A stretch of DNA of 64,000 bases from Rhynchopus sp. YZ270_cl-10 (taxonomy: Eukaryota), in assembly GCA_964035575.1 (NCBI GenBank), contig OZ037835.1, forward strand, positions 682,001-746,000. The letters run 5' to 3'. The position numbers and the translations under genes were made by a program. Below, piece after piece: positions 1 to 64,000 of the stretch. Numbering within the stretch: the stretch's first letter is position 1; each line of letters opens with the position of its first letter. The notes under the pieces are model-generated. The model was not told the origin of the DNA, made no database searches, and saw only the letters and a list, made by a program, of their open reading frames with translations.

Positions 1-198
1 AACACCACCCGTGGGGGACGCGCGGTCCAACTGTATTTCTGCAGTAACCTGGATGAGTGTGTGGGTGTGCCATCAGAAGGTACGGAGGAGGAGGAGGATG
101 AGGAGGAGGAGGAAGAGGAAGGTCTGCCTGATATTGTGCCAGGAAAGGAGCCGAAATGTCGTGATGTCGATTTGCTGAAGGAGTGGGTCCAAGCTTGA
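1..198 (+). CDS. 3' end of an ORF entering from the left, with acidic tail; possibly a hAT-like transposase C-terminus
   Basis: Frame 1 is open from base 1 to TGA at 196-198: NTTRGGRAVQLYFCSNL...EEEEDEEEEEEE...KEWVQA. Loosely resembles the end of the hAT ORF at 13168-15252. Confidence 0.35.
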   Translation, partial: NTTRGGRAVQLYFCSNLDECVGVPSEGTEEEEDEEEEEEEGLPDIVPGKEPKCRDVDLLKEWVQA

Positions 199-552
199 TG
201 AGTGCAGTGTTGGGGGATTTCTTGTTCCGGGTCGTGAACGTAACCCTCGCTTCCATATTCTCAACCCTTGGTTTCCTATAGGAACCTATAGGAAACCAAG
301 GGTACCAATTTTTACCGTTGGTTTATTTTGCTCTCGGGGGGTATCCATCAAATTTCCAATTGGACTTTTTGCTCGTCGTTTTTTTTATTGAACCCAGAAA
401 CTTAACTCTGAGTTCATTTAAAAAAAAATTGGGGAGAAAGTCCCAGTAGAACCCAGATGAAATAAAAATAAGGACCCCAGGTTACCTTTTGGGGGGGGGT
501 GGTTTATGGACCGTGCCATATACAGGGTGGAGAAAATAAAAGAGAATGTAGA

Positions 553-680
553 TGGTGCTCCTGAAATAAAAAATACCAAGTACGCAACAAGTACGCAATA
601 GGGTATTCCTGCATTTTTTTTTTTTCTTTTGTGCACAAAGTGCGCAACAAGTACGCAAAGTGGGGTTTTCAGGAGCACCA
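553..680. mobile_element. 128-bp MITE with TG...CA ends
   Basis: Perfect 14-bp TIR TGGTGCTCCTGAAA/TTTCAGGAGCACCA; flanks GTAGA/GTAGG; absent from the homologous site near 33385-33400. Confidence 0.75.
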
Positions 681-750
681 GTAGGGTATGCTTTCTGTAG
701 CAACACACAGCACTGTGTAGTATTCTTCCGAATGAAAGAACACAGCAACC

Positions 751-3381
751 TCAGTGCAGGTGCACAACGTACGGTGCATAAGCCTTCTGCTCCACATAGC
801 CGGCAAGCTCTTCGTACTGTGTGCGTTGGTCCTGAGCGACGGTGTCCAGCAGAGAAGACGCCTTCTCAAAGTCCTGTTTGATGATGTGCTCGAAGACCTC
901 GTTCCACACTGCGTGCGGGTTGTTCACGGCAGACTCCAGCTGGTACATCCACTCCTCATCTGCGCTGCTGCACAGCCCACGTACGGTAAACACGGTCTGT
1001 GCCTTCTCGCTCAGCTTCTCGTACAGCATCGCACCAGCACAACGCAGTACCACCTGTCCCTCCGCCTCACGCGAAATGTTCTGGTCAACCACACCAGGAA
1101 AGTTACGCTCCTTGTTCCAACGCTCCATCACAACCACCCACGACATGGACTGCGAAAGAATCGACATCTTCTTCATCCCGTTGCAGCCCATGTTCCCGAC
1201 ACGTGCCTCGCCTGTCGTGCACCCGTACGAGATCTTGTGTGCATCCCCAAGTGCTGTTGCCACTTCGTGTGCAGCCTTCACACAGGCAGCACTGTGCGAC
1301 GGCTTCGGAACAAAGGCGTTGAAGGTGGCAAGCATCTTGTCCCCTGCGAACGTGTCGCACACACCTTTGTTGTGCTGCACTGATGACATGATGTGCTCCA
1401 TAATACCACCGTGTGCGGAGAGCACCTCTGCGTCCTTGTGCTTCTTGCAGAAGGCGTGCCACGACACGACGTTCATGTGTGCCAGCGACACCTTCTTCTT
1501 CTTCATCCCTTCCACACGCAGCAGTGCCTTCTGGTGCTGCAGCGTAACACCCGAATTGCGTGACACACGTGAACTCTGTGACCCATGGGAATCCCGGGAC
1601 TTGCCTGACTGCGACTTCATAGTCGAAGATTCCGTCTCTGACACGTACTCTTTCTCACTGTCGTTGACAAGCACACTCTGCGGCATGTAGTTCCGGTACT
1701 CCACCAGGTTCGCCACCATGGTAACAAAGCTGCGCTGCATCATCCCCACTTCACTCAGCTGCGACACTGCACGGCCCGTGTCCACAGCCTCCAGGTCCAT
1801 CACAGCCACACTTGCCATCTCACTCCCAAGCTTCAGCAGAGGGGACGTGATGTAGCGTGTGAACACAACAGCAATGGCCAGGAGTACCGTGATCGCAACA
1901 GCCGTGACAACCACCATCACAATAACCGCATCCTCCTTCTGTGCGTCTGCAGAGGACAGATCTGATGCCACCTTCGCACGGATTGCATTCGTCGACGCAT
2001 CAATTGTCTCCATCACAGACACCCTCGGCACAAGAAGGTTCGCAAAAAATGTAATCGTTTTGTGTTGAATTGTCGTTGCCACTGTCCAGAACTCCGTGCC
2101 GTTCGAGTCAGACCACTTCACGAACGACGTCTTTGTCATCTCCACAAGGTCTCTGTAGTTCTGTGGGTGTGTGAACACAAACCGCCCATGCTCTGCAATC
2201 ACTGAGGGGATGTGCGACGTGGCGTCTTCCGTTGAGTGGTTCGTTACGTTGAAGCTCATTGCCATATCAATTGGAACGCCATTGAAATTTGTTCGAGTTT
2301 CGAACGACAGATGCCTTCCTCTGTTGTACGCGACAAGCGTTCCCGTTGAGTCAGATACAGGGTCGTGCTCCACCAGGTACAGCGACGCGTCGGCTGGGAG
2401 CAGCTGTGACCTCACTGCCTCTGATATCCCTTCACCTGTCACCATCGCAGTAACGACACCCACACGCTTGCCCTGCTTGGGGTGCATCGTGTACATCTCT
2501 GGGTGGGTGAAGGTGTAGCTCAACTCCCAGTTCATGAAGTCGACTGTAATCTGCGAAGTTGAGTAGATCAGTGTCTCCGCAGGGAACATGGGTGGGTCAT
2601 CGGCACCCAGGTCCCACATCTGTTTGCCACGGGATATCTGGAGTGTCGTGCCCACTCCCTCACTTGAATCTAGGGTAAATACGCAGAAACCACGCCACTG
2701 TCCCTTGTTGTAGTCCGGCATCCAGTTGCACGGCATATCCGGGAACCTTCTGTCGCCTCTGTTCGTGGCTTCCCCGTAGGACACCCAGTCAGATATGCCC
2801 ACCGCCCCTGTCACATGGTCACGCATCTCGTACACCATGCGGACCTGGGTGCCGTTCGTCGGAGGGACACCACTGGCAGAGTTCACGTCCCTGAACCCCA
2901 TCCGCGAGCCCCACCCTGCAAACCCGTCCCCCCTCTTCCACGGAACAGGATGTGCTGGGGACCACGGGTACGTTTCGTACGAAATGAATTCCAATCCAGA
3001 CGTCGTCCCAGCACGATAAGCGGACATCAAAGCAGGGCGCATAACCGCATCCGCAAAGGCGGGGCTCGTGCTGACGTTTGGGTGGTGCGAGCTCGCAAGG
3101 TTGGCCATGGATAGCACCAGCTGCTCAGGCACCTTCAGGTACTCCTTCACTGCAGTGTCCACGTTTCCAAGGACGGAGCGCAGGTAGCGCGACGAGACCG
3201 TTTCGATGTCTGCCGTACCACTGTCGAGACACATCCCAAAGCCCTCGTCACCTGTGTCACGTGCCTTCTCCAGAAGGTCGTCCCATGTTGTCAGAGTGAA
3301 GCCACCGATGATCGCACCTGTCGACAGAATCAGCACCACACACAGCAGCACTGTCAGCGACTGGATGCTGCATGTCGCCAT
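751..3381 (-). CDS. Receptor-type nucleotidyl-cyclase-like membrane protein, copy 1 (2 TM, extracellular domain, HAMP-like linker, degenerate class III cyclase)
   Basis: Intact 876-aa ORF; TM1 LTVLLCVVLILSTGAIIGG, TM2 VIVMVVVTAVAITVLLAIAVVF, HAMP-like ITSPLLKL...SEVGMM...FVTMV, cyclase motifs FAGDKMLATFN and GCTTGEARVGNMG. Confidence 0.9.
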   Translation of the reverse strand: MATCSIQSLTVLLCVVLILSTGAIIGGFTLTTWDDLLEKARDTGDEGFGMCLDSGTADIETVSSRYLRSVLGNVDTAVKEYLKVPEQLVLSMANLASSHHPNVSTSPAFADAVMRPALMSAYRAGTTSGLEFISYETYPWSPAHPVPWKRGDGFAGWGSRMGFRDVNSASGVPPTNGTQVRMVYEMRDHVTGAVGISDWVSYGEATNRGDRRFPDMPCNWMPDYNKGQWRGFCVFTLDSSEGVGTTLQISRGKQMWDLGADDPPMFPAETLIYSTSQITVDFMNWELSYTFTHPEMYTMHPKQGKRVGVVTAMVTGEGISEAVRSQLLPADASLYLVEHDPVSDSTGTLVAYNRGRHLSFETRTNFNGVPIDMAMSFNVTNHSTEDATSHIPSVIAEHGRFVFTHPQNYRDLVEMTKTSFVKWSDSNGTEFWTVATTIQHKTITFFANLLVPRVSVMETIDASTNAIRAKVASDLSSADAQKEDAVIVMVVVTAVAITVLLAIAVVFTRYITSPLLKLGSEMASVAVMDLEAVDTGRAVSQLSEVGMMQRSFVTMVANLVEYRNYMPQSVLVNDSEKEYVSETESSTMKSQSGKSRDSHGSQSSRVSRNSGVTLQHQKALLRVEGMKKKKVSLAHMNVVSWHAFCKKHKDAEVLSAHGGIMEHIMSSVQHNKGVCDTFAGDKMLATFNAFVPKPSHSAACVKAAHEVATALGDAHKISYGCTTGEARVGNMGCNGMKKMSILSQSMSWVVVMERWNKERNFPGVVDQNISREAEGQVVLRCAGAMLYEKLSEKAQTVFTVRGLCSSADEEWMYQLESAVNNPHAVWNEVFEHIIKQDFEKASSLLDTVAQDQRTQYEELAGYVEQKAYAPYVVHLH

Positions 3382-3599
3382 TGTTCAGAGGTGTACAGAA
3401 AGGGAAGACTGTGCTGGGGATGTGTGTGTGGTGTGGTGTGTGGGTTCTCTTTGTGATGACTTATGAGGAAAACGTTCTTTTTTGTATTGCAGCGAATATA
3501 GCCGCTGAGGTATTGTGGTGATGAGGGGACTGGGGAAGCACAGCACAAATGATCCTGATGGCGGTAACAACCAACGTGGACAAAAGATTGGGAGGTTGG

Positions 3600-5968
3600 G
3601 AGCAAAATACAAGAGTACGCACTGAGTGACGGGGTGCTGTGGAAAAAAGGTGACGAGCTAAACCAGCCAATGAAGGGGTCCCGAGATAATTACTGATCTA
3701 AGAAAACATCTGGTGGTGTGGCTGAGTCCTTGTATTTCCCAACTCAACAACAATGATAAAACGTGAAGACAATAAATAAAAGCAAATCAGAATAAATTTG
3801 AGCGCCACACTCAGTCACACAGATTTTTTGGGATTTTATTTCAAGCCCGACTAGGTCTGTTTTGACATGAAATAACTCGTTTTTTCTACCCAAAATTGCC
3901 CAGAAATGTCAAAAACAAAAAACCCCTTGTGAAGGATTTTGACCTGACGTACAGAAATGAGGTGAGTGCACAACACGAGGGGAGGGGGGAATAAACAGAA
4001 AAAGCCTCAGATGTGACTACTCCATTCGTTTTCTCTTGTTTAAAAAAAGGACAAAAAAAAATCAATGTTCAAAATGTTGAGATTGACAAAGCCCATGGGC
4101 GAACCCTGGTCTGTCACCAGCTAACATACCAACAGAGAGAGAGAGCACTGGGAGGAAAAAGGGATGTATACCGGTACAAGTATGCCTGGTGGTTGTATTG
4201 TGATAATTGCCCATTATAATACATGGTTAACCCAGGTTTGCGGGTTTGCGGGTTTTTCCCGAACCCTGGTTCAGAACTCCTATATCGGGCCTTGCAAAAA
4301 GAGTTCCTAAAAAATATGAGGTCTTTGTTTGTGTGCTAAAACCGGGTGTGAAAGAGTAGAAAAATGCTCGAGAGACTCATTGCTCTTTGCTTGTTGCTCA
4401 AAAGACTAAACGGGAAGAGGGGGAAAGAAAGGTTGTTCGTTGTTCGCTTTCACGTGTTTGTTTTCTGTTTTGTCCAATTATTTAGTACTGAAAACTAAAA
4501 GATGTTGTTATGTGGAACAGAAATATAAAGGACAAACTTTCGCACGAAAAAAAGTTGACATGAAATACACCCTCTCGTGACAGGTGTACCAAAAAGGTTT
4601 CTTGTGTCTCTTTGTCTTTAAGTTTCGTTGCATTGAAGCCATCCAGCCAATCCACACATTGGCTTTTCAAAGTTACCGAACAATAAAGTTATTTGGACCC
4701 CCCCCCCCTTTAAGATAAACCTAAAGCCTCTTGTGCTTTGTCATCATGTTTTATTTCCCAACCCAACAACAACAATATAGCGTGAAGACAATAAATAAAA
4801 TCAAAGCGGAATAAATTTTTAGGTTTTGTGAGGCACTCAACGAGTGTGCCGGCTCTGTGGCGTCACGGAGCCACCAACACTCCCCAGTCATTTTTCCTGC
4901 GCTTCCAGGAAAACTCGCAGTATGCGACCAGGCAAACGAAAAAATTTAATTCACAGCAAACAGGTGTGAGGGAGAAGAAAAGAAAGTGAACAAAAACGAA
5001 AAAACAATGTTTTTCTGAAATGTGATGTTGTTGGGGTAGGGAGAATAAAACAGTTCCAAGAAAAGCTCCTGCGTCGGTTTTCTTTTGGTTAAAAAAAAAC
5101 TTGAGCGGATTCAGAAAAAACCAAGTCAAATGTTTTCAGATTTCGAGAGCAAAAAAACCCTCTGAATATTTCAGGATATCCGGAATTGTGTTTTCGGGGG
5201 GGGGAGGGGACCATTTGCTTCTGTCGCGCTACAAAATTTTCAACAATAAAACCATAAAATAATCAATACAAATGTCTCAAAAAGGGGGGAAAACGCACGG
5301 AGAGCGACAAGTTATTTTGGTGGGAAAGCGGTTCTCATAAGTACAAAAAAGCACAAGTACAAAAGAAGGTGCGCCACGCACTCACGCAGCCAAAAATACA
5401 CATGGTGAGTCGAAGGGAGGCAAAAAAGCTTTACCAAAAACTGCAAAAAAAGCTACTTCCCAACCAATGTGACGAAGAACCACTATCCTACCAATTAATA
5501 TTATTGGTAAACTGAGCTCACACCTCGCAGTGCTTACACGGCGACCAAATAGGTGATGACATGATACATAACATGTTAAAATGACGCGATACTGCATGGT
5601 GTTGTTATCCTGTCATTTGCACATGGTATGCAACACATCATCATGTGTACTTGGTCGGCCGTTAGTCATCATAACAAAATAAAAGGGGAAAATCACCCGA
5701 CACACTAGACACCACAGTGACGGGGTGGCAAGACTAAACTGTGGTAGCAAGAACGTTTCTTTCTTGTGCAACAAACAAAATATGACAACACTGTGTGCCG
5801 TCAGAGCAAGGTGCAAACAATACATTACGTGTGGAAGCGTTTCGGCGACACTAATACGGTGGGTCACTAATAAGAACACAAAGAGACATGCTTATCTTTT
5901 TACCTCAACAAGTAGAGCGGGTTTGCCAAGTGCTCTTCATTGGTGTCCACTGGAATAGGTATCCGATA
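3600..5968. repeat. Intergenic spacer type 1 of the tandem unit
   Basis: Colinear blocks recur at ~24400-24530 and ~30630-33350 (e.g. 5680-5968 vs 33060-33350). Confidence 0.85.
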
Positions 5969-8900
5969 CACGGCGGGGTCCACACACCCGAGGGTCCGTA
6001 AATTTTACGGACCCTCTTTACGGACCCTCAAGTGCGGACCCGGGTCCGTAATTACGTACCCTAGGGTCCGTAATTACGGACCCTAGGGTACGTAATTACG
6101 TGGTCTAAGGTGGGAAATCACTGTTTGGATGTGTGACTGCTGGTCGAAAAGCCCTGGGAGCAAACCGAGTGGTACACAGGTACCACATGATAGACCATGA
6201 TCATGTGGGCCTATCCCAAGTTACATACCGAAAAAAGTCGTGAGCTCGGTTAGTTGTCAAAGACGTCTTCCACCATGCACTGAGGAGATAATGATCCAAC
6301 AATTTACAAGAAAGATTACTTAACCTACTGCTGGAAATTGCCAGGTCGTAGTAACACACAAAGTGTGCCTCCGTTCGGGAAGACCGGATATTCTAGAGAC
6401 CAAAAAGGCCTCAAGAATATCTTCCGGTAGTCAAGGTATAACCGAATGAACGGCCCAAGACCCCCGTGGAGAAGTTAAATGTTGTAATGCTATCAAGTAC
6501 AAACTGCGACCACTGTCGAGAAACTGCGAACACTGTCTTACCCTCCTCAATACATGGTGGAATATTTCTTTGACAACAAACCGAGCTCAAGAGTTTTTAA
6601 ACTTCCCTGAGGGAATGCGAGACGCAAAATTTACCACCAGACCCTGTCTTCGTGCACCTTCGGTGCAACGCTGCAGACAGGCCAAACTGCGTTGGACTCA
6701 GAGGAATGCCTGCTGTGCAGTGTATCAATGAGAACCAAGTCCCAGCAACAAGGGGCGCCTTTTGGCGGGCGTTGTTGAGGGTGTTTGGGGTGCAAAGTTT
6801 TCCACAATTTTGATGCGCGGGTACAGAAGTGTTGTCTTGTTCTTTCATCTTTAGGAATGTAAATGTCAATCGCGTTTAACGACCACTAGGGCTTGTTCAG
6901 TGAACCCACGAGGGGTCGAAGGGGGTTGGTTATCCCATAGCTATCAAAGGTTGTGTCGACCAGGCTAATCCACTATGTTACGCTGTACGTTGTTAAATCC
7001 GAAGAAATAACACTTTAGCAGCCGCAGGAAGTTTGTTAAAAAGAGTGCCTCACGCTACACAAACCACCACCCGCGATTGACTTAGATGTTATAACAAAGA
7101 GAATTCAGAACAAAACAACACCCTGCCCCATACACACTAAATTGTCATGCTTCAAGAGCATGCCTGGGCCAAAATTACTGTTGACCAAAAAGGCAACAAG
7201 ACCACCCACAAGGAGTGTGAATTGTGCACTGGTTTTCTGGGGGAACGCAATATTTTCTTGTGTCTAGTCCTCCGCAAGCAGAGGACAGACTTTCCGGAAG
7301 GTTTCCAAAGTCGAATTTCTTGCACTAGCTATGCTCCCTTGGTCAATGGCTATAGCAGTGACTGACTAAGTGTACCCACCCCCCTCCACCCAGATCTTCG
7401 TCCGCAAACTCAGAATAGATTGATGCGGGTAGATTTTGAGTTGTTGAATGTCGGACCGCGGTGAAGCTTCTCATCGCAATCGCGGGTGCAGTTCAGACTT
7501 CACGATCCTGTGATAAGTGTAAATGTGGGGTGTGATTAAGTTATGGTATACAAACGTAGTAGTCGGGAAAGGTGAGGTTAATAAAAAAGGCTATTTATTG
7601 CCGTGAAATAAGATAGATTTTTTCCACGCTACAGGTCGAGAGAGTGACCTGCTGCACAAATGGTTCGAGTGAAGCGAGGTGAATTATGTGAAGCGGTAAC
7701 GAGCGCCTGTGGAACCAAATAGAAACGTAACACTCATCACACGATAAAACCCATGGGAGAGGTTGTGGTGAAACGCACACACCTCGACCTGAGGAGTGGC
7801 TCTGCAGCGCGGTTCGTCCCCAGAACCGCAAGTGTGTTCAAAATGCTTTGTTTCTATTTCCTCCTTCATGTCATGAGGTGACACAAAATGATTGGTGCGT
7901 AAAAAAATAGCTATTTAATAGTGTGAACATTACGCGTTTATTTCGAGTTGAAAACACGAACAAGTTGAAATATGCGGCATTTTTTTGTTCAATCTTCACT
8001 AGTAACTGAAAGTTAAACATAATTACATACCTTGTCTTCCCCGTAACCTGCGCCTTCGCTGCTTTTAAGGTGCTTTCTCTGGGTGCCCAGTACCCAGTAC
8101 CCAGTACCCAGTACCCAGTACCCAGTACCCAGTACCCAGTACCCAGTACCCAGTACCCAGTACCCAGTACCCAGTACCCAGTACCCAGTACCCAGTACCC
8201 AGTACCCAGTACCCAGTACCCAGTACCCAGTACCCAGTACCCAGTACCCAGTACCCAGTACCCAGTACCCAGTACCCAGTACCCAGTACCCAGTACCCAG
8301 TACCCAGTACCCAGTACCCAGTACCCAGTACCCAGTGTCTTCGAGAACCTAAAAATGCGTTTTGTTGAAATTTTCTGGCTTTTTCTGAACTTTTCCCAGC
8401 TACTTTTCTGGTCGTAGCCGACTTTTCTGATCGAGTAGCTATTTTCACTTTTCTGGTGTATGAGTAGGTTTTCTGGGTGGGAGACTGGATTCTGGGTACA
8501 GTGGTGTGTCTGGGCACCCAGGCACCTGGGTACTGGTGTATTTTCGGCCCAGGTACCCCGGTACACGGTACACTGTGTACAAGGAAAAAAGTCGTGAAAA
8601 AGCAACCACAGCTCCACATGACAAACACAAAAGTGTCCAGTCACGTGGGGCATTCATGCACTGAGGAGATAATGATCCAACAATTTACAAGAAAGATTAC
8701 TTAACCTACTGCTGGAAATTGCCAGGTCGTAGTAACACACAAAGTGCGCCTCCGTTCGGGAATACCGGATATTCTAGAGACCAAAAAGGCCTCAAGAATA
8801 TCTTCCGCTGGTCAAGGTATAACCGAGTGAACGGCCCAAGACCCCCGTGGAGAAGTTAAATGTTGTAATGCTATCAAGTACAAACTGCGACCACTGTCTT

Positions 8901-9367
8901 GCCCTCCTCAATGCATGGTGGAAGATGTCTTTCACAACAAATATCCTGTACACAGGTACACAGGTAAAACCCGTTAAAATTGTGTGTGAAAGTTAAAAAT
9001 AGCTATATTTGCATTTTTCGCCCAGCATTGAGGACACATAGGCCCACCAAGGGCAATTTTGTGATGTCAAAAAAAATTTTTTTTCGGCCCAAAAATTGAC
9101 TTGTTTTCGGTAAAACCCACTAAAAATTGTGGTACTCTAAACTGCGTTTTAGACCCCCACAGATGCTCAAAAGTGCCAAATTTTGCTTTTAATGGCCTCA
9201 AATCGTCGAAATTAGCCCTAAACGGGGGCAAAAAAAAATTTTCGAGAGTCCCTTTCCCTGGGAGGCTCCGTAATTACGTACCCTAGGGTACGTAATGACA
9301 CTCCGTAAAGAGGGAGTGTCCTAACATGCCGTTTTACGGACCCTCGGGGTGTGCGGACCCCGCCGTG
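5969..9367. mobile_element. Non-autonomous TIR element A (3.4 kb), TA TSD
   Basis: ~35-bp TIR CACGGCGGGGTCC(A/G)CACACCC...GAGGGTCCGTAAAA; TA at 5967-68 and 9368-69; subterminal GGTCCGTA/TACGGACC repeats; internal duplication 6274-6580 vs 8656-8940; no transposase ORF seen. Confidence 0.8.
8086..8336. repeat. (CCCAGTA)n, ~35 perfect copies
   Basis: Direct reading. Confidence 0.97.
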
Positions 9368-9389
9368 TAAGTGCATTTGACCCCCCCTA

Positions 9390-12300
9390 CACGACGTTGA
9401 AGTAAATGACTTTACTTGTGGTTTTACATGTAATTTTACTTGTGAAAATAGTTTACTTGTGGCACAAGTAATTACTTGTGATCACAAGTAACTTTTACTT
9501 GTGCACAAGTAACTTTTTACTTGTGCACAAGTAAAAATCACCTGTCAAAACCTTCTAAGGTGCGCCTCTGTACTAACTGAACTCTCGAAAATTTTTTTGG
9601 TCATACCCTAAAAGTGCCCAATTTTGCAATTCCAGCCAGAATTGAGCAGTTTTGAGCCTTTCTAGGGGTCTAAAACGCGTTTTTGAGGTTTTTTCACCCC
9701 CAAAAAACACCCATAGGCATTTTAACGTCAAAAACACAAAATCGCGAAGGGCTACGAAGAAGCAGGCAGCAAATATCTATGAGGGTGCTCAGAAGAACGC
9801 CTCATAAGAAACCTACGACATTGCTCGGAAAGGATTTCTGAAATTTTCGAAGATCAAATCCTGTGAAGAAGATTACACCGTCTTCTTCGATCACTAGCAC
9901 AAGGAACGCTTCATTTCCAATTGTACGGCAAAACAAAATTACAAACTGGGAAAATTAAACTTTTTCTCCTTGAGAAGGCTCGAAAGAAGGCTCAAAAGGC
10001 TCAATTTTCCTGGTGGTGTTCGGGGTATTGGAGAACACAAATTTTCATTTCAATTCACAACTCTTTCACAACAATAGATGTCATAGACTGTGTTGTGAAG
10101 AGTTGTGACGAGTCATGTGAACACCTACCATCCCACACATGATGATAATGTTACTAGGGTTTTTGGTGATACGACATGCGAGATTAGATGTTATTTTATA
10201 ACATGTCACATAGATTTGACAGGTCTCGTGGGTGGGTCTTCGGAAATGCAACAAAACGACCTCTTGGGCGGAAAAGGATATTTACGCACTTTTTGAGACG
10301 GGGTTTCTTTACTAGAACCAGAGGAATCTCATAGTTCAGAGTACGGGTACTTTAGAGTGTTTTCACACACACATGTGACCCCACCGTGGAGAGCAATCAG
10401 CTCGCGCAATCAAAAGAAAGCAGAGAAAAGGGAAAGGAAAAAGGTTGGGTACCGTGCGCCTGCGGCGCTACCTGTTCCCAGTCAAAAACACCACAATTTC
10501 ATCTGAATTTGGGTTTTCAGACTGAAAATGCCCCTTGTCTTGGAGTATGGGTTCATATTATGTGAAAATTTAAGTCACTAAAATTTGTCCACTTTTCCGA
10601 ATATGCCCCACCACAGACCCGCAAACCCGCAAACCAGCTCGGAAATGCCACAAAACACTGCTTTTTCACCCCCAGACGTAACCCTATTTGAGGTGCGTTT
10701 TTTTGGGCCCGAAGCACGATTTTTCAGATTTTTTCCAAAAGTTAGCGCGAAGCGAGCGGAAATTTTTTTGGGGTGTACTTCCGCGAGCACAGCGAGCAGA
10801 AAAAAATTAAGGTGCTGTCATGCCAGTCATCTGGGGGTCGGGCGAGGGGGCCCCAACAGTCCGATACCCCGGAACTGGAGTATAATGAACCGGTCATTTC
10901 GGAACGGGAACCAGGGAACGGTTCCCCGGTTCCCCTAAGAGCAGTCCACGTTGATCCAGAACCAGCTTCTATCCCTCAGAGGAGCTGGCACAAATGGTGA
11001 ATGTGCAGACAAGGTATGGTTTTATCTCCCCCAGAAAATACAATTTTCACATATGGGGGGTTTTACACTACTTTTTGCGTCCCTGTCTTTCTACATCCTC
11101 AAATTCGATAACCATTTTTCTTGAAGTCATGAATTAACTTGTATTTTCCAAGCTACCATAACCTAACTACACCCCACATTTCCACTCATCACAGGATCGT
11201 GAAATCTGAACAGCATCTGCGAGTGCGATGAGAACCTTCGCCGTCTCCGACATTCAACTCACACACGTTCACCTGCATCAATACTGAGTTTGCGGATGAA
11301 GGGGGGTGGGAACATTTTGTCCGTCACTGCTATTGCCATTAACCCAGGGAGCATGGCTAGTGCAAGAAATTCGACTTTGGAAACCTTCCGGAAAGTCTGT
11401 CCTCTGCTTTCGGAGGACGAGGCACAAGAAAATATTGCGTTCCCCCAGAAATCCAGTGCACATTTCACACTCTTTGTGGGTGGTCTTGTTGCCTTTTTGT
11501 CAACAGTAATTTTGGCCCAGGCATGCTCTTGAAGCATGACAATTTAGTGTGTATGGGGCAGGGTGTTGTTTTGTTCTGAATTCTCTTTGTTATAACATCT
11601 AAGTCAATCGCGGGTGGTGGTTTGTGTAGCGTGAGGCACTCTTTTTAACAAACTTCCTGCGGCTGCTAAAGCGTTATTTCTTCGGATTTAACCCGTACAG
11701 CGTAACATAGTGGATTCGCCTGGTCGACACAACCTTTGATAGATATGGGATAACCAACCCCCTTCGACCCCTCGTGGGTTCACTGAACAAGCCCTAGTGG
11801 TAGTTAAACGCGATTGACATTTACATTCCTAGAGATGAAAGAACAAGACAACACTTCTGTACCCGCGCATCAAAATTGTGGAAAACTTTGCACCCCAAAC
11901 ACCCTCAACTCAACAACGCCCGCCAAAAGGCGCCCCTTGTTGCTGGGAGTTGGTTCTCATGATACCTGCACAGCGGGCATTCCTCTGAGTCCAACGCATG
12001 TTTGGCCTGTCTGCGGCGTTGTACTTCAGGTGCACGAAGACAGGGTCTGGTGGTAAATTTTGCGTAGTACTGCGACGTAGTACTGCGTGGGTCTGGGAAT
12101 ATGGGTACCTGGGTACAGGATATTTGTTGTCAAAGACATCTTCCACCATGTATTGAGGAGGGTAAGACAGTGGTCGCAGTTTCTACTTGATAGCATTACA
12201 ACATTTAACTTCTCCACGGGGGTCTTGGGCCGTTCACTCGGTTATACCTTGACTACCGGAAGATATTCTTGAGGCCTTTTTGGTCTCTAGAATATCCGGT

Positions 12301-12782
12301 CTTCCCGAACGGAGGCACACTTTGTGTGTTACTACGACCTGGCAACTTCCAGCAGTAGGTTAAGTAATCTTTCTTGTAAATTGTTGGAACATTATCTCCT
12401 CAGTGCATGAATGCCCCACGTGACTGGACACTTTTGTGTTTGTCATGTGGAGCTGTGGTTGCTCTTTCACGACTTTTTTCCTTGTACACAGTGTACCGTG
12501 TACCTGGGTACCTGGGTACCTGGGTACCTGGGTACCTGGGTACCTGGGTACCTGGGTACCTGGGTACCTGGGTACCTGGGTACCTGGGTACCTGGGTACC
12601 TGGGTACCTGGGTACCTGGTCAGATCTCTGACCAGCGCACCGTGTGCACAAGTAAAAAGTTACTTGTGCACAAGTAAAAGTTACTTGTGGTCACAAGTAA
12701 TTACTTGTGACCACAAGTAAAAATTATTACATGTAAAACCACAAGTAAAACCACAAGTAAAGTAAGTTACTTCAACGTCGTG
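9390..12782. mobile_element. Non-autonomous TIR element B (3.4 kb), TA TSD
   Basis: TIR CACGACGTTGAAGTAA/TTACTTCAACGTCGTG; TA at 9388-89 and 12783-84; palindromic TTACTTGTG..CACAAGTAA subterminal repeats at both ends. Confidence 0.8.
12501..12619. repeat. (CCTGGGTA)n, ~14 copies
   Basis: Direct reading. Confidence 0.95.
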
Positions 12783-12895
12783 TAGCCCCCCCCCCCCCCC
12801 CCCCCTAGAGGGTCGCATTAATAACAATTGGCTAGGGAAGGCCCATTATTCCAATCCATGTTACAATGTAACAATGGGGGGGGGGGGGGGGGGGG

Positions 12896-15483
12896 CAGTG
12901 TTGTGGCAGTGTCTTTTTTGTGTCTTTTTTGATGTGTCTTTTTTGGTCTTTTTTGGTCTTTTTTGGTCTTTTTTGCCAGCATTTTCGGTCTTTTTTGGTC
13001 TTTTTTGCCAGCATTTTCGGTCTTTTTTGGTCTTTTTTGAGCGCACGTTTTTGGGGTTATGGTGCTTATGAGCCCATGGAGCTGAGCTGAAAAGGGATCC
13101 CGCAAACATCACAAACACCCACACTTACAGAGTATCAACACAGACTAATCAGGGGAATAATAATAAAATGCCAGGGAGGAAGAGCTGCTGGAGCCGCGAG
13201 GAGTACGTGGAGGTGACGGAGAACGAGGTTGACTACCTCGAGTGCAAGGGGGAGGGCTGCGGGTACAGGTTGGCGAAGAACGGCATTTCAGCCACACGGA
13301 TGAAGAAGCACATCGTGGAGGACTGCCCGAAGAAGAGTGACAGGGCGAAACAGAGGATCGAAGAGGAAGAAGAGCGGGCGAAAAGATCCCGCTCCGACAC
13401 GACGGCACCGGCTGAAGCGCCTGCTGCAAAGAGGGCGAAGCTCGAAAAGAGCCAAACCCGCATCCCCTGCATCCCTGCACCGAACGCGAAGGAGATCGAG
13501 GAGATGCATCTCGCCTGGGCGAAGTTCGTGTTCGCCGCAGGGGTGCCCTTCTCGGTAGTCGATAGTCCACTTTTTATTGAGGCCATGATGGCAACGAGAC
13601 CAGGGCTAAAAAAAGAACACATACCCAGCCGACACGTCATCTCCACAACTTTGCTGGACAAGGTGCACACCACCATCTGTGTTCCGAAGTTTGATAAGCT
13701 CGCAAAAAACGAGCACATCTCCCTCCAGTCGGACACCTGGAAAAATTCGCGAGCAGAAAAAGTTTTTGCGTGCGCCGGAACAGCAGGGGAGCAGGCAGGA
13801 TTGATCGTGAACAGCGGGATCTTACAACAAAAACAACACAACGCGCAGGAGCTTCTTTCACACCTCACGCAAACACCAGAAAAATTTCAAAAAAAAGCTG
13901 TTGCACTCATTTCAGATGGAGATACGACAGCTACCAAGGCAAACAAACTCTTCAAAGCCGAACTAAAAAAAAAGAACATTGACGTGCACACCATTGTCTG
14001 CGCTGCCCATACTGTACAACGCATGGTGAATGACTGTCTCGGGACCAAGAAATCCAAAGGCAACGAAACGGGACAGGAATTCAACTACGTGACAAAGTTG
14101 CTGAACAGCGTTGTAGCGTCTCTGAAGAATGTTGACTACCTCAGGGCTGTTTTGAAGGAAAAACAGACTGAACTGAGTCAGCGAACGAACGCGCCAAAGC
14201 TTATGGCGATTACCAGATGGACTACAACGTCAAAGCTGTTCGACTTCGTCGCGCAATACCGAGAGGCTCTGTTGCTTGTTGCCGATGATGAGGAAGCACT
14301 CGCCCGCTGCCCAGATATTCTTAAAGTCTGCAACAGCATGCCTCTGATTCGCGCGATTCACAAATTTGTGGAGAAGGCTGGTGTTGTGGTCAACTTGTTG
14401 CAGTCGGATTCGTGTAGGATTGGGTTTGTGATTCCGCTTCTTGAGCAAGCTCTGAGTGCAGCAAAAGAGACGAAGGCAGCTTTGGCAACGGTGGAAGACA
14501 AACAGAAAATGGAGAACGTTATTAAAAAAATCCAAGTGCGTGTTTCTCGCTACATCACTCACGAGGACGGTGTTTTCTCCGCTGCGACTCTTCTCAACCC
14601 ATTTTTTCAGGTATACTTCAGCCATATTGATCCCAACAACAACAACAACAACAATCACACAGGTGTACAAAGAAGCAAAGGACCTGCCAGCAAAACACCC
14701 GCTGACCAAACTGGCAGGTTGGGCTCCGTGTGCAGAGGTGAAGAAGAACGCCTCTGCCTACCTCAAAAAACTGGGGGCGCGGCACTGTCGGCGTGTCTGA
14801 TCGAGTTTCGCACTGCATCCGGCATTTTTGCAAATGACGGGATGTGGGATCTTGCGAAGACCAAGACACCAGAGGAGTGGTGGAGGATATTCTTGCTGGA
14901 GGTGCAGAGCGATGGAGGGAGCGAGAAAGACGTGAAGCTCTGCAGGATTGGGTACAGAGTGTCGGGGATCCGAGCCTCGAGTGCCGAACTCGAACGGCAA
15001 TTCAGCACAATGGGCTGGATGTCGCAGTTGCGGAGGAATCGACTCCTCTCGGCGCGAGTGACGAAGCTGACGCAGATTCACAGTTGCCTCCGCACTGGCA
15101 AAGGTGACTCCTGGTTTGAAATCGAGGGTGCCAAACCAGGAGAACCTGTGATTGACTGCGACGCAGAAGCAGAAGCAGAAGCTCCTGAAGTCGAGGCAGC
15201 TCCTGCTGAAGGAAACGACAGCGATGAAGATGAAGAGTCGGTTGAGTGGTGAAAGGTTTTCCATTTTTAGTTTTAGTTTTAGTTTCAGAATTTAGATTCA
15301 GCTTTAGGAAAACCTGCGATTTGTGTTCAAAACGCGTGGAGTGCTTTTTTTTCTGCAAGGTAGAGTCCCTCTATGTCTTTTTTGTGTCTTTTTTGTGTCT
15401 TTTATGGTCTTTTTTGGCCTTTTTTGGTCTTTTATGGTCTTTTTTGGTCTTTTTTGCCAGGACCCTGTCTTTTTACAACACTG
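12896..15483 (+). mobile_element. hAT DNA transposon (hAT-1)
   Basis: TIR CAGTGTTGT/ACAACACTG; left flank is poly-G and exactly 8 G follow the right end (8-bp TSD); GGTCTTTTTT subterminal repeats at both ends; transposase ORF inside. Confidence 0.9.
13168..15252 (+). CDS. hAT transposase with BED-type zinc finger (probable intron 14611-14662 and 1-nt indel near 14775)
   Basis: ECKGEGC...MKKHIVEDC, LQSDTW, ISDGD, CAAH (CxxH), TRW and SSAELERQFS motifs. Confidence 0.9.
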   Translation: MPGRKSCWSREEYVEVTENEVDYLECKGEGCGYRLAKNGISATRMKKHIVEDCPKKSDRAKQRIEEEEERAKRSRSDTTAPAEAPAAKRAKLEKSQTRIPCIPAPNAKEIEEMHLAWAKFVFAAGVPFSVVDSPLFIEAMMATRPGLKKEHIPSRHVISTTLLDKVHTTICVPKFDKLAKNEHISLQSDTWKNSRAEKVFACAGTAGEQAGLIVNSGILQQKQHNAQELLSHLTQTPEKFQKKAVALISDGDTTATKANKLFKAELKKKNIDVHTIVCAAHTVQRMVNDCLGTKKSKGNETGQEFNYVTKLLNSVVASLKNVDYLRAVLKEKQTELSQRTNAPKLMAITRWTTTSKLFDFVAQYREALLLVADDEEALARCPDILKVCNSMPLIRAIHKFVEKAGVVVNLLQSDSCRIGFVIPLLEQALSAAKETKAALATVEDKQKMENVIKKIQVRVSRYITHEDGVFSAATLLNPFFQVYFSHIDPNNNNNNNHTGVQRSKGPASKTPADQTGRLGSVCRGEEERLCLPQKTGGAALSACLIEFRTASGIFANDGMWDLAKTKTPEEWWRIFLLEVQSDGGSEKDVKLCRIGYRVSGIRASSAELERQFSTMGWMSQLRRNRLLSARVTKLTQIHSCLRTGKGDSWFEIEGAKPGEPVIDCDAEAEAEAPEVEAAPAEGNDSDEDEESVEW

Positions 15484-15602
15484 GGGGGGGGTCTGGGGGC
15501 GGGAATTTTGTTACTTAGGATGGAATATTTTTTTTTTTTCAACGGTACAAATTGGGGTCGGAAATTTTTTTTGACCAATTTTTGCCCACAAAAAATCGAA
15601 AA

Positions 15603-15825
15603 AAAAATTTTTTTTTTCCGATTCTCGGGAGACTGTGTGTGCTGTGATGGGGTCATTTTGCGCTGAGAAATGAGTTTTTTTGGCCTAAAATGCATGTGTC
15701 AGTTTTGGGTGTATTTTCACCTAAAAACTGACACATGCATTTTAGGCCAAAAAAACTCATTTCTCAGCGCAAAATGACCCCATCACAGCACGCACAGTCT
15801 CCCGAGAATCGGAAAAAAAAATTTT
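15603..15825. repeat. Near-perfect palindrome, ~110-bp arms
   Basis: TTCCGATTCTCGGGAGACTGTG...CAGTTTTGGGTG mirrored by CACCTAAAAACTG...CACAGTCTCCCGAGAATCGGAA; centre ~15714. Confidence 0.92.
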
Positions 15826-15864
15826 CCCAACCTTCCTGTATACACGCGTCAGCAACCAATACAG

Positions 15865-16740
15865 GTAGTGTATTGAAATGATTCTGGGGGGGGGTAAGGG
15901 GCCTAATTTTAATTTCGTCGATTTTGAGAAAATTTTTGGCCAAAAATGGGCCCCACGTATAAGGAACCGGGCTCATATTTCTCAAAATTTAAGTGGCCAA
16001 AAAATTGTCCAATTTTCCGAAATGACCCCACCGCTGCACGGGCGGAGCCCAAAAATGCAAATAAGCCACTTTTTGGTTTCATTGAAATGATGCGGCTGAC
16101 ACTGAGGAATTATGGTTTACGGCGTCCCATTTAGGTGGCGAACCCTTTTTAATTTTTTGTTCTCTTGAAATGTGTAATTTCATGTTTTCGCGAAAAAAAT
16201 ACGAACTGATCCTACAAGGGTTGAAGGAAGGTGTGGAAAACAATAATAACAAGAACAACTAATTGCTAAGAAAAAAAATGGGGTGTGTTGTGGATAACTC
16301 CGCGCGATTTTCGAAACCACCATAGCATCCTGGCGATTTTCTGGAGGTGCTGATGTGACGATGCCTGGTGCGATCGACGACGTGTTGTCGTCTGTGCATT
16401 ATGTGTTCCTTCCGCACTGCTCTGGTGACGACGACGGTGCGTGGGAGCCTGTGGACGACTACGAGCTGGAACATGCCGAGGCCGCCCGATTGAATGGTTA
16501 TCGAGCCTGCCGAGACTACGTCCAATAACGCGATCGAGCAGATGGTGCTGGACGAAGATAACAGCCCCACTGTTTAAAAGTTTCAGATGCAGGCATCCCA
16601 GTGGGTCCAGCGTACGAAGAGCGTTTTAGCATACCTGCAGAAGAGCAGAATGCTGGCGTGTTGTAGATTATATTTTTTTCAGAGGGGAGTTCCACAGCAC
16701 ACCCGGTTTTTTTTCCGATAGCAATTACTTGTTTTTTTTT
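15865..16740 (+). repeat. Dispersed repeat module containing a decayed coding-like fragment
   Basis: Homologous to ~47960-48950 and ~49285-50025. Confidence 0.8.
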
Positions 16741-16867
16741 GATTTTTTGTGGGTGGGAAAATTTTTTCGGACCCCCCCTTAGGTTTTGTACAGGGCCCCC
16801 CCTGTAACTTAGGGGGGAAACCGTGATTCCCAAAAATTTTTTTGCTCGTTGGGGGGGGGGGGGGGGG

Positions 16868-18059
16868 TAGGGGGTACGACTCCAGCCATTTTTTGCGCAC
16901 GGAAAATTCATTTGGCATTATCTGGTCATCTCCAAGGCAACTGCGGGTGAAAAACACCCTCAGAGTGGGTCACAGGGGGCCTGTGGGTCGAAAAACGACC
17001 CAGAAGCCACCCCAGAATACAAAAAAATGGAAAAAAATAGTGAAAAAACGGCTTTTTTCACGTTTTGGCCACTTTGGGCAAAATAGCGATTTTTCGAGAA
17101 AAAAATCAAAAACCGGGATATTTTTTGACATCACAAAGCCTCCTTTGGCACAAATATACCCCAAAAGTGGCCTGTGAGTCCATTCCAACCTGTTTTGGAC
17201 ATATTTGACACTTTTGGAAGTGTTTTTTTGGTGTTTTTAGGTCAAAAAAAATGCCCAAGACGTCCCCAAGACATCCCCAAGACACTTTGCACACCCCCTG
17301 TTACGGTCATATTTTTTTCGTTTTTTTGCCTGAAACCCCCAAAATACCCCTCCCGGACCCCACATAGTCCCGAATATCCATCACACACCCACTCAGAGTG
17401 AGTAGAAGCACCCCAAAAAAAATATTTTTTAAAGCCCTTCAACTTCAACATGGATGCTGCCGAAACTGAAGCACAATTTTAGGGCTTTAAAAAATATTTT
17501 TTTTGGGGTGCTTCTACTCACTCTGAGTGGGTGTGTGATGGATATTCGGGACTATGTGGGGTCCGGGAGGGGTATTTTGGGGGTTTCAGGCAAAAAAACG
17601 AAAAAAATATGACCGTAACAGGGGGTGTGCAAAGTGTCTTGGGATGTCTTGGGGACGTCTTGGGCATTTTTTTGACCTAAAAACACCAAAAAAACACTTC
17701 CAAAAGTGTCAAATATGTCCAAAACAGGTTGGAATGGACTCACAGGCCACTTTTGGGGTATATTTGTGCCAAAGGAGGCTTTGTGATGTCAAAAAATATC
17801 CCGGTTTTTGATTTTTTTCTCGAAAAATCGCTATTTTGCCCAAAGTGGCCAAAACGTGAAAAAAGCCGTTTTTTCACTATTTTTTTCCATTTTTTTGTAT
17901 TCTGGGGTGGCTTCTGGGTCGTTTTTCGACCCACAGGCCCCCTGTGACCCACTCTGAGGGTGTTTTTCACCCGCAGTTGCCTTGGAGATGGCCAGATAAT
18001 GCCAAATGAATTTTCCGTGCGTTTGGTCCCAGCCAAAATGGCTGGAGTCGTATCCCCTA
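16868..18059. mobile_element. Foldback element (1.19 kb), ~570-bp arms, 42-bp spacer
   Basis: 16896-17438 mirrors 17481-18021 almost perfectly; outer TAGGGG.TACGACTCCAGCCATTTT ends; both flanks poly-G. Confidence 0.9.
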
Positions 18060-18660
18060 GGGGGGGGGGGGGGGGGGGGGGTTTTGGACCCCATTTCAAG
18101 TAACATTGTAACATGGATTGGAATAATGGGCCTTCCCCTAACGTTTTTATGTAATTTTTATTATTTTTTCGCTGGTGGACCATTTCAGTGGTGACCCACA
18201 CCCTGTGCCACCCCAAAAATGGGTTTCCGGGGGTTTTTGGGGGGTTTTGCGGCAAAAAACGTGAAAAAACGTAAAAAAATGCGTTTTTATTGGTGTTTTC
18301 ATGATTTTTTCTCATATGAAAAAAAGTACTCTGAGAGATTCGTTAAGGATTCGTATGACATAATATTAACTTTTTGTCAGCGGTGTGGCAAAAAGTGAAA
18401 TTGTGTTTTTAGCCTAAAAATGGGTGGGGGATATGTAAAAAGTACTTTTTTTTTTACTTTTTGTCACACTTGATCTGCCTTTGTTTTTGGTGGGATTTTG
18501 GGTTGGCGTGGCATAATGTTGTGGTCTTCATGCCCAGGTCATATCCTGCTACTTATTTCTCGGCATTGTGTTGGGATTTGTGTATTCAATATAATTTATG
18601 CCTTACGAACACTTATCGATCTCTCAGAGTACTTTTTTTTATATAGAGAAAAAATTATAT

Positions 18661-18880
18661 ATTGAGTAAAAAGCGGACTTGTCACACTCGTGTGGTTCTC
18701 ACAAATCAGTTGGTTTTTTGTATCACTCGCTTCGCTCGTGATACAAAATTCTATGTCACACTCGCTTCGCTCGTGAGACAACATAAATTACGTCACTCGC
18801 TTCGCTCGTGACGTAAAAGAACCAACTGATTTGTGAGAACCACACTCGTGTGACAAAAAGTCCACTTTTTTTCACCTCAA
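18661..18880. repeat. Branched inverted-repeat element with three CACTCGCTTCGCTCGTG hairpins
   Basis: Outer stem GTGTGGTTCTCACAAATCAGTTGGTT/AACCAACTGATTTGTGAGAACCACAC encloses hairpins at ~18719-18745, 18754-18780 and 18788-18816. Confidence 0.85.
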
Positions 18881-18943
18881 TAAATAGCTATTGTACTGTA
18901 TACAGCCTATGATTGGAGGAATTTGACATATTTGACTAAATAA

Positions 18944-19171
18944 TTCAAACCAAGATCGGTTCGAAGGGTCCAAAAGGGTGCAGCTCGTCGAAATCAGGCC
19001 CACACAAGACGCCTGGCAGGGTAGGAGAAGGTGGGCAGTGAGGGGGGAGGGGTGAGGGGGGTGTTTGAGGCGCATACGCACGGGTTCAGGGGGTCATGTT
19101 CAACTCAATATTTCAAACCAAGATCGGTTCTAGGGGCCCAAAAGGGTGCAGCTGGCCGAAATCAGGCCCAC
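18944..19171. repeat. Two ~60-bp direct repeats
   Basis: TTCAAACCAAGATCGGTTC...GAAATCAGGCCCACA at ~18944 and ~19112. Confidence 0.8.
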
Positions 19172-19417
19172 AGGACCCCCAGGAGTACGATTTCCACAGG
19201 AGAGTGACCCCAAGAGGCCTCTGGCGGCCCTAAATTGGCATTTTTTAGCCCAAAACCGCCCCTGCCCCCCCATCTGGGGGGGAGGGCAATTTTTCACTCC
19301 TTTTCCCCATTTCTAGTGCTTCTGAGTCCTCCAAAGGATAAAAAACCGGTTCCATTGGGTCCGCAGACCATTTTTGGGGGGGGTATGTATTCTTCCGAAT
19401 GAAAGAACACAGCAACC

Positions 19418-22030
19418 TCAGTGCAGGTGCACAACGTACGGTGCATAAGCCTTCTGCTCCACATAGCCGGCAAGCTCTTCGTACTGTGTGCGTTGGTCCT
19501 GAGCGACGGTGTCCAGCAGAGAAGACGCCTTCTCAAAGTCCTGTTTGATGATGAGCTCGAAGACCTCGTTCCACATAGCATGAGGGTTGTTCACGGCAGA
19601 CTCCAGCTGGTACATCCACTCCTCATCTGCGCTGCTGCACAGCCCACGTACGGTAAACACGGTCTGTGCCTTCTCGCTCAGCTTCTCGTACAGCATCGCA
19701 CCAGCACAACGCAGTACCACCTGTCCCTCCGCCTCACGCGAAACAGCACGGTCAACGACACCAGTCAGGTTACGCTCCTTGTTCCAACGCTCCATCACAA
19801 CCACCCACGACATGGACTGCGAAAGAATCGACATCTTCTTCATCCCGTTGCAGCCCATGTTCCCGACACGTGCCTCGCCTGTCGTGCACCCGTACGAGAT
19901 CTTGTGCACATCACCAAGTGCTGTTGCTGCTTCGTGTGCAGCCTTCACACAGGCAGCACTGTGCGACGGCTTCGGAACAAAGGCGTTGAAGGTGGCAAGC
20001 ATCTTGTCCCCTGCGAACGTGTCGCACACACCTTTGTTGTGCTGCACTGCTGACATGATGTGCTCCACAATACCACCGTGTGCGGAGAGCACCTCTGCGT
20101 CCTTGTGCTTCTTGCAGAAGGCGTGCCACGACACGACGTTCATGTGTGCCAGCGACACCTTCTTCTTCTTCATCCCTTCCACACGCAGCAGTGCCTTCTG
20201 GTTCTGCATCATATCAGCTGAACTGCGTGATGCATGTGAAGTAGACATGCCTGACTGCGACTTCGTATCCTGTGTAGAATCCGTCTCTGACACTTCCTCT
20301 TTGTCACTGTCGTTGACAAGCACACTCTGCGGCATGTAGTTCCGGTACTCCACCAGGTTCGCCACCATGGTAACAAAGCTGCGCTGCATCATCCCCACTT
20401 CACTCAGCTGCGACACTGCACGGCCCGTGTCCACAGCCTCCAGGTCCATCACAGCCACACTTGCCATCTCACTCCCAAGCTTCAGCAGAGGGGACGTGAT
20501 GTAGCGTGTGAACACAACAGCAATGGCCAGGAGTACCGTGATCGCAACAGCCGTGACAACCACCATCACAATAACCGCATCCTCCTTCTGTGCGTCTGCA
20601 GAGGACAGATCTGATGCCACCTTCGCACGGATTGCATTCGTCGACGCATCAATTGTCTCCATCACAGACACCCTCGGCACAAGAAGGTTCGCAAAAAATG
20701 TAATCGTTTTGTGTTGAATTGTCGTTGCCACTGTCCAGAACTCCGTGCCGTTCGAGTCAGACCACTTCACGAACGACGTCTTTGTCATCTCCACAAGGTC
20801 TCTGTAGTTCTGTGGGTGTGTGAACACAAACCGCCCATGCTCTGCAATCACTGAGGGGATGTGCGACGTGGCGTCTTCCATTGAGTGGTTCGTGATGTTG
20901 AAGCTCACTGAAAACGGAGCTAGAACGCCTACGGCATTCAGACGCGTTTCGAACCACAGATGCCTCCCTCTGTTGTATGCGACAAGCGTTCCTGTTGTGT
21001 CTGACACACGATCGTGCTCCACCAGGTACAGCGACGTGGCCTCTGGGAGCAGCTGTGCACGCACTGCATTGCTTACCCCTAGCCCGGTCACCACAGCTCT
21101 GACGACACCCACACGCTTGCCCTGCTTAGGGTGCATCATGTACATCTCTGGGTGGGTGAAGGTGTAGCTCAGCTCCCAGTATATAATGCTCCATGACACC
21201 ATCACGTTTGTGTAGATCAGTGTCTCCGTGGGGTACATGGGTGGGTCATCGGCACCCAGGTTGTAGATCTGCTTGCCGCGTGCTAGCATGCCTAAAGAGC
21301 CAGGGGGTTCACTCATAGCAAAAGGAGCCATGCAGAGACCGCGTATCTCGTTCTTGTTGTAGTCCGGCCTGTGATTGCACGGCTGATGCGGGAACCTTCT
21401 GTCGCCTCTGTTTGTGGCTTCCCCAAAGGATACCCAGTCAGATATACCCACCGCCCCCGTCACATGGTCACGCATCTCGTACACCAGGAGGACCTGGGAG
21501 CCGTTCGTAGGAGGGACACCACTCGCAGAGTTCACATCCCTGAACCCCATCCGTGAGCCCCACCCTGCAAACCCGTCCCCCGCCTTCCACGGAACAGGAT
21601 GTGCTTGTGACCACGGGTACGTTTCGTACCCCATGAATTCCAATCCAGACGTCGCCCCAGCACGGAAAGCGGAGACAAAAGCAGGACGCATAACCGTATC
21701 CCCAAAGGCGGGGCTCGTGCTGACGTTTGGGTGGTGCGCCTTCGCAAGGTTGGCCATGGATAGCACCAGCTGCTCAGGCACCTTCAGGTACTCCTTCACC
21801 GCCGTGTCCACGTTGCCAAGGACGGAGCGCAGGTAGCGCGACGAGACCGTTTCGATGTCTGCCGTACCACTGTCGAGACACATCCCAAAGCCCTCGTCAC
21901 CTGTGTCACGTGCCTTCTCCAGAAGGTCGTCCCATGTTGTCAGAGTGAAGCCACCGATGATCGCACCTGTCGACAGAATCAGCACCACACACAGCAGCAC
22001 TGTCAGCGACTGGATGCTGCATGTCGCCAT
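19418..22030 (-). CDS. Receptor-type cyclase-like protein, copy 2
   Basis: Intact 870-aa paralogue of copy 1. Confidence 0.9.
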   Translation of the reverse strand: MATCSIQSLTVLLCVVLILSTGAIIGGFTLTTWDDLLEKARDTGDEGFGMCLDSGTADIETVSSRYLRSVLGNVDTAVKEYLKVPEQLVLSMANLAKAHHPNVSTSPAFGDTVMRPAFVSAFRAGATSGLEFMGYETYPWSQAHPVPWKAGDGFAGWGSRMGFRDVNSASGVPPTNGSQVLLVYEMRDHVTGAVGISDWVSFGEATNRGDRRFPHQPCNHRPDYNKNEIRGLCMAPFAMSEPPGSLGMLARGKQIYNLGADDPPMYPTETLIYTNVMVSWSIIYWELSYTFTHPEMYMMHPKQGKRVGVVRAVVTGLGVSNAVRAQLLPEATSLYLVEHDRVSDTTGTLVAYNRGRHLWFETRLNAVGVLAPFSVSFNITNHSMEDATSHIPSVIAEHGRFVFTHPQNYRDLVEMTKTSFVKWSDSNGTEFWTVATTIQHKTITFFANLLVPRVSVMETIDASTNAIRAKVASDLSSADAQKEDAVIVMVVVTAVAITVLLAIAVVFTRYITSPLLKLGSEMASVAVMDLEAVDTGRAVSQLSEVGMMQRSFVTMVANLVEYRNYMPQSVLVNDSDKEEVSETDSTQDTKSQSGMSTSHASRSSADMMQNQKALLRVEGMKKKKVSLAHMNVVSWHAFCKKHKDAEVLSAHGGIVEHIMSAVQHNKGVCDTFAGDKMLATFNAFVPKPSHSAACVKAAHEAATALGDVHKISYGCTTGEARVGNMGCNGMKKMSILSQSMSWVVVMERWNKERNLTGVVDRAVSREAEGQVVLRCAGAMLYEKLSEKAQTVFTVRGLCSSADEEWMYQLESAVNNPHAMWNEVFELIIKQDFEKASSLLDTVAQDQRTQYEELAGYVEQKAYAPYVVHLH

Positions 22031-22148
22031 TGTTCTGAGGTGTACAGGAAGGGGAGAGAGTGTACGTCTGGGGATGTGTGTGTGGTGTGGGTGAAATCAG
22101 TTCTGGCTACTTCCTGTGTGTAGTACACAGAAGACATAGTCAATATAC

Positions 22149-22249
22149 CCTTCGAACACCATCGTCTCCTCTCCAGTGGGATGTTTCCACATGTGTGCGG
22201 TCTTATCTTTGGAGCACGAAACCACATGCACTCCGTCAGGACTCACTGC
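22149..22249 (-). pseudogene. Isolated WD40-repeat fragment
   Basis: Translates to AVSPDGVHVVSCSKDKTAHMWKHPTGEETMVFEG; DNA similar to ~58455-58552. Confidence 0.75.
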
Positions 22250-22527
22250 CTCAAATCACGTTCTTCTTGTTGTTCATACGTTGTGGGTTCTTCCACACTA
22301 CGACTTTAGGTCAGTGGGGGGTTTCTTTTGTTTCCTTTTGTTTGGGTTCGTGTGTGGATAGTTCTTCTTTAGTTTTTCAGTTTTTGAGAACTTGGATAAA
22401 TCACGTGTAGCAACAGAATACATACACTCTACGCCCATCCTCCCAGCTTACTTCCATTGGGGTGTGGTTTCGCAAAATTCGGTGGAATATTTGAAATCCT
22501 GTACATGTTCTGTAGATTCTAAAAATG

Positions 22528-24144
22528 TGGGGTGATCAGAGGTACTTTTTTGCAGCTCCAGTCACAAAGAATCATGAAAAATCACGAAAAATCACAAAAT
22601 CCGGAATGCGAATCACAAAAAATCACAAAAAATCACAAAATCCGGAATGCGAATCACAAAAAATCACAAAAAATCACAAAAAATCACAAAATCTGGAATG
22701 CGAATCACAAAAAATCACAAAAAATCACAGAAAATCACAAAAAACACCGCGAATATGGTGATTTGGCCTGAGTGTTTGCAAGGCGTTGATCCTACACTGG
22801 GTCGTCGTCAGACACCGTGGCAGTGTGCGGGGCAGGGGCAGATGGGCTAGCTTGACAAAAAAAAAACACAAAAATCTGTGGTGTGGCGCCTTAACCGATT
22901 CCCCGTGGTTCTACCGTGTTTCTACCAGTTGTCGCTCCATAAAGGGGGGGTATAGATGTTAGAAAAATTTCTTTTCTTTTTTTCGCTGGTGAGCTTTTAA
23001 ATGCCGGCATTTGCATTTCCGGAATCCGTCCGGCCAGTGGTGGGGTCAATTTGCCGAAATGGACAAGTTCTCATTTTTGGTCAATTTTTCGCAGTGCACA
23101 GTATACACAGTATACACAGTATACACAGTATACACAGTATACACAGTATACACAGTATACACAGTATACACAGTATACACAGTATACACAGTATACACAG
23201 TATACACAGTATACACAGTATACACAGTATACACAGTATACACAGTATACACAGTATACACAGTATACACAGTATACACAGTATACACAGTATACACAGT
23301 ATACACAGTATACACAGTATACACAGTATACACAGTATACACAGTATACACAGTATACACAGTATACACAGTATACACAGTATACACAGTATACACAGTA
23401 TACACAGTATACACAGTATACACAGTATACACAGTATACACAGTATACACAGTATACACAGTATACACAGTATACACAGTATACACAGTATACACAGTAT
23501 ACACAGTATACACAGTATACACAGTATACACAGTATACACAGTATACACAGTATACACAGTATACACAGTATACACAGTATACACAGTATACACAGTATA
23601 CACAGTATACACAGTATACACAGTATACACAGTATACACAGTATACACAGTATACACAGTACACACAGTACACCCAGTACACAGTACCAAAAAAAATCAA
23701 AATCAATTTGATTCACAACTTCACACCAGTTCACAACGCCACTATGTTAACCGTGATGTTACCATAACATTACCATGGTTGTGAACATTTGTGATCAGGT
23801 ACCCCCGTATAGTACCATTCAATCACTGAAAAATTTCACAGAAATTTCACAAAAAATCACAAACATCTGGAATGCGAATCACAAAAAATCACAAAAAATC
23901 ACAGAAAATCACAGAAAATCACAAAAAATCACAAAATCCGGAATGCGAATCACAAAAAATCACAAAATCCGGAATGTGAATCACAAAAAATCACAGAAAA
24001 TCACAAAAAATCACGTACGCTCACAAAAAACCCAAACAAAATCATAATTTCGTTTTTGTAAGCATTTGTAACCGTTTGTAACCGTTGTGATTTTTCGTGA
24101 TTTTTCTTGACTCGAGCTGCAAAAAAGTACCTCTGATCACCCCA
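22528..24144. mobile_element. Non-autonomous TG...CA element, 5-bp TSD
   Basis: 31-bp TIR TGGGGTGATCAGAGGTACTTTTTTGCAGCTC; TSD AAATG at 22523-27 and 24145-49; AATCACAAAA subterminal arrays. Confidence 0.88.
23097..23661. repeat. (CACAGTATA)n, ~62 perfect copies
   Basis: Direct reading. Confidence 0.97.
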
Positions 24145-25371
24145 AAATGGGGGTAAAAATCGCGAAACGGGAAATGGGGGAAATGGGGGAAATGGGGAGG
24201 GGTTATTTTAAGGTTTTTGGGAGGAAATAAGCTCAAAAAACCTCAAAAAATATCTCAAAAACTGCCCGCCGCCCCCAACCCGATTTTCCAATCGGAGAGG
24301 GTGACACGCCACTACACCACTTGTATCAAAACCTAGGCGAGCAACAGTAAGAAAAGTATATAAGATGAACCTAAGCGTGTGCTTGGTCACCTTGTTGGGA
24401 GCAAAATACAAGAGTACGCACTGAGTGACGGGGTGCTGTGGAAAAAAAAAGGTGATGAGCTAAACCAGCCAATGAAGGGGTCCCGAGATAATTACTGATC
24501 TAAGAAAACATCTGGTGGTGTGGCTGAATCCAAAAAAGGTCACTTGGTCAGGACTTGGTCAGGGTTCGTTTTTGGCTTTTTCAGCCACACCGTTTGAGGG
24601 GTAAATAATACTTTGGGTTATATAGACAGAGCGTGTGTCCTGACACTGGGTAAATAAAAAATCATGATGAAAGTAAAAGTTGCAAGATGAATATGCCTCA
24701 CGCAGACGTGCATACACTACTAAAAAACTACAGACCTATTCACATAAATTGTAATTTGTAATTTATAGGCCTTTTTGAAAAAGGGCATTTTTATTTTAAA
24801 TAACAGTTTTTATATTACAATTTTCAAAAATAGTAATTTTATCGCCCCCCGCACCCCCTTTTTTTTTATTTTTAAATTACAATTTTCACGATTTGTAATT
24901 CGCAAACCCGTAAAGCTAGTAGGCGTGTTGAACGTATTGGCACGTGAGCCTACAACGCCTTCCCTGTTGCTGCCGCGTACTGCGGTTTCTTGTTGGCCCA
25001 CTCAGCGGGGTTACATCCCTGTATCTTAGACGCGAGGGGATATGCAGACAGCACATATCGGAATCAATGCAGAGATTGTGTGAAGAGACTTCTTCTTTCG
25101 CTTCTGTTGCAACGTCAGGTTGCACAATATCAGGACGGCAATGATCGTGAAACTTCATAATATTATGAAGTAATACTTTCCCCCCCCCCCAATCAACTAT
25201 GTCGATTATTGAGTCACATTTGAACGGCGTGCAACTTGCTTATGATGCGGTCGTGCTTTGAAGCTTTTGTGGGAGACGAGATCTGGGCTTTGGAGGTTTT
25301 GGTGGGCCTGAACGAAGGTGATCTCCGGGATGCAGTGATGGAATTTTGGGAGTTTGTGCAATCAACGATAA

Positions 25372-25858
25372 TGGTGCTTCCCGGGGGGTATGCATTTCAC
25401 AAATTTTCAATTCAATTCACAACTTTTCACAACTATTCACAACTTTTCACTACCCTTTTTTCTCTCGTTGGTGAAGCTCTTAAACGCCGGCATTTGCATT
25501 TCCGGAATCCGTACGGCCAGTGGTGGGGTCAATTTGCCGAAATGGACAAGTTCTCGTCATTTCCGCACATCACACAGTACACAGGTACACAGGTACACCA
25601 CATCACGTTCTATCTTGTGAATCCCAGCGTACCCCTCAATGGGTGGGTCACCACCCCGCCCAAAAAAAAAGCACACACAAAAAAAAATCAATTCACAACT
25701 TTTCACAACTATTCACAACTTTTCACATTTTTTCACAATTTTTCACCACTTTTCACCAGCCTTCACAATTTTGTAGCGGTTTTCGTGTTGTGAAAATTTG
25801 TGAAAACTTGTCACATTTTGTGAAAATTTGTGAAATGCACACCCCCCGGGAAGCACCA
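25372..25858. mobile_element. MITE with TG...CA ends, 5-bp TSD
   Basis: TIR TGGTGCTTCCCGGGGGGT.TGCATTTCACAAATTTTCA; TSD GATAA at 25367-71 and 25859-63; empty-site-like sequence at ~40173-40230. Confidence 0.88.
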
Positions 25859-26232
25859 GATAAAACCTTTTTTTCTCTTTTACTTACCTATCAGAGTTAC
25901 TATTTTTATATTACAATTTTGCCACTTTGTTATTTTATGGGTGTTTTTGGGTTTATTTTAAATTACAAATTTATTTACTGGGGGGGGGGCGAATAAGAGA
26001 TCAGGGGTGAATAAGAGATCAGGGCCGAATAAGAGATCAGGTTGAGATTTTGGGGGTATTTTTTTTTTTTTTTTTTTGCATGCGCCAGGGTTTTATCTTG
26101 AATTTTTTTTTTGAAATTTTACCCTGTCTACCCGGTCTGGCAAAAAAGTGGTCAAAATATTTTTTTTGCCTCCGGCGAAAATGTCTTTTTGCTTTTTTTC
26201 CCCCAAAAAATTTTTTTTATTTCTGGCTCGTC

Positions 26233-29200
26233 CAGGGTCCTCAACCGTAGACAAAGTCTGGCCACAGATTTGTCTAAGTTAAAAAAAAAGGCTAAAAAAA
26301 AATTTTCGCGCTCCGCGCGAAAAGGTCCTGTACAAAGCTAAAAATTGGGGGCTTTTTTTTTTTGTGTTGCTTTTTCGAAACTCGTTAAGTGGTCTTTTCA
26401 TTTCAATAGAAGAGTTCGACAAATGAACAATCACACCCCACCCCACCCCTTCGCCCCACCCGTACCCCTAACCCCATTGTCCCCCCAACCTGATAAGCAT
26501 CACACAGAAACTCTAACCTTCTTTCTTTTAAAGGCTTCAAAAATCCTTTGGATTTGGTCAGGCGTAAATTTATTCTCATTTGTCTCTGCCTGTTTGCACA
26601 TAAGAATGCATAGCAGACTTGAATCCAGCAGTTTGTTTCTGTAGCTATTCTTGACGTACTTCATGCCGTTGAAGCAGCGCTCGTCTTCAACTGATGTGAC
26701 GGGGATTGACAACCCAAGCAAAACAAGATCCCTCATAATGGGGTAGGCGTCTCCTGCGGAACTTGTCAAGAATGTTGCGATCAGGTCCGAAGTGTCCTTT
26801 GTTGTAGTTCTCTTCGACAAAACGTCCACCAGGATCCTCCATTCTTTCACAGCTACAGCTTTCTTTGTCTCCAGACTGTTCAGTTCTGGCGACTCCTCAA
26901 CGAACGGCGTCGTGTCCACGCTCAGTAACGGCGTTGTTTGAGTGCGCGATATCACAGTATGCTCCGTCTTGGAGTACTCTGGTCTCCCACGCGTCTTCTC
27001 GCCCACAACATCGTACTTTTTGTACTCGAGTGTATGCAGCTCAGTAAATTCCTCGATGAGCTTCTTCACCTCGGTGTTGCCGTAGATCGCCAGCCCGTCC
27101 GCGTTAGCAGGGAGGTTGCGGATGTCGAATACTGAGAAGCATCTCACAATGTCCATGTTCACGAATCGTTCACTGAGGCACTTCAGCAGCTCCTTGAGGT
27201 ATGGCTTGCAGACCGTGTCGTGATGAATCGCAAAGTTCCGACGGGAAAGTTTTGTACCGTGGCATTGATTATACCTCGGTACCCATTCTGGGTAGAACGG
27301 GAACATGTTCGGGTTGGTTTCAAGCAACGACAATGACGCAACACATTTGTCGATGTGGCTGCAAACGGTGAGCAGGTTTGTGTTCCTGCTCTGGAGCGAC
27401 GTCGACAGCACGTTCAACTCGTCCAGGACCACCGTCATGAAGGACAACGTTGCAAAAAAACCGGGCTCTTTGATGTGCTGCGCGATGAACGGTGCTTCCA
27501 CGTCGCCGGCCTCTCCAAGCTTGCACAGGGCGCTGTGCACGGCGGGGTACTCCTTGCGGACGGTGCTGCAACACCTGCCGTTGGTGAGCCACCGGGTGTC
27601 ACCCGGCTTTGCGATGAGGATGTCACAGTACTCACACAAGTCGCGAAGTTCCTCCAGCATCTCCTCCAGGGTGTCGAGCTTAATCTTGGATCCCGAAAAA
27701 AAAACCCACACCCACCGCAGGCCGTCGAAGAACCGGGTAATCTCCGGCGATTTCCCCTCTGCCGCTGCTTCTGGGCCACAGAGTGCGAGGGAGTGTGCGT
27801 AGCACCAGGTGAAGAGGGCGCCTGGGTTTATGTCTGCACGGATTTGTTGTTGGCAGCCCTTGTTCGAGGAACGCATTGCCGATGCGCCATCAAACGAGCA
27901 TCCACTCATCTTCCCGTAGTCGAGCCCGAGCTGGTCTATCCACTTCGTCAGCAACGACGCGTAACCAGCCCCCGTCTGGTCCTTCAGCTCACCCATCATG
28001 ATGAGCTTCTCGACGGGGGTGGCACCGACCATGTATCGCACGACGAAGACGAGTTGCTCCTTCTTGCTGACGTCGCGTGAGCAATCCCCCGACAGGCCCC
28101 AGAAACGGGAGGCTTTGACCTGCTTGAGGAGGTCTTCTGTCAACACCTCCGTGATGCAGGACATGATCTCTAAGACTGCACCGCAGCTGAGATAGCGTAT
28201 TTGTTGTCTGAGGTATGCCTCCATGTCGGTGCACTCCAGCTTGTCTGCGAAAAAACTCAGAAACTCCTCCAAGTTAGAGTGCCCTACACCTTTGCGCGCG
28301 AGGAAAACAATAACCTCAATGCATATTTTCAGCATTTTTTGGTTGAACTCGACTTCTTTGTCGCTGTTGGCGTGCAACGTGTGAAGCACGGTTCCATTGG
28401 AAGCCTGCAGAGCGGCAGCCTTCACGAGACGTTGGTGTTTGGGGTCGCCTGCATGCGCAGGGAGGTCTCTGGCGAGCTTGGTCTTTGCATGAGAGAAAGC
28501 ACCACAATACAAGCACTTGAACTTGTCTTCACCCACCACCAACCAGGGGGAAAAACGGTTCAAATGGCCCTGCACCGTGCTCTCCCGCAGACCCATACAA
28601 CCTTTCTCCTGCGCTTCGCGTTTACGTTTCAGCGTGTTGGTGGAGTCGGTGTTCGCTGGTGCGGTCGTGGTGTTCGTGAGGTTGGGATTGTTCGTGTTGG
28701 AGTGCGTGGGACCTAAGAAGACAACATCGCCGTCAGAAGAGTACTCGTCGACATCATCGATTTCCATTGCTGCCTCGGGTTGCTCGGATGCTGCGTTGCG
28801 TCTCACTGGCACACATTGCTCCTCCTCCTCTTCTTCGGACGTTGAATCCACGTACTTAACAGCACTCACCTGTGGAGCCATCATCACCACACGTTTCTTC
28901 ACCTTCTTGCCTTGCGACACCTGGCTCTGCACAGACACGGCAGAGGCATCGCTGTCTCCCCCCTTCTCTGCTTCGTTCATGGCGAACTCATGCGCCTCCG
29001 CAACGATCGTCAGGATCGTCTTCCGCTTGCTCCCCTCCCTGTCGTCGTCCGCCAGTTTGGCGCGATCAAACTCCTTCAACCAGAGTTTGAGCACCTTGTT
29101 GGTGTCGTTCTGGTGGTTTTTAAACCCCCTCACCGTCCCCTCCGCCACAAGAAAAAGGTGAAGGGAAGCGAGCCGGGGTGTCGGACCATCGGGGATGGAC

Positions 29201-29604
29201 TTGTACTTGCCTGAAGACCACAGGTCGTAGTGCGTATCCCCTTTGTTGGGTTCCACCACACGTACCACAGGTGCCGCAACAGCTCCCTTCTTGAACATGG
29301 ACACGATGGTGGGCTGTGCTTTGGAGGTCTTGGCAGTGGCAGGCATTTTTGCGGATGAGTTTGTTCAATTGTAGTTAGTCTGAGGAGGTGGCTTGTGTGG
29401 GTGGGTACAATGGGGTCCGCGCAGGTGAGGACTGAGGGAGTCTTGAGGGAACTCATTTTTTTTTTTGTTTTCAGTAAAGCTTCTTCTCTTTCAAACCACC
29501 CAAAAACCCAAAACCCAGGTTTTGTCTAACTTAGACAAAGCGTTTTTCAAAAAAAAAAAAAATTGTCTAAGTTAAGGCCTAACTTAGACAGGTTGAGGAC
29601 CCTG
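26233..29604 (-). mobile_element. hAT DNA transposon (hAT-2), apparently intact
   Basis: Perfect 14-bp TIR CAGGGTCCTCAACC; perfect 8-bp TSD GGCTCGTC at 26225-32 and 29605-12. Confidence 0.95.
26500..29346 (-). CDS. hAT transposase (DUF4371/ZMYM1-like type)
   Basis: 948-aa ORF: CLYC...HAGDPKH zinc finger, FWGLSGDCSRDVSKKEQLVFVVRY, SFDGASAM, CYAH, DTRW, PVTSVEDERCF. Confidence 0.92.
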   Translation of the reverse strand: MPATAKTSKAQPTIVSMFKKGAVAAPVVRVVEPNKGDTHYDLWSSGKYKSIPDGPTPRLASLHLFLVAEGTVRGFKNHQNDTNKVLKLWLKEFDRAKLADDDREGSKRKTILTIVAEAHEFAMNEAEKGGDSDASAVSVQSQVSQGKKVKKRVVMMAPQVSAVKYVDSTSEEEEEEQCVPVRRNAASEQPEAAMEIDDVDEYSSDGDVVFLGPTHSNTNNPNLTNTTTAPANTDSTNTLKRKREAQEKGCMGLRESTVQGHLNRFSPWLVVGEDKFKCLYCGAFSHAKTKLARDLPAHAGDPKHQRLVKAAALQASNGTVLHTLHANSDKEVEFNQKMLKICIEVIVFLARKGVGHSNLEEFLSFFADKLECTDMEAYLRQQIRYLSCGAVLEIMSCITEVLTEDLLKQVKASRFWGLSGDCSRDVSKKEQLVFVVRYMVGATPVEKLIMMGELKDQTGAGYASLLTKWIDQLGLDYGKMSGCSFDGASAMRSSNKGCQQQIRADINPGALFTWCYAHSLALCGPEAAAEGKSPEITRFFDGLRWVWVFFSGSKIKLDTLEEMLEELRDLCEYCDILIAKPGDTRWLTNGRCCSTVRKEYPAVHSALCKLGEAGDVEAPFIAQHIKEPGFFATLSFMTVVLDELNVLSTSLQSRNTNLLTVCSHIDKCVASLSLLETNPNMFPFYPEWVPRYNQCHGTKLSRRNFAIHHDTVCKPYLKELLKCLSERFVNMDIVRCFSVFDIRNLPANADGLAIYGNTEVKKLIEEFTELHTLEYKKYDVVGEKTRGRPEYSKTEHTVISRTQTTPLLSVDTTPFVEESPELNSLETKKAVAVKEWRILVDVLSKRTTTKDTSDLIATFLTSSAGDAYPIMRDLVLLGLSIPVTSVEDERCFNGMKYVKNSYRNKLLDSSLLCILMCKQAETNENKFTPDQIQRIFEAFKRKKVRVSV

Positions 29605-29874
29605 GGCTCGTCCGTTCGCCTAATAAGAGATGCCACATCTCTTATTCGCCCCCCCCCAGTAATTGTAATTCAAAATAGTAATTTTTGCATTTTTTTGGGG
29701 GTGAAAATTTATTTTTTATTTTATTTTTACTATTTTTGTGAATAGGTCTGTAGTGGATATTGGATTTCAAAAAAACGGAGGACGTGACCCCCCTCAGATG
29801 AGGGGTTTCACAGTTCACACATGGGGGCACAGAGAATAGGGGATTTTTTTTTTTTTTTTTTTGGGATTTATTTC

Positions 29875-30618
29875 CAGGGCGTTCGCTATCGCCATCGTTT
29901 TTTCCTGATCGTGGCGAAATGCCAAAAACCCCGAAATTTTCGTTTTTTTACTAGTGCTTAAAATAGGTCAAAAAAATTTTCCCGCCGGAGAGAAGTTAGT
30001 TCGTGGGTGAATCCCTGGTACTGAATGGTCAAAAAAAATTTGCGATTTGCGCGTGATCCCTTCCCCAGCACAAGTGATATTACAGCTGAACTTTCCTGAT
30101 ACTAAAACCAGCAAAACGATGAAGAATTTCATCAATCCCCCCTCACTGAGGGTCTCTTTGTGTTGTTTAATCAAGCAGATGTACAAGAGAGAGGCATCCG
30201 TCATATGAGACTTCATCCTTATTTTGATTATTTTCAACTCTCTGCCATTGAAGATAGAGTTGACACGAGCAGTGACACCTTCTATAACAGGGGGTACGGT
30301 ACACCTTCAGCAGACTGCAGGATTGAGGAGCGAGCGGGAGTGCTGGGGAAACTTCCTCTCACGGCAGGCGGGTTTACGGATGATTTTGAGTACAGTGGAC
30401 ACCCCTCTGCGACCCCCGGAGGGGTCTACAGGGTGGTGGGGAGAAATCTCTCTCTCTCTCTCTCTTTTTTTCCCCCTTTATTTATTTATTTATTTATTTA
30501 TTTATACAGGGTTTCGCCCCGGTGGGGCGAAGCCCTGGGGCGAAATAAAACGTCATTTTTTCAGGAAAAAAATTTTTTAACGAAAAAAAATATTTTTCGC
30601 CCCGGGGCGAACGCCCTG
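29875..30618. mobile_element. Non-autonomous hAT element (744 bp)
   Basis: TIR CAGGGCGTTCGC/GCGAACGCCCTG; 8-bp TSD TTTATTTC; empty site at ~3830-3860. Confidence 0.88.
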
Positions 30619-30962
30619 TTTATTTCAGTTCTGTTTTGACATGAAATAACTCTTTTTTCCTACCCAAAACTGCTCAGAAATGTCAAAAACAAAAAACCCC
30701 TTGTAAAGGATTTTGACCTGACTCACAGAAATGAGGGTGAGTGCACAACACGAGGGGAGGGGGGATTAACAGAAAAAGCCTCAGATGTTCCCACTCCATT
30801 CGTTTTCTCTTGTTTACAAAAAGGACAAAAAAAAATCAATGTTCAAAATGTTGAGATTGACAAAGCCCATGGGCGAACCCTGGTCTGTCACCAGCTAACA
30901 TACCAACAGAGAGAGAGAGCACTGGGAGGATATAGGGATGTGTACCGGTGCAAGTATGCCTG

Positions 30963-31214
30963 GTGGTTGTATTGTGATAATTGCCCATCATAATACATAA
31001 CATCACATCACAATACAGCTGTATTGTGGTGTGTATTACCGTATTCGTACAAATTATCGACCGTAAAACAGGTCGAACTTCCAGAAAAACCCTGAAAAGG
31101 TCGAACATTATTGCGATCCATAATTTGTACGAATACGGTAATACACATCACAATACAGCTGTATTGTGATGTGTGTTATGTATTATGATGGGCAATTTAT
31201 CACAATACAACCAC
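30963..31214. repeat. Foldback repeat with ~95-bp arms
   Basis: GTGGTTGTATTGTGATAATTGCCCATCATAATAC...GTACAAATTAT mirrored at ~31119-31214; only part of one arm at the homologous site ~4190. Confidence 0.85.
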
Positions 31215-33455
31215 ACTACCCGTGTCCCCGACGTGCAAAGTGCCGGATATTCGGCCGAACCCTGGTTCAGAATTCCTTTATCGGGCCTTGTAAAAAGTGC
31301 TTTTTAACATATCGGGTCTTTGGGTGTTAGTGTGCTAAAAGCGGTGTAACAAAAAGGTGGAAAAAAAAAGTGTGAACTGAAATTGGTGTTGGTGCTTTGA
31401 AAATCGAAGTGAATCAAATAAAACAGACAATTACAAAAAGCAAGCTTTTTGTTTTCTGTTTTGTTTGCCAATTTTAGTACTGACAACTGAAAGATGTTGT
31501 GGAACAAAAGAAAGAACAAAAATATAAATAACTTTCGCACGAAAAAAAGTTGACATGAAAGCCCTCTCATGACAGTGTACCAAAAAGGTTTATTGTGTCT
31601 CTTTGTCTTTAAGTTTCATTGCATTGAAGCCATCCAGCCAATCCACACATTGGCTTTTCAAAGTTACCGAATAATAAAGTTATTTGGACCCCCCCTTTAA
31701 GATAAACCTGAAGCCTCGATGTGACAGTTAAATGAAATAAAGAAAATACTTTTTACACAGGATATCCGGAATTGTGTTTCGGGGGAGACACTTTGTTTCT
31801 GTCGGGCTACAAAATTTTCAACAAAAAATAAAATAAACAGTGAAATAATCAATACAAATTTCATAAAAATAATCCGTACATTTTATTTTTCCTTCCTTCA
31901 AACTAAACACACAACGCTTCTGGTTTTTGGGAGACACACAAGGTGCCAGGTTCTATGATATGCACGGAACCACCCTGCACCTGTTTGTCATATTGTTTCC
32001 CGTGCAATACATGGGGAAACGTTTCGCACTCGAAACTAGGGAAAGCTTTTTGATAAAAATTAGCGAAGTACCAAAACCAGCGCGTGTGGAAGAAAAAAAG
32101 GAGAGGAAAATATTTTTTCTGATTCAAAGTGGTGTTTACGTTTTGGGTACGGGGTGGAGAATAAAATCTGTTCGATAAAAGAAACGCGAGTTTATTGTTT
32201 TATCTTGTTCAAATGTCTCAAAAAGGGGGGGGAAACGCACGGAGAGGGGTATCTAGGGGTATTGAAGTTTGTTCAGCCCTTTGGGTTGGCATTTTTTCCG
32301 TCTCTTTTCATCTTTTGTCACGTTTTCACCCCGGCATTTGATGCGGGGCGAAAACTTTGGTAAACTGCGCCTACACCTCAGTGCTTACACGGTGACCAAA
32401 TAGGTGATGACATGATACATGATACATAACATGTTAAATGACGTGATACTGCATGGTGTTGTTATCCTGTCATGCACATGGTATGCAACACATAATCATG
32501 TGTACTTGGTAGGCCGTTAGTCATCCTAACAAAATACAGGTGTCAATAGCGATCTTCACCTACACAGAAAAACGGGAAACGAAACAGGGGGGAGAGTTTG
32601 TTAGTTGTACTCTTCCACTTTTTGAAGACTGATATGTTTACAAAAGAGCTAACTAGAAAAGGTAAGAAAACTGAAAGTCCTGAAGTACAGATGGTGATGT
32701 GTGAGAAGGGAGGAGCACAAATGAGGGTGACAACAGTTAGAGCGACCGTAACATTTCCCCTGTGTAGTATTTGCCCTGTCAACTGCGTTTGACCTACAAC
32801 TTTATCGACGTTTGGATAAAGAAAACTAGAAATGAAAGCGGGTTTGGGGGGAAGAGTTTAATTCTTGAACGCATCCCCACACTCAGTCACACAACAACAT
32901 TTTTTTTCTCTGAAAAACACCAAACGCTGTTCACAATAATGAACAAAAAATTGACAATTTTCCTGATGTGCCTGATGTGTGTGTGATGGGGAGCACGGGA
33001 GGGAAAAAACGACTCGTGGATACTGAAAAATTTCACTAGAAATGCACACATGTCTTGTAAAAATAAAAAGGGAAAATCACCCGACACACTAGACACCACA
33101 GTGACGGGGTGGCAAGACTAAACTGTGGTAGCAAGAACGTTTCTTTCTTGTGCAACAAACAAAATATGACAACACTGCGTGCCGTCAGAGCAAGGTGCAA
33201 ACAATACATTGCGTGTGGAAGCGTTTCGGCGACACTAATACGGTGGGTCACTAATAAGAACACAAAGAGACATGCTTATCTTATTACCTCAACAAGTAGA
33301 GCGGGTTTGCCAAGTGCTCTTCATTGGTGTCCACTGGAATAGGTATCCGATAGGTATATACAGGGTGGAGAAAATAAAAGAGAATGTAGATAATGCTTTC
33401 TGTAGCAACACACAGCACTGTGTAGTATTCTTCCGAATGAAAGAACACAGCAACC

Positions 33456-36086
33456 TCAGTGCAGAAGCACAACGTACGGTGCATAAGCCTTCTGCTCCAC
33501 ATAGCCGGCAAGCTCTTCGTACTGTGTGCGTTGGTCCTGAGCGACGGTGTCCAGCAGAGAAGACGCCTTCTCAAAGTCCTGTTTGATGATGTGCTCGAAG
33601 ACCTCGTTCCACACTGCGTGCGGGTTGTTCACGGCAGACTCCAGCTGGTACATCCACTCCTCGTCTGCGCTGCTGCACAGCCCACGTACGGTAAACACGG
33701 TCTGTGCCTTCTCGCTCAGCTTCTCGTACAACATCGCACCAGCACAACGCAGTACCACCTGTCCCTCCGCCTCACGCGAAATGTTCTGGTCAACCACACC
33801 AGGGAGGTCACGCTTCTTGTTCCAACGCTCCATCACAACCACCCACGACATGGACTGCGAAAGAATCGACATCTTCTTCATCCCGTTGCAGCCCATGTTC
33901 CCGACACGTGCCTCGCCTGTCGTGCACCCGTACGAGATCTTGTGCACATCACCAAGTGCTGTTGCTGCTTCGTGTGCAGCCTTCACACAGGCAGCACTGT
34001 GCGAAGGCTTCGGAACAAAGGCGTTGAAGGTGGCAAGCATCTTGTCCCCTGCGAACGTGTCGCACACACCTTTGTTGTGCTGCACTGATGACATGATGTG
34101 CTCCACAATACCACCGTGTGCGGAGAGCACCTCTGCGTCCTTGTGCTTCTTGCAGAAGGCGTGCCACGACACGACGTTCATGTGTGCCAGCGACACCTTC
34201 TTCTTCTTCATCCCTTCCACACGCAGCAGTGCCTTCTGGTTCTGCAGCGTAACACCTGAATTACGTGACACACGTGAACTCTGTGACCCATGGGAATCCC
34301 GGGACTTGCCTGACTGCGACTTCATAGTCGAAGATTCCGTCTCTGACACGTACTCTTTGTCACTGTCGTTGACAAGCACACTCTGCGGCATGTAGTTCCG
34401 GTACTCCACCAGGTTCGCCACCATGGTAACAAAGCTGCGCTGCATCATCCCCACTTCACTCAGCTGCGACACTGCACGGCCCGTGTCCACAGCCTCCAGG
34501 TCCATCACAGCCACACTTGCCATCTCACTCCCAAGCTTCAGCAGAGGGGACGTGATGTAGCGTGTGAACACAACAGCAATGGCAAGAAGTCCTATGACCG
34601 CAACAGCCGTCACAATCACCATCACAATCACCGCATCCTCCTTCTGTGTGTCTGCAGAAGACAGATCTGATGCCACCTTCGCACGGATTGCATTCGTCGA
34701 CGCATCAATTGTCTCCATCACAGACACCCTCGGCACAAGAAGGTTCGCAAAAAATGTAATCGTTTTGTGTCGAATTGTCGTTGCCACTGTCCAGAACTCC
34801 GTGCCGTTCGAGTCAGACCACTTCAGGAAGGAGTCCTCTGTCATCTCCACAAGGTCTCTGTAGTTCTGTGGGTGTGTGAACACAAACCGCCCATGCTCTG
34901 CAATCACTGAGGGGATGTGCGACGTGGCGTCTTCCATTGAGTGGTTCGTAATGTTGAAGCTCATTGCCATCTGAGTAGACACGCCATTGAAATGTGAACG
35001 CGTTTCGAACCACAGATGCCTCCCTCTGTTGTACGCGACAAGCGTTCCCGTTGTGTCTGCTGCAGGGTCGTGCTCCACCAGGTACAGCGACGCGTCGGCT
35101 GGGAGCAGCTGTGACCTCACTGCCTCTGATATCCCTTCACCTGTCACCATCGCCATGACAGCACCCACACGCTTGCCCTGCTTGGGGTGCATCGTGTACA
35201 TCTCTGGGTGGGTGAAGGTGTAGCTCAACTCCCAGTGCATGAAGTCCCACTCCACCTGCGAAGTTGAGTAGATAAGTGTCTCTGTTGGGAACATGGGTGG
35301 GTCATCGGCACCCAGGTAGTAGATCTGATGGCCACGCGCTATCTGTCCTGGCGTGCCCACGGGCTCGCTTTGATCCATGCTAAATACGCAGACTCCGCGC
35401 CACTCCCCCTTGTTGTAGTCCGGCATCCAGTTGCACGGCATATCCGGGAACCTTCTGTCACCTCTATCGGTGGCTTCCCCGAAGGAGACCCAGTCAGATA
35501 TACCCACCGCCCCCGTCACATGGTCACGCATCTCGTACACCACGAGGACCTGGGAGCCGTTCGTAGGAGCTACACCACTCGCAGGGTTCACATCCCTGAA
35601 CGCTATGCGCGAGCCCCACCCTGCAAACCCGTCTCCCCTCTTCCACGGAACAGGATGTGCTGGGGACCACGGGTACGTTTCGTACCTAATCAATTCCAAT
35701 CCGGACGTCGTCCCAGCACGATAAGCGGACATCAAAGCAGGGCGCATAACCGCATCCGCAAAGGCGGGGCTCGTGCTGACGTTTGGGTGGTGCGCCTTCG
35801 CAAGGTTGGCCAGAGATAGCACCAGCTGCTCAGGCACCTTCAGGTACTCCTTCACCGCCGTGTCCACGTTGCCAAGGACGGAGCGCAGGTAGCGCGACGA
35901 GACCGTTTCGATGTCTGCCGTACCACTGTCGAGACACATCCCAAAGCCCTCATCACCTGTGTCACGTGCCTTCTCCAGAAGGTCGTCCCATGTTGACAGA
36001 GTGAAGCCACCGATGATCGCACCTGTCGACAGAATCAGCACCACACACAGCAGCACTGTCAGCGACTGGATGCTGCATGTCGCCAT
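33456..36086 (-). CDS. Receptor-type cyclase-like protein, copy 3
   Basis: 876 aa from the MATCSIQ start shared by all copies; the upstream extension in the ORF track is spacer read-through. Confidence 0.9.
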   Translation of the reverse strand: MATCSIQSLTVLLCVVLILSTGAIIGGFTLSTWDDLLEKARDTGDEGFGMCLDSGTADIETVSSRYLRSVLGNVDTAVKEYLKVPEQLVLSLANLAKAHHPNVSTSPAFADAVMRPALMSAYRAGTTSGLELIRYETYPWSPAHPVPWKRGDGFAGWGSRIAFRDVNPASGVAPTNGSQVLVVYEMRDHVTGAVGISDWVSFGEATDRGDRRFPDMPCNWMPDYNKGEWRGVCVFSMDQSEPVGTPGQIARGHQIYYLGADDPPMFPTETLIYSTSQVEWDFMHWELSYTFTHPEMYTMHPKQGKRVGAVMAMVTGEGISEAVRSQLLPADASLYLVEHDPAADTTGTLVAYNRGRHLWFETRSHFNGVSTQMAMSFNITNHSMEDATSHIPSVIAEHGRFVFTHPQNYRDLVEMTEDSFLKWSDSNGTEFWTVATTIRHKTITFFANLLVPRVSVMETIDASTNAIRAKVASDLSSADTQKEDAVIVMVIVTAVAVIGLLAIAVVFTRYITSPLLKLGSEMASVAVMDLEAVDTGRAVSQLSEVGMMQRSFVTMVANLVEYRNYMPQSVLVNDSDKEYVSETESSTMKSQSGKSRDSHGSQSSRVSRNSGVTLQNQKALLRVEGMKKKKVSLAHMNVVSWHAFCKKHKDAEVLSAHGGIVEHIMSSVQHNKGVCDTFAGDKMLATFNAFVPKPSHSAACVKAAHEAATALGDVHKISYGCTTGEARVGNMGCNGMKKMSILSQSMSWVVVMERWNKKRDLPGVVDQNISREAEGQVVLRCAGAMLYEKLSEKAQTVFTVRGLCSSADEEWMYQLESAVNNPHAVWNEVFEHIIKQDFEKASSLLDTVAQDQRTQYEELAGYVEQKAYAPYVVLLH

Positions 36087-36934
36087 TGTTCTGAGGTGTA
36101 CAAGAAGGGAAGACTGTGCTGGGGATGTGTGTGTGGTGTGGTGTGTGGGTTCTCTTTGTGATGACTTATGAGGAAAACGTTCTTTTTTGTATTGCGGCGA
36201 AGATAGCCGCTGAGGTATTGTGGTCATGAGGGGGACTGGGGAGCACAGCACAAATAATCCTGATGGTGGTAACAACCAACGTTGACAAAGGAAGTGCTTA
36301 GCAATAACAACAATGGGCACGTAGCTTAGCTAAACGGTGACCGTTACAAATGAAAAATAATACTACCTACATTCTACCTTTTTTACCGACGTGATGTTCA
36401 TTGACACATCTTGACAGGTAGTTGCCGTGGGGTGTGTAATCAACAACAAGATAAAACAATGAAGAAACAAAAACCAACACGTATGGAACAAACAATGGAG
36501 AGGATAAAAGTTTTCCTGAATGACGCTTGCATTTTTAGGCTAGTTGACGCCACGGGTCGGTTTAGGAAATTTGTCCATTTTTCTGGAAAATCGTGTCCCA
36601 TACCCCCCCATACCGCCCTCAAATGCCCCCAAACCCTCCAAAACCCTCGCGAACCCTCGCATACCCTACCATACCCAACCATACCCTCCCATACCGCACG
36701 TTTGCCTTTTTTTTGGGATAATCATGTCCCATACCGTGCCATACCGTGCCATGCCCTGCCATACCGTGCCAAACCCTGCCATACCCGTGCCAAACCGTGC
36801 CATACCGTGCCATACCCTGCCATACCCGTGCCAAACCGTGCCATACCGTGCCATACCATGCCAAACCCTGCCATACCGTGCCATCCCGTGCCAACCCGTG
36901 CCATACCCTGCCATACCCTCCCGGTACTGGGTAC

Positions 36935-37227
36935 TGGCTAATGGCTAATGGCTAATGGCTAATGGCTAATGGCTAATGGCTAATGGCTAATGGCTAATGG
37001 CTAATGGCTAATGGCTAATGGCTAATGGCTAATGGCTAATGGCTAATGGCTAATGGCTAATGGCTAATGGCTAATGGCTAATGGCTAATGGCTAATGGCT
37101 AATGGCTAATGGCTAATGGCTAATGGCTAATGGCTAATGGCTAATGGCTAATGGCTAATGGCTAATGGCTAATGGCTAATGGCTAATGGCTAATGGCTAA
37201 TGGCTAATGGCTAATGGCTAATGGCTA
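36935..37227. repeat. (TGGCTAA)n, ~41 copies
   Basis: Direct reading. Confidence 0.97.
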
Positions 37228-37230
37228 CCC

Positions 37231-37659
37231 TGTGTATACTGTGTATACTGTGTATACTGTGTATACTGTGTATACTGTGTATACTGTGTATACTGTGTAT
37301 ACTGTGTATACTGTGTATACTGTGTATACTGTGTATACTGTGTATACTGTGTATACTGTGTATACTGTGTATACTGTGTATACTGTGTATACTGTGTATA
37401 CTGTGTATACTGTGTATACTGTGTATACTGTGTATACTGTGTATACTGTGTATACTGTGTATACTGTGTATACTGTGTATACTGTGTATACTGTGTATAC
37501 TGTGTATACTGTGTATACTGTGTATACTGTGTATACTGTGTATACTGTGTATACTGTGTATACTGTGTATACTGTGTATACTGTGTATACTGTGTATACT
37601 GTGTATACTGTGTATACTGTGTATACTGTGTATACTGTGTATACTGTGTATACTGTGTA
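37231..37659. repeat. (TGTGTATAC)n, ~47 copies (reverse complement of the 23097 array)
   Basis: Direct reading. Confidence 0.97.
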
Positions 37660-38354
37660 CCTACCCTCCCCCGTGCATAAGTCCGACCCTCATTACCCGT
37701 GCATAAGTCCGATGACCCGTGTATAAGTCCGGGCAGATTTGGGCTCAGGATCGGACTTATGCACAGGCCGACTTATGCACCGGTTTTGTGTACTGGTGGT
37801 GGGGAGAAATATTTTTAGAGCGTTTTCCCCGCTCGCGAAGCGAGCGGGGAAAAAAAATTGGGATGTTTTTCTGCGAGCGAAGCGAGCGCAATTTTATTTT
37901 TATTGGCAATGCATTCACCAGGGATCATCTTCACGCTTCTCATGTCAAAACATCATCCTCACAATTCTCAAAGATGTGAACCTGTACTGCAAAATTGTGG
38001 AAAACTTTGCACCCCAAACAGTCTCAACAGACAAAAGGTGCCCCTTGGGTGTTGGTTCTCATGTTTGATACCTGCACAGCAGGCATTCCTCTGAGTCCAA
38101 CGCTGTTTGGACTACCTGCGGCGTTGTACCGAAGGTGCACGAAGACAGGGTAAAATTTTGTGGTGTCACATTCCCTCATGTGTGGGTCACTCACACTGAG
38201 GTCATGTGACACTGCATGGGTCTGGGTACCTGGGTGCACGGTGTATAAGTCCGATACCCGTGCATAAGTCTGATACCCCGTGTATAAGTCCGGAGGCCCT
38301 CAGCACCCCCAAAAATCGGACTTATACGCAGACTTATGCACGGGGGGGGGTAGG
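37660..38354. mobile_element. MITE with CATAAGTC subterminal repeats
   Basis: TIR CCTACCC.CCCCGTGCATAAGTC/GACTTATGCACGGGG..GGTAGG; TA (or GTAC) duplication; removing it restores the junction seen at ~23090. Confidence 0.8.
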
Positions 38355-38604
38355 TACTGCGAAAATTGACCAAAAACGAGAACTTGTCCATTTCGGCAAA
38401 TTGACCCCACCACTGTCCGGACGGATTCCGGAAATGCAAATGCCGGCGTTTAAAAGCTCACCAGCGAAAAAAAAGAAATTTTTCCAACATCTGGAACCCC
38501 CCTTTACGGAGCGACAACCGGTAGAAACACGGGGAATCGGTTAAGGCGCCACACCATTGAAACAAACTTTTTCAATACCCTGCCATACCATGCCATACCC
38601 TCCC

Positions 38605-38740
38605 GGTACTGGGTACTGGGTACTGGGTACTGGGTACTGGGTACTGGGTACTGGGTACTGGGTACTGGGTACTGGGTACTGGGTACTGGGTACTGGGTAC
38701 TGGGTACTGGGTACTGGGTACTGGGTACTGGGTACTGGGT
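38605..38740. repeat. (GGGTACT)n, ~19 copies
   Basis: Direct reading. Confidence 0.95.
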
Positions 38741-39265
38741 AATGGCTAATGGCTAATGGCTACCCGTGCCACACTGTGCCACACCCTGCCATACCGTGCC
38801 ATACCCGTGCCAAACCGTGCCATACCCTGCCATACCCTGCCACACCCTGCCATACCGTGCCATACCGTGCCACACCCGTGCCAAACCGTGCCACACCCTG
38901 CCATACCCTGCCACACCCGTGCCAAACCGTGCCAAACCCTGCCATACCCTGCCACACCGTGCCAAACCGTGCCATACCCTGCCATACCCTACCATACCCT
39001 ACCATACCCTGCCCTACCCTTACTAACCCTCTCAAACCCCCCCAAATCTGCCCAAATCCTCTCAAACCCTCCCAAACCCAAATGTCCGTGACGTCAACTA
39101 GCCTAATTTTGGGATAATACAAGCTGTTTGACAAAAGAAACGCGAGCTTATTGCTAATGTTCAGAAAAATGACCCTAGACACTTTCGTGCAGAGGTGGGC
39201 ACCGTTGGACTTCAAGGTGACGGGATGGCAAGACTCAAACTGCGGTATCAAGAACAACACCATTA

Positions 39266-39502
39266 CTGGGGGGTCGAATAGTAGATCCCCCCTGTATAAT
39301 TTTTTCCCCCACATATTACCACAACTACTCAAAACATGAAATCTGCTGCTTTATTGGACTCATCGGGCATTTTTGTGACCTGGACATGGGGGTCAGACTC
39401 CACTTTCGAGCACCTAAAATAGGGTCAAAAAAATTGGAGTCTAAAATTTAGGGGGGGATCTACTATTCAAAGGGGGGGTCTACTATTCGACCCCTCCCCC
39501 AG
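39266..39502. mobile_element. 237-bp Tc1/mariner-type MITE
   Basis: TIR CTGGGGG..GGTCGAATAGTAGA; TA TSD; empty site ACACCATTAACAACAC at ~46975 and ~54565. Confidence 0.88.
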
Positions 39503-41065
39503 TAACAACACATTTCTGTCTTGTGTAACAAACAACTATGCCAACACCGCTTGCCGGCAGAGCAAGGAGCAAATAATACATTAGGCGTGGAAACGCTTCA
39601 GAAACATATTACCGGGGGTCACTCATTAATATCACATTTCCATCCCCAAAAGTGTCTGGAATAAGTGACTAGTAACAATGGGAAAGAAATATCATTTTAT
39701 GATTACATGCAATGCTAAAAGGAAATTGAACACCGCACCCTACTCCCATCCTTTCTCATCGGGGCGGGTTGGAGTAGAGCCACATTTCACCGACAGGTCG
39801 AGGTGTGTGCGTTTCACCACAACCTCTCCCTTTTGTCTTTATTGTTTTTATTGCTTTATTGTTTTCGGGGGTGGGGGAAACATAAAAAGGAAAAGTAGGG
39901 TGCGGTTTCAATTTTATTCCGATTTACAAAATAGTGGTCCCCAAGCAGCCAAAAAACAGTGAATAAGAACTTCTTGGACAAATCAACACTGCACTAAGCG
40001 AACCATGCAGCAAAATGCTGTCCGCGGCTTAGTTGTTCCCAGGTTGTTGTGTGTCAGGAGTTTGGCCCATTCGGCCTTGTACCTTCCAGTTTTTTTTTAT
40101 ACCTAAAGCGTAGCTTAAAGGAGAAATAGTTCCTCAGATACGGTCGCCAATCACCCCTCCAACAGGGTAATTGTGCAATCAACGAAAAAACCTTTTTTTC
40201 CCTTTTACTTACCTATCAGAGTTACTATTTTTGTAGTTTGCCAATCCGTTCTCGTGCGCAGTCTGCATCTTCTGCTTAAGTTATTGGGAAAATAGCTATC
40301 ATTGGGGTAAACTTATTCGGGGGCACCCTTTGAATGGTAACGGGCTAGCAAATGGTACATTGAAGCAAATGGTATGCAGTGGGGGTGTTCATGCTTGACA
40401 TAAGGCAGCCGTATTTTTTCACTTCTACAGGTGCGCTTCACCTGCTGCACATAATTCACCTCGCTTCGCTGGGCAAATACTTTTACATGGTCCCTCGCTT
40501 CGCTCGGGACCCATTTGTGCAGAAGGTAACTCGCGCGACCTGTAGCATAAAAAATAGTCCCATTATGTCTTATTGGTTTGTCGGGGATGGGGAAACACAA
40601 AAGGAAAAGTCTGAGTGCGGTGGTCAATTATTGTGTAAGAAACAACTATGACAACACCGCTCGCCGGCAGAGCAAGGAGCAAATAATACATTAGGCGTGG
40701 AAACGCCTCAGAGAACACATATAACGGTGGGTCACTAATGAAGAACACATTTCCATCCCCAAAAAGTGTCGGAAGAAGTTACCAGTATATGCTATATGAT
40801 CGTTCTTGCTTTGCATTGATGCGTCCACACCAGAAGAAACTTATTGTCTGTGAGGTATGAAGCTGGTGTAGAGCACAGACATGGGATGGCGAGGGGCTGT
40901 CTATGTGGGAGGCGAAAAGGGGTACAAAAGGAACCAACGTCATTCCCAAATTCAATCGCGACATAAATGTTCCTCGTACATTGCATGTCCCTAAAAATGC
41001 TCGAGAGACTCGTTACTCTTTGCTTGTTGCTCAAGACTATAAACGGGAAGGGGGGTAAATAAAGG

Positions 41066-41253
41066 TTGTTTGTTGTTTGTTGTTTGTTGTTTGTTGTTTG
41101 TTGTTTGTTGTTTGTTGTTTGTTGTTTGTTGTTTGTTGTTTGTTGTTTGTTGTTTGTTGTTTGTTGTTTGTTGTTTGTTGTTTGTTGTTTGTTGTTTGTT
41201 GTTTGTTGTTTGTTGTTTGTTGTTTGTTGTTTGTTGTTTGTTGTTTGTTGTTT
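41066..41253. repeat. (TTGTTGT)n, ~27 copies
   Basis: Direct reading; unexpanded seed at the homologous sites ~50905 and ~4432. Confidence 0.95.
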
Positions 41254-43883
41254 ATACAACGTCTACGCAAACAAAAGCAACCTCAGTGCAGGTGCACAAC
41301 GTACGGTGCATAAGCCTTCTGCTCCACATAGCCGGCAAGCTCTTCGTACTGTGTGCGTTGGTCCTGAGCGACGGTGTCCAGCAGAGAAGACGCCTTCTCA
41401 AACTCCTGTTTGATGATGAGCTCGAAGACCTCGTTCCACCGAGCATGAGGGTTGTTCACGGCAGACTCCAGCTGGTACATCCACTCCTCATCTGCGCTGC
41501 TGCACAGCCCACGTACGGTAAACACGGTCTGTGCCTTCTCGCTCAGCTTCTCGTACAGCATCGCACCAGCACAACGCAGTACCACCTGTCCCTCCGCCTC
41601 ACGCAACACCTTCTGGTCAACGACACCAGGCAGCTCGTTGTACTCCTTGTTCCAACGCTCCATCACAACCACCCACGACATGGACTGCGAAAGAATCGAC
41701 ATCTTCTTCATCCCGTTGCAGCCCATGTTCCCGACACGTGCCTCGCCTGTCGTGCACCCATACGAGATCTTGTGTGCATCCCCAAGTGCTGTTGCCACTT
41801 CGTGTGCAGCCTTCACACAGGCAGCACTGTGCGACGGCTTCGGAACAAAGGCGTTGAAGGTGGCAAGCATCTTGTCCCCTGCGAACGTGTCGCACACACC
41901 TTTGTTGTGCTGCACTGATGACATGATGTGCTCCACAATACCACCGTGTGCGGAGAGCACCTCTGCGTCCTTGTGCTTCTTGCAGAAGGCGTGCCACGAC
42001 ACGACGTTCATGTGTGCCAGCGACACCTTCTTCTTCTTCATCCCTTCCACACGCAGCAGTGCCTTCTGGTTCTGCATCGCAGCAACTGAATTGCGTGACA
42101 CACGTGATCCAGCAGAAGAGGAAAAACCAGACCTCCGCGACTTCATAGTCGAAGATGCCTCTGACACGGATGCTTCCTTATCATTGTCACTGTCGTTGAC
42201 AAGCACACTCTGCGGCATGTAGTTCCGGTACTCCACCAGGTTCGCCACCATGGTAACAAAGCTGCACTGCATCATCCCGACTTCACTCAGCTGCGACACT
42301 GCACGGCCCGTGTCCACAGCCTCCAGGTCCATCACAGCCACACTTGCCATCTCACTCCCAAGCTTCAGCAGAGGGGACGTGATGTAGCGTGTGAACACAA
42401 CAGCAATGGCAAGAAGTCCTATGACCGCAACAGCCGTCACAACCACCATCACAATCACCGCATCCTCCTTCTGTGCGTCTGCAGAGGACAGATCTGATGC
42501 CACCTTCGCACGGATTGCATTCGTCGACGCATCAATTGTCTCCATCACAGACACCCTCGGCACAAGAAGGTTCGCGAATAATTTGATCGTTTTGTGTTGA
42601 ATTGTCGTTGCCACTGTCCAGAACTCCGTGCCGTTCGAGTCAGACCACTTCAGGAAGGAGTCCTCTGTCATCTCCACAAGGTCTCTGTAGTTCTGTGGGT
42701 GTGTGAACACAAACCGCCCATGCTCTGCAATCACTGAGGGGATGTGCCACGTCGCGTCTTCCATTGAGTGGTTCGTTATGTTGAATCCCACTGACATATC
42801 AATTGGAACGCCCTGGTTACTCACGCGATTTTCGAACCACATATGCCTTCCTCTGTTGTACGCGACAAGCGTTCCCGTTGAGTCAGCTGCAGGGTCGTGC
42901 TCCACCAGGTACAGCGACGTGCCGGCTGGGAGCAGCTGTGATCTCACTGCCTCTGATACCCCGGTCCCGGTCACAAACGCGGTAACGACACCCATACGCT
43001 TGCCCTGCTTGGGGTGCATCATGTACATCTCTGGGTGGGTGAAGGTGTAGCTCAGCTCCCAGTTCATGAAGTCGAATGTAATCTGCAGAGATGAGTAGAT
43101 CAGTGTCTCCGCAGGGAACATGGGTGGGTCATCGGCACCCAGGTAGTAGATCTGTTTGCCACGGGATATCGCGAGTGTCGTGCCCGGGGGCTCGCTTGAG
43201 TCTAAGGGAAATGCGCACCCACCACGCCACTCCCCCTTGTTGTAGTCCGGCCTCCAGTTGCACGGCAGATGTGGGAACTTTCTGTCGCCTCTATCGGTGG
43301 CTTCCGCTAAGGAGACCCAGTCAGATATACCCACCGCCCCCGTCACATGGTCACGCATCTCGTACACCAGGAGGACCTGGGAGCCGTTCGTCGGAGCTAT
43401 ACCCATCGCAGAGTTCACATCCCTGAACCCCATCCGCGAGCCCCACCCTGCAAACCCGTCCCCCCTCTTCCACGGAACAGGATGTGCTGGGGACCACGGG
43501 TACGTTTCGTACGAAATGTATTCCAATCCGGACGTCGTCCCAGCACGATAAGCGGACATCAAAGCAGGGCGCATAACCGTATCCGCAAAGGCGGGGCTCG
43601 TGCTGACGTTTGGGTGGTGCGCCTTCGCAAGGTTAGCCAGAGTTACCACGAGTTGCTCAGGAACCTTCAGGTACTCCTTCACCGCAGTGTCCACGTTGCC
43701 AAGGACGGAGCGCAGGTAGCGCGACGAGACCGTTTCGATGTCTGCCGTACCACTGTCGAGACACATCCCAAAGCCCTCGTCACCTGTGTCACGTGCCTTC
43801 TCCAGAAGGTCGTCCCATGTTGACAGAGTGAAGCCACCGATGATCGCACCTGTCGACAGAATCAGCACCACACACAGCAGCAC

Positions 43884-46331
43884 AACGTACATGTCCCCCA
43901 AAGAGCAGAAAAACCTCACGACAAAGTTCACAGCGGCGGTGTGGACGGGTACCAACAGAAGGGCGCCAGAAGTTGTACTGCACGTCCTGCAACACGGACA
44001 TCGCATGGACCCTTCCATGGTCTTGCACCTCCACAGGCTAAGAGCATGGGCCAAACAAATGAGAAAGGCAAGTTGCAGACCCCTCGCTACAGCCGCTTGG
44101 CAGAATAGAGACTCTCTGACATGTGGCCCATTCCATCTCATCTCGCTCACCCTGCGAGCACTCGGCTGGACATGGCAGTCTCCAACGTCGATTAGCTTTG
44201 TAAACGAGGCAGGTGACGCTGCTACCTTGGAGCTGAGTACGCTCACAGACAAGCAAGTGGCAGGAATGGAGGCAGAAGCCCGCCACTTCCTCCGTACGGA
44301 GATACTCTCAAAAATGGCTAACAGGCGCCCCGACTTCGAAGGCCTGCAGCATGGTGTCGATGGCCACACAACCAGGCACCTGTTAGAGGACTCTGCTAAC
44401 GAGTTAACCGGCTACCAGAAAGGCATTCTCAGATCAGTCATCGCGGGTGCGGTGAACACCACGGGCCGCTCAGGCCTCAGCACAACATCTTGCCCCTATT
44501 GCGTGTCTGGCGAACGAGAGACGGTTGAGCATCTTTGGTGGGACTGCCAGGCGTGGTCGTCGGTGCGAGCCAGGCACAGCATCACATCGCAGGATCGAAC
44601 CAATTGGCCAAATTGCCTGTCGATATGTGGGGTGGCCCCTGCCTTCCGACAAGGGGACAATGCGCTACCGCAATACTCGGACGACAGACGCTTCATCGTC
44701 AGGAGTCTCCAACGCTTCTTTGTGGAGGTGGTAAAAGAGCGACAGATCCGTGCCGACCGCCCCGAAGAATCTGCCAGACACCACCGGCTGCAGAGCTTTC
44801 CGTGGGGCTGGTCCTCACCCCAGCCCAGACAGGTACATCTCCCAGTCTACAGCTACGAGAGCGTCCGTCAACAGTGGAAACACAACGAAGACCTTTGGCA
44901 TGCACTAAACTCCTGGGTGCGAGGACTTCAGTGGGCCCACGTCGGGTCCGAACACTCAATCAGCCTCATCGAGCTGGCAGTGGACTTTGAGCTCACCACA
45001 GGAATGCCGCTCCCAGACGTTGGCAGCCGCCGCTATCCGCAGTTCAAAGCCTCTACCTCGTCGTGCACGGTTAGGGACCATATCGCGGACCACAGCGGGG
45101 TGGAAATGTTCTTTGACGGCGGAGCAAGACAGAACAAAACTGTCTTCGCGAGGGCTGGGGCAGGAGCGGTGGTATATGTGGATGGTGTCAAGAGCGCATC
45201 GGTGGCCACCCCACTTCCCTCAGCCAGAAGCAACAACGTGGCGGAGTACGAAGGAGTCATCAGTGGCCTCCGCCTCCTCAACGAACTCCCCTCTGAGCTG
45301 CAAGGCCCGGTCACCATCAGCGGAGACTCCAAGCTGATTGTGGACCAGCTCCGGGGGGTAGCTGACTGCAACGATTTCCTCAAACCGCTGTTCCTCGTGG
45401 CTAAAGAACTGATCAGAGAGGTTCAACCCCGTTTCACCCTGGGGTTCCGCCACATCGCGCGAGAGCGAAACAAGGACGCTGACGCTCTCAGCAACCAGGC
45501 AATGGATGAGGTGGAGAACCAGAAGCAAGCAGAACTTGCCGCTGCCTCCTCGGAACGCGACACCTTCCTGCAAAGCGCGTTGGCCAAGTCACTCTCACTG
45601 GGCGAGCTGATGCAGACCTTTGCGAAGGTGTACAAACCGCAGTCCTGGATGTACGGCCACTACACCAACGTCACTAGCCTTACTGCCATCGGAGGTTCGG
45701 TGACCAGTGGTGTGAGCAAACGAGCAGTTCTCAACAGCAAAACTGAGGAGGTACTGCGCCACCTACAGTCGCACATAGCAGCCTTTGCAGGGAACCGCCG
45801 CTCCCTCTTGTACGAGGAGACCCAGGCTTGGGCAGCCCAGTTCCGGCCGCAAGAGCATTACGCTGATGACTGGACTGAAGCCTCCGCAGGATGGCGAGGC
45901 AGAGCGACTGAAGCCAGAGCTGCAGGACGGGCCCGCCCACCTCGCACGGCCCCTCCAGACGCCAGAAAGTGCGCCAAAACCTTGTCTTGTCTGACCCACG
46001 GCAAAGTGCGATGTAACTCGTGCAAGACGCTGCGAGCCGCTCCAGAAACCTGCTGCAGCCTACACCACACAGAAGGCGATGGCCGCGCCATTGTGATGGA
46101 CTTCTGCACGAAACATAGACTCACGAGATGTGGGGCATGCTTGCTAGACAAGAAATCATTGGCCCAGTGCTGCGGAACGTGCCACACACGCCACATCAAT
46201 AACAGCACGTCAGCACGAGGCACACTCCCCCTACATCACAGGCAAGACCCCGCGGGGTCTTCGCAGGTGACGTAGCCCCCCCCACACCTAAGGGCCATAT
46301 TCTGCGCAAGAATTACCCTCACTAGGCATTA
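43884..46331 (+). mobile_element. 5'-truncated non-LTR retrotransposon
   Basis: 15-bp TSD CACACACAGCAGCAC at 43869-83 and 46332-46; ORF open from the junction; no poly(A) tail. Confidence 0.9.
43885..46275 (+). CDS. C-terminal part of retrotransposon ORF: CCHC zinc finger, RNase H, Cys/His-rich tail
   Basis: CPYC...ETVEHLWWDC; MFFDGG...SNNVAEY...GDSKLIV...HIARERNKDADAL; no RT core present. Confidence 0.88.
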   Translation, partial: TYMSPKEQKNLTTKFTAAVWTGTNRRAPEVVLHVLQHGHRMDPSMVLHLHRLRAWAKQMRKASCRPLATAAWQNRDSLTCGPFHLISLTLRALGWTWQSPTSISFVNEAGDAATLELSTLTDKQVAGMEAEARHFLRTEILSKMANRRPDFEGLQHGVDGHTTRHLLEDSANELTGYQKGILRSVIAGAVNTTGRSGLSTTSCPYCVSGERETVEHLWWDCQAWSSVRARHSITSQDRTNWPNCLSICGVAPAFRQGDNALPQYSDDRRFIVRSLQRFFVEVVKERQIRADRPEESARHHRLQSFPWGWSSPQPRQVHLPVYSYESVRQQWKHNEDLWHALNSWVRGLQWAHVGSEHSISLIELAVDFELTTGMPLPDVGSRRYPQFKASTSSCTVRDHIADHSGVEMFFDGGARQNKTVFARAGAGAVVYVDGVKSASVATPLPSARSNNVAEYEGVISGLRLLNELPSELQGPVTISGDSKLIVDQLRGVADCNDFLKPLFLVAKELIREVQPRFTLGFRHIARERNKDADALSNQAMDEVENQKQAELAAASSERDTFLQSALAKSLSLGELMQTFAKVYKPQSWMYGHYTNVTSLTAIGGSVTSGVSKRAVLNSKTEEVLRHLQSHIAAFAGNRRSLLYEETQAWAAQFRPQEHYADDWTEASAGWRGRATEARAAGRARPPRTAPPDARKCAKTLSCLTHGKVRCNSCKTLRAAPETCCSLHHTEGDGRAIVMDFCTKHRLTRCGACLLDKKSLAQCCGTCHTRHINNSTSARGTLPLHHRQDPAGSSQVT

Positions 46332-46449
46332 CACACACAGCAGCACTGTCAGCGACTGGATGCTGCATGTCGCCATTGTTCAGAGGTATCCAGAAAGGGA
46401 AGACTGTGCTGGGGATGTGTGTGTGGTGTGGTGTGTGGGTTCTCTTTGT

Positions 46450-47760
46450 GATGACTTATGAGGAAAACGTTCTTTTTTGTATTGCAGCAAAGATAGCTGA
46501 GGTATTGTGATGAGGGGGACTGGGGAAGCACAGCACAAATAATCCTGATGGTGGTAACAACCAACGTTGACAAAGGAAGTGCTTAGCAATAACAACAACG
46601 GGCATGTAGCTTAGCTAAACGGTGCCCGCAAAAATAATAAAACCTAGTAGTGATCCTACATTCGCAAACGTTTTTACCGACGTGATGTTCGTTGACGCAT
46701 CTTGCGAGGTTGGTGCCATGGGGTGTAATCAACAACAAGATAAAACAATGAAGAAACAAAAACCAACACGTGTGGAACAAACAATGGAGAGGATAAAATA
46801 TTTCCTGAACGACGCTTGCATTTTGGGATAATACAAGCTGTTTGACAAAAGAAACGCGAGCTTATTGGTTTATCTTGTTCAGAAAAATGACCCTAGACAC
46901 TTTCGTGCAGAGGTGGGCACCGTTGCACTTCAAGGTGACGGGATGGCAAGACTCAAACTGCGGTATCAAGAACAACACCATTAACAACACATTTCTTTCT
47001 TGTGTAACAAACAACTATGACACAACACCGCTTGCCGACAGAGCAAGGAGCAAATAATACATTAGGCGTGGAAACGCTTCAGACACATGTGACGGTGGGT
47101 CACTCATTAATATCACATTTCCATCCATAAAAGTGTCTGGAATAAGTGACTACAGTGGCTAAACAAAAGTTACGCCTAAACTTAAGGCGGAAATTACTTT
47201 AGGTGGAATGTTTCTTGGGCGGAACTTTGTTTAACCACTGTTGTACACAACGAGAAAGAAATATCATTTTATTCCCAATTTACAAAATAGTGGTCCCCAA
47301 GCACCAGCCAAACACATGCAGCAAAATGCTGTTCGCGGCTTAGTTGTTCCCAGGTTGTTGTGTGTCAGGAGTTTGGCCCATTCGGCTTTGTACATTTCAA
47401 AAATATTTGTGATCCGCCAATCCGTTCTCGTGCGCAGTCTGCATCTTCTGCTTAAGTTGTTTGGGAAAATAGCTATCATTGGGGTAAACTTATTCGGGGG
47501 CACCTTTTGAATGGTAACGGGCTAGCAAATGGTACATTGAAGCAAAATGGTATGCAGTGGGGGTGTTTACCCCTACTTTGTAAATCGGAATATATTTACA
47601 CATTGCTTGTCATAAGGCAGACGTGATTTTTCACTTCTTCAAGTGCGCTCGTCACCTGCTGCACATAATTCACCTTGACTCCTCGGGGCCTTATGTCTTA
47701 TTGGTTGGTAGGGGATGGGGAAACACAAAATGCTCTAGAGACTCGTTCCTCTTTGCTTGT
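46450..47760. repeat. Intergenic spacer type 2 of the tandem unit
   Basis: Colinear with ~36165-36535 plus ~39106-40600, and partly with ~54250-54740. Confidence 0.8.
47153..47240. mobile_element. 88-bp MITE
   Basis: TIR CAGTGG(C/T)TAAACAAA; follows TA; absent at the homologous site ~39665. Confidence 0.65.
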
Positions 47761-47904
47761 TGCTCAAAAGGATAAAAACGGGAAGAGGAAAAATTTAGGT
47801 TGTTTGTTGTTCGCTTCCACACCACTTCTGTTTCAGAATCAAGTCTTTTGGCTGTCCTTACAAGTGCCTGCCAAAACGCTCGCCTCGTGGGTGTGGATTT
47901 TTTT

Positions 47905-50025
47905 TTCAACTTACCTTCCTTCACCCCCCTGTAAGGGTAACCGTAGGTGAAGTAAGGTATAGTATTGAAATCGATGTGGGGGGGGAGTAAAGGGTCAATA
48001 TTACAAAACCAGATTTTGAGGAAAATTTTAGCTGAAAATGGGCCCCACGTATAAGCAACCGGGCTCATATTTCTCAAAATTTAAGTGGTCAAAAAATTGT
48101 CCAATTTTCGAGATTGACCCCACCACTGCACGGGCGGAGCCCAAAAATGCAAATAAGGACCCTTTTTAATTTGTTGTACGAGTATGCAATACGTCTGGAA
48201 ATGAAAGACGCGTTCTTCGGTTGCCATGAGTCTTACCGTTTCCCCTTCCCCCCCTTTTGTGCTCCACCTCTCCCCCGTACTTCAGGACGCGGGTTTTCGG
48301 GGTATTTCGGGACTTTTGGGGTTTGAAAAAAAAAAAAGGATGGATGCGATCAACAAACAACAAACAACGAATAAATAAAGAAGGGGTGGGGTATTTCATT
48401 TTCTCTTGAAATGTGTAATTTCATGTTTTCGCGAAAAAAATTACAACTGATCCTACAAGGGTTGAAGGAAGGTGGTTGAAAACAACAATAACAACAAGAA
48501 CAAGTAATTGCTAAGAAAAAAGCGGGGTGTGCTGTGGAAAACTCCGCGCGATTTTCGAAACCACCGTAGCATCCTGGCGATTTGCTGGAGGTGCTGATGC
48601 GCCTGGTGTGATCGATGTGTTGTAGTCTGTGCATTCTGTGTTCCTTCCGCACTGCTCCAACGACGACGACAATGTGGGGAGCCTGTGGACAAAAACGAGC
48701 TGGAACACGCGGAGCCTGCCGAGCCGACGTCCAACAACGTTATCGAGCAGATGGTGCTGGACGAAGAGGACAGCCCCTTCTTGAACGTTTCAGATGCTGG
48801 CGTCCCAGTGGGTCTGGCAGCGCACAAAGAGCGTTAGCATACCTGCTGCAGAAAAGCAGAATGCTGGCCGTGTTGTAGATTATTTCTACAGGATGGAGTT
48901 CCACATCACACCCCGTTTTTTTTCCGATAGCAATTACTTGTTTTTTTTTGAAAACTTGGTTGTATTTTCAACTTACCTTCCTTCACCCCCCCTGTAAGGG
49001 CAACCGTAGGTGAAGTAAGGTATAGTATTGAAATCGATGTGGGGGGGGAGTAAAGGGTCAATTTTACAAAACCAGATTTTGAGGAAAATTTTAGCCGAAA
49101 ATGGGCCCCACGTATAAGGAACCGGGCTCATATTTCTCAAAATTTAAGTGCTCAAAAAATTGTCCAATTTTCGAGATTGACCCCACCACTGCACGGGCGG
49201 ATCCCAAAAATGCAAATAAGGACCCTTTTTCAACTTACCTTCCTTCACCCCCCCTGTAAGGGCAACCGTAGGTGAAGTAAGGTATAGTATTGAAATCGAT
49301 GTGGGGGGGGAGTAAAGGGTCAATTTTACAAAACCAGATTTTGAGGAAAATTTTAGCCGAAAATGGGCCCCACGTATAAGCAACCGGGCTCATATTTCTC
49401 AAAATTTAAGTGCTCAAAAAATTGTCCAATTTTCGAGATTGACCCCACCACTGCACGGGCGGATCCCAAAAATGCAAATAAGGACCCTTTTCAATTTGTT
49501 CTCTTGAAATGTGTAATTTCATGTTTTCGCGAAAAAAATAACAACTGATCCTACAAGGGTTGAAGGAAGGTGGTTGAAAACAACAATAACAACAAGGACA
49601 AGTAATTGCTAAGAAAAAAGCGGGTGTGCTGTGGAAAACTCCGCGCGATTTTCGAAACCACCGTAGCATCCTGGCGATTTGCTGGTGTGATCGATGTGTT
49701 GTAGTCTGTGCATTCTGTGTTCCTTCCGCACTGCTCCAACGACGACGACAATGTGGGGAGCCTGTGGACAAAAACGAGCTGGACCACGCCGAGCCTGCCG
49801 AGCGGGCGTCCAACAACGCTATCGAGCAGATGGTGCTGGACGAAGAGGACAGCCCCCCTTCTTGAACGTTTCAGATGCTGGAGTCCCAGTGGGTCTGGCA
49901 GTGTACGAAGAGCGTTAACATACCTGCAGAAGAGCAGAATGCTGGGCTTATTGTAGATTATTTCTACAGGATGGAGTTCCACATCACACCCCGTTTTTTT
50001 TCCGATAGCAATTACTTGTTTTTTT
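47905..50025 (+). repeat. Local tandem duplication (three ~260-bp units, two ~550-bp units)
   Basis: TTCAACTTACCTTCCTTCACCCCC... at ~47905, ~48967 and ~49228; 48400-48950 repeated at 49500-50025. Confidence 0.88.
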
Positions 50026-51082
50026 TCCTTCTTTTCTTTTTTCTCGACTTGATAACGGTAAATACGCAGATTTACGGTTTGGATGTGTTTTTCCTGAAGT
50101 ACAGAAAATGTTGTGGAGCACAAAGGGAAAAGAGAGGGGGAAAACAAGCGGGGAGGTGGATACGCAGAACGCGCGACTTTTCACGAGGGTCTCGAGCATT
50201 TTGTCAAATACTACGTGTTTACTAAAAAGGAAAAGTCGGAGTGGTGGTCAATTACTGCGTAACAAACAACTATGACAACACCGCTTGCCGGCAGAGCAAG
50301 GAGCAAATAATACATTAGGCGTGGAAACGCTTCAGAGAACACATATCACTCATTAAGAACACATTTCCATCCTCAAAAGTGTCCGGAATAAGTTACCAGT
50401 ATACATGCACTGTATTGGGCCCTAGAAATTTAGGTAAAAATAGGTGTAATTGTGGTGTAAAACGGTGCAGTATGAAACGGGAAAAAATAGTAATTTTTTT
50501 TACCCCCAAAAAGGTAGAGAGCGGGCTTTAAACAGGGTGAAGAAAAGGAAAACAATAGAAGTTGAAACGTGCTAAAACGCATCTCAGTCGAAAGTATAGT
50601 TTACAAAAAGCATGCTTGTGTCTCTTGCTATGTGATCGTTCTTGCTTTGCATTGATGCGTCCACACCAGAAGAAACTTGCTCTCCGTGAGGCATGAAGCT
50701 GGTGGAGCACAGACATGGGATGGCGAGGGGCTGTCTATGTGGGGGAGAGGCGAAAAGGGGTACAAAAGGAACCAACGTCATTCTCACATTCAATCGCGAC
50801 AGAAACGTTCTTTGTACATTGCATGTCCCTAAAAATGCTCGAGAGACTCGTTACTCTTAGCTTGTTGCTCAAATGACTATAAACGGGAAGGGGGGGAAAG
50901 AAAGGTTGTTCGTTGTTTGTTGTTGGGTGCTCTTTTTCCTTCTTTTTCATCTCGACTTGAAAACAGCAAATATGCAGGTTTACAGTTTACGCGATGGTGA
51001 TCATGAACTGTTAACTATGTTCAGACGCCAGAGGGTGTCTGACGAGACGGAGGAACGTCCGTCGACGCAAACCAAAGCAACC

Positions 51083-53713
51083 TCAGTGCAGGTGCACAAC
51101 GTACGGTGCATAAGCCTTCTGCTCCACATAGCCGGTAAGCTCTTCGTACTGTGTGCGTTGGTCCTGAGCGACGGTGTCCAGCAGAGAAGACGCCTTCTCA
51201 AACTCCTGTTTGATGATGAGCTCGAAGACCTCGTTCCACCGAGCATGAGGGTTGTTCACGGCAGACTCCAGCTGGTACATCCACTCCTCATCTGCGCTGC
51301 TGCACAGCCCACGTACGGTAAACACGGTCTGTGCCTTCTCGCTCAGCTTGTTGTACAGCATCGCGCCAGAACAACGCAGTACCACCTGTCCCTCCGCCTC
51401 ACGCGACACCTTCTGGTCAACCACACCAGGCAGCTCGTTGTACTCCTTGTTCCAACGCTCCATCACAACCACCCACGACATGGACTGCGAAAGAATCGAC
51501 ATCTTCTTCATCCCGTTGCAGCCCATGTTCCCGACACGTGCCTCGCCTGTCGTGCACCCGTACGAGATCTTGTGTGCATCCCCAAGTGCTGTTGCCACTT
51601 CGTGTGCAGCCTTCACACAGGCAGCACTGTGCGACGGCTTCGGAACAAAGGCGTTGAAGGTGGCAAGCATCTTGTCCCCTGCGAACGTGTCGCACACACC
51701 TTTGTTGTGCTGCACTGATGACATGATGTGCTCCATAATACCACCGTGTGCGGAGAGCACCTCTGCGTCCTTGTGCTTCTTGCAGAAGGCGTGCCACGAT
51801 ACGACGTTCATGTGTGCCAGCGACACCTTCTTCTTCTTCATCCCTTCCACACGCAGCAGTGCCTTCTGGTTCTGCATCGCAGCAACTGAATTGCGTGACG
51901 CACGTGATCCAGCAGAAGAGGACATACCAGACCTCCGCGACTTCATAGTCGAAGATGCCTCTGACACGGATGCTTCTTTATCATTATCACTGTCGTTGAC
52001 AAGCACACTCTGCGGCATGTAGTTCCGGTACTCCACCAGGTTCGCCACCATGGTAACAAAGCTGCACTGCATCATCCCCACTTCACTCAGCTGCGACACT
52101 GCACGGCCCGTGTCCACAGCCTCCAGGTCCATCACAGCCACACTTGCCATCTCACTCCCAAGCTTCAGCAGAGGGGACGTGATGTAGCGTGTGAACACAA
52201 CAGCAATGGCCAGGAGTACCGTGATCGCAATGACCGTGACAACCACCATCACAATCACCGCATCCTCCTTCTGTGTGTCTGCAGAGGACAGATCTGATGC
52301 CACCTTCGCACGGATTGCATTCGTCGACGCATCAATCGAGTCCATCACAGACACCCTCGGCACAAGAAGGTTCGCAAAAAATGTAATCGTTTTGTGTTGA
52401 ATTGTCGATGTGATTGTCCAGAACTCCGTGCCGTTCGAGTCAGACCACTTCAGGAAGGAGTCCTCTGTCATCTCCACAAGGTCTCTGTAGTTCTGTGGGT
52501 GTGTGAACACAAACCGCCCATGCTCTGCAATCACTGAGGGGATGTGCCACGTCGCGTCTTCCATTGAGTGATTCGTGATGTTAAATGCCACCGCCATATC
52601 AATTGGAACGCCCTGGTTACTCACGCGATTTTCGAACCACATATGCCTTCCTCTGTTGTACGCGACAAGCGTTCCTGTTGTGTCAGAGGCACCGTCGTAC
52701 TCCACCAGGTACAGCGACGTGCCGGCTGGGAGCAGCTGTGATCTCACTGCCTCTGATACCCCGGTCCCGGTCACAAACGCGGTAACGACGCCCATACGCT
52801 TGCCCTGCTTGGGGTGCATCGTGTACATCTCTGGGTGGGTGAAGGTGTAGCTCAGCTCCCAGTTCATGAAGTCGAATGTAATCTGCAGACTTGAGTAGAT
52901 CAGTGTCTCCGCAGGGAACATGGGTGGGTCATCGGCACCCAAGTTGTAGATCTGTTTGCCACGGGATATCGCGAGTGTCGTGCCCGGGGGCTCGCTTAAG
53001 TCGAAGGGAAATGCGCACCCACCACGCCACTCCCCCTTGTTGTAGTCCGGCCTGAAGTTGCACGGCAGATGTGGGAACCTTCTGTCACCTCTATCAGTGG
53101 CTTCCGCTAAAGAGACCCAGTCAGATATGCCCACCGCCCCCGTCACATGGTCACGCATCTCGTACACCACGAGGACCTGGGAGCCGTTCGTAGGAGCTAT
53201 ACCCATCGCAGGGTTGATATCCCTGAACGCAATCCGTGAGCCCCACCCTGCAAACCCGTCACCCCTCTTCCACGGAACAGGATGTGCTGGGGACCATGGG
53301 TACATTTCGTACGAAATGTATTCCAATCCAGACGTCGTCCCAGCACGATACGCGGAGATCATTGCAGGGCGCATAACCGTATCCCCAAAGGTGGGGCTCG
53401 TGCTGACGTTTGGGTGGTGCGCCTTCGCAAGGTTGGCCAGAGTTACCACGAGTTGCTCAGGAACCTTCAGGTACTCCTTCACTGCAGTGTCCACGTTGCC
53501 AAGGACGGAGCGCAGGTAGCGCGACGAGACCGTTTCGATGTCCGCCGTACCACTGTCGAGACACATCCCAAAGCCCTCATCACCTGTGTCACGTGCCTTC
53601 TCCAGAAGGTCGTCCCATGTTGTCAGAGTGAAGCCACCGATGATCGCACCTGTCGACAGAATCAGCACCACACACAGCAGCACTGTCAGCGACTGGATGC
53701 TGCATGTCGCCAT
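51083..53713 (-). CDS. Receptor-type cyclase-like protein, copy 5
   Basis: Intact 876-aa paralogue, closest to copy 4. Confidence 0.9.
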   Translation of the reverse strand: MATCSIQSLTVLLCVVLILSTGAIIGGFTLTTWDDLLEKARDTGDEGFGMCLDSGTADIETVSSRYLRSVLGNVDTAVKEYLKVPEQLVVTLANLAKAHHPNVSTSPTFGDTVMRPAMISAYRAGTTSGLEYISYEMYPWSPAHPVPWKRGDGFAGWGSRIAFRDINPAMGIAPTNGSQVLVVYEMRDHVTGAVGISDWVSLAEATDRGDRRFPHLPCNFRPDYNKGEWRGGCAFPFDLSEPPGTTLAISRGKQIYNLGADDPPMFPAETLIYSSLQITFDFMNWELSYTFTHPEMYTMHPKQGKRMGVVTAFVTGTGVSEAVRSQLLPAGTSLYLVEYDGASDTTGTLVAYNRGRHMWFENRVSNQGVPIDMAVAFNITNHSMEDATWHIPSVIAEHGRFVFTHPQNYRDLVEMTEDSFLKWSDSNGTEFWTITSTIQHKTITFFANLLVPRVSVMDSIDASTNAIRAKVASDLSSADTQKEDAVIVMVVVTVIAITVLLAIAVVFTRYITSPLLKLGSEMASVAVMDLEAVDTGRAVSQLSEVGMMQCSFVTMVANLVEYRNYMPQSVLVNDSDNDKEASVSEASSTMKSRRSGMSSSAGSRASRNSVAAMQNQKALLRVEGMKKKKVSLAHMNVVSWHAFCKKHKDAEVLSAHGGIMEHIMSSVQHNKGVCDTFAGDKMLATFNAFVPKPSHSAACVKAAHEVATALGDAHKISYGCTTGEARVGNMGCNGMKKMSILSQSMSWVVVMERWNKEYNELPGVVDQKVSREAEGQVVLRCSGAMLYNKLSEKAQTVFTVRGLCSSADEEWMYQLESAVNNPHARWNEVFELIIKQEFEKASSLLDTVAQDQRTQYEELTGYVEQKAYAPYVVHLH

Positions 53714-53769
53714 TGTTCAGAGGTATCCAGAAAGGGGAGACTGTGCTGGGGATGTGTGTGTGGTGTGGT

Positions 53770-54238
53770 TGATATCAGTGTCCCGAAGGTAATTCGTGCT
53801 AATCAAAACAAGGCCACACTTACAAAGTTTAGCCACAAACTACGCCCCCCTGCCTACTATCAGGTATTGCCAAGCCTGTGTTTATGGCGGTGTGACGACG
53901 TTTTGTCTGAGATTCCAACTTTCGGAAAATCAGTGCGCCTGTGACCATCTCGAACAGTTTGTGCCACTGAGGAAGTGGCTAGGGTAGGTGTGTACTTTAG
54001 AATTGTTCTCCCAACGGGGGGAGCGAGGATCCTTAAAGGATCCTTGCGACCCCCCAACTCGCTGAAGAGGAGGTGGCGTCACTCACCTGGGTCCATCATC
54101 ATGCCAAGGGCTCTAGTCTTGGCACTCCGGAGCTGCTGCCCCTACTTTCCATCCTCAGGTAAACCGTCACAGAACTCAGGAGGCGTCACACCAGGTGTAA
54201 TTTCCCCCGGATGCTATTTAACGTCCATCCCAGGACGC
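53770..54238 (-). mobile_element. ~470-bp non-coding insertion, possibly SINE-like
   Basis: Interrupts the conserved upstream GT-rich tract; GTGTGGTGTG on both sides; shares a terminal motif with the LINE. Confidence 0.55.
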
Positions 54239-54869
54239 GTGTGGTGTGATGACTTATGAGGAAAACGTTCTTTTTTGTAGTGCAGCGAAGATAGCTGAGG
54301 TATTGTGGTGATGAGGGGGACTGGGGAAGCACAGCACAAACAAATATTCCTGGTGGTGGTAACAACCAACGTTGACAAAGAAGTGCTTAGCAATAACAAC
54401 AAAGGTAAGTGCTACGAGCTCGTGTAATGTTGAGGACTACCTATCATAAGATGAATCCAGGCAGAGTCGGGAATGTACACACTAGACACTTTCGTGCTAG
54501 AGGTGGACACCGTTGCACTTCAAGGTGACGGTGTGGCAAGACTCAAACTGCGGTATCAAGAACAACACCATTAACAACACATTTCTTTCGTGTGTAACAA
54601 ACAACTATGACAACACCGCTTGCCGACAGAGCAAGGAGCAAATAATACATTAGGCGTGGAAACGCTTCAGACACATGTGACGGTGGGTCACTCATTAATA
54701 TCACATTTCCATCCAAAAGTGCCCGGAATAAGTGACCAGTATAAAACGGTTATTCTTCCTCACTTCAAAATTTAGCTTTTCTCCTTCTCAGAAAAAAGAG
54801 AAGATGTAGCATTTGCATTGTTCGCATCAGAAGCGTTTGTCAGAATTAAAAAGAAAGCACAAAGCAACC

Positions 54870-57482
54870 TCAGTGCAGGTGTACAACGTACGGTGCATAA
54901 GCCTTCTGCTCCACATAGCCGGCAAGCTCTTCGTAAGGTGTGCGTTGGTCCTGAGCGACGGTGTCCAGCAGAGAAGACGCCTTCTCAAAGTCCTGTTTGA
55001 TGATGTGCTCGAAGACCTCGTTCCACAGTGTGTGCGGGTTGTTTGCGGCAGACTCCAGCTGGTACATCCACTCCTCATCTGCGCTGCTGCACAGCCCACG
55101 TACGGTAAACACGGTCTGTGCCTTCTCGCTCAGCTTCTCGTACAACATCGAGCCAGCACAACGCAGTACCACCTGTCCCTCCGCCTCACGCGAAATGTTC
55201 TGGTCAACCACACCAGGGAGGTCACGCTTCTTGTTCCAACGCTCCATCACAACCACCCACGACATGGACTGCGAAAGAATCGACATCTTCTTCATCCCGT
55301 TGCAGCCCATGTTCCCGACACGTGCCTCGCCTGTCGTGCACCCGTACGAGATCTTGTGTGCATCGCCAAGTGCTGTTGCCACTTCGTGTGCAGCCTTTAC
55401 ACAAGCAGCACTGTGCGATGGCTTCGGAACAAAGGCATTGAAGGTGGCAAGCATCTTGTCCCCTGCGAACGTGTCGCACACACCTTTGTTGTGCTGCACT
55501 GCTGACATGATGTGCTCCACAATACCACCGTGTGCGGAGAGCACCTCTGCGTCCTTGTGCTTCTTGCAGAAGGCGTGCCACGATACGACGTTCATGTGTG
55601 CCAGCGACACCTTCTTCTTCTTCATCCCTTCCACACGCAGCAGTGCCTTCTGGTTCTGCATCGCAACAACTGAACTCTGTGACGTACCTGAAGGGGACAT
55701 GCCTGACTTCTGCGACTTCATAGTCGAAGATTCCTCTGTCACGGATGCTTCTTTATCACTGTCATTAACAAGCACACTCTGCGGCATGTAGTTCCGGTAC
55801 TCCACCAGGTTCGCCACCATGGTAACAAAGCTGCACTGCATCATCCCCACTTCACTCAGCTGCGACACTGCACGGCCCGTGTCCACAGCCTCCAGGTCCA
55901 TCACAGCCACACTTGCCATCTCACTCCCAAGCTTCAGCAGAGGGGACGTGATGTAGCGTGTGAACACAACAGCAATGGCAAGAAGTCCTATGACCGCAAC
56001 AGCCGTCACAACCACCATCACAATCACCGCATCCTCCTTCTGTGCGTCTGCAGAGGACAGATCTGATGCCACCTTCGCACGGATTGCATTCGTCGACGCA
56101 TCAATTGTCTCCATCACAGACACCCTCGGCACAAGAAGGTTCGCGAATAATTTGATCGTTTTGTGTTGAATTGTCGTTGCCACTGTCCAGAACTCCGTGC
56201 CGTTCGAGTCAGACCACTTCAGGAAGGAGTCCTCTGTCATCTCCACAAGGTCTCTGTAGTTCTGTGGGTGTGTGAACACAAACCGCCCATGCTCTGCAAT
56301 CACTGAGGGGATGTGCGACGTCGCGTCTTCCATTGAGTGGTTCGTGATGTTAAAGCCGTACGCGACTATGGTAGGAGTACCCCAGGGAGTTACAGAAGGC
56401 TCCACCCGTATATGCCTACCTCTGTTGTATGCGACAAGCGTTCCTGTTGAGTCAGATACAGGGTCGTGCTCCACCAGGTACAGCGACGTGCCGGCTGGGA
56501 GCAGCTGTGCACGCACTGCCTTCTTTATCCCGTCTCCAGTCACCGTTGCCGTCATAACACCCACACGCTTGCCCTGCTTGGGGTGCATCGTGTACATCTC
56601 TGGGTGGGTGAAGGTGTAGCTCAGCTCCCAGTACATCATGTCCCACTGCACCCGAACGTTTGTGTAGATCAGTGTCTCCGTGGGGTGCAGGGGTGGGTCA
56701 TTGGCACCCAGGTTGTAGATCTGCTTGCCACGGTTTAGCTGGCCTGGCGTGCCCACAGGCTCGCTTGCATCCATGGGAAATGCGCACCCACCACGCCACT
56801 GGCCCTTGTTGTAGTCTGGGTAGAAGTTGCACGGCAGATGTGGGAACCTTCTGTCACCTCTATCGGTGGCTTCCGCTAAGGAGACCCAGTCAGATATACC
56901 CACCGCCCCCGTCACATGGTCACGCATCTCGTACACCATGAGGACCTGGGAGCCGTTCGTCGGAGGGACACCAATGGCAGAGTTCACATCCCTGAACGCC
57001 ATCCGCGAGCCCCACCCTGCAAACCCGTCCCCCCTCTTCCACGGAACAGGATGTGCTGGGGACCACGGGTACGTTTCGTACCTAATCAATTCCAATCCGG
57101 ACGTCGTCCCAGCACGATAAGCGGAGATCAAAGCAGGGCGCATAACCGCATCCGCAAAGGCGGGGCTCGTGCTGACGTTTGGGTGGTGCGCCTTCGCAAG
57201 GTTGGCCATGGATAGTACCAGCTGCTCAGGCACCTTCAGGTACTCCTTCACTGCAGTGTCCACGTTGCCAAGGACGGAGCGCAGGTAGCGCGACGAGACC
57301 GTTTCGATGTCCGCTGTACCACTGTCGAGACACATCCCAAAGCCCTCGTCACCTGTGTCACGTGCCTTCTCCAGAAGGTCGTCCCATGTTGTCAGAGTGA
57401 AGCCACCGATGATCGCACCTGTCGACAGAATCAGCACCACACACAGCAGCACTGTCAGCGACTGGATGCTGCATGTCGCCAT
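54870..57482 (-). CDS. Receptor-type cyclase-like protein, copy 6
   Basis: Intact 870-aa paralogue. Confidence 0.9.
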   Translation of the reverse strand: MATCSIQSLTVLLCVVLILSTGAIIGGFTLTTWDDLLEKARDTGDEGFGMCLDSGTADIETVSSRYLRSVLGNVDTAVKEYLKVPEQLVLSMANLAKAHHPNVSTSPAFADAVMRPALISAYRAGTTSGLELIRYETYPWSPAHPVPWKRGDGFAGWGSRMAFRDVNSAIGVPPTNGSQVLMVYEMRDHVTGAVGISDWVSLAEATDRGDRRFPHLPCNFYPDYNKGQWRGGCAFPMDASEPVGTPGQLNRGKQIYNLGANDPPLHPTETLIYTNVRVQWDMMYWELSYTFTHPEMYTMHPKQGKRVGVMTATVTGDGIKKAVRAQLLPAGTSLYLVEHDPVSDSTGTLVAYNRGRHIRVEPSVTPWGTPTIVAYGFNITNHSMEDATSHIPSVIAEHGRFVFTHPQNYRDLVEMTEDSFLKWSDSNGTEFWTVATTIQHKTIKLFANLLVPRVSVMETIDASTNAIRAKVASDLSSADAQKEDAVIVMVVVTAVAVIGLLAIAVVFTRYITSPLLKLGSEMASVAVMDLEAVDTGRAVSQLSEVGMMQCSFVTMVANLVEYRNYMPQSVLVNDSDKEASVTEESSTMKSQKSGMSPSGTSQSSVVAMQNQKALLRVEGMKKKKVSLAHMNVVSWHAFCKKHKDAEVLSAHGGIVEHIMSAVQHNKGVCDTFAGDKMLATFNAFVPKPSHSAACVKAAHEVATALGDAHKISYGCTTGEARVGNMGCNGMKKMSILSQSMSWVVVMERWNKKRDLPGVVDQNISREAEGQVVLRCAGSMLYEKLSEKAQTVFTVRGLCSSADEEWMYQLESAANNPHTLWNEVFEHIIKQDFEKASSLLDTVAQDQRTPYEELAGYVEQKAYAPYVVHLH

Positions 57483-57966
57483 TGTTCAGAGGTATCCAGA
57501 AAGGGAAGAATGTGCTGGGGATGTGTGTGTGGTGTGTGGGTTGGGTGTGGGCCAAGGCACGTCAGACTTGCTGCAGCATTTTGGTGCCAATGTCGTTCCG
57601 TAGTTGCTTGGTGGACTGTGTGGAAAGAACAGTGAAATGCACACCTCTACCTGTCAGTGAAATGTGTCTCGAGTAGGGGCACGGTGTTCAATTTCCTTTT
57701 AGCATTGCAGGTAATTATTTCTCATAAAAAACCCATTTAAACCCGGGAAAAAAACTGGTTTCAAAAAAAAAGCCCTGCATTCGTCTTGGAAAAGAGGCAA
57801 AATGTAAGAGACAGGACTCTCTGTTGATTCTAAAACGGGGGTGGGTCAAAAATCGCGAATAAACTGGGGAAGATGTTTAGTTGGGACGCTTCCTCACCCC
57901 AGACCACTCAGACTGCATTCGTCTTGGAAAAGAGGCAAACACAAAGAGCAAGTACGCACAGTGCGC

Positions 57967-58790
57967 TCACTCCTTGCTATTCAAAAGAATCCGTCTCGCA
58001 AGTTCAGGTTCCACAGCATCAGCATTGCGACAGCCAAATGCACGAGGAACTATTGGAGGGACACCGATCACTCTCTTCAGCCGTAACCATCAATCGTCCC
58101 GTCTTCCCCAGTGCAGATGCTCCACACACGCACGGTCTTGTCATCGCAACCACACATCACTTCGCGTCCATCAGGGCTCACAGCAATACTGCACAAACGA
58201 CAAGGTGCTTGAATGTCTGCCACCTGCTCACCAGTGGTCATGCTCCATATACGCACAGTACCGCCACCGTGCCGAGCGCACGACACCATGTGGCATCCAT
58301 CGGGTGTGATTGCCACTCCACACACCCTTGAATGCTTCAAGACACCACCTTCCCGCCAGCATCCCACACACGCAGAGTGTTTTCGTTATGAGAGTGTGAA
58401 ACAACACGAGAGCCATCGGGAGTCACAGCCACACCATAGACATTATTGTCGTAGCCTTTGAACACCATCGTCTCTTCTCCAGTGTGCAGTTTCCACATGC
58501 GTACGGTGTTGTAAGAGCACGACACCACATGCACACCATCAGGAGTCACTACCACTCTCATGTTTTTCCCGGGACTAACACGTCCTTGAAACGACACCAG
58601 CTCCTTCCCACTCATCATGTTCCACACACTATGAGTGCCGTTACGCCAAGTACACGTCACCACGTGAGATGCATCGGGAGACACTGCAACACCTGCCAGT
58701 TCTGAGCACTCCTTCAGCAACACCGCAAACTCATTGGAATTTGTGCATAACGTCCCTTCCTTCCCCGTCGCAACGTTCCACACATGCATG
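57967..58790 (-). pseudogene. WD40-repeat gene, frameshifted and 5'-truncated
   Basis: VAVSPDASHVV, VAVTPDGSRVV, DKTVRVW repeats spread across three frames; C-terminus paralogous to 62888-64000. Confidence 0.8.
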
Positions 58791-58916
58791 TGTAAAGTGG
58801 GGTAGTGAAGCGTCGTGAGGGTGCTGATGATAAGAATGAGGGTCATGGGATGATCTGAAGCCTCTCACATTGGCAGGTGGAGGAGGTGAAGGGCCTCGTC
58901 AGCATGATCAGTGCCT

Positions 58917-61900
58917 CTACTCCTTCTGCCCTGTAGTGTGCCTAAGGAACTCCACCTTGACCAGCTGCTGCACCAGCGCCTCGAGTTCTTCTTGGTTCAT
59001 CGCTGCTATGGCAGCGTTACCGGCCGCTGTATCACAGAAGGAGGCACGGGCGGAGTATGGCCCGTCGTGTGTCGGCGACGCGTTCACCTTGCTTGTGGAG
59101 GGGCGGAATGGGTGGTCCTCCAGCCTCTCGTGGAGGGACAGCACACTGACTGCCTCTTCGTTGTGTGGGTCGTCCAGCGTGACGCCCCGTTGTGCCAGCG
59201 ACGGTGTGCTGCTCAGCGTCATCTGCCTTCCCGCTCTGAGTCTCCCATAGATAGCCTTGGCCGTCTTGAACGCTTCTTTGGCATTAGGGTGGCGTGTCTT
59301 GAGCCGGCGGAAGCAGTACTTCTTCATGTCCAAGGCATCGTCGTATGGTGTGTTGCCTTTTCTGTCGCGCGCAAAGAGCTGCGAGTGTTTATGGTCGAGA
59401 GGGAAACCATTCGACCAACCCTGGGTGTTGTTCGCACACCGCCAGATGGAGGGCAGTGCGGCCATCGTAGTCTGCATCTGCGAGGGTGCACCCAGAGATT
59501 CTCAGGGCATTCAGAAAGACCTGGTCGTTCTCTCTGGCAGCAGCGCACAAACAGAAGCCAAGCTTCGGGTCCAACGGCCATTCCTCCTCACTATGCGAGC
59601 TCCGGTATGAGTCACGCAGTGCACGCACAATCCCATCCTGTCTGTGGCACGCAGTCACAGCAGTCATGCTGCTGCTGGCATAGCTGAGTGCCTGGTCGAT
59701 CACCGCGCGGGGGACCTGCGTCTGCCCAGCGACGGGGTTGGTGCTGTTGATGACCACCATAGGGGTGGCTTCGTTGATCAGCATTTTCTCTTCGTCATCC
59801 TCAGGACGGTACGATACTGACATCTGTTGTCTCCCCAAGAAGCTGCCCCTCGAGGAGCGTGCCAACACCGACTGATGGCATCTCGGACACTCTGTGTCCA
59901 TCATCGATTTGTTGCCGTCCTGAAAGTCTGGCTCCACCAACTCCTCCTCCGCCTCAAGCACTGTCTCCAGCTCCTCCAACAGCGCAAGGTGCGCACGCTT
60001 CGTCCTACTCGATCGGAGACATCGGGAGGACCGCCTTCTCAAGATCCTCTTTGCAGACCTCAATCGCCTTCGCAACGGTGTTGTGCGCTGTATCACCCCA
60101 ACGGTCGTACATATTGCGGTTCGCCTTTTTGTACAATAAATATTTTACCGCCTTTTTGCGTGCTTCGCTGACGGTGCCGGTTTCAGCCGCTTCGTCCATC
60201 CACTCTTCGCAGGAGACGTGGAGTGCAGAGCGCTGGTCGTAGTCCACCAAGTCTACGACGCCTGGCCAAGAGAAAAGAATTTTGAGTTGATGCAGATCTC
60301 CTTCCATCGCTGCAGTGTTGAGTCGTGACAGCGCAGCGTCTGGGTTGGTGAGCGCGCCTTTGCAGCGCAGGAAGTTCGCCATGGCTGCCAGGTGGCGGGC
60401 GTGAATGCGATCGTCGCGGTTGTGGTGCACGCTCTTCGCCTGGAGTGCGTCCATGGCGTACTGCAGAGGGGTGCGCTTGAAGTTGTCTGACTCATTGACA
60501 CAGACTTTGTTGTCGAGAAGCATAACGACCTTTGCTGCCTCTGAGTTTTCTTGCAGCCATTTCGTGCATGCATCAGAGGTCGGGTCGAAGCCGGCAAACT
60601 GCGCCTCCAGCTGCCGTCTCACGATGCTGTCCTCATGCCAGAAGAGCCCCGAGGCACAGCTGGCGACGACGTGAAATGCGTTGCGCCCGGCACGGTTGCG
60701 TTCCCCAATCCACAGATCAGGCATCGTGTCGTAGATGGTCTGTTTCAGCCACAACGATTTGAAGTCGCCCTTTCCAATCGCATCGCACACTTTGTCTGCA
60801 AGAAGCATTTTGTCCTGATCATCATAGAAGGAGCCGTCATACCCTGCCTCGCATATCTGACATAAATCCAACCCGACTGCGTCGTCCACATCATTCACCT
60901 CCAGGTTCTGCTTGAAGCAGCACCGCATCGCCCGCATCAACAGATACGTCCACACCCCGCTGTACACCGTTGTCACCGCCACCGCAGCCAACTGCTTCCG
61001 CAACAGCGATCCGTCTCCGCCAAACGCAATGCCCTCAGGGCTGCTTCCCCACCGTCGCATCGCCAAAAATCCCAATCAAGGACGAACCCACCATCCCAGG
61101 TGCGCCTTGCAACGCAAAGCAGTCAAGCACATCGTCAAAGTAGGGACTTCTCTGCACGTATTTCATCGCAACATAGGCGCTGTACGAAGAGCAGACACCG
61201 ATGCACATTGCGCCTTGTGGAGAAGTAAACCCTGAGCCTGCTGTGATGCCCCCTAACCCCGATAGGGCACCACTCACAAAATAGCCGAGTTGGAATTTCC
61301 GGTCTTCGTAGTACGAGAGACACATCCACACGAAAGACCCAGAGCAGGCAGCGAGATGCGTGCTCATCATGGCGACTGCAGCCTGCAGGTTCGCGCCCCC
61401 AAGCACTCCCGCCGTTGAAGAAATACCACCCCGCCCAGATGAAGAAACTCCCCGTCGCAAAGAGAGGCAGGTTGTGGTGCTGCTTCGACGCAGTCTCCAT
61501 ATACCTTCTGTGCTTCAGCATCCCTGCGATCACCAAACCACTCACCCCACTGCTCGTATGAATCACCATACCCCCCCCGCAAAGTCCTGCACACCCCACT
61601 TCTGCATCCACCCATCTGGATGCCACAGCCAATGCGCCAAAGGGTAGTACACCAGCAGAGGCCACACCACGACAAAGGTGATGAAGCCTTTCATCGTAAA
61701 CTTCTCTGTCCACGCTCCCATCACAATGACAGGGGTCATTAAGGCGAACATCATTTGGAAGGCACACCACGTCATCGCCGGGATCGTCTGTGCAGGCTCA
61801 CGCGGAACAGAAGCGGGTAGCTGTCCGGCCGTCCGATGATACCCCCCACAGAGTCCCCCCAGAACAGCGAGAACCCGACGGCAGTATACAACAGCGACCC

Positions 61901-62071
61901 TATCACCCCCACCATCGTCTGCGTGATCATCGACAGCACGTTCTTCTTCCGGAGAAGGCCTGCCTGCGCGATTCCCATCGCGGGGGTTAGGATGAACACG
62001 AACGTCGTCGCAAAAATCATAAACGCAGTGTCACCCGCGCCATTCCGACCACATCGGATGGGGGTCACCAA
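58917..62071 (-). pseudogene. amt: Ammonium transporter (Amt/Mep family) fused to C-terminal ankyrin repeats; ~6 frameshifts
   Basis: GDTAFMI, FQMMFA, DFAGG-MVIH, HNLP, WAGWYFFNGGS, DDVLD motifs, then DNFKRTPL, DYDQRSALH, DRWGDTA, DYDGRTALHLA, DRKGNTP in successive overlapping frames. Confidence 0.85.
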
Positions 62072-62887
62072 AAGGAGATACTATAAAAACAAAATGCAAT
62101 AAATGAATCTGATGGTGGTGGTGGTGGGTGGGTGGGTTGTAATACGCAAAAGGGGGCGAGGGGAGGGAAGAAAGTGAAAGTTGATTGTTCATCTTTGTTT
62201 CTATCTCAACAGACCTGCTTCAGTAAGATGCAGGATCATCGGTTGGCAACCTTTAAAAGCGGGAACACTGTAAAGTGCCCTTTTGCACCGTAGGGTAGTG
62301 AAGCGTCGTGAGGGTGTTGATGATAATATTTTATCTGCACCCGCAACGTAAACACCACTTGCATTTAGAATAAAATATTTTCCTCTCCTTTGTTCTTCCA
62401 CGCGTGCTAGATTTTGTGTTCGCTTATTTATCAAAAACCTTTCCCTCTCGCCACTCCCTGCCTTTGCCCCCTTGGCTCACCTGCTTGGTACGCATACAGC
62501 GGATGAGTCGTTACATGAAAACTACTGGTGTATATCGGAATATATAGGAACCAAATTGTAAAGTCGGAAAAGAATAGTGTACAGTGGAAGTGGCAGTGTG
62601 TGTCACTCCAAAAACCAAGTGGTCAAAGCACAACGCATGCATGGTAGTGAAAACATGCGCAACAAGCAAGTCTGCAGGTGTTATGTTCTAACGTAGCACA
62701 AACTAACGTAAACATCCACAAAACGAACAGAACACATGTGTAATCGCAACACATCTTGGAAAAGACGTGTGAATATGAACAGACAACACACTTAGTGCAC
62801 TGTAAGTGTAACACCTCGACAAGCCGCTCTTCTGTCCTCGCACAACGCACCCGCAGTGGCATGAGGGCACCACCGCACGAGGCAGTG

Positions 62888-64000
62888 TCAACACCATTCG
62901 TCCTCGTCACTCTCTTCACATTCCTCAGAGTTTCCAAACTCCACTGTTCCCACTACGCCATAATTATAACTAAAACTGCGCTCATCACAAAGAATCCGTC
63001 TCGCAAGTTCAGGTTCCACAGCATCAGCATTGCGACAGCCAAATGTACAAGAAACTGTTGGAGGGACACCGATCACTCTCTTCAGCCGCAACCCATCAAT
63101 CCTGCCGTCTTCCCCAGTGCAGATCGTCCACACACGCACAGTGTTGTCCCGACAACTACAGATCACTTCGCGTCCATCAGGGATCACAGCAACGCTGTAC
63201 GAACCCCAATGTTCTTTTTGCACCACTATCTCTCCAGTGGTCATGCTCCACACAAGCATAGATAAGCGGGACGACGTCACCAAGTGAGCTCCATCAGGTG
63301 TCAGTGCCACGCCGTCGAGGAGAGCACCACATTCCAAGGTGAAGACCTCCCTCCCGCTGGCAACATCGCGCACACTCACATTCTCGTTCTCAGAGCCTGA
63401 AACAACACGAGACCCATCGCAAGTCACGGCTTCGCCTTTAAAGATTTGTTCAGCATCAAGTTTGCTGCTTTGCTGTAGAATGCAACCATTTTTGTATAAT
63501 CCTCCTTCAACTACCTGTGTCTGCCTGCCGGTGGATGCGTTCCAGATGGAGTACCCCTTGCCACCGTACGAAATGATAGATCCATCAGGGGACAGTGCCA
63601 CAGACTTTCCTGAGAGTCCTTCGAAACCTGGTGTCTCCTTCCCTGTCGTGATGATCAACACTCCAACACTAGTGTTGCTGGAGCATGAAACCACGTGGCA
63701 TCCATCTGGTGACACTGTAACTGCTGCCACTGAAGTACCAAAATACCCTACCAACACCGTCACCTCCTTCCCAGTCGAAATGCTCCAAACGTGCACAGTG
63801 CCTCTCTCGGATCCAGCAACGACGTGACATCCATCGGGAGTGACTGCCACTGATGTCAACTTGGCGTCGGCACGGAACACCATCACCTCTGCCCCAGTCG
63901 AGAGGTTCCAAAGATGTGCGTCATCAGAGCACGAAACAACATGGCATCCATCGGGAGTGACTGCTAGTGCATGCGAAGACTCCACACAACAAGGCCACTG
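62888..64000 (-). CDS. WD40-repeat protein (5' end probably beyond the window)
   Basis: Repeated AVTPDGCHVVS...VWS motifs; frame is open to the window edge. Confidence 0.85.
   Translation of the reverse strand, partial: QWPCCVESSHALAVTPDGCHVVSCSDDAHLWNLSTGAEVMVFRADAKLTSVAVTPDGCHVVAGSERGTVHVWSISTGKEVTVLVGYFGTSVAAVTVSPDGCHVVSCSSNTSVGVLIITTGKETPGFEGLSGKSVALSPDGSIISYGGKGYSIWNASTGRQTQVVEGGLYKNGCILQQSSKLDAEQIFKGEAVTCDGSRVVSGSENENVSVRDVASGREVFTLECGALLDGVALTPDGAHLVTSSRLSMLVWSMTTGEIVVQKEHWGSYSVAVIPDGREVICSCRDNTVRVWTICTGEDGRIDGLRLKRVIGVPPTVSCTFGCRNADAVEPELARRILCDERSFSYNYGVVGTVEFGNSEECEESDEDEWC

What the first reader, a model, noticed from the sequence alone, without database searches (positions are those of the whole stretch)
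751..57482. Tandem array of six receptors with constant framework and hypervariable extracellular segments
Seen: the N-terminal ~85 aa, HAMP-like region and cyclase-like domain are nearly invariant, while three extracellular segments differ strongly between copies. HV1: FCVFTLDSSEGVGTTLQIS / LCMAPFAMSEPPGSLGMLA / VCVFSMDQSEPVGTPGQIA / GCAFPMDASEPVGTPGQLN. HV2: STSQITVDFMN / TNVMVSWSIIY / STSQVEWDFMH / TNVRVQWDMMY. HV3: LSFETRTNFNGVPIDMAMS / LWFETRLNAVGVLAPFSVS / MWFENRVSNQGVPIDMSVG / IRVEPSVTPWGTPTIVAYG. Two Cys near HV1 are fixed. Established: TM-sensor-TM-HAMP-output is the layout of bacterial Cache-type sensors and differs from trypanosome ESAG4-type receptor cyclases. Inference: a diversifying ligand-recognition repertoire (chemosensing or prey recognition) in a protist.
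Basis: partly seen in the sequence, partly recalled or inferred. Interest (0 to 1): 0.85.

Follow-up and report, generated by a model that had tools for sequence, protein, structure and literature searches.

The report
Plankton chemoreceptor array with dead cyclase
Six near-identical genes of a likely diplonemid marine protist encode membrane receptors whose predicted bacterial-type ligand pocket differs from copy to copy while their cyclase-shaped output domain lacks the usual catalytic residues, so they likely form part of a large chemical-sensing repertoire that would signal without making cAMP itself.

Summary
In detail: six intronless same-strand paralogues (87-93% identical to copy 1), with the quoted segments present. 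Named relatives are diplonemid and prokinetoplastid proteins. 65 close clusters lie on 25 contig sizes, 28 on one. The predicted ectodomain is a dCache fold (Z 18.6 to PctD). Variation concentrates in the membrane-distal module, alternates along strands and maps weakly to dCache pocket positions; HV3 is a hairpin in the proximal module. Three corrections. (1) The class III cyclase fold (Z 21) lacks four of six canonical catalytic residues in 23 of 23 sampled relatives and carries its own EWxY motif (218 of 225). (2) Positive selection is not established: dS rises with dN (omega 0.93), gene conversion is strong, and the site-model signal is borderline against recombination nulls. (3) The cytosolic linker varies as much, and copy 4 is interrupted by a LINE piece. 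One close paralogue carries an intact cyclase. Best reading: a chemosensory receptor repertoire with non-catalytic output. Ligands, expression and output are untested.

The parts
751..3381 (-). Receptor copy 1 (876 aa): TM1 ~8-30, dCache ectodomain 34-484, TM2 485-509, HAMP-like 510-563, variable linker 576-617, pseudo-cyclase 624-806, EEWMYQLE 809-816, helical tail
1930..3282 (-). Copy 1 ectodomain, predicted double Cache fold with long stalk helix and C218/C233 pair
   Evidence: pLDDT 92.4, pTM 0.86; Z 18.6, rmsd 3.4, 269 aligned to PctD 7prq
2632..2688 (-). HV1 of copy 1 (residues 232-250), leading into the helix equivalent to the dCache Y-x4-R-x-W-Y segment
   Evidence: mapping weak (E 0.0014)
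2530..2562 (-). HV2 of copy 1 (274-284), around the position equivalent to PctA Y144
2254..2310 (-). HV3 of copy 1 (358-376), predicted beta-hairpin inserted in the membrane-proximal module
   Evidence: strands 358-364 and 370-376; entropy 2.24 vs 0.51 for the rest of that module
964..1512 (-). Copy 1 class III cyclase fold with degenerate active site (N637, T677, D681, S740, S747, V751 where canonical enzymes have D, K, D, T/S/D, N, R)
   Evidence: Z 21.2, rmsd 2.1, 180 aligned to CyaB
19418..22030 (-). Receptor copy 2 (870 aa); shares an identical tract of at least 559 nt with copy 1 while differing 27-33% over codons 201-280
33456..36086 (-). Receptor copy 3 (876 aa from the family ATG)
41283..43883 (-). 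Receptor copy 4, body; an in-frame ATG at the insertion junction could start it just before TM1
43884..46331 (+). RNase H-bearing non-LTR retroelement piece inserted antisense into copy 4, 15-bp target duplication
   Evidence: Pfam RVT_3 E 6e-10; joint 43868-46332 with 15 shared letters
46332..46376 (-). First ~14 codons of copy 4, cut off by the insertion
51083..53713 (-). Receptor copy 5 (876 aa), 96.5% identical in DNA to copy 4
54870..57482 (-). Receptor copy 6 (870 aa)

Best explanation
The six genes belong to a family of roughly 90 two-membrane-span receptors of a likely diplonemid that would sense different small molecules in a predicted dCache pocket and likely pass the signal through TM2 and a HAMP-like helix pair to a cyclase-shaped domain that is predicted to be catalytically dead and to act as a shape switch. 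Shown: six paralogues, conserved frame, variable distal module, loss of the canonical catalytic residues, a family-specific EWxY motif, and gene conversion. Predicted: the dCache and cyclase folds. Inferred: dimers as in bacterial dCache receptors; ligand binding in the membrane-distal pocket lined by strands 131-134, 161-165, HV1, HV2 and 309-317, perhaps capped by the HV3 hairpin; output by docking a partner protein on the pseudo-cyclase dimer and its EEWMYQLE tail. Gene conversion keeps the signalling frame uniform within an array while old sensor variants persist and are shuffled onto it.
For: dCache fold: best of 48,161 chains is PctD (Z 18.6) and the top 16 rows are chemoreceptor or sensor-kinase ligand-binding domains, Z 14-19; Foldseek agrees; relatives with the same cytosolic domain hit Pfam dCache_1 (P0147 46.4 bits, cut-off 45). 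Two hydrophobic segments, and five N-x-S/T sites between them kept in 42-56 of 56 members. Mean entropy 1.45 in the distal module against 0.51 proximal (without HV3), 0.29 stalk, 0.20 TM2-HAMP (56 members). Positions 309/311/313 vary (2.1/2.9/2.8 bits) and 310/312/314 do not (0.8/1.0/0.7); 313 aligns with the Asp of dCache_1 relatives, which I read as the PctA D173 position (motif from PMC8915833). Catalytic fingerprint D-K-D-(T/S)-N-R in 22 of 23 bacterial rows, but N-x-D-(S/T/N)-x-x in 23 of 23 family rows; N637 in 64 of 65 close and 131 of 146 distant hits. EWxY in 218 of 225 family proteins, 0 of 23 bacterial, 0 of 3 intact eukaryotic cyclase fusions. Cyclase-like region under purifying selection, omega 0.24. 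Gene conversion: neighbour incompatibility 0.406 vs 0.527 +/- 0.011, 0 of 2000 permutations as low; framework and sensor trees of 57 proteins reject each other (AU p < 1e-60). Full-length relatives come from diplonemid transcriptome assemblies.
Against: No ligand, localisation, expression of these copies or partner was shown. Pfam gives no dCache or cyclase hit for the window proteins and HAMP only at E 0.02, below cut-off; the HAMP-like part has pLDDT 59-76 in the monomer model. Pocket mapping upstream of residue 300 is weak (hhalign probability 18%, E 0.0014) and no coordinates were available to measure the pocket. Omega in HV1-3 is not above 1 (0.93; pN-pS interval -0.13 to +0.08), and the cytosolic linker is just as divergent, so part of the pattern may be simple escape from conversion. 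Nearest neighbours lie on the same contig for 33 of 40 frameworks but also for 29 of 40 sensor regions, so the array effect is only moderately stronger in the frame. The conserved family-specific residues could form a non-canonical active site.
Confidence: 0.55

Rival explanations
1. The dead-cyclase receptors work as ligand-choosing subunits in mixed dimers with rarer paralogues that carry the same frame and an intact cyclase, switching that enzyme on or holding it off, so that many sensors share few catalytic partners.
For: P0065 has this ectodomain type, 98% identity in residues 1-88 and 95% in TM2-HAMP to family members, but a canonical cyclase (PF00211 E 5.5e-27) followed by a weakly matching second cyclase-like stretch. 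P0113 and P0189 show the same kind of fusion at greater distance. Trypanosomatid cyclases work as dimers (PMC4534343, passage). Conversion keeps exactly the presumed dimer surfaces uniform.
Against: Only 1 of 65 close clusters has the intact cyclase. Its sensor is 78-84% identical to ordinary members, as expected of a recent domain swap rather than an ancient co-receptor. Neither half of the dead domain's active site is complete, so a mixed dimer would more likely be silenced than activated (established class III chemistry, recalled). It does not explain the EWxY tail.
Confidence: 0.2
2. The domain is an active enzyme with a rebuilt active site, making a cyclic nucleotide or another messenger with its own conserved residues (N637, W641/H642, D681, R/K682, N688, K737/K738, E753/R754).
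For: These positions are strongly conserved over 211 domain hits; one metal-binding Asp and the T/S specificity position remain; some relatives carry the automatic label 'adenylate cyclase'. Leishmania HemAC-Lm is a reported active, unusual cyclase (PMC4534343, passage); whether it belongs to this clade I could not test.
Against: First metal Asp, substrate Lys and the transition-state Asn and Arg are all absent in 23 of 23 rows. The labels are annotations by similarity, not assays.
Confidence: 0.13
3. The HV segments are only islands that escaped gene conversion and drifted; the copies are largely redundant, or recognise large surfaces (prey, host, virus) rather than small solutes.
For: dS rises with dN in HV1-3 (0.55 vs 0.066 in the frame); the cytosolic linker behaves alike; the positive-selection signal is lost with 18 blocks (2dl 1.75); one of six copies is interrupted by a retroelement; HV3 is an exposed-type hairpin.
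Against: Variation alternates along single strands, one face free and the other fixed, which a block that merely escaped conversion would not give; no stop or frameshift in the HV segments of six copies; sensor classes recur on different contigs.
Confidence: 0.12

Closest known systems
Bacterial Cache-superfamily receptor adenylate cyclases (dCache_1-HAMP-Guanylate_cyc, e.g. the Legionella protein named in PMC8915833; CHASE2-cyclases)
   Same: Same order TM-Cache-TM-(HAMP)-class III fold-helical tail; P0227 has dCache_1 plus PF00211; the non-family hits of the domain profile are CHASE2 or dCache cyclases, those with names bacterial.
   Different: Eukaryotic; catalytic residues lost; EWxY motif gained; ectodomain about 450 aa against 250-310 aa, with a Cys pair and an inserted hairpin; present as about 90 recombining paralogues.
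Bacterial dCache chemoreceptor ligand-binding domains (PctD, Tlp1, Tlp3, McpX, PctA)
   Same: Predicted fold, Z 15-19; variable positions map to the distal pocket.
   Different: No MCP signalling domain; amino-acid-binding motif absent (0 of 56); 9-15% sequence identity.
Trypanosomatid receptor adenylate cyclases (ESAG4/GRESAG4, RAC-A/B)
   Same: Large euglenozoan surface-receptor family with variable ectodomain, class III domain and unknown ligands (PMC4534343 and PMC7719234, passages).
   Different: Those have one TM and an active cyclase; these have two TMs, a dCache sensor, a HAMP-like part and a dead-looking domain from a separate clade (SH-aLRT 100, quick tree).
Diplonemid 'adenylate cyclase' orthogroups OG0000349 and OG0000004 (PMC10161547, supplement 5)
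   Same: Tabulated large diplonemid families annotated as adenylate cyclase: OG0000349 has 1/23/80/42 members in Dpap/Sspe/Rhum/Hpha and none outside diplonemids. This family may be among them.
   Different: Listed only by automatic name; I saw no description of sensor fold, degenerate site or arrays in the passages read; which orthogroup holds this family was not determined.
Eukaryotic dCache_1 proteins (alpha2delta, CACHD1, protist VWA-dCache)
   Same: dCache fold in a eukaryote, including Euglenozoa (PMC8915833, passages).
   Different: That paper reports a VWA insertion in all eukaryotic dCache_1 proteins it found; the model here shows none, and these match only at Z about 8.

Membership tests
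dCache (double Cache) sensor domain | Long N-terminal helix plus two tandem PAS-like modules between two TM helices | tested here: met
   Model pLDDT 92.4; Z 18.6, rmsd 3.4, 269 aligned to PctD; two hydrophobic segments. Rests on a predicted structure.
dCache_1 (PF02743) | Pfam profile score at or above the gathering cut-off | tested here: not met
   No hit for the six window proteins; among 38 relatives scanned, P0147 passes (46.4 vs 45) and five more hit below cut-off.
dCache_1AA amino-acid sensors | Y121/R126/W128...Y144...D173 motif | tested here: not met
   R-x-W at the mapped place in 0 of 56 and D at 313 in 0 of 56; R or K at 253 in 52 of 56. Upstream register uncertain.
HAMP domain | Two amphipathic helices directly after TM2; Pfam PF00672 | tested here: inconclusive
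   E 0.02, 15.6 bits against cut-off 25 in 3 of 6 copies; helices predicted to 526 and 543-563 at pLDDT 59-76.
Class III nucleotidyl cyclase | Catalytic-domain fold | tested here: met
   Z 21.2, rmsd 2.1, 180 aligned to CyaB; family profile hits Cya2 at E 7e-15.
Class III nucleotidyl cyclase | Two metal-binding Asp, substrate Lys/Glu plus Asp/Thr/Cys, transition-state Asn and Arg | tested here: not met
   N-T-D-S-S-V in copy 1; first Asp, Lys, Asn and Arg absent in 23 of 23 family rows (one has Glu at the Lys position in two rows), present in 22 of 23 bacterial rows. Roles of the residues recalled from established knowledge.
Class III nucleotidyl cyclase | Measured cyclase activity as a dimer | not testable with these tools
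Trypanosomatid receptor adenylate cyclases (ESAG4 type) | Single TM between a large N-terminal ectodomain and the cyclase | tested here: not met
   Two hydrophobic segments flank the sensor; TM1 could be a cleaved signal, but bacterial relatives share the two-TM layout.
Trypanosomatid receptor adenylate cyclases (ESAG4 type) | Intact cyclase domain | tested here: not met
   Family domains form their own group apart from the three intact eukaryotic domains.
Positively selected recognition repertoires (MHC, R genes) | omega above 1 at binding-site codons | tested here: inconclusive
   Pooled omega 0.93; M2a vs M1a 2dl 18.9/16.6 (4 blocks), 12.4 (9), 1.75 (18); nulls reach the observed value in 2 of 37 and 0 of 11 runs; a framework control gave 7.9 with 5 blocks and 0.3 with 9.
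Concerted-evolution multigene array | Gene conversion tracts and region-specific trees | tested here: met
   Identical tracts up to 559 nt, permutation tests and AU tests; trees.

The most novel reading that the evidence does not exclude
Diplonemids run an undescribed, olfaction-like receptor system built from a bacterial Cache-cyclase: hundreds of ligand-specific sensor subunits with a dead cyclase share one conversion-homogenised dimer frame, swap pocket modules by recombination, and signal combinatorially through a new EEWMY docking module or through rare intact-cyclase partners with the same frame.
Probability: 0.25. Interest if true: 0.85.

Novelty: new variant of a known kind. Interest (0 to 1): 0.62.

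Why it matters
Diplonemids are among the most abundant marine microeukaryotes (PMC10161547, abstract), and how euglenozoans sense chemicals is open: trypanosomatid receptor cyclases have no known ligands (PMC4534343, PMC7719234, passages). This family offers a soluble dCache domain of a type routinely screened for ligands in bacteria, about 90 natural pocket variants on one frame, and a natural chimera with an intact cyclase that could serve as a cAMP reporter for any copy's sensor. The conserved dead cyclase with its own motif, in 1,341 clusters at 50% identity (most not inspected), points to a signalling output that my searches did not find described.

Tried and rejected
No whole genome is held for this window, so the family count rests on protein clusters; that all 25 contig sizes are one assembly was not established. 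Run search: no RNA holder listed; the laid runs cover intergenic DNA and say nothing on expression. Complex prediction of the dead domain with the intact P0065 domain was not available, so no binding claim is tested. The six-copy profile found no solved structure by sequence; the 95-member profile did. ESM Atlas gave feature-only leads (Cache-type and PF00211 clusters, 0.94), not used as evidence. Profile searches with the dead domain returned no named trypanosomatid, euglenid or Naegleria protein, but these searches are word-limited, so HemAC-Lm membership stays open. Positive selection looked significant at first and was downgraded after controls. The copy 4 insertion as a canonical intron was rejected: it begins GT but does not end AG; non-canonical splicing is not excluded. 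The careful cyclase tree did not finish; only the quick tree is quoted and no donor or root is claimed. Top fold matches include quaternary-amine receptors, but a shared fold shows no ligand, so none is proposed from it. Earlier-findings look-ups returned nothing. Ten literature searches showed no paper describing this family; the library lacks most subscription journals, and bioRxiv supplements were closed.
Full report
1. Observation. The window holds six intronless ORFs of one family, all on the minus strand: 751-3381, 19418-22030, 33456-36086, 41283-43883, 51083-53713 and 54870-57482. tblastn finds no seventh copy or fragment in the window. The proteins are 87-93% identical to copy 1, and all quoted HV strings are present. 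The array is loose: the gaps of 1.2-16 kb hold two hAT-type transposase ORFs and long microsatellites. Copy 4 is split after about 14 codons by a 2.45-kb antisense piece of an RNase H-bearing retroelement with a 15-bp target duplication; an in-frame ATG at the junction might still start it just ahead of TM1. Copy-specific stretches over HV1 and HV3 of copy 5 and HV1 of copy 6 recur without differences in contigs of runs from two studies, though one run may be the window's source.

2. Organism and family size. Of 20 relatives looked up, 15 carry a source name: diplonemids (Rhynchopus euleeides, R. humris, Flectonema neradi, Diplonema papillatum DIPPA_17192, Sulcionema specki, Namystynia, Lacrimia, and an 'Hpha' transcript), one prokinetoplastid (Apiculatamorpha spiralis PhF-6) and one unnamed-taxon JGI protein. 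A diplonemid host is therefore an inference from relatives. The first search returned 70 clusters; 65 are at 49% identity or more and hold 89 member sequences (summed by hand), on 25 distinct contig lengths, 28 clusters on one 1.68-Mb contig. The three clusters on the window's contig hold 7 members, so a seventh copy may lie outside the window. That all these contigs are one genome was not shown. A rough hint agrees: in run X5 a contig over TM2-HAMP has depth 319 against 2.6-3.5 for copy-specific pieces; the tool warns that depth is no copy number. The wider superfamily has 1,341 clusters at 50% identity, of which 150 were listed.

3. Anatomy. The full-length model has mean pLDDT 83.6, with only residues 1-4 and 565-621 below 50. 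The ectodomain alone reaches 92.4. Against 48,161 chains its best match is the dCache domain of PctD (Z 18.6, rmsd 3.4, 269 aligned), followed by other chemoreceptor and sensor-kinase domains; Foldseek agrees. Relatives with the same cytosolic domain hit Pfam dCache_1 directly, while the window proteins do not. Two hydrophobic segments flank the domain and five N-glycosylation-type sites between them are kept in 42-56 of 56 members. C218 and C233 are invariant in 95 of 95 sequences and likely form a disulfide. After TM2 come a HAMP-like helix pair (Pfam E 0.02, below cut-off), a disordered Ser-rich linker, a class III cyclase fold (Z 21.2 to CyaB), an EEWMYQLE helix and a short helical tail.

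4. Where the variation sits. In 56 close members (P0001-P0055 and P0057; partial and distant rows left out) mean entropy is 1.45 bits in the membrane-distal module, 0.51 in the proximal module without HV3, 2.24 in HV3, 0.29 in the stalk and 0.20 in TM2-HAMP. Variation alternates along strands: 309/311/313 vary, 310/312/314 do not. Residue 313 aligns with the Asp of dCache_1 relatives, which I read as PctA D173, a pocket residue (PMC8915833, section read). HV1 runs into the equivalent of the R-x-W-Y segment and HV2 covers the Y144 position, but that alignment is weak (E 0.0014). The amino-acid motif itself is absent (0 of 56), though R or K stands at the mapped Arg position in 52 of 56. HV3 is a predicted hairpin in the proximal module; whether it caps the distal pocket could not be measured without coordinates.

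5. The output domain looks dead. At the six canonical positions, 22 of 23 bacterial rows read D-K-D-(T/S)-N-R, while all 23 family rows sampled lack the first Asp, the Lys, the Asn and the Arg; the alignment to Cya2 and CyaB shows the same. The Asp-to-Asn change is in 64 of 65 close and 131 of 146 distant hits. The roles of these residues are recalled from established class III chemistry. Yet the domain is conserved (omega 0.24) and has its own motifs, above all EWxY in 218 of 225 family proteins against 0 of 23 bacterial and 0 of 3 intact eukaryotic fusions. The non-family hits of the domain profile are CHASE2- and dCache-cyclases, bacterial where named, which suggests an old bacterial origin; the quick tree groups the family apart but gives no root. 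One close paralogue, P0065, joins this sensor and frame to an intact cyclase, and P0113 and P0189 do so at greater distance. This suggests the frame can be coupled to a working cyclase.

6. Evolution. In the six copies dN is 0.51 and dS 0.55 in HV1-3 (omega 0.93) against 0.02 and 0.066 in the frame (omega 0.31). Raised dS means these segments are old, not just fast-changing. Gene conversion is strong: copies 1 and 2 share at least 559 identical nucleotides yet differ 27-33% over codons 201-280; 0 of 2000 permutations match the clustering; framework and sensor trees of 57 proteins reject each other. Framework branches within an array are short, while sensor classes recur across contigs; the nearest-neighbour count is only modestly different (33 vs 29 of 40). 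My own site models favoured a class with omega about 4 (2dl 18.9; 16.6 and 12.4), but the signal fell to 1.75 with 18 blocks, a framework control gave 7.9 with 5 blocks, and recombination-only simulations reached the observed value in 2 of 37 and 0 of 11 runs. Positive selection is thus borderline and not established; purifying selection is clearly relaxed at about half of the codons 89-380.

7. Mechanism. Most likely (0.55): dimeric surface chemoreceptors, each binding different small molecules in the distal pocket, with the signal passing through TM2 and HAMP to a non-catalytic cyclase dimer whose EEWMY tail docks a partner. Rivals: mixed dimers with intact-cyclase paralogues (0.2), a rebuilt active site (0.13), neutral or surface-recognition variation (0.12).

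8. Against what is known. It works like bacterial Cache-HAMP-cyclase receptors and resembles trypanosomatid receptor cyclases as a repertoire, but fails the catalytic test for class III enzymes and the single-TM test for ESAG4-type proteins. Papers seen: PMC10161547 (passages; supplement search rows), which notes expanded signal-transduction families and tabulates large 'adenylate cyclase' orthogroups; PMC8915833 (passages and one section); PMC4534343 (passages); PMC7719234 (passages; no mention of diplonemids); PMC7052976 (term search, 'cyclase' 0 times in the main text). Ten searches (listings only unless named above) showed no description of this family; the library is incomplete and unread supplements may bear on this.

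9. Verdict. A real feature and a new variant of a known kind: a large diplonemid dCache receptor family with pocket-focused variation, a conversion-homogenised frame and a conserved dead-looking cyclase. Interest 0.62.

Noticed in passing
window 25981-29657: Intact-looking hAT-type DNA transposon: 21-bp perfect terminal inverted repeats around a 948-aa ORF (26500-29346, minus) with Pfam Dimer_Tnp_hAT and DUF4371.
   Followed up: partly
window 13168-15252: Second, unrelated hAT-like ORF (694 aa, plus; DUF659 and weak Dimer_Tnp_hAT), flanked by GTCTTTTTTG-type repeats at 12911-13039 and 15375-15456.
   Followed up: no
window 46290-46331: The end of the retroelement piece in copy 4 has dozens of CA-rich loose ends in the laid runs and its target duplication is TG-rich, hinting at a LINE that prefers (CA/TG)-rich sites.
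   Followed up: partly
window 43884-43895: The retroelement supplies an in-frame ATG a few codons before the receptor sequence resumes, which could rescue copy 4 with an intact TM1.
   Followed up: partly
about 40 bases upstream of each family ATG (e.g. window 3382-3450): All six copies share a CA-rich tract followed by CCCCAG and a pyrimidine stretch, a candidate spliced-leader acceptor; a stray copy of this 5' region lies at 54245-54405.
   Followed up: no
window 60005-61060: ORF with the end of an ammonium-transporter domain followed by ankyrin repeats, probably the last exon of an Amt-ankyrin fusion.
   Followed up: no
window 62888-64000, 57970-58790, 22145-22249: WD40 repeat ORF running off the window, a broken duplicate and a small fragment.
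   Followed up: no
window 8086-8336, 23097-23683, 36935-37659, 38605-39079, 41065-41253, 48965-49491: Long, nearly perfect 7-, 9- and 262-bp tandem repeats between the receptor genes; the 9-mer array occurs twice in opposite orientation.
   Followed up: no
proteins P0138, P0152, P0164, P0205, P0110: The same dead cyclase module ends 1,600-2,000-aa receptors with PA and Laminin_G_3 domains, or a Patched/sterol-sensing domain, so the output is reused with other sensors.
   Followed up: no
protein P0065 (1.68-Mb contig): Natural chimera: this family's sensor and frame fused to an intact cyclase plus a weakly matching second cyclase-like stretch.
   Followed up: partly
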